DNA from: Planctomycetota bacterium
GTDB taxonomy: Bacteria > Planctomycetota > GCA-002687715 > CAIWVZ01
Length of the DNA stretch: 64,000 bases
Reading direction: 5' to 3'
Assembly: GCA_044222185.1 (NCBI GenBank)
Contig: JBGANV010000003.1
Coordinates: 384,001 to 448,000, forward strand
In this document: positions 1 to 64,000 of the stretch, in pieces
How the letters are laid out: every line of letters begins with the position of its first letter
How positions within the stretch are numbered: position 1 is the stretch's first letter
Made by a program: the position numbers and the translations under genes
The notes under the pieces: model-generated
What the model was told of the DNA's origin: nothing
The model's database searches: none
What the model saw: only the letters and a program-made list of their open reading frames with translations

Positions 1-221
1 CTCGTCCCGCTTCGTGGCACCGGAATGCGGGAATCCATCGGCGTCGCACGGGCTGCCTCGGAGAGGAGAAGAGCGAACTCTTCGGCGACGACATCGGTGA
101 ACCGTGAATGTCGGGCCTGATAGTCCTCGAGGCGTCGGAGGCGACCGTCGTGGAGGTCGCGCGCCATGGCCATCCCCACGTCGATTCGCAGGTGCTCTCG
201 TGCAAGCGGCGACAGGCTCAC
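1..221 (-). CDS. N-terminus of a probable Ser/Thr protein kinase (runs off the window edge)
   Basis: Hand-translated from GTG at 221, which overlaps the ECF stop (GTGA). It reads ...MARDLHDGRLRRLEDYQARHSRFTDVVAEEFALLL..., similar to the pre-kinase N-terminus of the 49507 kinase (EDIESDTVRPVEHYQSAFPGFEDVVAEEHSVL). The kinase domain itself is outside the window. Confidence 0.6.
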   Translation of the reverse strand, partial: MSLSPLAREHLRIDVGMAMARDLHDGRLRRLEDYQARHSRFTDVVAEEFALLLSEAARATPMDSRIPVPRSGT

Positions 222-847
222 GCCGACGTCTCCGCCGCACCGTCACTCTCGAACAGCTCGGACAGGTCCGTGCCGACGTGATGACGCAATTGGGTGGACA
301 GCCGGCTCCAGCGCTTGCGTGCAGCGGCCTCCGTGATCCCCAGCAGCTCCGCGGTCTCGCGATGTGGCAGGCCTTCGAGCTGGCAACCCACGATTGCCCG
401 ATCGGCGTCGTCGAGTCGCCGAACGATCTCGACGAGCCGCGTGACGACCTCGTCCCGCGCCGCGCGTCGGCTGATCGATGTCACGGCATCGGGGACGTCG
501 GATGGGACGTCCTTCGCCCGCGCATCCGGCCGCCGATAGCGGCGGCGGACCTGCCCCAGAAGGACGTTCCGTGAGATCCCAAAGATCCACGCCCGGAACG
601 AGCCCTTCTCGCGCTCGAAGCGATTCAGATCCTCGAGGGCCGCGCGCCAGACTTCCTGCATGAGGTCCTCGGCTTCGATACCGAGCCCGGACCCGCCACC
701 CGCAGTCACCCGCACTGACACCCACGCCGCCACGGCCGGCGCGATGCGCGAGTAGAGCTCGGTGAACCGGCTTGCGTCGCCCTGCTGGATCTCCCTGACG
801 ATCCGTGACGTGATGTGGCCGTCATGGTGCGGCGAATGCTCGCTCAT
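218..847 (-). CDS. ECF-family RNA polymerase sigma factor
   Basis: Sigma2 motifs EAEDLMQEVW and SFRAWIFGISRN; sigma4 HTH LEGLPHRETAELLGITEAAARKRWSR. Start taken at MSEHSP (847). Confidence 0.92.
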   Translation of the reverse strand: MSEHSPHHDGHITSRIVREIQQGDASRFTELYSRIAPAVAAWVSVRVTAGGGSGLGIEAEDLMQEVWRAALEDLNRFEREKGSFRAWIFGISRNVLLGQVRRRYRRPDARAKDVPSDVPDAVTSISRRAARDEVVTRLVEIVRRLDDADRAIVGCQLEGLPHRETAELLGITEAAARKRWSRLSTQLRHHVGTDLSELFESDGAAETSA

Positions 848-1029
848 GGCCGTTCCTCCGGATCCGGCCACTCCATACATCCGCGACCGAAAGCTGGCGC
901 GGATCCTACCCGCTCCCTGCATTTCGTGAAGTGTCGGTCACATCGGGGCGCGATCGGCAAAGGACGTTCGCGGGGAAATCGGACTGGTTCCAGCTCACCC
1001 CCGTCGCACCTCACCACACGGAGATCACC

Positions 1030-2352
1030 ATGACGACCGATCGAGCCATACTGAATCACGCTTCCCACGCCTTTGCGGCGTCGCATCACCGTTTCGCGCG
1101 GATATTCATCATCGCGGCCGCGATATCGGCCGTGGGACGATGCCAGACGTGTCCGACGGCATTCTCGTACTTCGAAGGGTTCAACGTGTCGGGCACAGGA
1201 GCGTTTCCGCTCGTCGCGGGGCCGCAGTACTTCGGGCTCTTCTGCAACCCCCTCGGATGCCCTTCGCCGCCGCCCGGACTGCCGTGTCCACAGTTCACCG
1301 TGAGCGGCGGCGTGCTGCAGCAGCGGAGTTTTGGTCTTCAGGGCGAGCACCTCTATGTAACGCTGACGGCTCTTTCGAACGGCGTGCTCGGCAGCGGCTC
1401 CCTGATCCCCACTCCGTCCCAGATCCCCACGGTGACACCCAACCCGGCAACCGGCGTCGGTACGCGTTGGTTCTTCGAGGCCCGCCTGCGCGTGATCCAG
1501 ATCTCCGGCGTCGGCGTCGTGTTCGAGGCGCGCGATGGCGATGGCCAGATCGACTACATCGCGACGATCAGCGCCGACACGTCCGGATGCGGTCTCGGAG
1601 GGCTCACGGGCCGCGTCGCCATCGGAGCCGGCTCGGCCCCTGCCGCGTCGGCGTGCCTTCAGCACATCGACCAGTTCCACGTCTACACGATGGAAGGAGA
1701 CTCCAGCACGGGACTGACGCATCTTTGGATCGACGGAACACTCTCGCTTTCCGCCGTGCTGCCCATCAGCTCCCCGCCCGCACCGCCCACCACCGCCCGT
1801 GGCTTCGCATTTGGTGACAACGGCTGCGACGCCACCACGGGCTCCGCCGACGCCGACTGGGACTACATCTGGATCGGCCAGGGATCGGCCGCGCCGCTCG
1901 GGCTCGGTCAACCGAACAGCGCGGAATCGCGGCTCCAGATCAACGATGCCGGCGGCGGCGTCGCGGCCGGCCCGGTCTGCCTGGACGTCTTCGGATCGAC
2001 GCCACTGACGATGCGCTGGGCCGGTCCGCCGTCCGCACACGTGATTCTCGCGACCAGCGGTGGCCCGATGGCAGGACAGCCGACCGGCAGTTGCCGCGGC
2101 CTCGTCGACCTGAATCTCCTAGGCGCGTCGATCGTGGTGAACTCGGCAGCTGGAGGCTACCCCAACGTCCTCTTCCAACTCGATGGAACGGGATTCGGCC
2201 AACAGTCGTTCTCGCTTCCGTTCCCGCCGAACACTCCGATCTTCCTCCAAGGTGCCGTGCTGCAGCCACCGCCGCCACCATCTGGATCGAACCTGGGGCC
2301 ATGCGCTGGCAACTACGTCCTGACGTCCGCGTTCTACATCACGAAACACTGA
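1030..2352 (+). CDS. Exported hypothetical protein with laminin-G/lectin-like core and shared C-terminal domain
   Basis: Hydrophobic signal ending ...AISAVGRCQ; beta-rich body (FHVYTMEGD...LWIDG...DWDYIWI); C-terminal LDGTG...LPFPP...IFLQGAVL...LTSAFYI. Start uncertain (931 or 1030). Confidence 0.7.
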   Translation: MTTDRAILNHASHAFAASHHRFARIFIIAAAISAVGRCQTCPTAFSYFEGFNVSGTGAFPLVAGPQYFGLFCNPLGCPSPPPGLPCPQFTVSGGVLQQRSFGLQGEHLYVTLTALSNGVLGSGSLIPTPSQIPTVTPNPATGVGTRWFFEARLRVIQISGVGVVFEARDGDGQIDYIATISADTSGCGLGGLTGRVAIGAGSAPAASACLQHIDQFHVYTMEGDSSTGLTHLWIDGTLSLSAVLPISSPPAPPTTARGFAFGDNGCDATTGSADADWDYIWIGQGSAAPLGLGQPNSAESRLQINDAGGGVAAGPVCLDVFGSTPLTMRWAGPPSAHVILATSGGPMAGQPTGSCRGLVDLNLLGASIVVNSAAGGYPNVLFQLDGTGFGQQSFSLPFPPNTPIFLQGAVLQPPPPPSGSNLGPCAGNYVLTSAFYITKH

Positions 2353-2771
2353 CCGCCTACGCGGCGGTCATCTCGCGGGCGCGCGCCGGCAGAGACTCGC
2401 CCCGTCCCCACACTCGCGCCTGCGAATCCGATTTGAGTGATCGCCGGCGGTCTCGACCTGCCAGCGCTCCTCGTCGCGAAACCAACACGACGGGCGTGCG
2501 CGAACTCCTACCGCGCGGAGCGTCGAGGCGCGGCCGCCGTGCTCAGCCGGCTGCCCGGAGCGTCCGTCGTGGACGTCGTCACACGATGCCGTCGACTCCT
2601 TCATGTGCGACGGGCAGCACCGATGGCGCGTCGGGCAATTCGACGACTCCGGGGGCCACTTGCCGACTATCGCGGCGGCGGCTCGAAGCTGGCCGCGGCG
2701 TGGTCGCCCGCGCCTTTGGGACGGCGCACGGAGCCCTGCCGTCCGGCCGCGTGAAGCGCCGCGCCCCCCCG

Positions 2772-3584
2772 CTACGCCATCACCCCGCAGTCGATGTTCA
2801 TCGCCTGCCCGGTGATGCCGGCGGCGAGAGGCGACACGAGGTAGCGCACGTAACCGGCGACTTCGTCCGGCTCGAGCGCGCGGCCGAGCGGGACGTTCTC
2901 CATCATCCGACGCTGGGCCTCGCGGACGTCGCATCCCATCTGCGTCGCGAGGCGAGAGAAACTGGCCTCGGACATCTCCGTCGTCACCCAGCCCGGGCAG
3001 ACGGCGTTCACGGTGATCCGCTCTCGGGCAAGATCGCGGGAGAGCGCACGGGTGAACCCGACCAGGCCGGCCTTGGAGGCGCAGTAGCCGTGGTACTCGG
3101 GGATCCCGAATCGAGCGAGAACCGACCCGATCATCACGATGCGGCCGCTGCCGTCGCGAGGGATGCTGGGGAGCAGCCGCCGCGTGAGCCGCATGGGCGC
3201 CGTGAGATTCACGGCCATCTGCCGATCGAAGGTGGCGAGGTCCGGGTCCGTCAGCGGCGACGGTCCGCCGATGGCCGCGTTGTGGACGAGAACCGTCAGG
3301 GGCTTGTCGCCCTGGGCGGCCCAATCAGCGAGCGCATCGGTCGCCGCACGGTCCGAGAGGTCGGCGGAATAGAGCGCAGCGAGGCCGCCAGCACTCTCGA
3401 TCTCGTGCGCCGTGCCCTGAAGCAGCTCGAGACGGCGCCCGGTGATCAGGACCTGGAATCCGTCACGCGCGAGCCCGACGGCGATTGCGCGGCCGATCCC
3501 CGTACCAGCTCCCGTCACGAGTGCGGTCGGACGGGGCGCTTTGGACTTCTCATCGGCCTTCGAGGCGGACTTCGGCTTCGTCAC
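2772..3584 (-). CDS. Short-chain dehydrogenase/reductase (SDR family)
   Basis: TGAGTGIG Rossmann motif, HNAAI, catalytic YCASK, NAVCPG. Confidence 0.93.
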   Translation of the reverse strand: MTKPKSASKADEKSKAPRPTALVTGAGTGIGRAIAVGLARDGFQVLITGRRLELLQGTAHEIESAGGLAALYSADLSDRAATDALADWAAQGDKPLTVLVHNAAIGGPSPLTDPDLATFDRQMAVNLTAPMRLTRRLLPSIPRDGSGRIVMIGSVLARFGIPEYHGYCASKAGLVGFTRALSRDLARERITVNAVCPGWVTTEMSEASFSRLATQMGCDVREAQRRMMENVPLGRALEPDEVAGYVRYLVSPLAAGITGQAMNIDCGVMA

Positions 3585-3648
3585 GGCGCAGGAGTTTGGG
3601 ATGGGTGACCAAAAGAGACAAGCCCGCGGTCCTGAAGGTGCAGGAAGT

Positions 3649-3676
3649 CAAAGCGCGACGCTCGGCCGGTCGATGC
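3649..3676 (+). promoter_or_regulatory. Candidate sigma28 (FliA)-type promoter for the flagellar export cluster
   Basis: CAAA-N16-GTCGATGC, about 20 bp upstream of the 3699 ATG; resembles the TAAA-N15/16-GCCGATAA consensus. Confidence 0.35.
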
Positions 3677-3698
3677 AGGAGCGAGAGGTCTGCCCGCC

Positions 3699-3893
3699 AT
3701 GGAAGACTGCGCAAAACCGAGGGACGCCCGCCCGCACATCGGCGTGATGTTCGACTGCTGCCAGGTCTACGTCCGGATCTATCGAAGGCCGGATCAACCC
3801 GCCTACCTCGCGCGGTGCCCGAGGTGTCTGCGCTCGGTGCGCGTCGAAGTCGCCGAGGGGGGCGAGGACGCGCAGTTCATCCGGGTGTCGTGA
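3699..3893 (+). CDS. Small Cys-rich (putative Zn-ribbon) protein heading the flagellar export cluster
   Basis: 64 aa with FDCCQVY and CPRC; purine-rich GGAG/GAGG upstream of the ATG; co-oriented with fliO. Confidence 0.7.
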   Translation: MEDCAKPRDARPHIGVMFDCCQVYVRIYRRPDQPAYLARCPRCLRSVRVEVAEGGEDAQFIRVS

Positions 3894-4049
3894 ACCGCGG
3901 CTCCTGTCGCGGAATCCGACGGTCGCCCCTGCCGGCTTCCCCGCCACCAGCGTCCAGGAATCCGACACCGTCGGAGAAATCGCCGCGAAAACGCCGGCCA
4001 GGCGCACGCTTCACCGCCGTGGCATGAGCGTTGCAACGGAGATGCGGCC

Positions 4050-5138
4050 ATGAGCCCCGTTTCCGGTCGTGTGTCTAACCCGAGCCTTGCCGCGATGCTC
4101 CGCCGTCCCGCGGTGAAACCGTTGGTCGTGAGCGGTCTCCTCGCCGTCGGCTGCCTTGGCGTCTTCTGGATTGCCGACCGCATCGGAGCCTCGGTGACAC
4201 CGAAGCACCCACCGGCGACCCGCGACGTCGCCTCCTCCGAGGATTCGTCGACCCCACCGCGAGCCGCGAAGAACGACGAAACCCGCTCGGCGAGCCTCCT
4301 CGATGGCACGCCCGAGATCTCCGGCGGCCGGTCGAAGAAGTCGGCGCTCGACGCGGGCCACGCGTCCGTCGACTCCGGCGCCGGCGCGCAGAAGGCGTTC
4401 GGCAAGACCGCGTCCGACCGTGGCGCGGCATCCCAGCAATCACTCACCTCCGACGGGTCGCGATCCACGCTGAACCTGGCGGTCACCATGATCGCGTTGC
4501 TCGGAGCGTTGATCGCCGTCTTCGTCGTCCTGCGCCGCATGATGAGGAACTCGCGGATGGCGCCATCCGGCAAGAAGACTCTCGTCATTCGCGACGCGCT
4601 GTCGCTCGGCCCGAAACGCTCCGTTTACGTGATCAAGGTGGACAACCGCTCGCTCGTCGTCGGCTTGAGCGGCGATCAAATGACGCTGCTGAGCGAGTTC
4701 TCCGACGACTCCGAGGCGCCGTCTGCGGCCGCAGAGCCGGCTGCCGAGCCGTCCGAGGACGCCGAGGCGGCACGCCCGGCGCCGGGCGCGCTCGCAGCCG
4801 TGTACGCGAGCCTCGCCGCCGAGACGGTCGACGTCATCGAAACGGAGAACCAGGACGTCGAGCCCGACCCCGTCGAAGAACCTCCGCCTCCCCCGCCGCG
4901 GCAGAAGGCTCCGAGCGCACCCGAGCGCGCCCAACCCACCGCGCCCGTCGCGGCGTCACGGCCCCTCACCCAATCGGAACCGACGCCGCCCTCGCGTTCC
5001 CAGGCCCGCGCCTTCCCCTTCGACTACGTCTCGCCCGAAGACGCGCGCGCATCCAAGCGCCGCGTCGAGCGCGTTCCGCCGAAGTTCCGCCACCTTCTCG
5101 AGAAGGCTGCCGCCGCATCGAACGGGGGTCGGAAGTGA
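4050..5138 (+). CDS. fliO: Flagellar biosynthesis protein FliO with long N- and C-terminal extensions
   Basis: TM helix followed by LVIRDALSLGPKRSVYVIKVDNRSLVVGLSGDQMTLLSE (FliO core); immediately upstream of fliP. Confidence 0.82.
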   Translation: MSPVSGRVSNPSLAAMLRRPAVKPLVVSGLLAVGCLGVFWIADRIGASVTPKHPPATRDVASSEDSSTPPRAAKNDETRSASLLDGTPEISGGRSKKSALDAGHASVDSGAGAQKAFGKTASDRGAASQQSLTSDGSRSTLNLAVTMIALLGALIAVFVVLRRMMRNSRMAPSGKKTLVIRDALSLGPKRSVYVIKVDNRSLVVGLSGDQMTLLSEFSDDSEAPSAAAEPAAEPSEDAEAARPAPGALAAVYASLAAETVDVIETENQDVEPDPVEEPPPPPPRQKAPSAPERAQPTAPVAASRPLTQSEPTPPSRSQARAFPFDYVSPEDARASKRRVERVPPKFRHLLEKAAAASNGGRK

Positions 5139-5890
5139 AGCTCATCCGCCTCGCGTTGATCGTGCTCGTGGCGTTGGCGCCGATCTCCGCCCAGACGCCG
5201 CAACCAAAGACGGCCCCGGCCGCCACGCCCGCCCCCACATCCACGGTCGAAGGGCTCAACGACATCTCGGGCCCGTTGAAGGTCGTTCTCGTCCTGACGG
5301 TGCTCGCGCTCGCACCCGCGATCCTGATGACGGCGACGTCGTTCACCCGGATCCTGATCGTGTTGTCGTTCGTACGGCGCGGCCTCTCGATTCCGGAACT
5401 GCCTCCGAACCAGATCCTCATCGGGCTCGCGCTCTTCCTGAGCCTGATCGTGATGCGCCCCGTGATCCAGGACGTGAACACGAACGCCGTCCAGCCCTAC
5501 CTCGCGAACCAGATCACGCTCACGCAGGCGGCCGATGCGGGCAGCCACTCGATCTCGGAGTTCCTCCTCCAGCACGCACGCGACGAGGACATCCACCTGT
5601 TCCTCGACCTCTCGAAGGCAGAGACGCCCGCGACGGCGGAGGACGTCCCCCTCACGATCCTCATCCCGGCGTTCGCGCTGTCGGAGCTGCGCACGGCGTT
5701 CCAGATGGGGTTCCTCGTCTACCTGCCCTTCCTGATCCTGGACCTCGTCGTGTCCAGCATCCTGCTCTCCATGGGCATGTTCATGCTGCCGCCCGTCATC
5801 ATCTCGACCCCGTTCAAGATCCTGCTCTTCGTCCTCGTGGACGGCTGGGATCTCGTCATCCGCTCGCTGGTCCAGTCGTTCCACATGTGA
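5135..5890 (+). CDS. fliP: Flagellar type III export gate protein FliP
   Basis: Signal peptide; TSFTRILIVLS, PPNQILIGLALFL, PAFALSELRTAF, MGMFMLPPVIISTPFKILLFVLVDGW. Confidence 0.97.
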   Translation: MKLIRLALIVLVALAPISAQTPQPKTAPAATPAPTSTVEGLNDISGPLKVVLVLTVLALAPAILMTATSFTRILIVLSFVRRGLSIPELPPNQILIGLALFLSLIVMRPVIQDVNTNAVQPYLANQITLTQAADAGSHSISEFLLQHARDEDIHLFLDLSKAETPATAEDVPLTILIPAFALSELRTAFQMGFLVYLPFLILDLVVSSILLSMGMFMLPPVIISTPFKILLFVLVDGWDLVIRSLVQSFHM

Positions 5891-5894
5891 CTCG

Positions 5895-6161
5895 ATGAAC
5901 CAAGAACTCGTGATCGAACTCGCACGCGAGACCGTCTACACGGCGCTGCTCCTCGCAGCGCCAGCGCTGGCCGTCGGACTCATCGTCGGAATCGCCATGG
6001 CGGTGTTCCAGGTCGTGACGTCCGTGCAAGAGCAGACGATGGCCCTCGTTCCCAAGCTCTTCTGCGTCATCGCGGTGCTGCTCCTCGTCCTCCCATGGAT
6101 GCTCACGACCATCGTCGAGTTCACGCGCCGCATGTTCATGGGCATGGCGACGCTGCGCTGA
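5895..6161 (+). CDS. fliQ: Flagellar export gate protein FliQ
   Basis: 88 aa, two TMs, FQVVTSVQEQTMALVPK motif; lies between fliP and fliR. Confidence 0.95.
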   Translation: MNQELVIELARETVYTALLLAAPALAVGLIVGIAMAVFQVVTSVQEQTMALVPKLFCVIAVLLLVLPWMLTTIVEFTRRMFMGMATLR

Positions 6162-6167
6162 CACGTC

Positions 6168-6947
6168 ATGGATTTCCTCCCCCTGCTCGAGGCGAAGACG
6201 CGGTTCATCGGCCTCCACGCCGTGCGCGTCCTCATGGCGATGTCTGTCCTCCCGGCGTTCGGGAGCGGATCGGCATCGCGGTACGTGAAGCTCGCCCTCG
6301 GGCTGTTCCTCGGCGTCACCGTGGGGATCGCCCGCAGCGACGACGGGTGGCTCGATCCTGGTTGGCACCCGCTCGGCCTCGGCATCGCCGTCATGCGGGA
6401 GGGACTGTTCGGCTTCATCCTCGGCTGGCTCGGGCGATTCTGGCTCGAGGTGTGCCGCATGGCCGGCGGGCTCATCAGCAACGAAATGGGTCTGAACACG
6501 GCAAATCAGATCGACCCCACGTCCGGTCAGTCCGTGCCGTTGATCGGGTTCCTGTACGAGACGGTTGGATTGATCCTCTTCTTCGGGATGCGCGGCCATC
6601 ACGCGCTGCTCGGCGGCCTCGTTCGATCGTTCGACGGCGTCCCGCCGGGGGCGTTCAATCCCGATGACCGCGTGCTGTGGGCCATCTCGACGTTCGTGAC
6701 CGGGCTGGTCGAAACGTCGCTCCGGGTCGCCGCGCCCGTGTTCGTCGTCCTCGTCCTCACGTCCGTGATGGTGGGATTCATGGCTCGCGTCGCCCCGCAG
6801 TGGCACGTCCTCGACAGCTCGTATTCGATCCGGATCGGCGTCGCATTGATCGTGATCGTCCTCACACTTCCCCACATCCGCCCGCTGCTCGAACACGTCA
6901 TGGACGTGTCGCACGATCAGCTCGAGGTTCTCTTCGCGAACGAGTGA
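6168..6947 (+). CDS. fliR: Flagellar export gate protein FliR
   Basis: Multi-TM 259 aa; AGGLISNEMGL, RVAPQ; operon position. Confidence 0.92.
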   Translation: MDFLPLLEAKTRFIGLHAVRVLMAMSVLPAFGSGSASRYVKLALGLFLGVTVGIARSDDGWLDPGWHPLGLGIAVMREGLFGFILGWLGRFWLEVCRMAGGLISNEMGLNTANQIDPTSGQSVPLIGFLYETVGLILFFGMRGHHALLGGLVRSFDGVPPGAFNPDDRVLWAISTFVTGLVETSLRVAAPVFVVLVLTSVMVGFMARVAPQWHVLDSSYSIRIGVALIVIVLTLPHIRPLLEHVMDVSHDQLEVLFANE

Positions 6948-6950
6948 ACC

Positions 6951-8009
6951 ATGGCGGAAGACGATCGCACAGAGCTCGCCACGGGGCGCCGCCTCGATGA
7001 CCTGGCCGGCAAGGGCCAGTTCGCCTATTCGAAAGAGGTCTCGGGCGCCCTCACCTTGTTCATCATCGCCGCCGCGCTGAGCGCCACCGGCTCGGATCTC
7101 GTCGATCCTCTCCGCAGCATGTTCATCCGGTGCTTTTCGCTGGAAGACCACCAGCAAATCGCGGTCGCGGGCGTGGCGACGTTCTTGTTCGACACCTCGC
7201 TTCGCTCGGGACTGGTGATCGCTCCGCTCCTCCTGGTCGCCTTCACGGTCGTCCTCGTCTCGGGGTTCTTCCAGATCGGATTGCGCATCGACACGGGACG
7301 CCTGGCGTTTCGCTGGGAACGTCTGGACATCGCGGCCGGCTTCAAGCGCATCCTCAAGCCCGGCGGCTTCGTGCCACTGAGCTACGCGCTCGCGAAACTC
7401 ATCGCCGTCGGATGGATCACCTGGGGAGTCGCCGAGCCGTTGGTGATGAACTCGGGCGGACTCGCGCAGGTTCCGCTGCGCGACCTCATCGCGTTGCTGA
7501 CGGATGCGGCGCTTCGCATGGCCTTCCGCGTCGGCACCTTCCTCCTCCTCATCGCGGGGTTCGACTTCTTCTTCCAGCGGTGGAAGTTCTCGAAGGACAC
7601 CATGATGACGAAGCACGAGGTGAAGGAGGAGAACAAGCAGGCGGAAGGCGACCCGGTCATGAAGGGCAAGATCAAGTCGCGCCAGCGCGAGATCGCCCGA
7701 TCGAAGATGATCCGCAACGTGCGCAAGGCGACGGTCGTCATCCGAAACCCCACGCACTTCGCGGTCGCACTGAAATACGAGCGCGGCGTCGACGGCGCGC
7801 CGCGCGTCGTCGCCAAGGGACAGGACTTCCTCGCCCTGCGGATCATCGCCGAAGCCGAGAAACACAAGGTTCCGGTGGTCAGCAAGCCGGAAGTTGCGCG
7901 CGAGCTGTACCGCACCGTGAAGGTCGGGAACGTCGTGCCCGAGACCCTGTACAAGGCGGTGGCCGCGATCCTCGCCTTCGTGTTGCGCCAGAAGCAGAAA
8001 AGAGCCTGA
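6951..8009 (+). CDS. flhB: Flagellar export switch protein FlhB
   Basis: N-terminal DRTELAT...GQFAYSKE; MMTKHEVKEENKQAEGDP; intact NPTH autocleavage motif. Confidence 0.97.
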   Translation: MAEDDRTELATGRRLDDLAGKGQFAYSKEVSGALTLFIIAAALSATGSDLVDPLRSMFIRCFSLEDHQQIAVAGVATFLFDTSLRSGLVIAPLLLVAFTVVLVSGFFQIGLRIDTGRLAFRWERLDIAAGFKRILKPGGFVPLSYALAKLIAVGWITWGVAEPLVMNSGGLAQVPLRDLIALLTDAALRMAFRVGTFLLLIAGFDFFFQRWKFSKDTMMTKHEVKEENKQAEGDPVMKGKIKSRQREIARSKMIRNVRKATVVIRNPTHFAVALKYERGVDGAPRVVAKGQDFLALRIIAEAEKHKVPVVSKPEVARELYRTVKVGNVVPETLYKAVAAILAFVLRQKQKRA

Positions 8010-8012
8010 TCC

Positions 8013-10184
8013 ATGGCGGAAGCCGTGACGAAGTCGATTCCCGAGCCGGCCCTGCTCCGCAACGCGGACTACGCCCTCGCCGGCGCGCTGCTCGCCGTCT
8101 TGTGCGTGCTGCTCGTGCCATTGCCCACGCCCGTCCTCGACCTCGCCCTCGTCGTGAACGTGAGCACGGCCCTCTTGATCCTCGTGATCACGCTGTCGTG
8201 CCGCCAGCCGCTCGACTTCTCGACGTTCCCCAGCTTGCTCTTGTTCACGACGCTGACCCGGTTGTCGCTGAACGTGGCCTCCACACGACTGATCCTCTCG
8301 AAGGGCCACGCCGGCAGCGTCATCCAGGCCTTCGGCGACTTCGTGCTCGGCGGCAACCTGATGATCGGCCTCGTGATCTTCCTCATCCTGGTGATCATTC
8401 AGTTCGTCGTCATCACGAAGGGCTCCAACCGCATCTCGGAAGTGGCCGCGCGGTTCACCTTGGATGCCATGCCTGGCAAGCAGATGGCCATCGACGCCGA
8501 ACTGAACGCCGGGCTCATCAGCGAGCACGTGGCGCGGGCCCGACGTGAAGTCATCACTGCCGAAGCCGAGTTCTACGGTGCCATGGACGGTGCCGGAAAG
8601 TTCGTTCGCGGTGATGCGGTCGCCGGCTTGATCATCACCGTCGTCAACATCCTGGGCGGTGTCGGCATCGGGTTCTTCGACGGGCTCTCGGCCGTCGACG
8701 CGCTGAAGAAGTACGCAGTCCTCACGGTCGGTGACGGCCTCGTGTCGCAGGTCCCGGCGCTCCTCATCACGATCGCCTCGGGCATCCTCGTGACGAAGCA
8801 GCGCGGCCAGCACCAGCTTTCGCGCGAAATCACTGCGCAGTTCATGTTCTCGCCGCGCGCGACGCGCATCGCGGCGACGCTGGTGACGATCCTCGGATTG
8901 GTTCCGGGGCTGCCCATGGTCCCGTTCGTCGGCATGGGTCTGGGCCTCTTCCTTTTCGCGAATTACAGCGCGAAGAATGCGCCAGCGCGAACGGCCAGCC
9001 CCGACGGGACCGCGGCCAAGGCGGAAGACGGGGGCCGCGATGGCGCCAACCAACCAACGGCGGGCGCCGCGGGCCCGGACGCAAGCCCGGAAGCCCTGGG
9101 CGAGCTCATGAAGGTCGACCGTCTCGCACTCGAGATCGGCTACCGGCTGATCCCGCTCGTCAGCGCGGAGAAGCGCAGTCCGCTCCTGGACCACATCGCC
9201 ATGCTGCGCCGGCAATTCGTTACGCAGCTCGGGTTCCTCGTGCCGCCGATCCGCATGAAGGACAACCTGGCCTTGGAGCCGAACGCCTATCGCCTGCTCG
9301 TCAGCGGACAGGAGGTGGCGCGCGGGAAGCTCTACCCCGATCACTACCTCGCCATGAACGCCGGCTTCGCACGGGAGGAAATCTCGGGGATCAAGACGAA
9401 CGACCCCACGTTCGGTCTGCCCGCGACCTGGGTGCCGTCGGCACGCAAGGTCGAGGCCGAGAGCCTGGGCTACACCGTGGTCGACGCCGAATCCGTGCTC
9501 ATCACACACCTGACCGAGGTGCTGAAGGAACATGCGCACGAGATCCTCTCCCGCGACGACGTCCAGAAGCTCGTCGATCGGGTCAAGGAGGTGTCGCCCG
9601 CCGTCGTCGCCGAATTGGTGCCGGACACCATGGGCATCGGGACGATCCAGGCCGTGCTCGCCAACCTCCTGCGCGAGCGCGTCCCCGTCCGCAACATCCC
9701 GGGAATCCTCGAGGCGCTCGCGGACCACGGCAAGAAGGTCAAGGACCCGGACACACTCACCGAACTCGTCCGTCAGCGGCTGAGCCGCACGCTGCTCGAA
9801 CTCCACGCGGCCCCAGGCGCCGTCGTCCAAGGGATCACGCTCGAGCCCCAGGCCGAGCAGATGCTCTCGGACGCCCTCGGGGGCAGCAACGATCCCAAGG
9901 TCACGTCGATCCTCTCGCCGACGACCATGCGCCGTCTCCAGGACAACGTCGCCGTCGCCTGGCAGGCGGCGCAAGCCAAGGGGAAGGAACCGGTGTTGTT
10001 GGTCCGGGCGTCCGTCCGTCGCTACCTGGCGGACCTCATGAGGGCGATGACGCCGCGAATCCCCGTCCTGTCTTTCAACGAGGTGACGTCGGCCAAGTCC
10101 ATCGACGCAGCCGGCACGGTCGCCGTGCTGGAACCCGTTGCGCCGGAACGGCGCCAGGCCGCCGCGTCCGCCGGGGCCAAATAG
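8013..10184 (+). CDS. flhA: Flagellar export platform protein FlhA
   Basis: FHIPEP signature RISEVAARFTLDAMPGKQMAIDAELNAG and FYGAMDGAGKFVRGDA; cytoplasmic domain with LEIGYRLIPLV. Confidence 0.98.
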   Translation: MAEAVTKSIPEPALLRNADYALAGALLAVLCVLLVPLPTPVLDLALVVNVSTALLILVITLSCRQPLDFSTFPSLLLFTTLTRLSLNVASTRLILSKGHAGSVIQAFGDFVLGGNLMIGLVIFLILVIIQFVVITKGSNRISEVAARFTLDAMPGKQMAIDAELNAGLISEHVARARREVITAEAEFYGAMDGAGKFVRGDAVAGLIITVVNILGGVGIGFFDGLSAVDALKKYAVLTVGDGLVSQVPALLITIASGILVTKQRGQHQLSREITAQFMFSPRATRIAATLVTILGLVPGLPMVPFVGMGLGLFLFANYSAKNAPARTASPDGTAAKAEDGGRDGANQPTAGAAGPDASPEALGELMKVDRLALEIGYRLIPLVSAEKRSPLLDHIAMLRRQFVTQLGFLVPPIRMKDNLALEPNAYRLLVSGQEVARGKLYPDHYLAMNAGFAREEISGIKTNDPTFGLPATWVPSARKVEAESLGYTVVDAESVLITHLTEVLKEHAHEILSRDDVQKLVDRVKEVSPAVVAELVPDTMGIGTIQAVLANLLRERVPVRNIPGILEALADHGKKVKDPDTLTELVRQRLSRTLLELHAAPGAVVQGITLEPQAEQMLSDALGGSNDPKVTSILSPTTMRRLQDNVAVAWQAAQAKGKEPVLLVRASVRRYLADLMRAMTPRIPVLSFNEVTSAKSIDAAGTVAVLEPVAPERRQAAASAGAK

Positions 10185-10210
10185 TGCTTTTCGGAGTTCT
10201 CGTCCCCGGC

Positions 10211-10239
10211 TGAAGTCCCAACGGAAAAGAGACCGATAA
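10211..10239 (+). promoter_or_regulatory. Possible internal sigma28-type promoter upstream of orf-fliA
   Basis: TGAAG-N16-ACCGATAA in the A-rich flhA/orf gap. The -10 is one mismatch from GCCGATAA; spacing is slightly long. Confidence 0.3.
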
Positions 10240-10276
10240 GAGTCCAAGACGCCCCAGGCGTCGTGTTTGAAGACCG

Positions 10277-10546
10277 ATGAGCGAGAAGGAAAAGAAAGCA
10301 TCTCCCGCCCGTCCACCCTCGGCTGCTGCCGGGCACGTCGCGGGCGTATTCGTGGGAGCGGTCGTCGGCATGTGCACGGCCCTGGCCGGGCTCGTCGCCG
10401 GCGTACCGGCACCCGAGATCCTTCTGCGCTCCGTCGGTGCCGGCGTCGTCGCCAAGATCGCCGCGGGCCTCGTCGTCGGCCTCGGCATCCGCAGCATCGT
10501 GATCGAGCGCAAGAAGACACAGGCCGCGACGGAGGGTGACCGTTGA
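10277..10546 (+). CDS. Small two-TM membrane protein between flhA and fliA
   Basis: 89 aa, two Gly/Ala/Val-rich hydrophobic helices; its stop overlaps the fliA start. Confidence 0.7.
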   Translation: MSEKEKKASPARPPSAAAGHVAGVFVGAVVGMCTALAGLVAGVPAPEILLRSVGAGVVAKIAAGLVVGLGIRSIVIERKKTQAATEGDR

Positions 10547-11301
10547 TGGACTCGACTCCACACCCCGCGATGACGACGGCCGAACGCAACCGGCTGATCG
10601 AGGAGTACCTGCCTCTCGTCCATCACGTCCTCGGCCGGTTGACCATCCACCTGCCCTCGACGCTCGATCGCGAAGATCTCTTCGAGGTCGGCGTGCTCGG
10701 GCTGATGCACGCGGCCCAGACGTTCAACCCGTCGCGCGGCGCCGCGTTCAAGACGCACGCATTCACCCTCATCCGTGGCGCGATCCTGGATGAGATCCGC
10801 AAGCACGACCCAATCCCCCGCTCGCGGCGCGACCGAGTGAAGCAGCTCGGCGAGGTGGAGGCGAAGCTCGAAGACGAACTCGGGCGCGCTCCCACGCCCG
10901 AAGAGATGGCGGAAGCGTCCGGCCTCACCGTCGAACAAGTCGAGGAGTCGCTGGTCAACGCCCACGGCGCGGCCATGCTCTCGCTCGAGGACCACGACTC
11001 GGGAAGCAACGACGAGCTGCGGCTGATCGACTGCCTGCGACTGCCGCGAACCGAGGATCCTCTGGACCTCGTCGCGCGCCGTGAACTGAAAGAGCGCCTG
11101 TCGGCGGCGATCCAGCGGTTGCCGGAGCGTGAGCGCCACGTCATCGTCCTCTACTACGCCGAGAGCCTTCGCCTGAAGGAGATCGGCGCGATCCTCGGCA
11201 TCACCGAATCACGCGTGTCACAACTGCACGCGCGCGCCATCCTCCGGCTGAACCGCGAGGTCCTCGGCGCACACCCCGAACTCTCCCAACCCGAGCCGTG
11301 A
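10546..11301 (+). CDS. fliA: Flagellar sigma factor sigma28 (FliA/WhiG family)
   Basis: RNRLIEEYLPLV, EDLFEVGVLGL, IRGAILDEIR, LYYAESLRLKEIGAILGITESRVSQLH. Confidence 0.96.
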   Translation: MDSTPHPAMTTAERNRLIEEYLPLVHHVLGRLTIHLPSTLDREDLFEVGVLGLMHAAQTFNPSRGAAFKTHAFTLIRGAILDEIRKHDPIPRSRRDRVKQLGEVEAKLEDELGRAPTPEEMAEASGLTVEQVEESLVNAHGAAMLSLEDHDSGSNDELRLIDCLRLPRTEDPLDLVARRELKERLSAAIQRLPERERHVIVLYYAESLRLKEIGAILGITESRVSQLHARAILRLNREVLGAHPELSQPEP

Positions 11302-11304
11302 GCC

Positions 11305-11550
11305 ATGAAGAACCGGCCGACGTTGATCAAACGGAGTCAAACCCGTCTCTCCCCCGAGTCCGTCGTCACGGGTGAAGGAGTCCAGGCGGGTATCTCTCGC
11401 GCGCCGGCGCCCCGCAAGGGCGACCAGCCGCTCGTGAACGTCCGCCGCAGCGGCGACGTCATCGAAGCCTTGGAAGTGACGTGTCCCTGCGGGCGCTCGA
11501 CCGTCATCGAATGCCTGTACGACGCGAAGAAGACGGAAGTCACACCATGA
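11305..11550 (+). CDS. Small hypothetical protein with C-terminal CPCG...C motif
   Basis: 81 aa ending LEVTCPCGRSTVIECLY; 3 bp after fliA, with an ATGA overlap to the next gene. Confidence 0.7.
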   Translation: MKNRPTLIKRSQTRLSPESVVTGEGVQAGISRAPAPRKGDQPLVNVRRSGDVIEALEVTCPCGRSTVIECLYDAKKTEVTP

Positions 11551-12020
11551 AACTCACAACGACCCTCCTCGCATCCGCGATCGCCTTGTGCGTGTCTACG
11601 GGTTGCACCTCGGCCGAGGCCGAGCGTGTCGCGCGGGCGAAGCACACGAACGATGCGGCGTCCAACGGTTACCTGAAGGACGGGCCGACGATGGCCCTCG
11701 ACGACGGCGCGCGTCTCGAAGACCCGACGACGCTCCGCCTCCTCGACGAGAAGACCCAGGAGCTGGCGCGCCAGAAGAAGAAGAACGAGGATCTCGAGGC
11801 CGCCCTCGCGCAGAAGTCGGCGGAGATCGAAGTGCTTCGCAAGGACGCCGCGACTCACGCCCAGGAGAAGGAACGCCTGAACGGCCTCCTGAGCGACGCG
11901 ACGGAGCACGAGCGCGCCGCCGTCGAACGCGCCCTCGCGGCCGACATCGCGCGCTTGAAGATGGAGCAGGAACTGCTCCGGACCAAGCTCGGGAACCTGG
12001 TCGGAGAAACGAACAAATGA
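11547..12020 (+). CDS. Coiled-coil lipoprotein, hypothetical
   Basis: Starts at the ATGA overlap: MKLTTTLLASAIALCVSTGC (lipobox-like), then a heptad-rich helical body. Confidence 0.75.
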   Translation: MKLTTTLLASAIALCVSTGCTSAEAERVARAKHTNDAASNGYLKDGPTMALDDGARLEDPTTLRLLDEKTQELARQKKKNEDLEAALAQKSAEIEVLRKDAATHAQEKERLNGLLSDATEHERAAVERALAADIARLKMEQELLRTKLGNLVGETNK

Positions 12021-12766
12021 GCGTCGTGACTTCGGGGCGGTCCGTTCTTTCGGCATGGCGAGGCCGGCTGATCGTGGCGGCACCACGGATTCCAGAAGGC
12101 CAATGCCGGCGGACGAACCTGCCCCGAGGCCACCGCGCGCTCGTGGCGATCGGCCTCGCGCTCAGCATGATCGGCAGTGGAGGCTGCAAGTTCGCGGGCG
12201 ATCCCACGCCGCCGCCGGTCGACCTGGCCACGTCCCACGAGGCCGAGGCCCAGACGGTGGCGAAGGTACGGCGCGTCGTCGTCCCGCCATTCCAGGACCT
12301 CACGGGTTTCCCCCGAGAGGCCGAACAGACGAGGCAGGCGTTCCTGCGGGCGCTCGGCCGGCGCCAGCGCTTCGAGCTCATCCCCCTGGGGGAAACCGAG
12401 CTGCGCGAAGTCCTGCCGCGCGAGACGTTCCAGAGCGGAACGATCGCGAAGGACATGCTGATTTCCGCCGCGCGGCGCTATCGGGCCGACGGAGTGCTGT
12501 TCGGCGTCGTGACCCACTACCGTCCCTATGACCCGTTGGTCCTCGGCCTGAAGCTCGAGATGGCGTCCGCCGATACGGGTGCCGTCGTCTGGGCGACGTC
12601 CGGGCTTTACGACGCCGCCACGCTCGACGTCACACAGGACGTCCACAACTATCACGACACCCAGCTCGCGGGATCGAGTTCGTTGGAAGGCTGGCGCCTG
12701 ATCCTGATGAGTCCATCACGCTTCACCGATTACGCCTGTGCCCGTCTCGCCGCGACGCTGAAGTAG
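12017..12766 (+). CDS. Lipoprotein with TolB-N/LpoB/CsgG-like alpha-beta fold
   Basis: ATGA overlap; LALSMIGSGGC lipobox-like signal; RRVVVPPF...RFELI...ADGVLFGVVTHY...TGAVVWA pattern. Confidence 0.65.
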   Translation: MSVVTSGRSVLSAWRGRLIVAAPRIPEGQCRRTNLPRGHRALVAIGLALSMIGSGGCKFAGDPTPPPVDLATSHEAEAQTVAKVRRVVVPPFQDLTGFPREAEQTRQAFLRALGRRQRFELIPLGETELREVLPRETFQSGTIAKDMLISAARRYRADGVLFGVVTHYRPYDPLVLGLKLEMASADTGAVVWATSGLYDAATLDVTQDVHNYHDTQLAGSSSLEGWRLILMSPSRFTDYACARLAATLK

Positions 12767-12831
12767 CGCGTCCGGAAATCGAGCATCGCATCGACGACAA
12801 TCGCATGTCGCCCGCATAGAATCCCCGCACG

Positions 12832-14703
12832 ATGCTGATCACCCTCATCGTGTCCGCTTCCCTTGCGGTCCAGGTGGTGGCCGGAGGCATCGCCCTTCGG
12901 ATGCTTGGGAGATCCGACCGGCGAGGGCCGTGGTTGTTGCTCGCCGTCGCCATGCTCTTCATGGCGGCCCGCCGGGGCCTGACGCTTGCCGACCTGGTCT
13001 TCGGCTCGAAAGCCAAGCCACTCGACACGCCTGCGGAACTCGTCGCGTTCACCATCTCGGCGCTCATGCTCGCGGCAGTACAGGCGTTTGCGGGTCTGAT
13101 CCGTGAGCGTCAACGCGAGGCCTCGGCACTGGCCACCAGCGAAGCGCGATACCGGAACCTCGTCGAGACGTCGCACGACCTCATCTGGTCCGTCGACGAA
13201 GAGGGTCGTTGGACGTTCCTGAACGCCGAGGCGACGCGTCGGATCTATGGCTGCGAGCCCCAGGAGATGCTCGGACGCAGCTTCGTGGAATCCCTCGCAG
13301 ACGACCGGAAGGCGATCGATCCGGACACCCACCGCAAGATCCTCGAGGGCGCGCGCGTCGTCGACTTCGAAACGACCCACCTTCGCCGGGACGGCCGACG
13401 AGTCACGCTGCGTTTCAACGCGATCCCCCTGCGGGATGAATCAGGCAAGGTGGTCGGAACGACCGGCACGGCGACGGATGTGACGGCAGCACGTGACGCC
13501 GAGCGCAAGGAGAAGGAACTCCAGGATCGACTGGTCGAATCCCAGCGACTCGAGAGTCTCGGCGTGCTCGCCGGCGGCATCGCGCACGACTTCAACAATC
13601 TCCTCATGGCGATCAGCGGCAACGCCTACCTGGCGCTCGACCTCCTCCCCACCGGATCGGAGGTGCGGAACGCCGTGCAGAGCGTGATCCAGGCCTCCGA
13701 GCGAGCGACGACGCTGACGCGTCAGATGCTCACATACGCCGGCAAGGGACGTCACCAGATCTCCTCCATCGACATGTCGAAGGTCGTGCGCGAGATCTGT
13801 CCCCTCGTCGTTCCGACGGTCTCCAAGAAAGTCCAACTCGACCTGGACCTCGACCCCCAGATTCCCCCCATCGATGGTGATGACGGCCAGATCCAGCAGG
13901 TCGTGATGAACCTGGTCATCAATGCCGCCGAGGCCCTGGCCGACAAGGTGGGGAGCGTCTCGGTGCGAACGTTCGTTCGGTTCGCCCACGACGGCGAATT
14001 CACGAGCCGCCTCGGCGCCGAGTCGTTGCCAGCCGGGCGCTACGTCATGCTCGAGGTCGAAGACACGGGCTGCGGCATGGACGCGGAAACCCAGCGCCGG
14101 ATCTTCGAGCCGTTCTTCACGACCAAGTTCGTCGGACGCGGCCTCGGGCTCTCGGCGTTGCTTGGAATCGTGCGCAGGCACCACGGCGGACTCGCCATCG
14201 ACTCGGAAGTCGGCGTGGGCACGACGTTTCGCCTGGCGTTTCCCCCGGGGGCGACGGCACCTGCGCCGACGCAAACGCCCGCACCCGTGGCCGATTCACG
14301 AGGCAATGCGCTCATCCTTCTCGTCGACGACGAAGACGGCGTCCTGCGGATCGCGCGGACGGCACTCGAGCGCGCGGGCCACACCGTCGTGACGGCGTCG
14401 AACGGACGAACGGCCATCGAGGTCTTCGCCACCGTCAAGGACCGCGTCTCGCTCGCGATCCTCGACATGAGCATGCCGGAGATGGACGGCGCCGAGACGC
14501 TCGACGCGCTTCAACGCGTCCGCCCCGGGTTGCGCGTCATCCTCGCCAGCGGGTACCACGACCATCTGGACGACCCGTTGCGGACGCACGCAGGCCCCGT
14601 GAGCTTCCTGCCCAAGCCCTACACGCCCGGGCAACTCGTCGGCCTCGTCCATGACATGCTCGCGCGCGCGCCGCGGCCCGATGCCGCCGCGACCTCTTCG
14701 TGA
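12832..14703 (+). CDS. Membrane-bound PAS-domain hybrid sensor histidine kinase/response regulator
   Basis: Three N-terminal TMs, PAS, H-box LAGGIAHDFNN, NLVINAAEA, DTGCGM, FFTTK, GLGL, C-terminal receiver (LLVDDE, LDMSMP). Confidence 0.95.
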   Translation: MLITLIVSASLAVQVVAGGIALRMLGRSDRRGPWLLLAVAMLFMAARRGLTLADLVFGSKAKPLDTPAELVAFTISALMLAAVQAFAGLIRERQREASALATSEARYRNLVETSHDLIWSVDEEGRWTFLNAEATRRIYGCEPQEMLGRSFVESLADDRKAIDPDTHRKILEGARVVDFETTHLRRDGRRVTLRFNAIPLRDESGKVVGTTGTATDVTAARDAERKEKELQDRLVESQRLESLGVLAGGIAHDFNNLLMAISGNAYLALDLLPTGSEVRNAVQSVIQASERATTLTRQMLTYAGKGRHQISSIDMSKVVREICPLVVPTVSKKVQLDLDLDPQIPPIDGDDGQIQQVVMNLVINAAEALADKVGSVSVRTFVRFAHDGEFTSRLGAESLPAGRYVMLEVEDTGCGMDAETQRRIFEPFFTTKFVGRGLGLSALLGIVRRHHGGLAIDSEVGVGTTFRLAFPPGATAPAPTQTPAPVADSRGNALILLVDDEDGVLRIARTALERAGHTVVTASNGRTAIEVFATVKDRVSLAILDMSMPEMDGAETLDALQRVRPGLRVILASGYHDHLDDPLRTHAGPVSFLPKPYTPGQLVGLVHDMLARAPRPDAAATSS

Positions 14704-14726
14704 CCGGCGCACGAGGACGCGTCGCG

Positions 14727-16829
14727 TCAGGTCGCGCCGTCGACCTGGATGCGTGCGAAGTCCGCGATTCCGCTGAAGAGCGTCCGCAACTCCATGAGCA
14801 GCCGCACGCGGTTCTCGCGGGTCGCGCGATCGTCGGCGATGACCATCACGCTCTCGAAAAACGCATCGACGGACGGCTTGAGCTGAGAGATGCGGCGCAG
14901 GGCACCAGCGAAGTCGCCACGCGCGGTTGCAGCTTCGACGTCGGCACGGGCCCCGACGTAGGCAGCGTGGAGTTTGCGTTCGGCGTCTTCGTTGAACCGG
15001 GCCGGATCGACCTGCCCCGCGACGACGTCCTTCCCGTTCTTCTCGACGATGTTCACGGCACGGCGGAACGCTGCCGCAAGAAGCAGGAAGTCGGGCTGGC
15101 CGATCATCTGCCCCAGGGCCACGAGCCGCTCCCGCGCGATCACGATGTCGTCGAACCCCGTGGCGAGAACCGACTCGACCACGTCGGCCCGCTGCGTTTC
15201 GCCGAAGAGGACCTTCAGCCGACCGCGGAAGAACTCGAGGACCTGCGTGCGAACGTCGGGCTCGCCGGGTTTGCGCTTCGCGTCGACGAGCTTCGGTGCG
15301 AGGAGACGAAGCGCTTCGTCGACGGCGCCCGCGAGCGAGAAGTGCAGCCCCTTCGCCAACGTCACGTTGATGATCGCGATGCAGGCGCGCCGCAGCCCGA
15401 AGGGATCGGCTTGGCCCGTGGGCGGCTTGCCGATCCCAAAGATGCCGGTGAGTGAATCCAGGCGGTCGGCGAGTCCGATCAGCGCCCCGGGGATCTGCGA
15501 CGGCATGTCGTCGGACGCGGTGCGCGGCAGGTAGTGCTCGAAGATCGCCAATGCGACTTCTGTCGGCTCTCCGTCATGGCGCGCGTACTCGCGTCCCATC
15601 ACGCCCTGCAGCTCCGGGAATTCGCCCACCATGCCGGTGACGAGGTCCGCCTTGCACAGCGCAGCGGCCCGGTCGACGGTCCGTTCCACGGGGCCGTTCC
15701 CCGTCGCCTGCGCGAACCAACGCGCGAGGGCTGTGATTCGCGCGACCTTCTCCGCGGTCGTGCCGAGCTGCTGCTGGAACACGACGCGCTCGAGGCGGGG
15801 CAGGCGCGCTTCGAGCTTCGTCTTGCGGTCCTCGTCGAAGAAGAAGCGGCCGTCGGCCAGCCGCGCCTTCAGGACGCGCTCGTACCCCCGCAGCGACAGC
15901 CTCTCGTCGCGTACCGGGGTGTTCGACACCGCCACGAAGTGCGGGAGCAGCTTGCCGGCCGAGTCCGTGACCGAGAAGTACCGCTGGTGGCCCTTCATCT
16001 CCTGGATGAGGACCTCGGGCGGCAGATCGAGGTGGCGGGCGTCGAAACTTCCCAACACCGCGTTGGGCAGCTCGACGAGATTCGTCACCTGATCGAGGAG
16101 CGAGGGATCGTCGAGCACCTTCCCGCCCGCACGCTCCGCGGCCTGCCTGACGCGAACGAGCGTCAGCGCCTTGCGTTTGGCGATGTCCGGAACGACGTTC
16201 CGGGTCTCGAGTCCGGCCTCGTACTCGGATGGCTCGCCGAGGACGATGGGCGAAGGCGTGAGGAAGCGGTGCCCGAACGACGTCCGCCCCGACGCGACGT
16301 CGGCGAACGTGACCGGAACGACTTGGGAGCCCAGGAGCGCGACGATCCACTGAACCGGACGCGCGAACGACAGGTCGACGTCGCCCCAACGCATGGACTT
16401 CTTGAACGCGATCCCATGCGCTGCGGCGTGCAACGCGGCCGTGACGATCTCCATCGCCGGCTTGCCCGGGTCGACGACCGTCGTGCCGAGGTATTCACCC
16501 TTCGGCGACTGCACTCGTGCCAGCTTGTCGACCGAGAGTTTCACGCTCTCGGCGAACTTCTCGGCGGCCTTCGTGGGTTTTCCCGACGGATCGAATGCGG
16601 CCTTCACCGATGGGCCGAGCACGTCGCGCGTGACGTCACTGGATCGGTCGGCGAGGCCGGTGACGAGGATCGCGAGGCGCCGCGGTGTGCCGAACGTGCG
16701 GACGTCTCCGAAGGCGAGCCTCGCCTCCGTCAGTTTCTCCGTGACGATCCGTCGGATGTCCGCCAGCGCCGGCTCGATGAACGACGCAGGAATCTCCTCC
16801 GCACCGATCTCGAACAGCAAATCAGCCAC
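14727..16829 (-). CDS. glyS: Glycine--tRNA ligase beta subunit
   Basis: [43 protein letters not shown]-terminal RENRVRLL. Confidence 0.97.
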
Positions 16830-17793
16830 GGGCAGCCTCCGTCGGGGCGTTCATCTTGATCGCTTTCCAGGCGTCGGACGCTGCCGCACCTTCGAGGATC
16901 GGGAGCTGCTCGCCCACGGTCCACTTCGTCTTCGTGAGCGGGTAGCCGAGCCGCTCGCGCATCTTCAGGTAGCCCTCGGCGCACAGCCGCGCGTTGTCGC
17001 GGACGCGTTTGATGAACGCGGCGCGCTCCGTGACGGAGATGGCGCCCCGCGCGTCGAGCAGGTTGAAGGCGTGCGAGCACTTCAACGCGTAGTCGTAGGC
17101 CGGCAGCGGAAGCTCACAGCCGATCATCCTCCGACACTCCTTCTCGTAGGAGTCGAAGAGCTGGAAGAGCATGGCTGCATCCGACTGGCGGAGCGCGTAG
17201 TGGCTCATCTCGACTTCGTTCGCGTGGAAGACCTCGCCGTAGCGCACGCCCTTCACCCACTCGACGTCGTAGATGTTCTCCACGTTCTGGAGGTACATGC
17301 AGATGCGCTCGAGGCCGTAGGTGAGCTCGGCGGACACGGGCTTGCAGTCGAATCCGCCGCACTGTTGGAAGTAGGTGAACTGCGTCACCTCCATGCCGTC
17401 GCACCACACTTCCCAGCCCAGCCCCCAGGCGCCGAGCGTGGGGGACTCCCAATCGTCCTCCACGAACCGGATGTCGTGAGCGAGCGGGTCGATCCCGAAC
17501 GCCTTGATCGAGTCGAGGTACAGGGCCTGGACGTTCTTCGGCGCAGGCTTCAGGATCACCTGGAATTGGTGATGCTGGAACAGGCGATTGGGGTTCTCGC
17601 CGAAGCGCCCGTCAGCCGGGCGGCGCGACGGCTGGACGTAGGCGACGTTCCACGGTTCCGGGCCGAGCGCGCGCAGGAACGTCGCGGGGTGCATGGTCCC
17701 GGCGCCGACTTCGAGGTCGTAGCCCTGGACGATGATGCAGCCCTGCTTCGCCCAGAAGTTCTGGAGCGTGAGGATGAGATCCTGGAAATACAT
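16822..17793 (-). CDS. glyQ: Glycine--tRNA ligase alpha subunit
   Basis: MYFQDLIL start; [41 protein letters not shown]. Confidence 0.98.
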
Positions 17794-18082
17794 GGTGCGG
17801 CTGTCCCCCGTTCGCGATCGCGAAGGCCGCGACGCTACGAATGCGGTTCGCTGCGGGCAAGAAGTCGGCGGCCGGACGCCGCGCCCCGCGCCGCGGAGCG
17901 CCGATCGTACGAGCGGCAGCGCCGTCGATTCCCTCGTCGCCACTCGAGCATCGAACCGGCCGCAGTCCTCTCACGCCCGCCGTCAATCCACGCCAGTGGG
18001 CCGCGCGAGGACGCGCGGCAGTCCGGCCCCGCGCCGCGGAGACGGCGGTCGCGTGGCGCTCCGGCACCAGCGCAGGAAGGCG

Positions 18083-21000
18083 CTACAGCTTCCGCACGGC
18101 GTCCCCCGCGGATTCGACGATCACGTCACCGCTCGCAAGATCGACGAGCACGAGCCGCGCCCGCCCCGAGCCGACGGGGATCTCATAGGCCTTGCCGGCG
18201 ATCTCGACCCTGCGCACGGCGTCGCGCGACATCTCGTTGCACACGACGACCAGTGCCGACGCCTTGGTGTAGAAGACGTTCGCCGCAACGGGGTCGATCG
18301 ACGGACTGAAGCGCGCGCCGGCCGTCCGCAGGGCCTGCGCGTAGAGCGCCCGCAGCGGCATGGCCTCGCGAGCGAACTCGAGCGGGAGCGGCTCGTGCCA
18401 CACCGCACCTTCGAGCTTGTCGAGCGGCGGCCCGTCGGCGGCGCGAAGCCACTCGCTGCAGCGTTCGTCGAACGTGGCGATCGCGTTCACGTTCGACGAC
18501 AGGATCCACGAGGTCGGTTCACGCGTCATGACGGGCCGATGCCCGCCGCGAATTCCCAGGCTCGCGAGTTCCTGCGGCGCCAAGCCCGAGTCGATGCAGT
18601 CGAGCCCGCCCGTCACGAGGACCTTCGTCCCCGAATCCGAAAGTTGCTTGACGATCCGGGAGAGTCCCGCGTGCATCCACTCGGGCGCCGGGACGATCGC
18701 GAGCTTCCATTTGGGCGCCGGCGTGGGCAGCGGCGCCACGTCCGAGACGACCTCGGGAACGACACCGAAGTGCTCGGCCAGCGTGCGAACGCACTGCTTG
18801 ACCGCGTCCATGTTGCGCGGCCGCCCCGCGAAGTGCCGCGCGTGCGGGATCACCAGCCCCACCTCGCCGGGCTCGTAGTCGTCGAGTCGCGTGCGCGCCT
18901 TCTCGAAGAACGCGGCGAAGGAGTCGACGACTCGCAGTTCGGGCTTCGCGGTGCCGTCGGGTCGATTGAACCCGATGACGGCCTCGTTCTCGACGGGCAT
19001 GTAGGGGTTGATGTTCCACGCCCACTGCACGGCGCCGCATCCGCCCGCCATGAACGCGTAGGCGAACTTGCGCTCGAGGAGGCGCGCCGCGGTCTCGGGA
19101 GTGCGCCACGGGAACCCGCGGTCGCTCTCGAGCCGCATCATGCCCGTCTCCTGGATCAGGCTCGGCTTGCCGAGGGCCTTGGTGACGACGCCGTCCCACA
19201 AGAGGTCGTCGTTGTTCCACCAGGTGTGCACGGAGGTGTAGTCGACGGACGACTCGTAGAAGAGCTGGGATGGCCGCACCGTCGTTCCGCCTTCGTCCTG
19301 CCCGAGCGTGACGAGCGGTCCGGCGCCCGCGACCTTCAACGTGTCGCGCAACTGCGCGGCCCAGCCGGCGACGGCGTCGTTGGTGAAGCGGACGAAGTCC
19401 AGCGCCTTGCGTGGCCGTTTGCCCTCGCGCCACGGCGTGTAGGCCAGTTCCTCGACCTTCGGCAGGCCGAGCACGTCGGACGACGCGTCGTCCCACGCCA
19501 GTCGCAGACGCGATTCGTCCAGTCCGCCGTAGGCCTTCGTCAACCAGCTCCGCCACTCGCGCTTCTCGAACTCGTCGCCGATGGGACGGTTGTTCCACAA
19601 CTGATCCGCCGGCGAATAGGACGGCTCGTTGATCAGGTCGTAGTGGACCCACCCGCAGTCGCGATAACGGCGCGCGATCAGCGTGAGGAGCGTCTTCTGG
19701 CCCTCGAGCGCCCGCGGATCGAGGAACGGGTTCGCGCCTCCGAACATCGGTGGTTGGAACGCGAACAAGTTGAAGCACACGTAGATGCCGTGCCGCGCGG
19801 CCGTGAGCACGAATGCGTCGAGCGCACGCAGGACGCCGTCGTCGATGGCGCCGGAGTCGAGCATGGCTCGCGTCCAACCGGTCCAGAGTCCCGTTCGCAC
19901 GAGGTTGATCCCGTGCTGCTTCATCATGGCGAAGTCGCGATCCCACACGGCCGGGTTGGGCTCGAAGAGGAACTTGCGATGCACGTCGGACGCCATGTAG
20001 GTCGTGCCGATGATGGGCATGGGTTTCCCGCCGGAGCGGATCCACGACCGCGAGATCGCAAGCGGTGGCGCGGCCGGTGCGCGGTCGACGCCTCCCACCC
20101 AGACGGCGCAGCGGCTGACGTCGACCGTCGAAAAGGCCGCCGTCGTCACGTCGATCGCGTAGAGGCCCTCGGTCGAGGCGAATGCACGCGCGGGAATCAC
20201 CAGTTCGGACGTGGCCACGGTCCCGTCTCCCACGAGCGGGGGCCCCGCCCAGCGCGTCGGGGAAGACGGTCGCGTGTCGCTCGAGTTCGAGACGAGGGCT
20301 TCGACCGCCGCCGAGCCCAGCGGCAAACGTCGTCGGGGCGAACGCGCGGTGACGCGCACGCGTGCGTCCTCCGACGTGGATAGGGTGGCCGCAACCGGGC
20401 GCACGTCGAACGCGATGGCTCCCGCCTTCGCCGTCGCGATCGTGTATCGGATGAAGTCGTCCGAGAGCGGCGCGTCGCACGGCACGAAGACCCAACGCCC
20501 GCCGGCCTCCGTTCCGCGAATCCGATCGACTTCGACGAACGCGCAGCCGCGCGCGACGCCGCTGGCGTCGACCATGTGGATGAAGGGGCGGACGATCGCA
20601 TCCCGCGGCCCGCTCGATCCATCCTCCTTGTCGAAATCGCGCTTCGTCGTCAGGCGAAGCGTGAGCGTCCACGTGCGCTTGGGCGCCTGGAACGTTTCCA
20701 ACCATCCCATGCGCGCGAGCGGGCGAACGGTCAGTCCATCGCAGGGGATCTCCTCGCACGGCCCGATGAGGAGTTCGCGCGCGAACGTGGGCGTGCGAGG
20801 CGCCGATTCGTACGTCTCCTCCCCGGGCTTGCCCGTCGCCAGGACGGGGACGTGGAACGGCGCGCCGCCAAAGACGACCAGGCTTCCACCATTCGCGATG
20901 AACGCCCGGATCTGTGGCCACGCCTGGATTGGGAACGCCGACCCGTGGGTGAACACCACCGTGTCGTAGCGCTCGGTCGTCAGCCGCTCGATGAACTCGG

Positions 21001-21202
21001 GAACCGACGAGATCACGTCCGAGTCCTGGTTCGAGACGACGCGCGCAAGCGTCGCGTCGTCGATGGGCGCCGCGTCGATCGTCGGGAACCCCTTGGGGCG
21101 GAACACTGCAGTCCGCGACGCGCGCGCGTCGGCGATCTGCGCCATCGACCCGACTGTGAGCGTTGCCACGAGGAGCACCAACCGAGCCGATCCCGTCGTC
21201 AT
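18083..21202 (-). CDS. Exported clan GH-A glycoside hydrolase (GH42/GH5-like) with class I glutamine amidotransferase-like domains
   Basis: Signal peptide; RDFAMMKQHGINLVR, acid/base YDLINEP, nucleophile IQETG. Confidence 0.72.
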   Translation of the reverse strand: MTTGSARLVLLVATLTVGSMAQIADARASRTAVFRPKGFPTIDAAPIDDATLARVVSNQDSDVISSVPEFIERLTTERYDTVVFTHGSAFPIQAWPQIRAFIANGGSLVVFGGAPFHVPVLATGKPGEETYESAPRTPTFARELLIGPCEEIPCDGLTVRPLARMGWLETFQAPKRTWTLTLRLTTKRDFDKEDGSSGPRDAIVRPFIHMVDASGVARGCAFVEVDRIRGTEAGGRWVFVPCDAPLSDDFIRYTIATAKAGAIAFDVRPVAATLSTSEDARVRVTARSPRRRLPLGSAAVEALVSNSSDTRPSSPTRWAGPPLVGDGTVATSELVIPARAFASTEGLYAIDVTTAAFSTVDVSRCAVWVGGVDRAPAAPPLAISRSWIRSGGKPMPIIGTTYMASDVHRKFLFEPNPAVWDRDFAMMKQHGINLVRTGLWTGWTRAMLDSGAIDDGVLRALDAFVLTAARHGIYVCFNLFAFQPPMFGGANPFLDPRALEGQKTLLTLIARRYRDCGWVHYDLINEPSYSPADQLWNNRPIGDEFEKREWRSWLTKAYGGLDESRLRLAWDDASSDVLGLPKVEELAYTPWREGKRPRKALDFVRFTNDAVAGWAAQLRDTLKVAGAGPLVTLGQDEGGTTVRPSQLFYESSVDYTSVHTWWNNDDLLWDGVVTKALGKPSLIQETGMMRLESDRGFPWRTPETAARLLERKFAYAFMAGGCGAVQWAWNINPYMPVENEAVIGFNRPDGTAKPELRVVDSFAAFFEKARTRLDDYEPGEVGLVIPHARHFAGRPRNMDAVKQCVRTLAEHFGVVPEVVSDVAPLPTPAPKWKLAIVPAPEWMHAGLSRIVKQLSDSGTKVLVTGGLDCIDSGLAPQELASLGIRGGHRPVMTREPTSWILSSNVNAIATFDERCSEWLRAADGPPLDKLEGAVWHEPLPLEFAREAMPLRALYAQALRTAGARFSPSIDPVAANVFYTKASALVVVCNEMSRDAVRRVEIAGKAYEIPVGSGRARLVLVDLASGDVIVESAGDAVRKL

Positions 21203-21614
21203 GAGCGTCCCTTCTCGAAGTGCGACGCGAAATCATACAGCAGGCGAACTCGCACTGCCGCCCACGCGACCGAGGGGCGCCGCGGGCGTACGGACTCGGA
21301 CTCCCAATCGGGGCCGCGCGCGTGGCAGCCGTCGGCCCGAGCGTCGTGCGTGCGGGCCCAGCGGCTTCTCTCAACGGCTTATTCCCCGAATCAGATCGCG
21401 CTGCTCTGATGGCGCCGGCTCATCGGAATCTCCCGAGGTCCCGGCGTGGCTTGGGCCAGCACGACCGCGGACGCTCCCAAGGCCAGTCGACACGCACGCG
21501 CCGGCCGCCCGCGTATCGCAAAGAGATTCCATCCCTCCGCGGGAATGCCGCTGACGTCAGGCCGCGACACTTCCCATGTCTGCTCCCGCCTGAAGGAAGT
21601 CGAGGAGAAGCGCC

Positions 21615-24600
21615 ATGAGGTCGACCCTGAGATGGAAATCCTTCGCCCTGGTCTGCGCAGCCGTCACTGCCGCCATCGTCCTGCAACCTCAGTACCGATC
21701 ATCGGACGTCACATCGACTCAGCGTCCGGGCTTCACACTCACGGCGACGACCGTCGCGGACGCGCCGCTGCCGATGCCCGCCGCGTCGCAATCCCCATTC
21801 GTGGTGCCCGTGGCCTATGCGCCGAACGAGGGGCAGTGGGACGCGGACGTCCGCTTCGCCGCCGAGATCGGGGACGTGAACGTTCGCCTCGGCGACCGCG
21901 GATGGACGCTCGGCCTCGCGCGAAGAGAACCGGATCCCGCGGCGGCACGGTGTGCCCTTCGCGCGGAACGGAGCGTGACGCGCGTCGTCGCCGAAGCGAC
22001 GGTGCGCATGACGTTCCGAGGCGCACGCGAACCGTCGACGATGACGCCTGAGGGTCGCCTCGCGGGAATCGACATGTACTTCGCGGGCGACGATCCCGCG
22101 CGGTGGCGAACCGCGGTCCCGCGCTATGCAGCCGTCCGGTATGACGAGCTGTATGCCGGCGTGGACGTACGCGCGTACTCGACCGATGGCCACTTCGAGT
22201 ACGACGTCTTGCTCGAGCCTTGGGCGGACATCGGCGCCGTGGAGGTCGCAGTCGATGGCGTCCGCGCGATCTCCGTGGACGATGGCGGCGGAATCGTATT
22301 CGACACGGCCGCGGGTCTCTTGCGGCAGCCTGCACCCTCGGCGTTCGTCCGAACCTCGGATGGCGGACGGAGGCGCGTGCGCTGCGTGATCGAGCCCCGC
22401 GGAACCGACGCGTTCGGTTTCCAGGCTCCGGACTGGGACGGCGCCAGCGCGCTCGAGGTCGACCCGGGACTCATCTACTCGACGACGTACTCGGGTCAGG
22501 TGTTCGGAGTGGCGATCGACGTGAACGGCGTCGTCACCTTCGGCACGCTGACGGGCGTGCTCGTTCGCGTGAACCCGTCGCTCCCCGCCGGGCAGCAGCT
22601 CGTCTGGACTGCCTCGCTGTCGGGTGCCACGCTCTGGGATCTCTTTCTCGAGCCGGGCGGCGCCGTCGTGGCGACGGGACGGACTACGTCAGGTTCGTTC
22701 CCGACGACGGTCAACGCCTACGATCGCACGTTCAACGGCAACAACGACGTCTTCATCACGCGCCTCGATCCGTCGTTGCCCGCCGGCCAGCAGCTGACCT
22801 GGTCGACGTTCCTCGGAGGCAGCGGGATGGAATGGGGCGGCTACGGCGTCTTCGTCGAGCCGTCCGGCGTCGTGGCCGTCTGCGGTTCCACCGAATCCGC
22901 CAACTTCCCCATCACTCCCGGTGCGTTCGATTCGACGTTCGGCGCAGGCGGGCAATTCGGGGACGGCTTCGTGTCCGTCTTCGATCCGTCCCTCGCCGGG
23001 ACCCAGCAACTCCTCTACTCGACGTTCGTCGGCGGAGCCGGCAGCGAACTGCTCACGAGCATTCGGGGTGGAGACCTGATCACGGTCGCCGGCTGGACGA
23101 CGTCGCCGGACTTCCCCACGACCGCGAACGCCTGGGACCGGACCCTCGCCACGCAGGACGTCTTCATCACGCAGCTTCGTCCCGCGCTTCCTCCGGCGGA
23201 ACAGCTCGCCTACTCGACGTACTTCGGTGGAAGCGGCACCGAGGGAAACTCGCCGCGGACACCGCCCATGATCGACGCCGCGGGCACGATCACCGTCGCG
23301 GGGAGCACGAATTCCGCGGACTTGCCCACGACGCCTGGCTCGTGGGATCGCACGTACCACGGCGGCACGGACGCGTTCGTCGCGCGCCTGGATCCGTCCC
23401 GTCCGCCCGCAGGGCAACTGATCTACGCGACCTACCTCGGAGGAGCGGCGATCGAAGAGGTGTACGGCTCCGCGAGCGACCTGAACGGCATGGTGACGCT
23501 CGGGTGCATCACCCGCTCGCAAGACTGCCCCACGACTCCCAACGCGTTCGACTCGACCTTCGGCGGCGGAGTCAGTGACGCGTACGTGGCGCGCATCAAC
23601 CCGACGCTCGCAGCTCCCCATCAACTGACCTACGGCAGCTACCTCGGTGGCAACGGCTCCGAGGAGGTCCAGGACATGGCGCTCGCGAGGAACGGAAGCG
23701 TCGTCGTGGGCGGTCGCGGCAGCAATGCAACCTTCCCGGTCACTCCGACGGGAACTGCGGGACTCAGTGGCTTCGTCACCGTCATGGACGTCCCGCTCAC
23801 GTTCCCGAACGAAGCGCCGACGGCGCAGGCGGGCGCGGATCAGGCCGTGCATGCCGGCGCCACGGTGCATCTCGACGGCTCGGCGTCGTTCGACGACAAC
23901 ACGTCGCCGTCGGCGCTGTTGTATGCCTGGGCACTCGTCGCCGTACCGCCAGGAAGCACGGCCGTGCTCAGCGGTGCATCGACGCCGTTCCCGTCGTTCG
24001 TCGTGGACATTCCGGGAGACTATGCCATCGACCTCGTCGTCACGGACGAGGAGGGAGCGAGCAGCGACCGCGACCAGGTCGTGGTCTCGTCGTTCAACGT
24101 GGCGCCGACGGCGTCGGCCGGACTGGACCAGCTGACGATTCTCGGCAACGTCACGACCCTGGATGGCACCGGCAGCTTCGATCCCGATCAGGACCCCATC
24201 GTGTTCGCCTGGGTGATGACGTCGCGACCGACGGGGAGCCTGGCGTTCCTCGCGAACGAGATGACGGCCACGCCGTCGTTCGCTCCCGACGTCGAAGGGA
24301 CGTACACGATCTCTCTGATGGTGAGCGACATCTTCACATACTCGGCGGTGGACGAGGTCGTCGTGACCGCGATCACGGGCACCCATTACGCGGAGAACGT
24401 CGTCACCGTCGTCGCTGCCGACGTCTTGAGTCTCCCGCCGGCTTCGGTCACGAACGTCGGCAACCAGACGTCGCTCAACCAATTCCTATCGAACGCCGTC
24501 CAGCAGATGCAGTCCGACAGGATCGCCCTCGCGCGGCGGAAACTGGAGGACGCACTCGCCCGCGTCGACGGCTGCGCGTTGCGCGGTCAGCCCGACACGC

Positions 24601-24692
24601 AGGGGCCCGGCCGCGATTGGGTCACCGACTGCGAAGCGCAGGCGCTGATCTATGCGGAGATCCTCGCGGCGTTGAACGCGCTCGCGCCGTGA
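21615..24692 (+). CDS. Exported SBBP beta-propeller repeat protein with two PKD/Ig-like domains
   Basis: N-terminal module (PNEGQWD, ELYAGVD, EYDVLL, VDPGLIYST); repeats YSTYFGGSG...DFPTT.NAWD...DVFIT; two PTAxAGxDQ...LDGxxSFD domains. Confidence 0.88.
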   Translation: MRSTLRWKSFALVCAAVTAAIVLQPQYRSSDVTSTQRPGFTLTATTVADAPLPMPAASQSPFVVPVAYAPNEGQWDADVRFAAEIGDVNVRLGDRGWTLGLARREPDPAAARCALRAERSVTRVVAEATVRMTFRGAREPSTMTPEGRLAGIDMYFAGDDPARWRTAVPRYAAVRYDELYAGVDVRAYSTDGHFEYDVLLEPWADIGAVEVAVDGVRAISVDDGGGIVFDTAAGLLRQPAPSAFVRTSDGGRRRVRCVIEPRGTDAFGFQAPDWDGASALEVDPGLIYSTTYSGQVFGVAIDVNGVVTFGTLTGVLVRVNPSLPAGQQLVWTASLSGATLWDLFLEPGGAVVATGRTTSGSFPTTVNAYDRTFNGNNDVFITRLDPSLPAGQQLTWSTFLGGSGMEWGGYGVFVEPSGVVAVCGSTESANFPITPGAFDSTFGAGGQFGDGFVSVFDPSLAGTQQLLYSTFVGGAGSELLTSIRGGDLITVAGWTTSPDFPTTANAWDRTLATQDVFITQLRPALPPAEQLAYSTYFGGSGTEGNSPRTPPMIDAAGTITVAGSTNSADLPTTPGSWDRTYHGGTDAFVARLDPSRPPAGQLIYATYLGGAAIEEVYGSASDLNGMVTLGCITRSQDCPTTPNAFDSTFGGGVSDAYVARINPTLAAPHQLTYGSYLGGNGSEEVQDMALARNGSVVVGGRGSNATFPVTPTGTAGLSGFVTVMDVPLTFPNEAPTAQAGADQAVHAGATVHLDGSASFDDNTSPSALLYAWALVAVPPGSTAVLSGASTPFPSFVVDIPGDYAIDLVVTDEEGASSDRDQVVVSSFNVAPTASAGLDQLTILGNVTTLDGTGSFDPDQDPIVFAWVMTSRPTGSLAFLANEMTATPSFAPDVEGTYTISLMVSDIFTYSAVDEVVVTAITGTHYAENVVTVVAADVLSLPPASVTNVGNQTSLNQFLSNAVQQMQSDRIALARRKLEDALARVDGCALRGQPDTQGPGRDWVTDCEAQALIYAEILAALNALAP

Positions 24693-24771
24693 GCGGAGCG
24701 TCGTCGGCCGCACGACGGCCGATGGAACTCCGCAGACCGACCGCGTGAGGTGCGCCGCATCCACTCGAAGT

Positions 24772-24822
24772 GAGCCCGCGGCGCACTGCCGCGGGTTCGT
24801 TGCCGGGGGCGGCCGCAAGGCC
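24772..24822. repeat. Two adjacent GC-rich hairpins between convergent genes (REP-like or terminator)
   Basis: GAGCCCGCGGC-gcact-GCCGCGGGTTC (24772-24798) and GGCC-GCAA-GGCC (24811-24822). Confidence 0.45.
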
Positions 24823-24922
24823 CCACGCCGCGTGGTCCTCGACCCGAACGCGAACCTCCAGGGCCAGAGCCTCTCGGTCCCAAGAGCCGGATGCCGCGCG
24901 CACGCAACCCGCGCCGCCCGAC

Positions 24923-27478
24923 TCAGAACCCCAGGATCGTGGTCGTCTCCCGCGGCGTGAGCCGCTGCGTCGAGAGGATCGCGGCCTGCCAGTGGACGGT
25001 CGCACCCGCGAGGGCGGGGACCGGCGGCACCAAGGCCGTGATCGTCGTGTTGCCGTTGGCGTCCAGGTTGCCCGTGACCGTCGTGATGGCCGTCGCGAGG
25101 TCGATGGCGAGCCGGCCCCACGGTGAAATCACCTGGGACGGCGAAAGCAGGCCCGTCGTCGGAACGAGCAGCCATGGGGCCGTCGGCGGGCCGACGATCT
25201 CGAGCGTCGTGATCCGGCCCACACGCGGGAGGTCGCCATGTCCCAGATGCCGAGTCATGTTCGTGATGAAGTATCCCCGGTCGCAGAAGGGATCGAGGTC
25301 ACCGTCTCCGTCGTAGTCCACGGGGATCAACGCCGACACGGTCGTGGTGCCGTTCACCACACCCTCGGATGGCGCGAACGTTCCGGCTCCGAGCGAGCGT
25401 TTCCATTCCCGCGCGCCGAGCGCATCGGCGAGGCCGTCGCCATCGATGTCCGCCAGCGCCCAGCCATCGTTGGTCTGGGCTGTCAGCGTCGTGAGGACTC
25501 CCGCCACGGTGAACGCGAGGTTGCCGTTGTTCACGAGCACGGAGTCGCCGGCGATGAGGTCCATGTCGCCATCGCCATCGACGTCGCCCGCGGTGATCGT
25601 GTATCCGGTCGTCGGAGCCGCGATCGAAACCTGCGGACCCAGCGTGAACCCGCCCACCCCACCGACCATGGTGTTTCGGCAGACGCGAACGGTCGGGGGG
25701 TTGTCGGTGAATGCGGCGAGGTCCTTCCGACCATCGTTGTCCAGGTCCACGGCCACGATCGCCACGGCGCTCGTGTTCGTTGGATTCGTCACGCTCGAAG
25801 CGACCGTGAACGTTCCGCCGCCCTGGTTCAGCAGGATCTCGAACTGCGACGCGGCGCCAGCGTGGGCCACGGCGATGTCGAGCCGCCCGTCGTTGTCGAA
25901 ATCCGCCGCGGCCTGCGCGACCACGTTCGTGACGGGCGCGTTCGTCGTCATTCGGGAGAAGTCGCCGTTGGAGTCCGAGGCGAGGATCGCGGGCACGGGC
26001 GTCGAGGACGAGAAGACGCTGACGTCGATGCGTCCGTCTCCGTCGAAATCACCCGGAACCATCACGGCCAGACTTGGCGGCGGATTCGCCGGCACGACGG
26101 GGTTGGGATTCGCCAGCTGGAAGGTCCCCGCGCCGTCGTTTCGTGCGAGCGCCAGCGTGAAGATGCCGACCCCCGCCGCGGGAGGATGGACGCGCGCGAT
26201 GACGTCCACGTCGCCATCCCCTTCCGCGTCGGCGAACGCGAACACCTTGGTGGTGAGCGGTTGAAACAACAGCGGCAATCCGCCCGAGGTCCCCGCGTCG
26301 AGGTCGTTGAACGTTCCCACGCCCGAGTTGACTTCGATGTGCACGGTCTCGGACTTGACCGCCCGCGTGGCGATGTCCCGCAGGCCGTCGCCATCCAGGT
26401 CCGCGACGATCGCTGGAACGCGGAACGGGAACGTGAGCACCATCGCCGCGATCGTCACCGCGAAGGCGCCGCCGCTCGCCGCGACGGGGCCTGGGAATGA
26501 CGATCCGATGACGACTTCATCCGCTCCGTCGCCGTCGACGTCGAGGGCGCCGACAGGGACCACGTTGGCGGCCAGGGACCCATTGAACAACGTCGTCAGC
26601 GTCCCGGCGCTCCAGGTGATCACCGTCAGAGGTGAGCCGGAGTTGACGGCCGTTCCGATCGCGATGTCCGCGCGGCCGTCGCCGTTGAAGTCGCCGATCC
26701 CGGTCGACCAACCCAAGTGCGACAGATCCATCTGCCCGCTGGGAGCGAAGACCCCGCCGCCCGTGTTCCGCACCACTTGCGCCCTCGAAGCAAATCCAGG
26801 GGCCGGCAGGACCGAGTAGATCAGATCCACCAGTCCATCGCCGTCGAAATCGGCAGCGGCCCGGACCGAGCCGCCCTGTACGGCCGTGGGGAGCGCATTG
26901 AGGACGGGGACGAAAGCGTTGCCGCCGAGGTTCCGCAGGACTGCCTGGCTGAACGGGGACGGGCCGAACGTGAACACCAGATCGGTCTGCCCGTCCGCAT
27001 CCACGTCAGCCGGCACGATCCACAGGATCGGAGCCGGTGACAGGGATCCGAAGGTCGCGACGGACACGAACGTCCCGCCGATCAGCTTGTGGATTTCAAA
27101 CCCGCTGCCGGACCCGACGATCATCTCCGCCGCCGGGTCGTTGTCGACGTTGGCGAAGGCTCGGCCGGTCGGGTTGCTGACGGCCAGCGGCACGGGGCCG
27201 CGCACGTAGTGTCCGTTTCCGTCATTGAGGAAGAAGCGGGTCACCGGCGGCGCGGCGTTCACCTTCAAGTCCGTCGCGAGGAAGTCCACGTCGCCGTCGC
27301 CGTCGATGTCGCAGAACGTTTCGCCCTGAATCGAGATCCCGTGCGGGATGGGCGTCTCCGGCTCGCGGAGCACCGTGGATTGGGCCGAGGTCACGCCGCA
27401 CAGCACCAGCGCGGCGACGAATGCGACGTGCCAGGACACACCGGAAGACGCAGTGGGCTCGTTGCGGTACGAGATCAT
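24923..27478 (-). CDS. Exported FG-GAP/VCBS repeat protein with shared C-terminal domain
   Basis: Signal ...GVTSAQ; more than ten DxDGDGxxD Ca-binding repeats; C-terminal LDANG...VPPVPALAGATVHWQAAIL. Confidence 0.9.
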   Translation of the reverse strand: MISYRNEPTASSGVSWHVAFVAALVLCGVTSAQSTVLREPETPIPHGISIQGETFCDIDGDGDVDFLATDLKVNAAPPVTRFFLNDGNGHYVRGPVPLAVSNPTGRAFANVDNDPAAEMIVGSGSGFEIHKLIGGTFVSVATFGSLSPAPILWIVPADVDADGQTDLVFTFGPSPFSQAVLRNLGGNAFVPVLNALPTAVQGGSVRAAADFDGDGLVDLIYSVLPAPGFASRAQVVRNTGGGVFAPSGQMDLSHLGWSTGIGDFNGDGRADIAIGTAVNSGSPLTVITWSAGTLTTLFNGSLAANVVPVGALDVDGDGADEVVIGSSFPGPVAASGGAFAVTIAAMVLTFPFRVPAIVADLDGDGLRDIATRAVKSETVHIEVNSGVGTFNDLDAGTSGGLPLLFQPLTTKVFAFADAEGDGDVDVIARVHPPAAGVGIFTLALARNDGAGTFQLANPNPVVPANPPPSLAVMVPGDFDGDGRIDVSVFSSSTPVPAILASDSNGDFSRMTTNAPVTNVVAQAAADFDNDGRLDIAVAHAGAASQFEILLNQGGGTFTVASSVTNPTNTSAVAIVAVDLDNDGRKDLAAFTDNPPTVRVCRNTMVGGVGGFTLGPQVSIAAPTTGYTITAGDVDGDGDMDLIAGDSVLVNNGNLAFTVAGVLTTLTAQTNDGWALADIDGDGLADALGAREWKRSLGAGTFAPSEGVVNGTTTVSALIPVDYDGDGDLDPFCDRGYFITNMTRHLGHGDLPRVGRITTLEIVGPPTAPWLLVPTTGLLSPSQVISPWGRLAIDLATAITTVTGNLDANGNTTITALVPPVPALAGATVHWQAAILSTQRLTPRETTTILGF

Positions 27479-27720
27479 CGATTGACTTGGGTCTGGGGGG
27501 TGGAGGTGGACATTCCGCGGCTTGGAACGGGTGCGGTTTGCCCGTCATAGAGGTTACACCGCCCACCTGTCAACGACCGGGCGCCGCAGACGGGTGACCG
27601 TCGCACCGACGCTCGGAGCCTGGCGCCCCGAAGCCGACGGCTCCGCGAAATCGACCGCGGAGTGACGATTCCCGCAACGAAGGAGCCCGACCGGCATCCA
27701 ATCCAGTGAAGGACGATTCC

Positions 27721-28590
27721 ATGACACCTCCACCACCGCAGGTTTTCTCCGAACCACTCCCCGACGTCGTGATGCCGGCATGCAGCCTCCAGAAGGTCCT
27801 GAAGGGCCAGAAGGCGCTCGTCACCGGTGCGAACTCGGGCATCGGAAAGGGCGTCGCGATCGCACTCGGCCATGCCGGCGCGGACGTCGTCGTGAACTTC
27901 AAGGCGGGGCCCGAGGCCGCGCAGGAAGTCGTCGCCGAGATCCAACGCTGCGGCAGCCGCGCGTTCGCTCACCAGGCGGACGTGTCGAACGAATCGGACG
28001 TCGCCGCCATGTTCGCGCGCATGAAGGACGAGTTCGGCACCATCGACATCCTGGTGAACAACGCGGGGCTCCAGCAGGACGCGCCGTTCGAGTCGATGAC
28101 GCTCGCCCAGTGGAACCTCGTCCTGAACGTGAACCTCACGGGCCAGTTCCTCTGCGCCCGCGAAGCCGTGCGGGAGTTCAAGCGGCGCGGCGTGCGCCCC
28201 GAGATCTCGTGCTCGGCCGGCAAGATCGTCTGCATGAGCTCGGTTCACGAGGTCATTCCGTGGGCCGGCCACGTCAACTACGCCGCATCCAAGGGCGGCG
28301 TGATGTTGATGATGAAGAGCATCGCGCAGGAAGTGGCGCCCTACCGCATCCGCGTGAACTCCATCGGCCCCGGAGCGATCCGCACGCCGATCAACACGAG
28401 CGCGTGGAAGACTCCGGAGGCCTACGCCGACCTGATGAAGCTCGTGCCCTACAAGCGCATCGGCGAACCCTCCGACATCGGCCAGGCCGCCGTGTGGCTC
28501 GCGTCCGACGCCGCCGACTACGTCACGGGCACGACGCTCTACATCGACGGCGGGATGACGCTGTATCCGGGGTTCGAGACGGGCGGCTGA
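27721..28590 (+). CDS. Glucose 1-dehydrogenase-like SDR
   Basis: TGANSGIG, NNAGLQ, SSVHEVIPW...NYAASKGG, PGAIRTPIN, DGGMTLYPGF. Confidence 0.88.
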   Translation: MTPPPPQVFSEPLPDVVMPACSLQKVLKGQKALVTGANSGIGKGVAIALGHAGADVVVNFKAGPEAAQEVVAEIQRCGSRAFAHQADVSNESDVAAMFARMKDEFGTIDILVNNAGLQQDAPFESMTLAQWNLVLNVNLTGQFLCAREAVREFKRRGVRPEISCSAGKIVCMSSVHEVIPWAGHVNYAASKGGVMLMMKSIAQEVAPYRIRVNSIGPGAIRTPINTSAWKTPEAYADLMKLVPYKRIGEPSDIGQAAVWLASDAADYVTGTTLYIDGGMTLYPGFETGG

Positions 28591-28686
28591 GGACGGCATC
28601 GCGATGGAGCCACCCTCGTGGGTCGTGCTCGCGGGGCTCGCGAACGCCCGTCGTTCTCACTCCGCGCCGCGCCGACGACGCCGACG

Positions 28687-29898
28687 TCACGGTTGGAGCA
28701 CGAACGCCGAGGTCCCGCCGAGCGCGTAGGTGCCGCTCGTCGCATCGTAGGTGGCGACCTGGAAGTAGAACGGCACGTAGAACCAGGAGGGCGGGAGCGG
28801 CAACGGCGGGAAGCCGATGATCGACGATCCCGCCGCACTCATGTTCGCCGATCCCATGGCGGCGATCGCCGAGGTATCGATCAGCACCTCCCCGAGGAAC
28901 GGCGATGGGGCCGTCTGGAACGCGGCGGCTGGCGACACCGCGATCGCGAATGTCGTAGCCGGTGTCGAGACGAGGAGCGACACGGTCACGAAATGGACGG
29001 CTGACGTGATCCACGGCCCCGGGTTCACGATCTCCGGCAGCAACGCGGCGGAGATCACGGTGCCGGTGTATCCGGGTGCGGTGTACCCGCCGTGGCCGGT
29101 GCCACCCTGCAAGCTCGTGCCATGGACGGTTGCCACGCCATCCGTCACGAGCCCTGCGGACGGGGGAACGATGAAGAAGGGGCTGACCCCGAATCCGTGT
29201 CCACCCTGCACGATCCCGCTCCCGAACACTCGGACCGGGGAATTCACGAGGACGACGCCGGGAAACGACTGCGTGACGACCGCGGGATTTCCGGGGCCGA
29301 TGAACGTGTGGGCACCCGTGATGCTCGATGAGTCGATCGTCACACGGCTGTTCGTCGCCGCGACCCCTGCGGTCCCCGCGGGCACGATGGCGCCCGAGCT
29401 CCCACTGACCGTGCAGTGAGAGATCGTCGTGTGAGGCGAGTTCTCGATCACGATCGGCCCGACTGAACAGCGATGGATTCCCGCCTCCGCATCGACGATC
29501 CGCACGCCGCTCGTCGGCGTCGTGGCGCCGAACGGCATGGCTGCGTCGGTGATCGTCAGTCGGCCAGGCCCGAGGCACTCGAATCCCGCAGTCACGGTGA
29601 ATCCGTTGATGAACACCGGTCCTGACGACGGGGTGTTCGTCACGGTGATGTGGCCCGACACGACCGTCGCTCCGACACCCGCGCCGACGATCGTGAGTCC
29701 CTTGCCCGACAGCGTGAACCCCGCATAGCTGCCCGATTGCACCAGGAGGACGTCTCCATTCGTCGCGGCATCGATGCCCGCCTGGATGCCGACGAACTGG
29801 ATTCCCGGACCCGCGGTGGGTCCGACGACGTACACGGCCTGCGCCAGACTGACGTGCGTGAGGACGACGATCCAAGCGAACCAGCAAATGCGCGACAT
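28687..29898 (-). CDS. Exported beta-helix-like protein with shared C-terminal domain
   Basis: MSRICW...SLAQ signal; IQAGIDAATNGDVLLVQSGSY (pectin-lyase-like beta-helix cap); C-terminal LGEVLID...PFYFQVA. Confidence 0.75.
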   Translation of the reverse strand: MSRICWFAWIVVLTHVSLAQAVYVVGPTAGPGIQFVGIQAGIDAATNGDVLLVQSGSYAGFTLSGKGLTIVGAGVGATVVSGHITVTNTPSSGPVFINGFTVTAGFECLGPGRLTITDAAMPFGATTPTSGVRIVDAEAGIHRCSVGPIVIENSPHTTISHCTVSGSSGAIVPAGTAGVAATNSRVTIDSSSITGAHTFIGPGNPAVVTQSFPGVVLVNSPVRVFGSGIVQGGHGFGVSPFFIVPPSAGLVTDGVATVHGTSLQGGTGHGGYTAPGYTGTVISAALLPEIVNPGPWITSAVHFVTVSLLVSTPATTFAIAVSPAAAFQTAPSPFLGEVLIDTSAIAAMGSANMSAAGSSIIGFPPLPLPPSWFYVPFYFQVATYDATSGTYALGGTSAFVLQP

Positions 29899-29995
29899 GC
29901 CCTGACCCTCCCGGCCCGGTAACGCGCTTTCGCCGCGCCCGTTCGAGAATCGACGCGCTGTCGATCCGTCGAACACCGCTGCCGTGCTGCGCACC

Positions 29996-31012
29996 TCACT
30001 CCTCCCAGATGTGCACCTCGAACCGCCCCGTCGAATCCGCGGCACCGCGATACATGCCCTCGGAGTTGAACTCCATGGCGATGGAGCCGTCGGCGCCGAC
30101 GGCGATGAGCCCGCCGTCGTCCTTCTGCAGCTTGTCGTGAATGATCGCGTGGGCCGCCTCGCGCACGGTCGAGTGTCGATATTCGATCTGGGCCGAGAGG
30201 TCGCGCGCGACGCCGTGGCGCATGAAGACTTCGCCGGTGCCGGTGCAGGAGACGGCGCACGTGCGATCGTCGGCATAGGAACCCGCTCCGACGAGCGGCG
30301 TGTCGCCCACGCGACCGAACCGCTTGTTCGTGAGTCCGCCGGTGGACGTGGCGCACGCGAGGTGACCGCGGGCGTCGCGCGCCACGGCGCCGACGGTTCC
30401 GTAGCCGGAGCCGCCTCCGCCAGATCGCGCCTCCTCCGCCTTCACCTGCTCCCAGGCCTGGCGCCGCGCGTCCGTGTCGAACCACGTGTTCGGCACGCGC
30501 TCGAGGCCGCGCTCGTCGGCAAACTTCTCCGCGCCATCACCGGCCAGGAGGATGTGCTTCGTGTGCAGCATCACCTCCCGCGCGAGCGCGATCGGATGGC
30601 GCACGGTCTTCACTCCGGTGACGGCACCGCACGCGAGCGTTCGTCCATCCATGATGCAGGCGTCGAGCTCGTGCGTACCGGCGTTCGTGAACACGGCGCC
30701 TCGGCCCGCGTTGAAGTGCGGATCGTCTTCCAGGATCTGGACGACGGCCGCGACGGCATCGAGACTCTCGCCGCCGGATTCCAGGATCCGCGCCCCCTCG
30801 CGCAGCGCTCCATCGAGCGCCGCGCGATATTCCGCCGCCTTGGCGTCGCCCATGGACTTCGAGATCGTGCCCGCTCCGCCGTGGATCGCGATCGCCCAGC
30901 GCACGGGGGCCGTACGGTTCAGCTCGCGCTGCGACGTCGTCGACGTACACGCGACGAGCAGGAGCAGGCCAAGGCACGTCGATAATCGGTCTCGCATGAG
31001 TCGGATCTCCAT
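29996..31012 (-). CDS. iaaA: Isoaspartyl peptidase/L-asparaginase (Ntn hydrolase), with lipoprotein signal
   Basis: AIHGGAG, LEDDPHFNAGRG, autoproteolytic GTVGAV, TSTGG, GRVGDTP, TGTGE; N-terminal LLLLVAC lipobox. Confidence 0.92.
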   Translation of the reverse strand: MEIRLMRDRLSTCLGLLLLVACTSTTSQRELNRTAPVRWAIAIHGGAGTISKSMGDAKAAEYRAALDGALREGARILESGGESLDAVAAVVQILEDDPHFNAGRGAVFTNAGTHELDACIMDGRTLACGAVTGVKTVRHPIALAREVMLHTKHILLAGDGAEKFADERGLERVPNTWFDTDARRQAWEQVKAEEARSGGGGSGYGTVGAVARDARGHLACATSTGGLTNKRFGRVGDTPLVGAGSYADDRTCAVSCTGTGEVFMRHGVARDLSAQIEYRHSTVREAAHAIIHDKLQKDDGGLIAVGADGSIAMEFNSEGMYRGAADSTGRFEVHIWEE

Positions 31013-31259
31013 CGGACGTGCCCACTATCGGCGCCGCGGATGCAAACGGCAACCCGCCGAGCCCTGGCGGCGCGCGCCCGGCTGCCTACCGGGCGGCCGC
31101 AGCCGTCAACATTCCGAATTGGCAGCGGTGACCGCGCCCGCTTGACAACCTGGGTTCTGCGCGCATCCTCTCCGCACTCGATGGCGGGCCCTCCCGCCCG
31201 GTTCGGAGCCGGGGGATCCCTTTCCCCCGATCACCCCCCTTTCTTGGACAGGAACTCTC

Positions 31260-33518
31260 ATGGCTGCGACGCAAACGAAGGGTTCACACCGCTGGCGGTT
31301 CTTCCGCGCAGGCGGCGTGGACCAGGTGCGAATCGAAACCGGTGCCGACATCGCGCATCTCGCGAACCTCGATCAGAAGCTCTGGGTCGCGTTGAGCTGT
31401 CCGGTGAAGGGCTTGGAGTTCGACCAGCGCACGCTCGAACTGCTCGACGTCGACAAGGACGGCCGCGTTCGTGTGCCCGAGATCCTCAACGCCATCGAGT
31501 GGCTCAAGTCCGTCCTGAAGAACCTCGACGGCCTGGTGAAAGGCGAAGACGGCGTGCCGCTCTCGGCGATCAACGACAAGTCGCCGGAGGGTCAGAAGCT
31601 CCTGGCTTCGGCCCAGCTCGTTCTCGAGAACCTGGGCAAGGCCGGGGCGACCGTGATCACCGTCGGCAACACGCTCGAGACCGAGCAGATCTTCAAGACG
31701 GCCAAGCTCAACGGCGACGGCATCGTTCCAGCGCCGTCCGTCGACGACGCCGCCGCGAAGAAGACGCTGGAGGACATCCTCGCCACGCTCGGAGGCGAAA
31801 CGGATCGCAGCGGCCTTCCGGGCGTGTCGGAGGCGAAGCTCGAGGCGTTCTTCAAGGCGTGCGCGGACTACGTCGAGTGGCTGAAGAAGTCCGAGGCCGA
31901 CAAGGCCGCGATTCTTCCGCTCGGTGACGCGACGGCGGCCGCCTGCGACGCCATGGATGCGGTCGCCGCGAAGATCGACGACTTCTTCGCCCGATGCCGA
32001 CTCGCAGCCTACGACGCGCGCGCGCAGGCGAGTCTGAACGGCGAAGAGGCGCGATTCCTCGAGATCGCCGCGAAGGATCTCTCGATCACGCGGGCCGAGG
32101 TGCAGGGCCTCCCGCTCTCGAAGGTCGAGGCCGGGCGCGCGCTCGACCTCACCACGGGAATCAACCCCGCGTGGCACGAGTCCATCGGCGCGTTCCGCGC
32201 CAGCGCCGTCGCGAGCATCCTGGGCAAGGACAAGACCTCGATCACGGAGGCCGATTGGGCCGCGATCAAGGCGAAGCTCGCCCCCAACCGCGCATGGCGC
32301 GCAGCCAAGGTGGGAGCCGAAGTGGAGAAGCTCGGCGCCGCCCGCGTGAAGGAGATCCTCGCCGGCAAGACGAAGGAAATCCTCACGAAGGCCATCGCCG
32401 CCGACAAGGCCGTGCAGCCGCAGGTGGAGGCGATCAGCGCCCTGGAGAAACTCGCCCGCCTGTGGCGTGACCTCCACGAACTCCTGAACAACTTCGTCTC
32501 GTTCGCGAACTTCTACTCGCGCCGCCAGCTCGCCGTGTTCCAGTCGGGAACGCTGTATCTCGACAGCCGGAGCTGCGATCTCTGCGTGCGCGTCGAGGAC
32601 GCCGGCAAGCACGGCTCCATGTCGCCCATGGCGCGCACGTACCTCGCGTACTGCGACTGCACGAACCCCAAGGGCGAGAAGATGACGGTCGCGGCCGCGT
32701 TCACGGCCGGCGACTCCGACTACATCACGGTGGGCCGCAACGGCATCTTCTACGACCGCAAGGGTCGCGACTGGGACGCCACCGTCACGAAGATCGTCGA
32801 CCAGCCCATCTCCATCGGTCAGGCATTCTTCGCGCCGTACAAGCGCTTCCTGCGCTGGATCGAGGAGCAGGTCGCGAAGCGCGCCGCTGCTGCCGATGCA
32901 GCCTCGAACGAGATGTTGACGAAGACCGCGTCCGAAACCGCGGAGGCGGTGAAGGCGAACGAGGAGCAGAAGCTCCCGAAGAGCAAGTTCGACGTGGGCG
33001 TCGTCGCCGCATTGGGCGTGGCCGTCGGTGGCATTGCCGCTGCCGTCAGCTCGGCGATGAACGCGCTGTTCGGCCTCGGCGGGTACATGCCGCTCGGCAT
33101 CCTGGGCATCATCCTCCTCATCTCCGGTCCATCGATGGTCATCGCGTGGCTCAAGCTGCGTCAACGCAACCTGGGCCCGCTGCTCGACGCGAACGGCTGG
33201 GCGTGCAACGGCCGCGTGAAGGTCAACATCCCGCTCGGCGCGTCGCTCACCGACACGGCCACGCTGCCCCCGGGTTCGGAGCGGTCGCTCACCGATCCGT
33301 TCGCCGCGAAGAAGGCCAAGTGGCCGAAGGTCGTCCTGTGGCTCTTCATCCTCGCCGTCGTGTTGTTCGGCGTCTATGAAGCCAAGCCGTTCGACAAGGA
33401 GACCTGGTACCAGGACGCGCTTCACTTCGTCGGGCTCGACACCAAGACCGAGCGTGCAGCGAAGGAAGCCGCCAAGGCTCCAGTGGTTCCGGCGACCCCG
33501 CCGGTCGAGAAGAAGTAG
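31260..33518 (+). CDS. Conserved hypothetical membrane protein with EF-hand-like motif
   Basis: 752 aa with strongly biased codons; DVDKDGRVRVPE loop; about three C-terminal TMs. Confidence 0.8.
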   Translation: MAATQTKGSHRWRFFRAGGVDQVRIETGADIAHLANLDQKLWVALSCPVKGLEFDQRTLELLDVDKDGRVRVPEILNAIEWLKSVLKNLDGLVKGEDGVPLSAINDKSPEGQKLLASAQLVLENLGKAGATVITVGNTLETEQIFKTAKLNGDGIVPAPSVDDAAAKKTLEDILATLGGETDRSGLPGVSEAKLEAFFKACADYVEWLKKSEADKAAILPLGDATAAACDAMDAVAAKIDDFFARCRLAAYDARAQASLNGEEARFLEIAAKDLSITRAEVQGLPLSKVEAGRALDLTTGINPAWHESIGAFRASAVASILGKDKTSITEADWAAIKAKLAPNRAWRAAKVGAEVEKLGAARVKEILAGKTKEILTKAIAADKAVQPQVEAISALEKLARLWRDLHELLNNFVSFANFYSRRQLAVFQSGTLYLDSRSCDLCVRVEDAGKHGSMSPMARTYLAYCDCTNPKGEKMTVAAAFTAGDSDYITVGRNGIFYDRKGRDWDATVTKIVDQPISIGQAFFAPYKRFLRWIEEQVAKRAAAADAASNEMLTKTASETAEAVKANEEQKLPKSKFDVGVVAALGVAVGGIAAAVSSAMNALFGLGGYMPLGILGIILLISGPSMVIAWLKLRQRNLGPLLDANGWACNGRVKVNIPLGASLTDTATLPPGSERSLTDPFAAKKAKWPKVVLWLFILAVVLFGVYEAKPFDKETWYQDALHFVGLDTKTERAAKEAAKAPVVPATPPVEKK

Positions 33519-33529
33519 TCCGCGGGCCC

Positions 33530-33562
33530 GTCAGGCTCGGGCGGATGAGGCCCGAGCCTGAC
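33530..33562 (+). terminator. Perfect 13-bp hairpin downstream of the 31260 gene
   Basis: GTCAGGCTCGGGC-ggatgag-GCCCGAGCCTGAC, 11 bp after the stop; no U-tract. Confidence 0.55.
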
Positions 33563-33646
33563 TCCGCCGCCGCCGCGGAGGCCGGGCTGTTACCGCGGCC
33601 CTCTCCAGGACTCTCATCTCTCCGGAACGAGCTCGCCCGGAGATCG

Positions 33647-35692
33647 ATGATGAGGAGAGAAGCGTTGAGGACGTCGGACTTGCTTCGTGGGCTTGCCCTC
33701 TGCGTCGCGCTCGCTGGGTGCGCGCTCCCGGCCATCGCGCAGCTCGAAGCCGCGATTGCGTCCATCGAGCCGTGCGGAAAGGTGGCGACCGGCGCCATCG
33801 TCACCATCAAGGTTCAAAACCGCGGCAGCACCGCCGTCGAACCGCTGGTGTTCGAGTGCACGCCGAAGGCCGGCGAGCCCGTCGTGCTCAGGCGTGTCCC
33901 GGGTCCCTACGTGTATCGCGCCGGCCGGCCCACGCTCGCCGGCGGATCCCAGACCTACCCGATCTTCGCCAAGGTCGCCGTGGGGCTGCTCGCAGGGGCG
34001 CGCGTGCGCGTCATTCGTGCCGCGCCGTGCGCCGTGCCGCCGCCGACGGACGCTCGGGCCGTTCTCGGCCCGATCGGGTCCGACAAGCGCAACCACGAAC
34101 GCGGCGGGACCGTCGAATACGCCGTGTTGCCGATCCGGAACGATCGGGACATGCCGCTCGACGTCGTGATCCGCGCGGTGTTCGACAAGCCGACCGAGTC
34201 CACGGTCCTCATCCACCGCCGCCTCGAGCCGCGGCAGCAGCTGCAGGCGACGTTCAGCGACGTGCCATGGGACCCGGTGCCGGATCTCGCACCCGCGACG
34301 GACGGCGTCGTGATGGACTTCGTCGTGCCGAAGGGTGCGCGGATCACGTCGGCGAAGCTCGTCGACTGGTGCGCCGTGGAGTCGGGTGATCCGGCCATTC
34401 CGGCGTCGTTCCTCCGCGAGGCCTACGCTCCGTGGTTCCGATGGGAGAAGCCGCTCGCGGTGTCGGGGCGTTACGTGGCGACGATCCGCACGGAAGGCGC
34501 GGTGCGAGACATCCGTGGCAGGGTCGGGCTCTCCGCGGAGGGGGCCGTGGCGAACCAACCCGACTCCCCTCCCTCGCCAGATGACCTCGGGTTCGTCGGC
34601 AAGACGCTCCAGCGCGCGTTCGCCGATCTGCGGCGCCCTTCCGTGGAGGAGGCGATCAAACTGTGCGCTCCGGCCATGGCCGATCTGGGTCCCCCCGTGG
34701 TCCTCGACTGTCCGGGAAAAACCTGGGACCCGTACTACGGCGGGACGCGGCTTGCCGTCAGCCAGGATCGGATCCTCGGAGATGCCTGGTACGGCGGTGA
34801 CCCGAGGGATCTGCACGCCGACTGGATCACCGAACCGTTCGAAGGCGGGTACGTCGTCACCGAGCGCCGCATCTTCAGCGTCAGCGGTATCGGTCGGCCG
34901 ACGGAAGTCCGCCGATGGCGATACGGCCGGAACAACGGGATCGTCCTCCCCGTGCGCGTCAGCCTCTCGATGGACCTCTCGCCCGCCGCCAAGCCATGGT
35001 CCGCGGAGATCGCCTTCGAGGACCTCCAACCCGACGTCACCGCGGGGACGCCCGTTCCCTCGCCGGCGACCGACGCGGTGCGCGCGGCGTGGAACTCGGG
35101 CTACCGCTACCCGAGCGGGCAGGTCGGGTTCAAATGCCGCTTCGAGATTCGCGCGGGCAAGGATGGCATCTGGCGAGGCGTGAAGGCGGTCAAGGGGACG
35201 GCGGCCATCGAGGCCTTCACCGGCGGCAGCTGGGGCAAGGTCGTCGCGGAGGTCGAGGGCGTCACCGACGAGTCCTTGCGCAATTCGCTCGCGAGCGCGG
35301 CGATCGACCGCTTCGGCATGTGGACCGGCCGCGACTTCGGCGCGCGAGGAGACTTCGAGCGCACGTTCGCCGGCGCGTCGTTCGCCGAGCGTGCGGGATC
35401 GCCGGGCGTCTTCGACGTGACGAACGGGCCGTGTTCGGCGGTCACGGTGAAGGACGGGCGCGTCGCGTCGCTGGGATATCGGGCCGGCTGGAGCCGCGTA
35501 TTCACCTGGACGAAGGTCGGCGACGACATGGTGGTGACGAAGGCGGTCACCGGGCCGGAAGAGGTGTCGGCGACCTTCACGCGCGTGGGCGCGTGGCTCG
35601 TTCCGACGCAGATGAACTACAAGGGCGTGTTCGGTGACGAGAAGACGTGGGGCACGGAGGAAGTGAAGCTCACGTCCGTGATGCCCCGCTGA
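33647..35692 (+). CDS. Exported hypothetical protein with two tandem DUF3386-like (LolA-fold-like) domains
   Basis: Signal LALCVALAGCALPAIAQ; repeated FLREAYAPWFRW / AVRAAWNSGYRY domain starts. The track start at 33545 lies inside a hairpin, so a later start was chosen. Confidence 0.6.
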   Translation: MMRREALRTSDLLRGLALCVALAGCALPAIAQLEAAIASIEPCGKVATGAIVTIKVQNRGSTAVEPLVFECTPKAGEPVVLRRVPGPYVYRAGRPTLAGGSQTYPIFAKVAVGLLAGARVRVIRAAPCAVPPPTDARAVLGPIGSDKRNHERGGTVEYAVLPIRNDRDMPLDVVIRAVFDKPTESTVLIHRRLEPRQQLQATFSDVPWDPVPDLAPATDGVVMDFVVPKGARITSAKLVDWCAVESGDPAIPASFLREAYAPWFRWEKPLAVSGRYVATIRTEGAVRDIRGRVGLSAEGAVANQPDSPPSPDDLGFVGKTLQRAFADLRRPSVEEAIKLCAPAMADLGPPVVLDCPGKTWDPYYGGTRLAVSQDRILGDAWYGGDPRDLHADWITEPFEGGYVVTERRIFSVSGIGRPTEVRRWRYGRNNGIVLPVRVSLSMDLSPAAKPWSAEIAFEDLQPDVTAGTPVPSPATDAVRAAWNSGYRYPSGQVGFKCRFEIRAGKDGIWRGVKAVKGTAAIEAFTGGSWGKVVAEVEGVTDESLRNSLASAAIDRFGMWTGRDFGARGDFERTFAGASFAERAGSPGVFDVTNGPCSAVTVKDGRVASLGYRAGWSRVFTWTKVGDDMVVTKAVTGPEEVSATFTRVGAWLVPTQMNYKGVFGDEKTWGTEEVKLTSVMPR

Positions 35693-35696
35693 CCGC

Positions 35697-38600
35697 TCAC
35701 TTCCCTCGTGAGTCCTCCAGCACGAGGTCGACGATCGGCGGCGTCGGCGGCGATGTCGACGTCGTCTCGTCCTCCAGGATCTCGAACGCCGTCTCTCCCT
35801 TCGCGCCGGCGTATGCGGACGTGACGCGATAGCGCCCCGGCTTCAGGGTGAGGCTGACCATCGGGATGTCGTCTCCTCCCGCGAGCCCGCGGATCGCGCG
35901 CTCACAGACCTGCGCGCCCGTGGCGTCGATCACGCGCACGTTCAGCGGATCGTGATACGTGGGCAGCACGGGCGACTTCACGCGCACGTCCCGACGAACG
36001 CCCTCGACGATGGGGATTTCGAGCTGCGTCACGCGACCGCTCTCGATCGTCACGACGCGATCCACGTCGATGCCGGCCGGGTTCGAGCCATGCATGCGGA
36101 CCGCGTACCGGCCCGGCTGCAGCGTGGCGCGCGCGACCCCGTCCGACGTCGTGGCAAATTCCGTGTGGAACGAGCCGAGGCCGAGGATCTCGACCATGTA
36201 GGAGGGCTTCGCGGTCGGCGGCGTGGCGAACGTCACGACGAGGCTTCCGGGCGGAGCGAGCATCACGTCGCCCAAGTCCCACGTGTCGCCGGTCGCGACC
36301 TCGCGCTCGCCCAAGAGGACGGTGCCGAAACCCGACGCCTTCACGCGTACGTAGAGGCGGCCCGCGCGATACGGCCCCAGTCGGAAGCGCCCGGACACGT
36401 CGGAGAGTTCCTCCGACTCACCATCCTCGCGCACGTTCCCCGCGACCAACGTCGCACTGGGAACGACGCTGCCATCCTCGCGGATCAGGCGTCCCGTGAT
36501 CAGGCACGACGCGAAGTCAGACGAACGGATCACGATCACGTGCTCCTGGTCGTCGGGCTCGAGTTCCACGGTCCGATCCGCGATCTGGTTCCCCTTCCGG
36601 ACGTTCACCGTCATCCGATAGATCTTGTGGTCGCACTTGTTCGGGAAGACGGCGCGGCCGTCGGCGTCGGTCTTCCCGTAGGCCGACATGCGCTCTTGCG
36701 CCACGCCGGGTGCCCACAGCTTGAGTACACCCGAAAGGCTCGCGCCGGCGAGCGGCCGCTGCGTCTCGTCGACCACGCGGATCTTCAGCGCGACGCCCTG
36801 GCTCAGCTGCGCGTCCCAATGAAGGTTCGTCCCGTCGGTGACGTCGCGGAACGACTGCGCCGCGTCGCCCTCTCCATCGTGATGGACGGTCACGTCGATC
36901 GAGCCCGCGTTCAGGCCGTCGAGACGATACGCGCCGTCGTCGCCGCTGCGCGTGCTCGCACCCCAGATGCTGTCCGGCATCCCGACCGTGACGCTGGCCC
37001 GCGCCAGCGGAACGCCGGCCGCGGTCAGCACGCGTCCTTCGAGCGACACTCCGTCCGGCAGGACGAGTTCGACCTGCGACGTACGTCCGGCGTCGACCTG
37101 GATCGTCGTCTCCACGGCGCCAGTCTTCGGCCCGCGGGCCTGCACGCGCCTCAGACCCGGTTCGGCCGTCCCCATGCGGAAGTGTCCGAGGGCGTCCGTC
37201 GACGTGGCGAACGGCGGGGTGCCCTGCTCCGGTCCGCCCTTGCGACGCGCGGCGATCCCCGTCGGCCCTTCGGAGGAGACGATCACGACGGCGCCAACGA
37301 CCGGCACGCCCCGACTGTCGACGACCCGTCCCTCGACGCCGCCGGCCTTGCCGCTCAATCGCAACGTGACTTCGCGCCGGTCGCCGACGGCGCCCATGAC
37401 TTCGACGGCCGACGACGGCGTCATGCCGGCAGCGCGCGCGGCCACGAGGATGCGTTCACACACGTTTTCCACGGTGAAGCGGCCAGCCGAATCCGACTTC
37501 AGCGAGCATGGCTCGGTGAACCGTTCGAGCATCCGCCCAAGCAGCACGTCGGCATCGGCGATTGCGTGGTCGGCGTCGTCCACCACGCGGCCTACGAGCG
37601 TGAATCCATCGCCGACGTCGATCGTCACGGAGGTGGTCGTCCCGGCCACGACCTTCGCCTCCGAACCCCATCCCGAGTCGGTGACGGCCCAGATGCGTCC
37701 CTCGTGGATGCCTTCGAGCCGGACGCGCCCCGAGTCATCCGTCCGCCGCCGCACGGGCGAAAGCATGGGATGCCCGTGGTCCATGCCGTACACGGTCAGC
37801 ATGGTGTCCCGCATCCCTCGAGCGCGGTGGCGCACGAGGATGTCGACGACGCCGTCGACCGCGCGCTCCTGGAACGGCACGGCCGACATCCGCGTCGAGG
37901 GTCGCGTCGCGGCGGGCGACGGCCGCGACGTGGCGTGAGACCCCGTCAGCAAGCCCGGAGCTGGCGCAGTTTCGGATGCGCCCATCCCGGCGGGCAGATG
38001 CGAGTCCGACTGGGCGCTCCGGAACAACGCCCATCCGCCGACGATCACGAACAGAACGCTCGCCGCGGCCAACACCTTCGTGCGCACCGTCATCGAAGCA
38101 GCCTCCCAAAGCGCGGCGCCGGCTCCGTGCCAGGCGCGCGCGACGAGCACATGCCCGAGTGCGGAGACCTTCGATGCCGCCGTGGGGCACACGAGCGGGA
38201 TCAACGCGCCGAACGCCATCGGCTCCCCACGTGAGTCCCCGCCCAACGCCGAGCGGAGCTTCTCGTGAGCGGTCTTCAGACGCGTTCGCACGGTTTCCAG
38301 GGGAACACCGAGGGCCGCGGCGATCGCGCGGGGGCTCTCGCCGTCGAAATAGCGGCGCAGGACGACGGTGCGGTGGATCTCCGGCAGCGCCAACACGGCC
38401 TCGACGAGCCGGCGGCGCTCGTTCTCCCGGGCGACGATCTCGGCGGCGCTGTCGACCGCCTCCGGTCGCGCCACGACGGCTTCGCGACGCGCGCGGCGTC
38501 GCGCGCCCCGCTGCATGCGTGACGCGAGCCGTCGCAGGATCACCGTGAGCCAGCCGCGGATCGGAGCCCCCTGCGGAGGCTCCTTCGCGAGTGCGGCGAC

Positions 38601-38720
38601 GAACGCATCCTGCGCCACGTCGTCCGCCGTCGCCGCGTCCATGACGACCCGGCGCGCGAGTCGCCTCACGAAGGCGTCCTCGGCGATCAGGTCCGTCATG
38701 CGTCGTTCGATCGGTGCCAT
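35697..38720 (-). CDS. ECF sigma factor fused to a TM helix and exported carboxypeptidase-regulatory-like (prealbumin-like) repeats
   Basis: ADDVAQDAF...IRGWL (sigma2), RRYFDGESPRAIAAALGVPLETVRTRL (sigma4), TM KVLAAASVLFVIVGGWALF, then repeated GRVVD..G.P...TD..GRF domains. Confidence 0.9.
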   Translation of the reverse strand: MAPIERRMTDLIAEDAFVRRLARRVVMDAATADDVAQDAFVAALAKEPPQGAPIRGWLTVILRRLASRMQRGARRRARREAVVARPEAVDSAAEIVARENERRRLVEAVLALPEIHRTVVLRRYFDGESPRAIAAALGVPLETVRTRLKTAHEKLRSALGGDSRGEPMAFGALIPLVCPTAASKVSALGHVLVARAWHGAGAALWEAASMTVRTKVLAAASVLFVIVGGWALFRSAQSDSHLPAGMGASETAPAPGLLTGSHATSRPSPAATRPSTRMSAVPFQERAVDGVVDILVRHRARGMRDTMLTVYGMDHGHPMLSPVRRRTDDSGRVRLEGIHEGRIWAVTDSGWGSEAKVVAGTTTSVTIDVGDGFTLVGRVVDDADHAIADADVLLGRMLERFTEPCSLKSDSAGRFTVENVCERILVAARAAGMTPSSAVEVMGAVGDRREVTLRLSGKAGGVEGRVVDSRGVPVVGAVVIVSSEGPTGIAARRKGGPEQGTPPFATSTDALGHFRMGTAEPGLRRVQARGPKTGAVETTIQVDAGRTSQVELVLPDGVSLEGRVLTAAGVPLARASVTVGMPDSIWGASTRSGDDGAYRLDGLNAGSIDVTVHHDGEGDAAQSFRDVTDGTNLHWDAQLSQGVALKIRVVDETQRPLAGASLSGVLKLWAPGVAQERMSAYGKTDADGRAVFPNKCDHKIYRMTVNVRKGNQIADRTVELEPDDQEHVIVIRSSDFASCLITGRLIREDGSVVPSATLVAGNVREDGESEELSDVSGRFRLGPYRAGRLYVRVKASGFGTVLLGEREVATGDTWDLGDVMLAPPGSLVVTFATPPTAKPSYMVEILGLGSFHTEFATTSDGVARATLQPGRYAVRMHGSNPAGIDVDRVVTIESGRVTQLEIPIVEGVRRDVRVKSPVLPTYHDPLNVRVIDATGAQVCERAIRGLAGGDDIPMVSLTLKPGRYRVTSAYAGAKGETAFEILEDETTSTSPPTPPIVDLVLEDSRGK

Positions 38721-38905
38721 GTCTCCATGAAGCCTATGCCCGCGGATGCTCGATCGGGTCGGGACAGGTGAGAATCCCGTGAGCGGTTCGCCTCCCGCCA
38801 CGACGGGACGGTCGTCGCGTCGGTCACCCCCAGCGAGCGCCGTGGTATCATCCGCGCCGCGATTTCCGGCACGATTCACGCCGCGCCCAGGAGAATCCCG
38901 TGACC

Positions 38906-39523
38906 ATGGCCCAGGCAGCGATGGCCTCACTCGTCGTCCTCTCGACTCTCGCCGGTTGCTCGTCGACGGCCGAACCCGCATCCGAGCGCGGTGGGTCGGA
39001 GTTCGACCAGCTCTTCCACGACGACCAGGCCGCCCGGGCGACGGATTGGGGCACGCTCTCCGCCGAGCGCCTGCAGGCGATCCATCAGGCCGACACCGCC
39101 CGCCTCGCGCGGGTGAAGGAACTCATCCACGCCGGTGCGCTGGCGACGCCCGAGGATCACTATCACGCGGCCATGGTGCTCCAGCACGGGGAGCAGCCCG
39201 ACGATTACCTGCTCGCCCACGTCCTCGCGTCGGCCGCGGCGATCCAAGGAGTGGCTGGCGCGAGCTGGCTTTCGGCGGCGAGCCTCGACCGCTTCCTGCA
39301 GAACATCGACCGACCGCAGTGGTTCGGCACCCAGTACCGGCGCAACGGCAGCACGACGCCGTGGACGCAGGAGCCCCTCTCTCCCGTCCTGTCCGATTCG
39401 ATTCGCGCGGCCTTCGGCGTGCCGACGTTGGAGGCGGCGCGCAAACGGCTCGACGAGATGAACGCCAAGCTGGCGCTGCGATCGAAGGCCGCGGAATCGA
39501 AGCCCGCGACATCCATTCCGTGA
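38906..39523 (+). CDS. Lipoprotein, DUF6624-like helical domain
   Basis: LSTLAGC lipobox; DDQAAR, AAMVLQHG, DRFL...PQWFGTQY. Confidence 0.7.
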   Translation: MAQAAMASLVVLSTLAGCSSTAEPASERGGSEFDQLFHDDQAARATDWGTLSAERLQAIHQADTARLARVKELIHAGALATPEDHYHAAMVLQHGEQPDDYLLAHVLASAAAIQGVAGASWLSAASLDRFLQNIDRPQWFGTQYRRNGSTTPWTQEPLSPVLSDSIRAAFGVPTLEAARKRLDEMNAKLALRSKAAESKPATSIP

Positions 39524-40108
39524 GCCAGCTCTTCGGCTGTTGCCGCCCGGTCATCCGCGACGACGGCGCCGAAGGGTCCCGCGAAGTGCCGGCCTCGCAG
39601 GTTTCACGCGGTAGCGCGTGCGGGCTCGAGCGCGGGCGTGTCGTGGGGCGCTTTTTCGGCCGTCTTCGTTCGACGAACGACGAGCCAGTGTGGGCGACGG
39701 GATGACGGTTCCCATTCAACCCTGCCTCCATGAGGTTGGAGGGCGACGTCCTGGCAACCGGGAGAGATGCGGCCGTTCGGCGGTTGAGTGGTCGTGTCGT
39801 GGCGCGGCGTGGGTCGTCGACGATCGCGCGAGGCGAGGACGCCTCGCGGTCCGGCCACGCGAAGCGTGGCGCTCCGGCGCCGGTGTGGCCTTACTTCTTC
39901 GCCTGCGAGATCTCGCGCTCGCCAACTCCGTGGCGGCGTCGGCCATCCGAGTCGGAATCAAGCTTGCGCCGTTCGAGATGCTCGCGGTCGCGCCGATCAC
40001 CAGCCGGTATTACGCGCTCGTCCTCGCGCTGCAGTTCAGGCGGCAACGATGCGCCTTGCCAGGCACGACCGTCGGCGCCGACGTCTCAGCGCCGTATCCT
40101 GTCGTCCC

Positions 40109-41821
40109 ATGAACGCATCTCGACGCACGCTGACGACGACGGGCACGGCGACACCCGTCCGCCGTGCGGCCATCGTCATCGCGGGCCTGTGCACCCTCGC
40201 GCTGGCTCAGGAGTCGCGGCCGTCACCCGCGGTCACGTTCGCCGACCTCCTCGCCCAGATGACGAACCTCGAGGATGTGGCCCGCGTGCCGTCGCCGGCG
40301 TTCACACAGCAGCAGGCGAGCAGCTACAACCGCGAGTCGAAGGTGCGCGGCGGCCCCGGCTGGTTCGCCGATTCGGACGGTACGGGCTTCATCCGCGAAG
40401 AAGCGCACGGCGCGCGGTCCGAGTGGGTCGCCATGGAGCACGAGGGACCCGGCTGCCTCACGCGGCTCTGGGCACCGTACTTCTATTACGACTTCGGTGA
40501 TCGCGTGGGACCGCGGGTTCGGATCTACCTGGACGGTTCGCCCGATCCCACCATCGACGCGAACTGGATCGAGCTCCTCACGAACGACGCCTGGCCCGAC
40601 AGCCATGGCCCCGCGCCCAAGCCGACGAACGGCTTCTCGATCCCCGCGCCGCTGGCGCGCTTCACCGCCCGCGCCGGTGACGTGTACCTCCCGATCCCGT
40701 TCGCTCGGTCGTGCAAGGTGACGTTCGACAAGAAGCCCTTCTACAACATCGTCAACTGGCGCGCGTACGGGCCGGGGACGAGCGTGGAGACCTTCACTCG
40801 CGACAAGCTGCATGACGCGTCCGTCGCGACGTGCGCCGCCGAACTCGAACGCGTCCCCCCGCAGCCGATGCCCGACGCAGACCTCGTCGCGATCGCGCCC
40901 GAGGCGACTCTCCCCATCGCGAAGCTGCTCGGCGCGAACGCGATCCGAGAGTTGCGCCTCCGCCTGGGTCCGCAGGAGGTTCGCGCACGACCGTCGATCC
41001 TGCGCACGCTCGTCCTCACGGGAACGTTCGACGGCGAGACCACGATCTGGTGTCCGATCGGTGACCTGTTCGGGTCGCCGAACGCCATCAACCCGTTCAC
41101 GACGCGTCGTCGGTGGGTCTCGGAGGACGGATCGTTCGTCCTGCGATGGCCCATGCCGTTCGCTCGTTCCTGCGAACTTCGAATCGTGAACCTGGGAACC
41201 ACGGCTGCGCGCGTCTCCGCGAAGGCCACGACGATGCCTTGGACCTTCGACGACCGCTCGCTCCACCTCCACGTGACCTGGAACCCCGACGCGATCGAGC
41301 GCGGAGACCACTTCGAGGACATGACGCTGCTCTCGGCTCGCGGCACGGGCGTTCTCGTCGGCGACCAGCTCACGGTCCTCAACCACACGAGGGGATGGTG
41401 GGGCGAGGGCGACGAGAAGATCTACGTCGATTCCGCCTACGATCGCGGATTCCCCGATCATTTCGGAACGGGAACCGAGGACTACTACGGCTGGGCCGGT
41501 GGCGTGAACCCCACGTGGGCCGACACGTTCAGCCACCCGTTCCTCGCGAACATCGCCGTGGGATCCGGCACCCGCGCCAGAGTCCGCGAGCGCACCGGCG
41601 ACACGCGCGGTTTCAACATCTGCACGCGGGAGCGTGGCCTCGATGCCGTTCCATTCCGAGAGCGCCTCGTGTTCGACATGGAGGCCTCCCCCGGCGTCGA
41701 CCAGCGCACGAAGGACGATCGACTCGGCTATTCCTCGGTGGTCTTCTGGTACGGACGACCTGGCGCCACGTGCGAGCGCGGGGCGGACCCGGCCGCGGCG
41801 CGAGCACCTCTGATGCGGTAG
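40109..41821 (+). CDS. Exported DUF2961 / GH172-like glycoside hydrolase
   Basis: Signal ...TLALAQ; QASSYNR, GPGCLTRLW, RIYLDG, WWGEGDEKIYVD...FGTGTEDYYG. Confidence 0.88.
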   Translation: MNASRRTLTTTGTATPVRRAAIVIAGLCTLALAQESRPSPAVTFADLLAQMTNLEDVARVPSPAFTQQQASSYNRESKVRGGPGWFADSDGTGFIREEAHGARSEWVAMEHEGPGCLTRLWAPYFYYDFGDRVGPRVRIYLDGSPDPTIDANWIELLTNDAWPDSHGPAPKPTNGFSIPAPLARFTARAGDVYLPIPFARSCKVTFDKKPFYNIVNWRAYGPGTSVETFTRDKLHDASVATCAAELERVPPQPMPDADLVAIAPEATLPIAKLLGANAIRELRLRLGPQEVRARPSILRTLVLTGTFDGETTIWCPIGDLFGSPNAINPFTTRRRWVSEDGSFVLRWPMPFARSCELRIVNLGTTAARVSAKATTMPWTFDDRSLHLHVTWNPDAIERGDHFEDMTLLSARGTGVLVGDQLTVLNHTRGWWGEGDEKIYVDSAYDRGFPDHFGTGTEDYYGWAGGVNPTWADTFSHPFLANIAVGSGTRARVRERTGDTRGFNICTRERGLDAVPFRERLVFDMEASPGVDQRTKDDRLGYSSVVFWYGRPGATCERGADPAAARAPLMR

Positions 41822-41848
41822 TGGAGCGTCGGCCGACGGCGATGCGAT

Positions 41849-44800
41849 TCACGTCAGGGCGATCGCGAGGGCCTCGCTCGGCCGGACGGTCACGCGATCC
41901 GCGAGCGTGACGGACACGCGCCCCGCATCCGACGACACGGTCGCAGGGAGCGTGCGGTCGCCCAGACGCACGCTCACGGAGCTCACGACGCTGCCGATCG
42001 GCGGCTCGAGCACGATCGTCCGGAGGGCGACCGACCCCCAACGCACCAGGAGCGAGGCGGTCATGCCGGTCTTCGTGTGTTCCTGGGCGAACGTCCCGAA
42101 CCCTTCGGCGCAGACGAACGCCGCACGGAAGCGTTCGGGCGTGAGTTTCGGCGAGAACCCGATCCGTCCGCTCGGACCGTGGAACTCGAATCCACAGGCG
42201 GCGATGAACGTCCCGTAGCTCGCCATGGCCCGGGCGTAGTGGTTCGAGCACTCGACCTCGTTCCACGGGTTGCGCCGCGACGCGTCGTACCGATCGTGGA
42301 TCAAGCGCGTGACGGCCAGACCTTCGAGGACGAGCCCCTCGGAGATCATGTGCGCGGCGGCCTGGTGCTCGAACCCGCTCATGCACTCGTTGAAGTACCC
42401 GGCCGCCCACGCCTCGCCGCCCTTGCCCGTCGCCGCGGTCTCACCGCCCTTGGGCCACGTGCACATCAGCAGTCCACCCTCACCCGGCATGGCGTACCAC
42501 CGGCCGCCCTTCAGCGTCGCGTCGAATCGCTTGCGGTACGGACCGACGTCCGGTGCGACGCCGTAGCGATAGAGCGAGCGGAGGGCCGACACCGCCTCGC
42601 GCTTCGGCACGACGCGCGGCAGGCCAAGCTGGTGCGCCCAGAACTGCCCCAGGAGCTGATCGATGTGGCAGCCCGTTCCGGTGCTGTTCGCCTCGGGATG
42701 TTTCGCGTCCGTCAGGTGGATGAAGTAGTCGCCGTCGAAGAGTCGCTCCACCATGGCGCGCGATCCGCGATCGGCGCGATCCGAGCACCTGGAGGCGAAG
42801 GCTCCATTCCCCACCTCCGTCGCCATCGCCGCGGCAGCGCGCAGCGCCGCGATGAACAGGGAGCTGGTCCACGCGATCTGTCCCCACCACGTCGCGTCGA
42901 GCGTGTTGTATTGAGCGCCATCGAGCAGACCGTCGCCATCCGTATCGCGTTCGAGAAGGCACTCGACGGCACGCTTCACACGTGGCCAGGTCCTGCGAAG
43001 CATGGCATCGCTCGACGACATCTGGTGCTCCCGGAAGAACCGCAGGATGACGCCGGACTGCCCGTCGACGGCGAGGTCGTGGCCCGCTTCACCGCGGTAG
43101 TGCACGATGCCCGATGCGTCCTCGAACTCTGCGCCGAAATCCACGCGCTCACGAAGCGACCGCTCGAGCTGTGGAAACAGACGTCCGACGGCCTGCGCGT
43201 AGTGCCACACGTGCGTGCAGGTCCCGGGGCAGCAGTGCGTCCCCTCCCAGGCGTAGAACCGCCCGTCGTCGAAGAGGTGGCACGTGCTCGTGGCGAGCGT
43301 GGACGTGTTCGCCATCGTCCGGTCCAGGAACCAGTGAGGAAGTGTGGAGTCGTACCAGGTGTCGCGCCACAGCCGTGTGCGATGGGTGATCGCGTCCAGG
43401 TTCGTCACCACGTGGCGGACGACGGCGAACGCGTCCTCGAACGACGTGGCGTAGTGGCGCCGGCGTTTCCCGATGTCGGCGAGGAACGCCATCTCCGCAC
43501 GACGCGGGGTGGGAAAGTGCCACGCGAAGACGAACACGGCCTCGCCCACACCGCCCGCCGCGAGCTTGATCCGCCGGCTCGCAAACCCGGTGGAAGTCGC
43601 CGGGAACGGCGTACGCGCCTCGCGGGCCTCGCCGTCGCCGACCCGGGCGTGCACCGACGACGGGTCCCCGATGACGGCGACGGACATCGTTCCGAAGTCC
43701 GCGGCCGCGCGCAGGTCGAAGCCGCTGCGGGGCCTATCCGTCAGCACGAAGTCGTCGCAGCCGATGTTGCCCCACGGACCGGCGACGGCGTCGACGATCT
43801 GGATGATGGCGCTTCTTCCCGCGAGATCGCGAACGTCCCAGTCGAGGACACGCATGCGATTCTCGTCGCGTCCCGTCGCCGTTCGCACGACGACACCGTC
43901 GGACACGAGGTTCACGCAGGTCTTTCCGGGGTGATTCCCACCACCGATCCGAAAGCTCAGCCAATCGCGTTCGATGCGAAACGCGATGGACTCGAGCGCG
44001 CCCACGTGCGCGTCCCCGCGCGCGACGTCCTCACCGTTGCGCACCTCGTGCGAATTCACGAACCACTGGCCGGCACCTTCGAGTTCGCTCTGGTACCTGG
44101 CGACGTCCTGCTTCGTCCGCGGGGTCTTGCCGAATGCGGTGCCCGTGACGGTCCAACCCGCGTAGGTGCCGCTCTCGAAATCGGCGACGACGATGTCTGG
44201 GCGATCGGCCGATGGCCGCGCAGCGGGAGCGGGCTCGGCGGAACAGACGACGGCCGTGAAGTCTCTCTCCTCGCGGATCCGATCGACGCGCCAACCCCGG
44301 GACGGCTCGCCGCTTTCGAGGCACACGCCGTTCGAAAGGCGGGCGACGAGCTCCACGTCCACGGCGGTCTCCGATCGATTGCGCAACGTGTAGCGCATCA
44401 CCGTCGCCGGAACGGACGAGAACGTCACGTCCAGCGGTGACGTGGGAGAGAACGCCTCCAGATCCACGTCGATGGACGAGGCAGGATCGCGATACTCGAC
44501 GAGGCCCACGGGCCATTGGCCGCGGAACGTCACCTCCTGGAATCCACGAGCGTCGAGAGGTCGCTCACGCGCGCCAGCCTCCGTGATCACGCGCAGCACG
44601 ACGCCCTGCTCGATCGGTGACGCCGGCGCGGCGGGGTGCGCATAGAGCGGCCCGCTCGACGATCGCCAGGCCTCGTTCGGCAACGTGTTGAATACGTCCC
44701 AATGCCACAACCGGCCGTCCCCCGAGAGGTACACCTGCCCGCAGCAGATGCCGCCGATGGGCATCCCGATGAACTCCAGCTCGCGTCGCGACGAGCGGTA

Positions 44801-45052
44801 GGCTCGCGGCTCGCCGCGATCGAACAAGGCCTTCACCCAGGCGGGATCCCACTTCTTGTCGGCGGGGATCGGGAAGTCCTCGGCCGCATCGAAGGGCCCG
44901 GCGACGGCACCCTTGGGCCCCATCAGCGCGGAAATCGCCACGACGCCCGTCGCGGAGAGGAACGCGCGGCGCGATACCGTGGCATCCCGTGGTCCGCACC
45001 CGCATCCGCTTCCGCACCCCTCGCTCGCGCTCGATCGCGTGTCGTCGCTCAT
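41849..45052 (-). CDS. Tat-exported GH116 glycoside hydrolase with inserted beta-sandwich module
   Basis: SRRAFL twin-arginine signal; GMPIGGICCG, CPGTCTHVWHY, NTLD, NPWNEVECSNHYARAMAS; insert starting PDIVVADFESGTY. Confidence 0.88.
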   Translation of the reverse strand: MSDDTRSSASEGCGSGCGCGPRDATVSRRAFLSATGVVAISALMGPKGAVAGPFDAAEDFPIPADKKWDPAWVKALFDRGEPRAYRSSRRELEFIGMPIGGICCGQVYLSGDGRLWHWDVFNTLPNEAWRSSSGPLYAHPAAPASPIEQGVVLRVITEAGARERPLDARGFQEVTFRGQWPVGLVEYRDPASSIDVDLEAFSPTSPLDVTFSSVPATVMRYTLRNRSETAVDVELVARLSNGVCLESGEPSRGWRVDRIREERDFTAVVCSAEPAPAARPSADRPDIVVADFESGTYAGWTVTGTAFGKTPRTKQDVARYQSELEGAGQWFVNSHEVRNGEDVARGDAHVGALESIAFRIERDWLSFRIGGGNHPGKTCVNLVSDGVVVRTATGRDENRMRVLDWDVRDLAGRSAIIQIVDAVAGPWGNIGCDDFVLTDRPRSGFDLRAAADFGTMSVAVIGDPSSVHARVGDGEAREARTPFPATSTGFASRRIKLAAGGVGEAVFVFAWHFPTPRRAEMAFLADIGKRRRHYATSFEDAFAVVRHVVTNLDAITHRTRLWRDTWYDSTLPHWFLDRTMANTSTLATSTCHLFDDGRFYAWEGTHCCPGTCTHVWHYAQAVGRLFPQLERSLRERVDFGAEFEDASGIVHYRGEAGHDLAVDGQSGVILRFFREHQMSSSDAMLRRTWPRVKRAVECLLERDTDGDGLLDGAQYNTLDATWWGQIAWTSSLFIAALRAAAAMATEVGNGAFASRCSDRADRGSRAMVERLFDGDYFIHLTDAKHPEANSTGTGCHIDQLLGQFWAHQLGLPRVVPKREAVSALRSLYRYGVAPDVGPYRKRFDATLKGGRWYAMPGEGGLLMCTWPKGGETAATGKGGEAWAAGYFNECMSGFEHQAAAHMISEGLVLEGLAVTRLIHDRYDASRRNPWNEVECSNHYARAMASYGTFIAACGFEFHGPSGRIGFSPKLTPERFRAAFVCAEGFGTFAQEHTKTGMTASLLVRWGSVALRTIVLEPPIGSVVSSVSVRLGDRTLPATVSSDAGRVSVTLADRVTVRPSEALAIALT

Positions 45053-45128
45053 CGCTGCGAGCTTATCCGCAAACCGGCTCCGCGCGCGTGACGTTCGCGG
45101 CGGACGATCCGTTCCCTCGGTTCACCTC

Positions 45129-47264
45129 ATGACGAACCTCACCCGAGTCGCCGTCGCCGCGTGCTTCGTGATCACTTCCAGCGTTGCGCAGACGCCGCTG
45201 CGACCGCCCGCCGTCCCGCTGATCTGCCACGATCCGTACTTCAGCATCTGGTCGGCGGCGGATCGGCTGACGGACGCCTGGCCCGTGCATTGGACCGGGC
45301 ATCCCCATGCCATGCAGTGCCTCCTGCGCATCGAGCGTGCGGGCGAAACGGCGAGCGTCTTCCGCCTGATCGGCCCCAAGCCGGCGGAGGTTCCGCCCCT
45401 GCCGCAGCTTGGGCTCGAGGTCCGCCCCACGACGACCGTCTACCGGTTCGGCAACGAGGACGTTCACGTGACGCTCTCGTTCTGCTCGCCGGCGCTGCCG
45501 TCGGACCTGGATCTCTACTCGCGACCGGCGAGCTACGTGACCTGGGACGTGGCGATCCCCCGCGGCGCGCCCGCGGACGTGACGATCCGCTTCGATCTCG
45601 TCGGAGAGGTCGCCGTCGACGATCCCGGCCAGGACGTGACCTGGTCGGTGGACGCGACACCGATGACGAAGCTGCTCTTGGCGCGCATCGGAAGCCGCGA
45701 GCAGGCCGTCCTCGAGAAGGTGGGAGACGATCGGCGCATCGACTGGGGCTGGGCGTTCGTCGCGACGGCTCCGGGCGACGGGCGCTCGATCGAGGTGCTT
45801 CCCGCCGACGAGACGCGCGCGGCGTTCGCCGCGGGCAAGGCGTCGCCGACGTTCGAGGCCATGGGTCCCCGGCGTGCGAGCGACCGCTGGCCCGCGATCA
45901 CGGCGACGCTTCCGCTCCGCAGCGTCCGCGCGGACGCCCGCTCGACGTTCGTCGTCGTCGCCTACGACGACGAGTGGAGCCTGCGGTACTTCGACGCCAG
46001 ACTGCGTCCCTACTGGCGACGCGGCGGCGCGGACGCTCCCGCCATGCTCGCGGCTGCCGTCGCCGATCGGGAGAAGGTTCTCGCCGCTGCCAGTGCGTTC
46101 GATCGCGATCTCGTTGCCGAGCTCACGCGCATCGGCGGATCGCAGTACGCGGCCCTCGCTTCACTCGCCTATCGCCAGGCGGTCGCCGGCAACAAGCTCG
46201 TGGCCGACGCCAACGGAAAGCCACTCCTGTTCCCCAAGGAGAACTTCAGCAACGGCTGCATCGGGACGGTCGACGTGATCTATCCCATGGCGCCGCTCTT
46301 CCTCGCGCAGAGCCCCGACCTGGCGCGAGCCATGCTGATTCCCGTGCTCGACTACGGCGCGAGTTCGCGCTGGAAGTTCCCGTTCGCGCCGCACGATCTG
46401 GGGACCTACCCGCACGCGACCGGTCAGGTGTACGGCGGCGGCGAGAAGACCGCCGAGAACCAGATGCCCGTGGAGGAGTCGGCCAATCTCATCCTCCTCG
46501 TGGCCGCGGCGAGTCGGGCGGACGGTTCGAAGGACCTCATCGCGAAGTATGCGTCGACGCTCGCTCGCTGGGCGGATTACCTGCGGCAGAAGGGCTACGA
46601 CCCCGAGAACCAGCTCTGCACCGACGACTTCACGGGGCACCTTGCGCACAACGTGAACCTCTCGGCGAAGGCGATCCTGGCGCTCGGGGCCTACGCCTGG
46701 ATCCTCGATCGACGCGGCGATGGTGCCGGCGCCAGGGCGTGGCGCGAGTCAGCCGAGACGTTCGCCGCGCGCTGGGTGAAGGAGGCGGATGACGGCGAGA
46801 AGACGCGGCTCGCATTCGATCGCCCCGGCAGCTGGAGCCAGAAGTACAACCTCGTGTGGGACGACGTGCTGTCGCTCGGGCTCTTCCCCGCGGCCATCAA
46901 GGCTCGCGAGGTGGCGTGGTATCGCAAGGTCCAGCAGCCGTACGGCCTTCCTCTCGACGACCGCGCCGACTTCACGAAGACGGATTGGACGCACTGGTCG
47001 GCGCTGCTCTCGGGCGATCGCTCGGACTTCGAGGCGCTGATCGCGCCGCTTCACCGCCTGATGAACGAAACCCCGGATCGCGTCCCCCTCTGCGACTGGA
47101 TGAAGACGAAGGAGCCGCGAAAGATCAACATGATCGCCCGGCCCGTCGTCGGCGGGTACTTCATGCCGCTCCTGCGCGACGCGGCGGCCTGGAAGCGCTG
47201 GTCAGCGCGGGGGTCGAAGGTCGCCGGCGGCGCGGCGACCTGGGCGCCGATCCCGATCCGTTAG
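45129..47264 (+). CDS. Exported glutaminase A-like protein (DUF4964/DUF5127/DUF4965/DUF1793 architecture)
   Basis: LRPPAVPLICHDPYFSIWS, KENFSNGCIGTVDVIYP, HDLGTYP, MPVEESAN, NQLCTDDF, WSQKYNL, ARPVVGG. Confidence 0.88.
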   Translation: MTNLTRVAVAACFVITSSVAQTPLRPPAVPLICHDPYFSIWSAADRLTDAWPVHWTGHPHAMQCLLRIERAGETASVFRLIGPKPAEVPPLPQLGLEVRPTTTVYRFGNEDVHVTLSFCSPALPSDLDLYSRPASYVTWDVAIPRGAPADVTIRFDLVGEVAVDDPGQDVTWSVDATPMTKLLLARIGSREQAVLEKVGDDRRIDWGWAFVATAPGDGRSIEVLPADETRAAFAAGKASPTFEAMGPRRASDRWPAITATLPLRSVRADARSTFVVVAYDDEWSLRYFDARLRPYWRRGGADAPAMLAAAVADREKVLAAASAFDRDLVAELTRIGGSQYAALASLAYRQAVAGNKLVADANGKPLLFPKENFSNGCIGTVDVIYPMAPLFLAQSPDLARAMLIPVLDYGASSRWKFPFAPHDLGTYPHATGQVYGGGEKTAENQMPVEESANLILLVAAASRADGSKDLIAKYASTLARWADYLRQKGYDPENQLCTDDFTGHLAHNVNLSAKAILALGAYAWILDRRGDGAGARAWRESAETFAARWVKEADDGEKTRLAFDRPGSWSQKYNLVWDDVLSLGLFPAAIKAREVAWYRKVQQPYGLPLDDRADFTKTDWTHWSALLSGDRSDFEALIAPLHRLMNETPDRVPLCDWMKTKEPRKINMIARPVVGGYFMPLLRDAAAWKRWSARGSKVAGGAATWAPIPIR

Positions 47265-47371
47265 TGGTCCGCGTGCGAACATGAGCGAGAACGCGATGCC
47301 CGCCACAGCCATGAGAATGCCGGCGCGGTCGACCCGCGCCAGGCCGTCGTCCACAGAGACGTGGCTTCGGT

Positions 47372-48697
47372 TCAGGGCACGAACGTGAACGGAGCGGCGG
47401 TGCTGATTCCACGAATCCCGAGTGAGGCTGCTGGATCGAGCGTCACCGCGACGGCGTAGGCCGTGATTCCCGCGAGCGCCGGGATGTTCGGGATCGTCAC
47501 GGTCGGCTTGGGCGACGCGATGCCAGCCCCGTCGAGAGCCGTGACCATGTCGGAGAACACGCCGTTGCCCGGAGTCAGCGACAGGTTCGTGATCGCATCG
47601 ATCGTGATCGGAACCGCGCGCCCGTCGCCGAGCGGGGTCGGGCCGGTGCCGAGCGTGAACGCACAGACCGCGGCGAGCCCAGGCGTCGCCGGGCAGAAGA
47701 CGTCGAGCGTGACCGTCGAGCCGATCGATGCCTGACGATCAGGCAGCAGGCCGACGAGATGGGCTGAAACGGGAACGATCTCGAGCCGATCGAACAGATA
47801 ATCGGCTTTCAGCGTGTTCGAGTCGATGTTCCCGAAGAAGAACGTCACGGTATCTGTGAGCGATGCAATGTTGAATGTGACCGGCGGGGTTTCGACCCAC
47901 TGATCGACCGTCTGGTTGGTGGAAAGCAGCGTCGTCTGGGTCGCGGTCGCGCCGACGGTGGCGCGAAGGTCGAGGTTCTCTGCGAAGGCGGCGCTTGTGA
48001 ACTTCTTCACGCGCACCTTGGCTGCGTAGGTGCCCGGCGGGAGGCTCAACGCTGGCGAGTCATACTCAAGCCACCAGACCTGGTTGAGGGTGTCGACGAC
48101 GCCCGAAAGCGCCTCAGGGCTCGGGACGTTGTCAGTGAAATAGGGAGCCGACCACGCATGCGTCCACTCCGTTGCGAGGCTCGACACCGCCGGCACGGGC
48201 CGGATCGTGAAGCTGTCGATGAGGTATCCCTCTTTGAATTGGCCGAGGGCCGTGTTCTCGAAGGTGAATTGGATCGGTGCCGTCGTCGGGGTCACGTCGA
48301 AGTACAGCGGCGGGGTTTCGACCCACTGGTTCATCGGCTGTCCGCTCGTCGGGAGCGTCACGGACAGTGGGACGCCGTCGACGATCGCGTTCAGATCCAG
48401 GGGCCACGTGCTGGAGGGCGCGAGGTACTTCTTGATGCGCACCGTGGCGGCGTAACGCCCAGGAAGCAACGGCGCTGGGGTGTGCCAGTATTGCAGCCAC
48501 GTGAGTCCGGTGCCGACGGGCACGTCATCGACGTACCCGAAATGGGATTCCGACGACGTCGTGGTGACGGCGTAGGGAGAACCCCAGACCTTGTTCCAGT
48601 TCATGGCGAGCGAGTTGGTGAATCCGGATTGCGCCGACGCCGGCGCCAAACAGAGGATGGTCGCGAGCAGAAACGAGCAGGACTTGGTTCGAAGCAT
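47372..48697 (-). CDS. Exported protein with two tandem CBM-like beta-sandwich repeats and shared C-terminal domain
   Basis: AAAAAGGAG RBS; signal ...APASAQ; two ~140 aa repeats (PG.YAA.VR.KK...QWVETPP..F); C-terminal LDGAG...IPNIPALAGITAYA. Confidence 0.82.
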   Translation of the reverse strand: MLRTKSCSFLLATILCLAPASAQSGFTNSLAMNWNKVWGSPYAVTTTSSESHFGYVDDVPVGTGLTWLQYWHTPAPLLPGRYAATVRIKKYLAPSSTWPLDLNAIVDGVPLSVTLPTSGQPMNQWVETPPLYFDVTPTTAPIQFTFENTALGQFKEGYLIDSFTIRPVPAVSSLATEWTHAWSAPYFTDNVPSPEALSGVVDTLNQVWWLEYDSPALSLPPGTYAAKVRVKKFTSAAFAENLDLRATVGATATQTTLLSTNQTVDQWVETPPVTFNIASLTDTVTFFFGNIDSNTLKADYLFDRLEIVPVSAHLVGLLPDRQASIGSTVTLDVFCPATPGLAAVCAFTLGTGPTPLGDGRAVPITIDAITNLSLTPGNGVFSDMVTALDGAGIASPKPTVTIPNIPALAGITAYAVAVTLDPAASLGIRGISTAAPFTFVP

Positions 48698-48817
48698 GAC
48701 GTCTCCTTTTTGGTGGATGGGCCGGATGTCCGGCGCTGACGTCAACAAGACCTGGGATTCGCGGACCTTACCGGAATCGTGAACTCGGGCAGAAAACGGC
48801 GTGTGGCCGGGTCGGAA

Positions 48818-49471
48818 TCAGCCTTCCGAGTCACCGAGTTCCTCAAAAACCGACCCGACAAGCGCGCTCCGCAGCCGCGAGAGAGCGCGGTGGTACCGCA
48901 CGTTCACGGCGTTCTCCGTGATGCCGAGCACGACGCCTACCTCGGACGCCGGATGGGCCTCGATCGCGCGAAGGATGATGATTTCGCGATCCTTGTCGTC
49001 GAGGGCCTGAAGCTGACGCCAGACCTCGCTTTTCCGCTCCTCACGGACGGCGTGACTGACCGCGCCCGTCACGTCTGCCGACAGCTGACTCAGGCCGGCG
49101 GCGGAGGTTTCGTGGCCCGGCGTCGTCTCGGTTCGTCGTTCGCGGATCCAGCGATCCTGAAGCCGGTGGATCCGATGAAGGAGCGCCGTCGCAAGGTAGG
49201 CCAGGATCGCACGCGAGTACGACCCGCCTGAGGGCGTGAGGCTCCCGAGGTTGGGGAGACACGCGAGCCAGACGTCGTTGACGAGATCTTCTGGATCGAC
49301 GGCGCGCCGAAGCGATCGGCCGAGCCGATACTCGGCCTGCACGAGCAACAGCGGTGAGACCCTCCGAACGACCCAGTCGGCGCTCGTCGTGTCCCCCGCG
49401 AGTGCACGGCGCACCTGGACGGAGGTGTCGTCCTGCGGTTGGTCGGTGGCATCCGCCGGTGATCGCGACAT
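48818..49471 (-). CDS. ECF-family RNA polymerase sigma factor
   Basis: DPEDLVNDVW, ILAYL, LDDKDREIIILR...EVGVVLGITENAVNVRYHRAL; divergent from a kinase gene. Confidence 0.92.
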   Translation of the reverse strand: MSRSPADATDQPQDDTSVQVRRALAGDTTSADWVVRRVSPLLLVQAEYRLGRSLRRAVDPEDLVNDVWLACLPNLGSLTPSGGSYSRAILAYLATALLHRIHRLQDRWIRERRTETTPGHETSAAGLSQLSADVTGAVSHAVREERKSEVWRQLQALDDKDREIIILRAIEAHPASEVGVVLGITENAVNVRYHRALSRLRSALVGSVFEELGDSEG

Positions 49472-49506
49472 GCCCGTATGATATCCGCGCCCGGCGGACG
49501 ACGGCC

Positions 49507-52332
49507 ATGAGCACATCCGACACACCGCGAGCGATGGCGATCCGCCTCGCGTTCCGCGCGCGTTACCTCGAGGACATCGAGTCGGACACCGTCCGCCCGG
49601 TCGAGCACTACCAGTCGGCGTTCCCGGGATTCGAAGACGTCGTCGCCGAGGAACACTCGGTCCTCGCGCGCGCCTCGGCCGCATGGGACACGCCCCTCCC
49701 CGTTCACGCGGACATGAATGAGACCGCTGCGTACGCCGCCTCCCAGACAGTCGGTGAAGTCATCGCAGGCCACCGCATCGAGAGGCTTCTCGCGAAGGGC
49801 GGACAGGGCGCCGTTTACCTCGCAACGGATCCGGCCGGGCGCCGTGTCGCGTTCAAGATCCTCCGCCCGCTGTGGAGTCAGTCCGAGACCGCACGGAAGC
49901 GCTTCGTGCTCGAAGCCAGGATCCTGGCCGCGCAGGAGCACCCTGGGCTCTGCACCGTCTACGACGCGGGTCAGCATGGGGAGCTGCAGTGGATCTCCAT
50001 GAAGTTCGTCGATGGGGAATCTCTGGCAGCGCACCTCTCGACCCGCCGCGCATCAGGCACAAAGCAGGTGTCGGCCGAGGAGGTCCGCCGCGCCACTTCC
50101 TGGATAGAACGGACGGCGCGCGCCGTGCACCGGGCACACGAGATCGGTGCGGTCCACCGCGATCTGAAGCCGTCGAACGTCATGATCACTGGGCGCGACG
50201 ACCCGGTGGTGCTGGATTTCGGTCTGGCCCACGCCGAGACCGCGGACGAATCCTTGACGCGGACCGGGGACCTGCTCGGAACGCCGGCGTACATGGCGCC
50301 GGAGCAGGTCGCCGGCGGAAGCGGCGCGATCGATCGACGGACCGACGTCTATGCGCTCGGTGCATTGCTTTACGAACTGGTCACACTCGAAAAGCCGATC
50401 GTCGAGCCGGACCGATCGAGGCTCTACGCCGCGATTCTCACGGTGCGCCCCCGACCCGCACGGTCCCTCAACCCAGCGATCCCCCGTGACCTCGACGCCG
50501 TACTCGACGCATGCCTTCAGAAGGCGCCATCGGACCGATATCAGACCGCCGAGAGTCTTGCAGCAGACCTCGCGGCCGTGCGCGAAGGAAGAGGTGTGGC
50601 CGTCCGAAGACCATCGCTCGCGTCCATCGTGGCGAGGCGCGTCCGCAGCGAACCGGCCCTTTCATCGCTGATCGCGGCGGTCGTCGTGGTGCTGGGGATC
50701 GGCATCGTCATCATCGCGATGCTCAACCGGAGGATCGAAGCCTCGAACACGATCCTCGGCGCCGAAGCCGCCCGCGCGTCCGCTGCCCAGCGCGACGCCG
50801 AAACCAACCTGGAGGACTTCAGCCTTCTTCAGGATCTACGCAACCTGGACGGTCTCGAGGCTCGCGCCGACGAACTGTGGCCCGCCATCGAGACGTCGAC
50901 CGCACGGATGGACGCGTGGGTCAGTGACGCGACGGCGATCGCCTCGCGGCTCGATCGCGACCGGGCCGCGCGTGATCGCGTGCGTTCGCGCGGTCGTGAG
51001 ACTCCGTTCGGAGGGACGCGATCGCCATCGAGGCCCTCGGCCGCACAGGCACGCTTCGCCGAGATTCGGGGTGTCAGAGACCGGATCGAGTCGCAGCTCG
51101 AACGCACGCCTGGGACAGACACGAGAGCCACGACATTCCTCCGCGGCCGCCGTGACGAGGCCAAGAACGCGGAAGCGGTATTCCTCGCGCCGTTCGAGGG
51201 CCACGGAACGTTCGAGTTCGAGGATCCCGCAGATGCGTTCGCCTACGAACGTCTGGACGCGCTCGTCCGGCGGGTGCGACATCTCGCCGAAGACCTGCTG
51301 CCCGCCATCGAAACACGTCGCGCGCGCGCGGCTTCGCTATCACATTCGTCGATCGACGAGCACGCGGACGCATGGAGGCGGACCGTCGCGGAGGTGAGGC
51401 AAGCCCCCGCGTACCACGGCCTCGCGCTGGAACCGATCCGAGGACTGGTGCCCATCGGGCGAGACCCGGAATCGGGGCTGTTCGAGTTCGCCCATCTGCT
51501 GACGGGCATCATCCCCGCGCGCGACGCGGCCGGAAAGCTCCGGTTCGCGGCCGAGTGCGGGGTCGTCCTAGTCCTCGTGCCGGGCGGGCCCTCCCGGATC
51601 GGTGCAAGCAAACCGACGTCGTCCGAGTCCGGCCCGAATCTCGACCCTGCCGCAAAGGGCGAGGAGGGTCCCGTCGCCGAGGTCGACCTCGCTCCCTACT
51701 TCATCTCGAAATACGAGCTGACCCAGCGTCAATGGCAGCGGATGACGGGAACCAACCCGAGCGCGTCTCCGCCCACGGGTCGCGCACCGGACGAGGAAGC
51801 GCAACGCGCGATCTGTCCCGTGGAGAATGTCAGCGCCGACGACTGCCTGCTGTGGTTGCGCCGCTTCGGTCTCGACCTGCCGACCGAAGCTCAATGGGAA
51901 CACTCGGCACGCGCTGGGAAGTCAACAGTCTGGTGGACCGGTGACGATGTGGAATCGATCGCAGGCTGCGCGAACGTGGCGGACGTCACACTCCAGCGCC
52001 AGAATCCAGGGTTCGGCTTCACGGTCGAGGCATGGCTCGACGACGGGTTCGCCCAGACGGCGCCCGTCAACGCGCTCCGTCCGAATCCCTTCGGCCTTCA
52101 CCACGTGATCGGCAACGTTCGCGAGTGGACGAAGGACCGTTGGGGTGACGCGCGGTACGCGTGCCAGCCGGGAGACGGCATCAGGCTTCCCCCGCCGTCA
52201 GAGTTGCGCGGCGTGCGCGGAGGTTCCTTCGCCGGGCCGGCGAGCAACGGCAGGTCCAGCGCACGGTCGAGCGTGGAGTCATCGAGTCGGTACATGAACA
52301 CCGGCGTACGACCCGCGAGGGCCCTCCCGTGA
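49507..52332 (+). CDS. Membrane Ser/Thr protein kinase with C-terminal FGE/SUMF1-like domain
   Basis: KGGQGAVY, VAFK, HRDLKPSN, DFGLA, GTPAYMAPE; TM; FISKYELTQRQW, LPTEAQWE, PNPFGLHHVIGNVREW, RGGSF. Confidence 0.93.
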   Translation: MSTSDTPRAMAIRLAFRARYLEDIESDTVRPVEHYQSAFPGFEDVVAEEHSVLARASAAWDTPLPVHADMNETAAYAASQTVGEVIAGHRIERLLAKGGQGAVYLATDPAGRRVAFKILRPLWSQSETARKRFVLEARILAAQEHPGLCTVYDAGQHGELQWISMKFVDGESLAAHLSTRRASGTKQVSAEEVRRATSWIERTARAVHRAHEIGAVHRDLKPSNVMITGRDDPVVLDFGLAHAETADESLTRTGDLLGTPAYMAPEQVAGGSGAIDRRTDVYALGALLYELVTLEKPIVEPDRSRLYAAILTVRPRPARSLNPAIPRDLDAVLDACLQKAPSDRYQTAESLAADLAAVREGRGVAVRRPSLASIVARRVRSEPALSSLIAAVVVVLGIGIVIIAMLNRRIEASNTILGAEAARASAAQRDAETNLEDFSLLQDLRNLDGLEARADELWPAIETSTARMDAWVSDATAIASRLDRDRAARDRVRSRGRETPFGGTRSPSRPSAAQARFAEIRGVRDRIESQLERTPGTDTRATTFLRGRRDEAKNAEAVFLAPFEGHGTFEFEDPADAFAYERLDALVRRVRHLAEDLLPAIETRRARAASLSHSSIDEHADAWRRTVAEVRQAPAYHGLALEPIRGLVPIGRDPESGLFEFAHLLTGIIPARDAAGKLRFAAECGVVLVLVPGGPSRIGASKPTSSESGPNLDPAAKGEEGPVAEVDLAPYFISKYELTQRQWQRMTGTNPSASPPTGRAPDEEAQRAICPVENVSADDCLLWLRRFGLDLPTEAQWEHSARAGKSTVWWTGDDVESIAGCANVADVTLQRQNPGFGFTVEAWLDDGFAQTAPVNALRPNPFGLHHVIGNVREWTKDRWGDARYACQPGDGIRLPPPSELRGVRGGSFAGPASNGRSSARSSVESSSRYMNTGVRPARALP

Positions 52333-54842
52333 TTCGCGTCAGCCGATACGAGATACGAGGTGAGATCGGGCGTGGTGGACAAGGAGCCGTCTACCTCGCC
52401 AACGACCCGACCTTGGGACGGAACGTCGCGCTCAAGCTCATTCACCCGCGTCCCGGGACGACGGCCGAGCAGGAGGCTTCGATGCTCCGCTCAGCGGCCG
52501 TTACGACGGCCCGCATCGAAGACCCTGGAGTCTGTCCCGTCCTCGACGTCGGCTGCGACGCCGGTTTCGCGTTCGCGACGATGCCGGTCATCGACGGCGA
52601 ATCGCTCGCGACCTGGATCCGCGACCGCCGCGCGACGAACACGCCTCCCGGGCGCGACGAGGTGAAGGACGTCGCGGCCTGGATCGAAGGCGCCGCCCGG
52701 ACGCTGCACCATTGCCACGAACGCGGATGCGTTCACGGCGACGTCAAGCCCAGCAACCTCATGGTCGCACGCGACGGCCGGATCGTCGTCCTGGACTTCG
52801 GTCCGTCCGCCGACCATGGACAGCAGTCGATGCCCGGAACTCCCGCCTACCTTCCTCCCGAGCGCGCCGCGGACACGACATCGATTCCGGACGCTCAGGG
52901 AGACGTGTTCGCGCTCGGGGTCTCGCTCTTCGAGACGCTGACGCTTTCGCGACCTGCCGAGGGAGCGACCGTGACACGGCTGCTCCACGCGATCGTGCAT
53001 GAGGAGGCGCCGCGTGCCGGCCATCTGAACCGGGCAGTACCCCGCGACCTCGAGGCGATCGTCTCGAAGGCCATCGAGAAGGACCGAATCCGACGCTACC
53101 GGACCTGCGCCGAACTCGCCGACGAACTGGCGCGCTTTCGTGAAGGTCACCCCGTCGTGGCGCGGCGGCCCACGCTCCTGTTGCGCGTCACACGGCTGTG
53201 CCAGCGCCGACCGTGGGAGGCGATCGCGACGATCCTGCTCATTTCCGTTCTCGGATGGGCGCTCGTTGCATCCGTTTCGCGAACGAGACAGCTCTCCGTG
53301 ATCGGCACCAAGACGGCGGACGCGACGAAGTCCGCCGGCCTCGCCACCGACGCCGCGATGGCTTCGCTCCGGGATTGGCGCGAACTCGCCGACCTGGACG
53401 AGGTCAGGGACCTCGAGCAGCGCGCACGAGACCTCTGGCCGCCGCACCCGGCCTCGGTGCCACGGATGCGAGCATGGCTCGACGACGCGCAGCGATTGCT
53501 CTCCCGCTTCGAACGACAAGCGGATGCACTCGAGTCGCTCCGCCGGGAAGCACTCCCATGGGATCGAGCGGCCGCCCAACAGGATCGCGTCACGCACCCA
53601 GGGTGGCGGCGGTTCGAAGAGCTTCGGTCGTCTCGCGACGCCATCGCCGCGCAGATCGGAGGAGGCACGTTCCGTTTCAGACGGCAGCTCGACTCCGATC
53701 TCATCGCGCTCGACGAGTCGCTCGCGCGGTTGGGCTCCGAGATCGAGGTCCGCCGGTCATGGAGCTTCGCCGACTCCGCCCGCGGCTGGCGCCACGAATC
53801 GCTGTCGGCGCTCGTCAACGAGATGCGCGCGCTTCGAGAAGCGCTCGTCCCGGAGGTGAACCGGCGCATCGCGACCGCCGAGTCGATCGGGAGCCGCACA
53901 CTCACGGGGGCGCAGACTTCTTGGGCTCGAGCGCTCGATTCGATTGCCGACCGGGGTGAGTGCCCTCTGTATCACGGGCTTCGGATCCGGCCCCAGGCAG
54001 GCCTCGTCCCGATCGCACGCAACCCGACGACGGGTCTATGGGAGTTTGCTCACCAGCTCTCGGGGACAACGCCGAGCGTCGGAGAGGCTGGAAGCCTGGT
54101 TCTCGACGAGGAGAGCGCGGTCGTTCTCGTGCTGATCCCTGGTGGCACGTTCACGATGGGTTCTGCGCGAGGTACGACCCCGGTGCCCTCGGAGGCAGAG
54201 CTGCCGTCTCACGAGGTCAGGCTGGATCCGTTCTTCATCAGCCGCAACGAGATGACTCGAGTTCAGTGGCGAAGATGCGGAGGCGCGCCCAGGTGGAATC
54301 CTGCCGGGCTTCCGGCCGACGATCAGGACGACGTGTTGCCGGCCGCGAACGTGGATTGGAACGAGACGTCGTCGGTGCTTCGATCGGTGGGGCTCACGAC
54401 TCCAACCGAAGCGCAGTGGGAATGCGCTGCACGTGCCGGAACGAAGACGGGTTGGTGGACCGGAGACGACAAGGCCGCCCTGCGGCTCGTAGCAAATCTG
54501 CGCGACCGGATGCGGACGACGGTGCCCCCGTTCGAAGAGTGGAACGACGGCTTTGCGGACCTCGCACCCGTCGGCTCCTTCAAGCCGAGTCCCTTCGGCC
54601 TCTACGACGTCCACGGCAATGCCTGGGAATGGTGCACCGATGCCTACGACGACTACTGGATGCCGGTTCACGCTGGTGACGGCGCTCGAATCACGCTCAG
54701 CTCGGCGGAGCGGTGCTATCGCGGAGGCTCCGCCACGAACATTGCGAACGATGCGCGATCAGCGAAGCGATTCGGCGACCCGCCAGTGACGCGCTATCTC
54801 TTCCTCGGAGTGCGCCCGGCGCGCCGTGTTGATGCGGAGTAA
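52329..54842 (+). CDS. Paralogous Ser/Thr kinase-FGE/SUMF1 fusion with degenerate kinase motifs
   Basis: GTGA overlap; GRGGQGAVY, VALK, HGDVKPSN, DFGP, GTPAYLPPE; TM; PTEAQWECAARAG, PSPFGLYDVHGNAWEW. Confidence 0.9.
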   Translation: MIRVSRYEIRGEIGRGGQGAVYLANDPTLGRNVALKLIHPRPGTTAEQEASMLRSAAVTTARIEDPGVCPVLDVGCDAGFAFATMPVIDGESLATWIRDRRATNTPPGRDEVKDVAAWIEGAARTLHHCHERGCVHGDVKPSNLMVARDGRIVVLDFGPSADHGQQSMPGTPAYLPPERAADTTSIPDAQGDVFALGVSLFETLTLSRPAEGATVTRLLHAIVHEEAPRAGHLNRAVPRDLEAIVSKAIEKDRIRRYRTCAELADELARFREGHPVVARRPTLLLRVTRLCQRRPWEAIATILLISVLGWALVASVSRTRQLSVIGTKTADATKSAGLATDAAMASLRDWRELADLDEVRDLEQRARDLWPPHPASVPRMRAWLDDAQRLLSRFERQADALESLRREALPWDRAAAQQDRVTHPGWRRFEELRSSRDAIAAQIGGGTFRFRRQLDSDLIALDESLARLGSEIEVRRSWSFADSARGWRHESLSALVNEMRALREALVPEVNRRIATAESIGSRTLTGAQTSWARALDSIADRGECPLYHGLRIRPQAGLVPIARNPTTGLWEFAHQLSGTTPSVGEAGSLVLDEESAVVLVLIPGGTFTMGSARGTTPVPSEAELPSHEVRLDPFFISRNEMTRVQWRRCGGAPRWNPAGLPADDQDDVLPAANVDWNETSSVLRSVGLTTPTEAQWECAARAGTKTGWWTGDDKAALRLVANLRDRMRTTVPPFEEWNDGFADLAPVGSFKPSPFGLYDVHGNAWEWCTDAYDDYWMPVHAGDGARITLSSAERCYRGGSATNIANDARSAKRFGDPPVTRYLFLGVRPARRVDAE

Positions 54843-54844
54843 TC

Positions 54845-54884
54845 GCGAGGCGGTCCCGCAGCCGCGTGCGATCGGGGACCTCGC
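54845..54884. terminator. Imperfect hairpin between convergent genes
   Basis: GCGAGG..GTCCC...GGGACCTCGC immediately after the kinase stop. Confidence 0.35.
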
Positions 54885-55038
54885 CCACGGACTCCTCGTT
54901 CGCAGCGGCGCGACGGGTTCGTGGCGTTGACGCGGCGAACCCTGGGGTCGTGACCCGTCATGCGTGAATGAGCGCCTTCCGTGCGCGACGTCCCTGCCGG
55001 CATCGCCGTGCCCGGCGGTCGGCCGCCGGACTTCAGCG

Positions 55039-57234
55039 TCAGAACACGATGCAACGCGCCGTGGACGACGTTGGGCCGATCACGCCACCCGTGACATCCA
55101 CGCAGATCGCGTCGAACGTCAGACCGATCGGCTCGAAGTGCGGACCGAACACCTGACTCGTCCCCGTCGCCTGGAAGTGCACGGGGAGCGCGCCCAGGGG
55201 AAGCTGGAGCTGGAAGATCAGGTAGGAGAGGTCGCTGAAATAGAGGCCCGCGTAGGGGCCCGTTCCCAACCCGTTCGCGAGCCACTCGCCGCTGAAGAGG
55301 TTGTAGTACTCGTGCCCGGCCACGAGCTTCGAACTCGTCCCGAACAGTGCCGTCCCCGACCCACCCGGCTGACTGAAGCCGATCGTCGGCCGGAGGTCGT
55401 CGTACCGCGCGACCGACCGGGTGCCGCCCGCGGCTATCCGCGCGAAGGCGAAACCGGCCGGAAGGCTCGGAATGGTCGATTGCCCCACGGAATTCCGCCC
55501 CCACGCGACGAGCGATCCGTCGCTCAGCCGCGCGAGGGAGTGGTCGTCACCAGCCGCGATCTCGACGTACGCGCGCCCCGGCGGCGCGGCTGGCGCCGTC
55601 GACTGACCGTAGGTGTTGTCACCCCACCCCACGACCGTTCCGTCGCTTCGCAATCCGAGGGCGTGCCGACGCCCCGCGGCAATCGCCAAGTACGTGAGCC
55701 CCGGCGGGAGCAATGGCACGTCGGTCTGGGACACATCGTTCAGTCCCCAGGCTTGGGCGGAACCGTCGCTCATCCGCGCCAGCGAGAACCGCTCTCCAGC
55801 AGCGACGGCGACGAACGTGACACCGGCCGGGAGTACGGGGACCGCGATCTGGCCGAACCCATTGTTACCCCACGCCACCACGCTTCCGTCGCTGCGCAGC
55901 GCCAGGGTATGGAAGTCGCCGCCCGCAACGCCCGAATATGTCAAGCCCTGCGGTAGCGGCGGAACGTTGCACTGTCCGGCGATGTTCCATCCCCACGCGG
56001 TGAGCCCGCCGTCCGAACGTCGCCCGAGCGAATGGTAGAAGCCGGCTGAGATTTCGACGTACCCGACGCCCGGCGGCAGACTCGGCACCGATGCCTGACC
56101 AAAAATCGCGTACCCGAAACCGACGACAGTCCCGTCACTCCGTCGGACCAACGTGTGCGTCGGGCCGACGGCGACGTCCACGTCCGCCGCGGTCGATGGC
56201 GGCGATGGGAAGTTGCACTGCGAGTTTGCGTTCGCGCCCCATGTGACCACGCGACCGTCGCTCCGGCGGGCCGCGCTGTGATTCAGGCCGGCCGCGATCT
56301 GGACGTACGTGAGGCCTGACGGCAGGACAGGCACGTTGCACTGGCTGTCGGCGTTGTTCCCCCAGGCGACGATCGACCCGTCGCTCCGGCGCGCCAGCAT
56401 GTGGCTACCCCCGGCGGAGACGTTCACGTAGCCGAGCCCTGGTGGAAGTGGCGGCACCGTCATCTCGCCGTAGGAGTTGCCGCCCCAGACGACGATGACG
56501 CCGTCGCTCCGACGGGCTGCGATCGCGGTCAACCCGACAGTCAGTTCGACGTACGTCAGCCCCGGGGCCAGCGGCGGCACGAGCCCTCGGCCGTTCGAGA
56601 TATCGCCCCACACGACGATCGAACCGTCGTTGCGCCGTGCGGCGCTCGTGTTGCCGCGAGCCGAGACCTCGACGTATGTGAGTCCCGGCGGGAGCTGGGG
56701 GACGACGCATTGGGCACTCAAGTTCAAGCCCCAGGCGACGACCGCCCCGTTGCCGCGAAGCGCGAGCGTGTGGTTCGCGCCGGCCGCGATCTGGACGTAG
56801 GGCGCTCCAGGCACCAGCAGCGGCACGGCGAGTTCGCCGTTCAGATTGCCGCCAAAGGCGCGCAAGGATCCGTCCGTCACGAGCGCCACCGTATGACTCG
56901 TCCCGATCGAGACCTGCACGTACGACTGCCCCTGCGGCAGCGGGAGGATGTTGCACTGCCCCGCTGAGTTCTCGCCAAAGACGACGAGCGATCCGTCGGC
57001 GCGGCGAACCGCCGTGTCGACGGACCCGGCCGCGACGTCGACGAACGTCTCGTCACCGAGGCGATCATCGACGACCTGGCCGCCCCAGCCGCGAACGAAA
57101 CTCTGTGCGCTCAGTCCGCAGGCAGAGCCGAGCCACACCGCGAGGATTGCCAGCGTCCGAATCGGTCGCCAACCCGCCAACGATCCGACTGTAAGGTCGT
57201 CGGACCCGCGGTTACGCGTCACGCGCACTCTCAT
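55039..57234 (-). CDS. Exported RCC1/BLIP-II-like repeat protein
   Basis: Signal ...ACGLSAQ; about 14 repeats of Y..VAAG..H.LA.RSDG.VVAWG.N..GQ..VP.LP.GL. Start uncertain (57234-57267). Confidence 0.9.
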   Translation of the reverse strand: MRVRVTRNRGSDDLTVGSLAGWRPIRTLAILAVWLGSACGLSAQSFVRGWGGQVVDDRLGDETFVDVAAGSVDTAVRRADGSLVVFGENSAGQCNILPLPQGQSYVQVSIGTSHTVALVTDGSLRAFGGNLNGELAVPLLVPGAPYVQIAAGANHTLALRGNGAVVAWGLNLSAQCVVPQLPPGLTYVEVSARGNTSAARRNDGSIVVWGDISNGRGLVPPLAPGLTYVELTVGLTAIAARRSDGVIVVWGGNSYGEMTVPPLPPGLGYVNVSAGGSHMLARRSDGSIVAWGNNADSQCNVPVLPSGLTYVQIAAGLNHSAARRSDGRVVTWGANANSQCNFPSPPSTAADVDVAVGPTHTLVRRSDGTVVGFGYAIFGQASVPSLPPGVGYVEISAGFYHSLGRRSDGGLTAWGWNIAGQCNVPPLPQGLTYSGVAGGDFHTLALRSDGSVVAWGNNGFGQIAVPVLPAGVTFVAVAAGERFSLARMSDGSAQAWGLNDVSQTDVPLLPPGLTYLAIAAGRRHALGLRSDGTVVGWGDNTYGQSTAPAAPPGRAYVEIAAGDDHSLARLSDGSLVAWGRNSVGQSTIPSLPAGFAFARIAAGGTRSVARYDDLRPTIGFSQPGGSGTALFGTSSKLVAGHEYYNLFSGEWLANGLGTGPYAGLYFSDLSYLIFQLQLPLGALPVHFQATGTSQVFGPHFEPIGLTFDAICVDVTGGVIGPTSSTARCIVF

Positions 57235-57466
57235 CGCCCGAACGCCCGAATGCTCCCGCATGGCCATGGCAGCCCTCCATCCCGTAGACGAATGAGATCC
57301 TGCGTGCACGGGGCCAACCGCAGAATCCCAATCCGCGTCCCGGAGAGCGTACAGGAGGATTCGTGGATGGGCGAACGACCGTTGCCCGATCCGGCGTCGA
57401 CCTCCTGCGAACGGACCGCGCCGAGCGCCGCATCTTTTTTTGGCGGGCCATGGCCAGCCCGCCGGC

Positions 57467-58258
57467 TCAGGCGTCGCACGGGACGCGTCGGCGGAGTGCT
57501 CCTGGAGTCGAGCCCGCGAGGCCCCGAAACGCCGCGACGAACGCGCTCTGACTCCGGTAACCACATGCCTTTGCGACCTGCTTGACGCCGTGGCCGTCGC
57601 TGACGAGACGGATCGCATGAAGCAGGCGGAATCGCTTCCGCCACTCCTCGAATGTCTGCCCCGTCTCGAGAGGAAACAGCCGCTGCGCCGTGCGGACACT
57701 GACCCCGTGGCCACGGCACAACGACGCAAGATCCGAGGTGCTCGCCGGCTCCGCCTGCACGCGCGCCGCGATCGACGCAATGCGCGCATCGCGCGGCCAG
57801 ACCAATTCATGCGGCGCGCGAGCGCCTGACGCGATCTCGTGCGTCAACAATCGCGCGAGGGCCAGATGCCATGGGATCCGCTGATCGACGGCACTGAGCG
57901 TCGAGATTCTGGCGACGACCTCGCGCAGGAGCGGACTCACGGCGACCACGCAGCACTCTGTCGGCAAATCGACACCGCGTCGCGGTCGGACGTAGAGCAT
58001 CCGCAATGACGTCGGCGTGCAGATCTCCAGCTCGTAACGCGCCCCGGCCGGAGCCCAGACCGCGTTTGAAGCCGGCGTCGACCACGCGCCGTGCGGAGTG
58101 CGGACGATCATCACGCCGTCACCGGCTGCGACGAGGCGATGCCAGGCCTTCGTCGGCGACGTCGTGCTCACGCCAGGAGCGCAGGCAACGACCATGGTAC
58201 GGACGAGCAGGTGGCGCTCGTCATCAGGCGTCAGCGCGGGTTGGCGCTTGAACGACAT
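57467..58258 (-). CDS. AraC-family transcriptional regulator (cupin + HTH)
   Basis: AVWAPAG cupin; SVRTAQRLF...GQTFEEWR...VAKACGYRSQSAFVAAFR...G.TP. Confidence 0.92.
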   Translation of the reverse strand: MSFKRQPALTPDDERHLLVRTMVVACAPGVSTTSPTKAWHRLVAAGDGVMIVRTPHGAWSTPASNAVWAPAGARYELEICTPTSLRMLYVRPRRGVDLPTECCVVAVSPLLREVVARISTLSAVDQRIPWHLALARLLTHEIASGARAPHELVWPRDARIASIAARVQAEPASTSDLASLCRGHGVSVRTAQRLFPLETGQTFEEWRKRFRLLHAIRLVSDGHGVKQVAKACGYRSQSAFVAAFRGLAGSTPGALRRRVPCDA

Positions 58259-58316
58259 CAGTTGGCGCTCCACGGACTCGCGATCGCGCGGCACCGCAGG
58301 TATACGTGACCATCGC

Positions 58317-58355
58317 GCACGCGCCGCACGCGCCGCACGCGCCGCACGCGCCGCA
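58317..58355 (+). repeat. 9-bp tandem repeat (GCACGCGCC)x4 in the araC/VOC intergenic region
   Basis: Four perfect copies plus GCA, ending at the AGGAG RBS of the VOC gene. Confidence 0.9.
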
Positions 58356-58368
58356 GGAGCTCTCGATC

Positions 58369-58761
58369 ATGTCCAATCATCTGTCGCATTTCGCCGTCAG
58401 TGCCGATGACACGCAACGAGCCCGCCGATTCTACGAGCGCGTGTTCGGCTGGGGATTCGAGCCGTTCGGGCCGCCCGAGTTCTACCTCTTGCACACCGAC
58501 GGACCGGGCAAGGGCGGGCGGGTCCCCGGGGCGCTCCAGAAACGCTTCGAGGTCGTGCCCGGCGTCCACCTCTCCGGTCCCGGTTTCGAGTGCACGATCT
58601 CCGTGCGCGACGTCGATGCCGTGACGGCGCTGGTCAAGAAGCATGGCGGAAAGATCCTGATGCCGAAGGCCACGATCCCGACCGTGGGGACGCTGATCCG
58701 ATTCGCCGACACCGAGAACAACGTCGTCTGCGCCATGCAGTACGAGAATCCGGCGTTGTGA
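58369..58761 (+). CDS. VOC/glyoxalase family protein
   Basis: HFAVSADD..RARRFYERVFGW; GGKIL...IPTVG...FADTENN. Confidence 0.9.
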   Translation: MSNHLSHFAVSADDTQRARRFYERVFGWGFEPFGPPEFYLLHTDGPGKGGRVPGALQKRFEVVPGVHLSGPGFECTISVRDVDAVTALVKKHGGKILMPKATIPTVGTLIRFADTENNVVCAMQYENPAL

Positions 58762-59246
58762 GCGGCCGGCGCGCCTCGCTCACTGCGGTCGTGCTCCTGG
58801 CAGCTTCGTGCGGCTCCATCGAAACTCCGACCCACGAAGGAATGACCATGTCCATCAGCTCGCCCCTCGCATCCGCGTTCGTCATGGCGTTCGGCGTGAC
58901 CGTCGACGCCGCCCGCTGTCGCGCGTTCTATGAAGGCAAGCTCGGCTTGCGCGTCGTCAGCGACGACCCCATGGCGATCACCTTCGCGTCCGGACCCAGC
59001 GTGATCCGCATCCAGAAGTTCAAGGAGTTCGCACCGAAGCCTTACACGGTCCTCGGGTGGACCGTCTCCGACATCCGCACCACCGTCGCCCAGCTCACGG
59101 CCGCCGGCATCGCGCTCGAACACTTCGGCTTCATGCCGATGCGGGACTCGACCGGCATCGCGACGTTCGACACCGGCGACCAGGTCGCGTGGTTCAAGGA
59201 TCCCGACGGGAACATGCTCGGAGTGACGCAGTTCGCGAAGGGGTGA
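58758..59246 (+). CDS. VOC/glyoxalase family protein, possibly a lipoprotein
   Basis: GTGA overlap; VVLLAASC lipobox-like; RAFYEGKLGL, AWFKDPDGNML. Confidence 0.85.
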   Translation: MSGRRASLTAVVLLAASCGSIETPTHEGMTMSISSPLASAFVMAFGVTVDAARCRAFYEGKLGLRVVSDDPMAITFASGPSVIRIQKFKEFAPKPYTVLGWTVSDIRTTVAQLTAAGIALEHFGFMPMRDSTGIATFDTGDQVAWFKDPDGNMLGVTQFAKG

Positions 59247-59267
59247 TGAGGGGCAAGCCGTCCTGCC

Positions 59268-61401
59268 TCACCGCTCCGGCGGCAGGTGGCGTGCCGTTCG
59301 GGCACGCGTGATCTGCGATTCGAGGACGTCCAGCTCGTCGGCATCGACGCGGAGCGTGGTGGACGTCGGGCCGTGGCCGACCGCGATTTGTGCCGCGGGT
59401 GAGATGACGAACGATTGATCGTCGTCACGACACCGGACCACGACGACGGCGCGCAGCGCGCACGGCTCGGGGACGGGCACGGCAAGTGCGCCTGAGGCTG
59501 ACAGGGCGCATTCGTGATGGAACGGATCGCGATCCCAGGGGTGCGCCGGCTCGGGGCACGCAATCACGCGGAGCAAGACGCGTCGGCCAAAGCGCGAGAG
59601 ACGATCGAACGGCTCGAGGGCGATCGAAAGCGGAATGGCCGGCCGGAGCGTGACGTCGACGGCAGCCGCGGGCGCGGGGACATAGGCCGTGCGCCAACCG
59701 GCATGGACCACGCGGATCTCCGCCGCATCGCGCAGGATCCACGCGTCGCACACGCCGTCGGCTCCGACGATCGGCATGTCATGTTCAGCCAGCCACGACG
59801 CCTTGCCGATCTCCACGCGAGCCCCAGCGGCTGGGCGCCCATCGGGCAGGTGGACCGAAACGCGGATGCGGCGCACGAGCGCCGTGATGTCGAACGGGTT
59901 CAGCTCCGGCGGCGCGAGCGTCTCGCCCTCGCGAATGGTGAACGTTCCGATGGAGACCTTGGGCGCGCCCTCGATCAGGAGCTGGAGGAGGAACTCGTAT
60001 TGACCGGGCGCGAGCGTGCAGAGATCCTGGGACGAAGTCTCTTGTGTCGCGAACATCCACGTGAGTTCGTCACGACCGGTACGGACGTCGCGAATCACGA
60101 GCTTGCCTTCGAGGCTCTTGGGCGAGCGGAACCAGCCCACGAGTTTTCCCGGACGGTGAAGCACGATCTTCACCGCGCGGTCCCCGGCGACGAACGGAAC
60201 GACGGTGATCGGGTAGCCGTCGAGGTTGGCGCTGAGATGGCGGCCCTCTTCCCAATCCTCGGTCGGGATGGTGAAGCTGCCCTCGGAACCCGTTCGCACA
60301 TCGCCAAAGAATGAATTGAGCATCAAATCCGGCGCGTGCTCCCGAAGAAGGTTCTCGACCTTGCCGTCTCTCGACGTCCAGACCGCCACACCCGCCAGCG
60401 GCTCGCCAGCCGCATCGACGACCGTTCCGGCGACGAGCACGGAGCGCCGAGACACCGTGCGCGTTCCGAGGTCGCGGACTTGCGCGGGTGACATCGCGGC
60501 CAGGTCGACCCAGGCGAAACGCCAGGAGTCGGCTTCGCGTATCGGTCGCAAGCGCAGTGACTTCGCAGAGACCGGCCGTTCCTGCGAGTCGACGATGAAG
60601 ACACCCGGGACGCCGATCGTGGCGACGCCCTCGCCATCGGTGCGACAACGCGAGAACTCGCCGATCGAGCCAGGCCCCTCGAAGAGGGTCGACAGCTCCT
60701 CGTTCGCGAACGGATGTCCCGCCTCGTCGACGATCCGCACGCGAACGGTCGCCCGCGCGGGGGCGAGATGCACGGTGATGACGTCGGCGAACCCGTCGCG
60801 CGCGAACGCGCCAAAACGGCGATGCTTTTCCTCGAGTGCGTTCGCCAGGACCCACGCCCCGTCGAGCACGTGAACGTCGACGTCTCGGCGGTACACGGCG
60901 CCATCCCGCTGGGCCGATGCCAATACGACCTCGCCCGTCGTCGTCGTGACGACGGACGTGACGTCGGATTCCAAGTCCTGAAACTCGCCGCCGCCCCACT
61001 GCGTTTCGTATTCGACGACGACCGGCGACGTCACGAGCTTCTCATCCGGGCCCACGACCCGGACCAGCACGTCTCCGAGGGGCGGCAGGCGAATCTCCAC
61101 GGATCCCGAGGGAGGCGCGAGGGAATCGATCCAAAGCGATGGATTCGTTCCGTCGGAGATGGGAATGGCGGCCTGGATCGCCAGGTCCGGCGCCACGATC
61201 CGATCGTTCGCGCGCCGCGCGCGTCGCAGCGACGATCGGCGAGGTTTCCGCCGGCGGCTTGGTTTCCGAGGCCCTGCGATCGAGGGCGCCATCCTGGCTC
61301 GCACCGTGATTGCGAAACGTGAAAAGCACCGCCGCGACGACGACGGCGACCGTGATCGCCAACGCCACCGTCCTGCGACGGAACGTGCTCACGCCAGTCA
61401 C
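59268..61401 (-). pseudogene. Membrane-anchored carboxypeptidase-regulatory-like domain protein, frameshifted near 61200
   Basis: The TM-bearing N-terminus (MTGVSTFRRRTVALAITVAVVVAAVLF) is in the 61401 frame. The body with GTVVDAAGEPLAG / TDGEG repeats is in the 59268-61304 frame. Confidence 0.6.
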
Positions 61402-61526
61402 GGGTGACTCCGGCGGTGAGCGTGAACGCCACGGATCACCGGCGAGCGCCGAGTGTACACCGGGCGTCGCGAGGTGGTGCGTCGCTCGGTCGCGAGGTCA
61501 CTGCGGAAAGGCCGTGCGGTGCGTGA

Positions 61527-61569
61527 GGCAGGGCGGGAGCCCTGCCATCCGGCCAGGCGGGAGCCTGGC
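61527..61569. repeat. Pair of GGGA-tetraloop hairpins (REP-like)
   Basis: GGCAGGGC-GGGA-GCCCTGCC and GCCAGGC-GGGA-GCCTGGC, 5 bp apart. Confidence 0.7.
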
Positions 61570-61626
61570 GCTCCGCGCAGCGCGCCCTGAACGAGCGACG
61601 GGGCGATAGCGGAAGAGGAATGGGCT

Positions 61627-62577
61627 CTACCCGGCGGCGCCGCGAGTCGCGAGCCAATCGACGACGGGCTGACGTCCGGCTTCGCGCGCGACCGCAAGCG
61701 GTGTGCGGCCAGATCCGTCGCGGAGATCGAGTGGGGCGCCCGCCGAGACGAGGAGCTCGACGACTTCCAGGCTCCCGCTGCGCGCGGCCTCGTGGATCGC
61801 GCTCGTGTGGCCGTCCATGAACGAGGCAAGCGTCCGATCGGCACCGAGGCGCTGTTTCACGAGCCACGTGAAACCCCAGCTCGCCGGAGCACAGATGCCG
61901 AACGCGCGCGGCGTGCAGCGCAGCCGATCGTCGCTCGCTTGCGGATCCGCCCCGGCGGCAAGGAGCGCGGCCACGATCTCGGCCGAGCCTCCAAAATGAG
62001 CCCAGTGGAGCGCGGTCCCACCCATGTAGGCGCGGAACGAGAGGTCCGGCCCCTTGGTGAGGAGAAACCGGGCGACCTCGACGTGGGCGTTGCGACACGC
62101 GATGTAGAGGGCGTCCGACACTTGATCGCGCGCGCCGGGCGGCGGGCTCGGCAGGAGACTCCCGTCGGGTGCGTAGCGCGAGCTTCCGGTCTGCGACGAA
62201 CCGGGAATCAATCCGCCGCCAGCATCGAAGAACGCGGTGACCTGCGGAAGGAGCCCCATCCCAGCCGCGCAGAAGAGGTCGGGCACGACGCCGGCGCGCA
62301 CCATCGTGTGCGCGAACACCATGGCGTTGCAGGTGACGGCCCACGACAGCGGCGTGTGATTCCACTGCCCGAACCTCGCCTTGGGATCGGCACCGAACGC
62401 GAGGAGGAGGACCCCGATGTGCGCGTCGTCGAACTCAGCGGCCCGGTGCAATGGACTCGCGCCGTCGGCGGCCGCGCCGCGCGCGAGTTGCGGACGGCTG
62501 CGCAGAAGCGACTCCACGAGGGGTCGGTCACCGGTGCGAATCGCCGAGAACAGGTCCTCGAGGTCGGCGTCGGTCAT
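61627..62577 (-). CDS. Ankyrin repeat protein
   Basis: GASPLHRAA, TPLSWA, GGTALHWA, TSAIHEAA, GRTPLAVA motifs. Confidence 0.93.
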   Translation of the reverse strand: MTDADLEDLFSAIRTGDRPLVESLLRSRPQLARGAAADGASPLHRAAEFDDAHIGVLLLAFGADPKARFGQWNHTPLSWAVTCNAMVFAHTMVRAGVVPDLFCAAGMGLLPQVTAFFDAGGGLIPGSSQTGSSRYAPDGSLLPSPPPGARDQVSDALYIACRNAHVEVARFLLTKGPDLSFRAYMGGTALHWAHFGGSAEIVAALLAAGADPQASDDRLRCTPRAFGICAPASWGFTWLVKQRLGADRTLASFMDGHTSAIHEAARSGSLEVVELLVSAGAPLDLRDGSGRTPLAVAREAGRQPVVDWLATRGAAG

Positions 62578-62612
62578 GAGTCCTGATCAGGCTCCACGAA
62601 TCGTGCCGGCCG

Positions 62613-64000
62613 TCAACGATCCGTCCCCGATTCGCCCTCCTCGGCATCCGTGATCTGGTCCAGGAGCACCCGCGCCGGGCCGAAGCTCGGGTCGATCTGC
62701 AACGCACGCTGACATGCCGCGGCGGCCTTCCGGGCCATCTGACCGAAGTTGTAGAAGCGAGCCTTCGAGAACCAGACGAGCGCCGAATCGGGTTCGAGCT
62801 CGGTGGACGCCTCGATGGCCTCGACGGCTTCCAGGCTCCGACCACTCACGGCGAGCGCGGCCGCGAGGAGTCCGCGAGCGAGGCCGGACCGCGGGCGAAG
62901 GGCCACTGCAACCTGCAGATGCTCCAGGCTGACCGCCGCGCCCGCCGCGCGGGCCGCCGGACCGTCGGCCACGTGCTTCAGCGCGATCGCCCCACGGACG
63001 AACTGCGCGAGGTACGAATCCGGCCGGCGTCGGATCGTGAGGTCGAGCAGCCTCTCCCCCTCGTCGAATCGTGACTTCACGCCGAAGAGGGCGCCCGCCA
63101 GGTGAAAGAGGTCTTCCGCCGATCGCGCTCGAAGCGCGTCGTCCGTCAGCATCGGCCCGAACGTGTCCTCACCGGTTTCGGTGTACCGGCGACTGGCGGC
63201 ATCGACGGCGGTGTACCAAGGGTCCTGTTCGCTCGATGCGATCCAAGCCTCTGCCGCGCGTCGCGCGACGTCGAGTTCCGCATCCCTCGGAGCAAAACTG
63301 CCCGCAGGTGCAGGCATCCCCCACAACTCCTGCGAACGACGCAGTGCGTGCGCGGCCATGCGCCACAGCTCGAGGTTGCGGGCGTGCAGGTCGGCCATCC
63401 GCTGGGCGTCGGCCGCCGCCGAAGAGGCACCGAGTTCGAGTCCGAACTGACGCCAGAACCGCAGGGCCTGCTTGGCGACGCCGGTGAAGTCCATTTCGCC
63501 GCCGAAGCCGTAGCTCATCGTTCCGAGGGTCGCATCGAGATCTTCGATGTTCTCGCGCAGCAGCTGATCCCGCTGCAGGAAGTCGAGTCGCTTGCGCTCG
63601 GCCTCGGCGCGATTGCGCTCGGCCTCCGCGCGATCACGCTCGGCGACGGCGACGACGCGAAGGCGTTCTTCGACGTCGGCCTTGCCGGACGCGCCGATGC
63701 CGTAGCTCAGGAGCGCGGACGCGATGAGCACGAGCACGACCAGGCCCGTGAGCGTACTCGCGAGCGCCGTGTTTCGCTGGCCCCAGCGAAGCAGGCGGAG
63801 GACCGGGCCCGCCGCCCGCGCGCGAATGGGTTCGAGCTTCCGCACGCGCCGCAGTTCGTCAGCGAAGTCGGCGGCGGACTGGTAGCGGCGGTCGCGGTTC
63901 TTCTCGAGTGCCGTCTCGATGACGACCTTGAGGTCACGGGGGACGGCCGGGTTGGCCCGCCGCAGATCGGGCGGGTCGTCGGCGATGATCGTCTGGTACA
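62613..64000 (-). CDS. Ser/Thr protein kinase with TM and C-terminal TPR-like domain (5' part outside the window)
   Basis: The frame stays open to the edge and reads ...NPAVPRDLKVVIETALEKNRDRRYQSAADFADELRR (kinase C-lobe), then a TM, a coiled coil and TPR-like helices. Confidence 0.88.
   Translation of the reverse strand, partial: YQTIIADDPPDLRRANPAVPRDLKVVIETALEKNRDRRYQSAADFADELRRVRKLEPIRARAAGPVLRLLRWGQRNTALASTLTGLVVLVLIASALLSYGIGASGKADVEERLRVVAVAERDRAEAERNRAEAERKRLDFLQRDQLLRENIEDLDATLGTMSYGFGGEMDFTGVAKQALRFWRQFGLELGASSAAADAQRMADLHARNLELWRMAAHALRRSQELWGMPAPAGSFAPRDAELDVARRAAEAWIASSEQDPWYTAVDAASRRYTETGEDTFGPMLTDDALRARSAEDLFHLAGALFGVKSRFDEGERLLDLTIRRRPDSYLAQFVRGAIALKHVADGPAARAAGAAVSLEHLQVAVALRPRSGLARGLLAAALAVSGRSLEAVEAIEASTELEPDSALVWFSKARFYNFGQMARKAAAACQRALQIDPSFGPARVLLDQITDAEEGESGTDR

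Follow-up and report, generated by a model that had tools for sequence, protein, structure and literature searches.

An Ig-like domain shared by many exported proteins of a planctomycete: a candidate surface-retention module

Introduction

Why would exported proteins with unrelated passengers end alike? The question was raised by a 64,000-nucleotide stretch of planctomycete DNA (hereafter, the window), in which the original prediction had picked out five open reading frames with similar C-terminal tails and proposed a new sorting or surface-attachment signal. The five reading frames and the quoted motifs are present in the sequence (Table 1), and a profile scan found no sixth member in the window. 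The names given to the passengers held in part: FG-GAP (24923) and RCC1 (55039) were confirmed, the beta-helix of 28687 was recovered only below cut-off, the supposedly lectin-like 1030 protein matches no family, and 47372, labelled CBM-like, matches PP2 (PF14299; E 4.8e-7). At all five N-termini, judged by eye, a hydrophobic stretch is followed by a small residue and Gln, consistent with the predicted signal peptide cut before Gln; the signal peptide that departs most from the canonical pattern is that of the 1030 protein, where Cys occupies -1.

Table 1. Exported proteins of the window and their tag domains. Scores are from the profile built without the five tails; shuffle values are the best of 200 shuffles per tail.
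Position	Strand	Feature	Score, bits	Best shuffle, bits	Remarks
1030..2352	+	Exported protein, 440 aa			Matches no Pfam family; Gln follows the signal peptide
1969..2349	+	Tag domain of 1030 protein, subfamily A	30.9	6.0	E 8.6e-8
24923..27478	-	FG-GAP repeat protein, exported, 851 aa			
24926..25252	-	Tag domain of 24923 protein, subfamily A	54.2	10.5	
28687..29898	-	Exported protein, 403 aa			NosD/beta-helix likeness weak, sub-cutoff
28690..29019	-	Tag domain of 28687 protein, divergent subfamily A	14.7	3.7	E 0.009
47372..48697	-	Exported protein, 441 aa			PP2-like lectin domain (PF14299)
47375..47758	-	Tag domain of 47372 protein, subfamily A	77.3	6.2	Modelled, pLDDT 95.8
55039..about 57180	-	RCC1-repeat protein, exported, about 713 aa			TTG start; start codon uncertain
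55042..55386	-	Tag domain of 55039 protein, subfamily B	30.2	10.8	Modelled, pLDDT 89.6

Evidence for One Domain Superfamily

The expectation that the five tails would find each other failed in pairwise comparison and succeeded with iterated profiles. The model grown from 24923 retrieves 1030 (E 4.9e-9), 47372 (3.9e-15), and 28687 (4.9e-7), and that from 47372 retrieves 55039 (E 2.7e-8), in runs against 4,314 gene tails and their reversed decoys in which 0–1 decoys were matched. A profile built without the five scores every tail far above its shuffles, 28687 being the weakest. These profiles place the five tails in one domain superfamily, here called the tag domain, with a median pairwise identity among members of about 18%. 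Its subfamilies A and B have strongly different insertions, and comparing their profiles gives a weak match (probability 21.6%, E 0.001). That weakness and the pairwise result would suit a likeness arising by chance from biased composition in Gly/Pro/Leu-rich tails of a high-GC genome, a reading left with next to no probability by 458 real matches against no reversed decoy at E 1e-4, the leave-out scores, confident folds for both subfamilies, and the 235 of 301 phylum genomes without a match; it is refuted for four tails, with 28687 the least secure.

The claim that an uncatalogued folded domain is shared by Sec passengers of many folds was borne out by profiles and fold prediction. No Pfam family was found on 64 members at E 0.1 and no NCBIfam match on the five tails, a PDB sequence search gave no match (best E 0.2), and all 30 of the nearest ESM Atlas clusters lack a name. 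No account of the domain was found in the literature searched, with supplements and subscription journals outside its scope, and the available portions of 10.1101/817700, PMC11032199, 10.64898/2026.10.26.761892, and PMC12419801 do not mention it. Protein-family tables in the supplements of papers could list the family.

Predicted Fold and Hydrophobic Insertion

AlphaFold predicts a confident Ig-like sandwich with a hydrophobic insertion for the 47372 copy (pLDDT 96), complete as a monomer and without indication of a missing strand. The best structural matches (Z 9.3 and 7.8) are generic Ig, macroglobulin (MG), and fibronectin III domains, and Foldseek on PDB and BFVD returned generic Ig matches only. 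Complement C3/C5 and alpha-2-macroglobulin, with their MG domains, and intimin, with its Ig domains, are among the tied best matches (Z 8.0–9.3; rmsd 2.2–2.6 Å over 85–99 residues, identity 10–19%), and antibody domains tie with the MG domains (Z 8.6–9.3). MG domains form arrays inside one large protein, whereas the tag domain is usually single, and the macroglobulin likeness appears to be one of shared fold only; on one triple-domain protein, A2M_BRD reaches 20.8 bits against a cut-off of 22.7 (E 5e-4, 35 residues).

The mean hydropathy of the domain is +0.53, and in 217 of 330 proteins no 110-residue window of the attached passenger is as hydrophobic. The insertion stands out (0.56–0.79 versus -0.3 to -0.4 for other loops). 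Column counts revealed no conserved aromatic platform.

Copy Number, Position, and Passengers

A profile search with reversed decoys, none of which matched at E 1e-4, found the tag domain in 458 of the 4,887 called genes. These carriers represent 9% of the genes of the genome and 309,914 of its 2,101,920 called residues, and all but three (455/458) have a single copy. The domain is C-terminal in 398 carriers (87%), flush with the C-terminus in 315 of these, N-terminal directly after the signal peptide in 31, and internal in 29; the strictly C-terminal placement originally supposed therefore fails for 60 of the 458. Among longer matches outside this genome, it is N-terminal in 3 of 98. Some exported proteins consist solely of one, two, or three tag domains. 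Proteins of this make-up, domain-only or triple-domain and bearing signal peptides, occur here and elsewhere, and are easier to reconcile with a binder than with an address label.

The 380 passengers clustered fall into 149 groups, the largest of which bears subfamily A (42) and subfamily B (38) tails alike, and no upstream cleavage motif is common across subfamilies. The domain acts like a portable envelope tag.

Extracellular-Type Composition of the Carriers

Carriers are poor in charged residues (median K+E+R 4.5% versus 17%). A K+E+R content below 10% is found in 98.5% of carriers; the share drops to 11.9% among the remaining proteins with a signal peptide and to 1.8% where there is none. 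The 121 non-carriers below this value include large lipoproteins as well as pilins, flagellin, and hook proteins, as identified by eye. Among low-charge exported proteins, the tag domain marks 391 of 498 SPI-type proteins, the other 107 being scored without it, and 2 of 16 lipoproteins, the latter recognized by a hand-made lipobox pattern; among strict lipoproteins overall it occurs in 2 of 173. The composition of carriers is of the extracellular type and lipoproteins almost never carry the domain, both of which are new here. Selection for low cost, which could act on every secreted protein, may also explain the low charge and hydrophobicity.

Gln follows the SPI site in 391 of 430 scorable carriers and in 593 of 1,748 other proteins, by a heuristic whose control set holds membrane proteins. 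Since Gln at +1 is common on other exported proteins of the genome, it is not specific to the tag-domain system. The pattern recalls the Bacteroidetes Q-rule (PMC5837995, PMC11285876). A Q-rule proteome would combine Gln after the SPI site in most substrates with a glutaminyl cyclase. The genome has no match to a plant-type glutaminyl cyclase and 16 matches to peptidase M28.

Distribution and Apparent Replacement Across Genomes

The tag domain occurs in 22/22 genomes of the class and 66/301 of the phylum, spans 22,659 clusters at 50% identity, and sits on dozens to hundreds of genes in related genomes. By family, its distribution over the 301 phylum genomes is all-or-none, with 16 domain-rich families. 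Lone intact C-terminal copies occur in three genomes without the expansion (G263, G251, and G125), where contamination is possible. A neighbourhood search started from a kelch protein with the domain at its N-terminus retrieved mostly unrelated kelch proteins and serves as a weak control: 5 of the 11 loci labelled as Planctomycetota or Brocadiaceae contained the domain, compared with none of the remaining 68.

One family without the expansion (f56) has homologues of tagged passengers that end in an unnamed module of ~310 residues. Four relic tag domains were found there, and in the two whose insertion could be measured by profile it is shortened to 23 and 27 residues, lengths as short as which are seen in 0 and 7, respectively, of 310 tag domains. 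This apparent pattern of module swap and insertion loss in a relic, new here, amounts to one or two evolutionary events and fits a lost export signal equally well. The terminal module showed no expansion of its own, with 1–2 matches per genome in 6 of 8.

Comparison With Known Systems

As predicted, the domain is neither a PEP-CTERM nor a catalogued T9SS CTD, by its features and the lack of profile matches. T9SS CTDs are small, Ig-like, of low identity, and borne singly by many Sec passengers, with a conserved Lys in the last strand (PMC11285876, in the portion available). Type A (TIGR04183/Por_Secre_tail) resembles the tag domain as an Ig-like beta-sandwich on unrelated Sec passengers; however, it is 67–108 aa long, compared with about 115 aa plus a hydrophobic insertion, no profile match links the two, 13% of tag domains are not terminal, and only 11 of 398 have Lys among the last six residues. 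Among the listed top structural matches there is no T9SS CTD, solved examples of which are seven-stranded Ig-like sandwiches, though this does not exclude likeness. TIGR04183, SprA_N, and PorP found no match in the genome (93.8% complete), their positive controls likewise giving none, and PorV_fam, whose cut-off is 90 bits, reached no more than 25.5 bits, on a FadL barrel. None of the three peptidase C25 proteins was accepted as PorU, since one carries the tag domain itself and the neighbourhoods of the other two have no PorV-like gene.

PEP-CTERM proteins have signal peptides and C-terminal tags in many copies per genome, with a patchy distribution (PMC1569441, as far as accessible). The tag domain resembles the PEP-CTERM/exosortase system (TIGR02595, PF09721) in copy number, mostly C-terminal place, and patchiness, but PEP-CTERM is a motif with a transmembrane helix and basic tail and the tag is a folded domain; of 398 C-terminal copies, 2 have a TM-like stretch and 2 a basic tail (at least three K/R). 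No match was found in the genome for TIGR02595, whose positive control likewise had none, or for exosortase EpsH (PF09721), whose positive control matched in 1 of 14.

Dockerin-cohesin and SLH are uncleaved, position-tolerant modules that keep diverse enzymes at the surface through a lineage-specific partner, which is the kind of working proposed below. They differ from the tag domain, which has no Pfam match to them, in having helical repeats rather than a single Ig-like fold, and the host here is diderm.

Export Machinery and Partner Candidates

The genome encodes eight secretins, several of them in loci that look by eye like GspD/E/F/pseudopilin clusters, together with a GspC-like protein that has a PDZ domain. 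A translocon or sortase dedicated to the tag domain was not found in it, and the 18 barrel-like or large envelope candidates include no large unknown barrel, the four without a family having 226–476 aa. A FadL/PorV-like barrel (G000:C1:1663341-1664714) was rejected as a general receptor: 5 of 38 genomes with the tag domain have it, as do 5 of 32 without.

An unnamed family of surface lipoproteins (G000:C8:71635-74034), with five copies in G000, occurs together with the tag domain in 53 of 301 genomes; 13 have the domain only, 38 the lipoprotein only, and 197 neither. It is present in all 16 domain-rich families and also in 12 families without the expansion, so it may merely mark a wider clade and is a lead rather than a partner. 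Its C-terminal domain showed no relation to the tag domain, ESM Atlas gave no usable match, and a complex prediction with the tag domain scored 0.00, which speaks neither way.

Proposed Working and Its Rivals

The reading we prefer, at a probability of roughly one in two, is that the tag is an uncleaved surface-retention module taking the place of a lipid anchor, and that its carriers probably use type II secretion for export; about 460 exported proteins are most likely held on the cell surface by it. Proteins would leave by Sec, with signal peptidase I probably cutting mostly before Gln, where the pattern is seen and where pyroglutamate might form. The folded protein, to judge by composition, would then cross the outer membrane, most plausibly by type II secretion as the general protein exit of this genome. 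Finally, the hydrophobic hairpin-plus-helix insertion of the tag domain would attach the protein non-covalently to an envelope component particular to the lineage, perhaps an outer-leaflet lipid, glycolipid, or surface protein, thereby keeping enzymes, lectins, and adhesins on the cell as a lipid anchor does for lipoproteins. Of the earlier proposal of an export or S-layer-docking system, docking would thus fit better than export signal. The predominance of C-terminal and flush copies counts against retention and is expected of a terminal signal.

An outer-membrane export signal read by a translocon, whether type II machinery or novel, as the T9SS CTD is in Bacteroidota, seems rather unlikely. 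Single copy, C-terminal bias, Ig-like fold, and low identity are in the T9SS CTD style (PMC11285876, available part), the domain marks most low-charge SPI-type proteins, and its all-or-none occurrence by family and the f56 swap fit a lineage-specific signal. Against this, 60 copies are not terminal, domain-only proteins would carry no cargo, and the scoring left 107 low-charge SPI-type proteins without the domain; SprA_N and PorP, like their controls, had no match, the sub-cutoff PorV on its FadL barrel does not co-occur, and a large unknown barrel is absent among the candidates scanned.

A self-assembling coat unit, hundreds of versions of which would polymerise together into a passenger-displaying fibre or S-layer-like mosaic, would account for one domain per protein, for domain-only and triple-domain proteins, for a hydrophobic, nearly uncharged character, and for the share of called residues in carriers; it is improbable for members only ~18% identical, with a fold complete as a monomer and strongly different A and B insertions. 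More doubtful still is the expansion, with no dedicated envelope role, of an Ig-like accessory domain of a generic kind, such as a spacer, a folding aid, or a carbohydrate-binding module (CBM) for an outside substrate. The generic fold matches, tolerance of any position, and weak A2M_BRD match might suggest it. Spacers and CBMs usually vary in number per protein, however, and the near-universal single copy, the lack of an aromatic platform, the unrelated predicted roles of passengers, and the avoidance of the domain by lipoproteins speak against it.

Implications

Extended to its widest form, the retention reading tentatively suggests an undescribed display system in much of Planctomycetota (at least 16 families), in which a folded Ig-like foot on nearly the whole extracellular proteome is recognised or bound by a lineage-specific envelope partner without sortase or T9SS, and other modules of sister lineages, equally unnamed, overwrite the foot when a gene passes from one lineage to another. 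If true, this would be a new general route for placing proteins on a diderm surface. The tag domain, which has no database entry despite occurring in 9% of the genome's genes, offers a ready marker of the extracellular proteome in a widespread, mostly uncultured planctomycete clade, and makes the question of how proteins are displayed beyond the outer membrane testable through localisation, cleavage, and partner. If anchoring needs no enzyme, it would also be a candidate surface-display tool.

A mostly C-terminal domain shared by exported proteins

The original prediction held that four window proteins, named by coordinate (1030, 24923, 28687 and 47372), end in similar tails with recurring motifs, and a fifth (55039) in a more divergent version. 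The window sequence does contain all five ORFs, with these tails and motifs. The similarity of the tails emerged not from pairwise comparison, in which none of the five found another of the five and four found strong matches at other C-termini of the source genome (G000), but from iterated profiles, which joined all five with 0–1 reversed decoys. A profile built with the five excluded scored the tails of 24923, 47372, 1030, 55039 and 28687 at 54, 77, 31, 30 and 15 bits, respectively (best shuffles ≤11). The tail of 55039 belongs to a distinct subfamily, B, which accounts for 85 of 405 clustered domains. Subfamilies A and B are linked by iterated and leave-out profiles and by alike predicted secondary structure, and comparing the two profiles directly gives a weak link (E 0.001, probability 21.6%); we treat them as one superfamily of tag domains, a link less secure than membership inside each subfamily.

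The 4,887 genes of G000 (7.08 Mb, 16 contigs, 93.8% complete, about 67.5% GC) were called with a custom codon model, and the domain occurs in at least 458 of them at E < 1e-4 with 0 decoys, a few divergent tails staying unscored; the census profiles contain their own subfamily members, and 62 matches are new. Nearly all carriers (455 of 458) have a single copy, which is C-terminal in 398, directly after the signal peptide in 31 and internal in 29. What follows a non-terminal copy is mostly a propeller, of kelch or another kind, or a domain that we take by eye to be nidogen-like, the kelch assignment being confirmed. Two G000 proteins consist of nothing but three tag domains, and a few others comprise only one copy behind a signal peptide. 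Signal-peptide-like starts, a weak pattern alone, were found in 443 of 458 carriers vs 2,050 of 3,431 other proteins. The remainders of the carriers are diverse, 380 such passengers falling into 149 groups.

Distribution

Labels on its relatives (ESM Atlas, cluster names, locus titles) put G000 in Planctomycetota. All 22 genomes of the class have 24–150 scored matches each, and 66 of 301 genomes of the phylum match, 60 of these with four or more; the distribution is near all-or-none by family, with 16 domain-rich families. In a chosen set of 46 genomes, subfamily B turned up in 11, mostly members of G000's own order. The profile matches 22,659 representatives at 50% identity; among the best 138 matches outside G000, the domain is C-terminal in 95 and N-terminal in 3, the other 40 being too short for its position to be assigned. 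None of 68 loci outside the phylum had the domain, which is a weak control only. Pfam gave no family for 64 members, NCBIfam none for the five tails and PDB sequence search no match, and ESM Atlas matches were to unnamed clusters only. Neither literature searches nor passages from work on or near the clade yielded a description of the domain.

Predicted structure

Confident AlphaFold models (pLDDT 95.8 for A, 89.6 for B) predict a beta-sandwich with a hairpin and short helix inserted past the third strand. Antibody, complement macroglobulin and intimin domains are tied as top structural matches (Z up to 9.3), and fibronectin III domains also match (Z up to 7.8). The modeled fold is a common one, and such matches would not indicate function. 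The most conserved columns (Gly, Pro, one Gln, Ser/Thr-Asn) look structural in role. Lys and Glu are almost absent from the domain, which is very hydrophobic; the insertion is hydrophobic, the remaining loops are not.

Carrier composition and lipoproteins

K+E+R is below 10% in 98.5% of carriers vs 11.9% of other signal-peptide proteins. Because the low-charge non-carriers include, by eye, hook proteins, pilins, large lipoproteins and what we take to be flagellin, we infer that in G000 low charge is a marker of proteins outside the cell. Within this class the domain is present on 391 of 498 proteins of signal peptidase I type vs only 2 of 16 lipoproteins, a count on which lipid-anchored proteins do without it.

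Across the genome, exported proteins in general, outer-membrane barrels included, commonly have Gln following the signal peptide, which amounts to a Q-rule-like bias in a bacterium outside Bacteroidetes. Plant-type glutaminyl cyclase was not found in G000; peptidase M28 proteins remain candidates.

Locations of individual features
Feature	Location	Strand	Details
DUF7948/PKD protein	window 21615-24692	+	low-charge, exported, no tag; tail like that of C9:30015
ECF sigma factor fusion	window 35697-38981	-	fused with carboxypeptidase-regulatory repeats
Ser/Thr kinase-FGE-sulfatase fusions	window 49354-54842	+	two, adjoining
Triple-copy proteins	G000:C1:1324421-1325803 (L090); C6:335673-336992		outside G000: P0035
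Type II secretion-like operon	G000:C1:1541589-1552520 (L213)		two tandem secretins (760, 778 aa)
Kelch protein with N-terminal tag, and FadL-family barrel	G000:C1:1663341-1668946 (L089)		adjoining; 5'-nucleotidase lipoprotein beside the pair
FadL-family barrels flanked by tag-domain match	G009, G021 (L096, L097)
Surface-type lipoprotein, 799 aa	G000:C8:71635-74034 (L091)		uncatalogued, no Pfam match; orthologues L187-L196, L201
Low-charge exported group, 15 members	e.g. C16:62609, C13:121138, C2:163955		no tag; ends with presumed nidogen-like domain; in relatives, tag immediately ahead of it
Low-charge exported family, 7 members	e.g. C2:1428, C14:52460, C5:58345		414-438 aa, Cys-containing, no tag
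~310-aa module	L244-L251		f56 genomes G185, G214, G105, G123, G200

Candidate machinery and interpretation

Searches of G000 for parts of T9SS, PEP-CTERM or exosortase systems gave no match, nor did several of the controls. Barrel-like candidates, picked by rough heuristics, comprise porins, a TonB receptor, LptD, AsmA-like proteins and four small proteins without assignment. The genome has two Omp85 proteins and eight secretins, several within type II secretion or type IV pilus loci; the names GspC/D/E/F and SBBP, where given by eye, are presumptive. Presence/absence profiling rejected the FadL barrel as partner. A candidate partner lipoprotein family occurs in all domain-rich families and in 12 families without expansion, an overlap that is a lead only because kin are not independent. 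This family is defined by the C-terminal domain of the 799-aa lipoprotein and occurs in 91 of 301 genomes of the phylum; in all 11 loci examined in the same order, the lipoprotein gene immediately precedes one for a prepilin-peptidase-like protein.

The general behavior of dockerin and SLH modules served as one basis of comparison. The tag domain resembles T9SS CTDs and dockerins in being one folded tag that is portable across many passengers, but the feasible membership tests did not place it with T9SS, PEP-CTERM, dockerin or SLH modules. PMC11285876 and PMC5837995 (T9SS CTD, Q-rule) and PMC1569441 (PEP-CTERM) informed these comparisons. The most likely reading, at a probability of about one half, is that carriers would exit by Sec and then probably by type II secretion, and that the domain would hold them as an uncleaved retention module. 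A role as export signal ranks second and is possible though tentative; a coat-forming unit is unlikely, and a generic accessory domain, ranked last, is improbable. Composition, lipoprotein exclusion, the A-B link, partner profiling and the module swap below were worked out in this study.

Terminal module swap in a related family

In f56, a family without tag-domain expansion, di-haem peroxidase proteins with 36–50% identity to two tagged G000 proteins retain a relic tag domain followed by another uncatalogued module of ~310 residues at the end. Among the genomes searched, 5 of the 7 in f56 and none of 21 outside it have this module, which lacks a convincing Pfam match; just one or two copies were seen per genome, and the passengers are of three unrelated types. 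Two relics have shortened insertions, of 23 and 27 residues; among 310 intact copies, none is as short as the first and 7 are as short as the second. Two further relics, too decayed for profile measurement, show this gap as well when aligned with MAFFT. The match of two f56 propeller proteins to tagged G000 homologues ends near the junction. The relics, the other module and the cut insertions suggest, from one or two events in which transfer may have gone either way, that terminal modules are lineage-specific and that the insertion is the working part of the tag domain.
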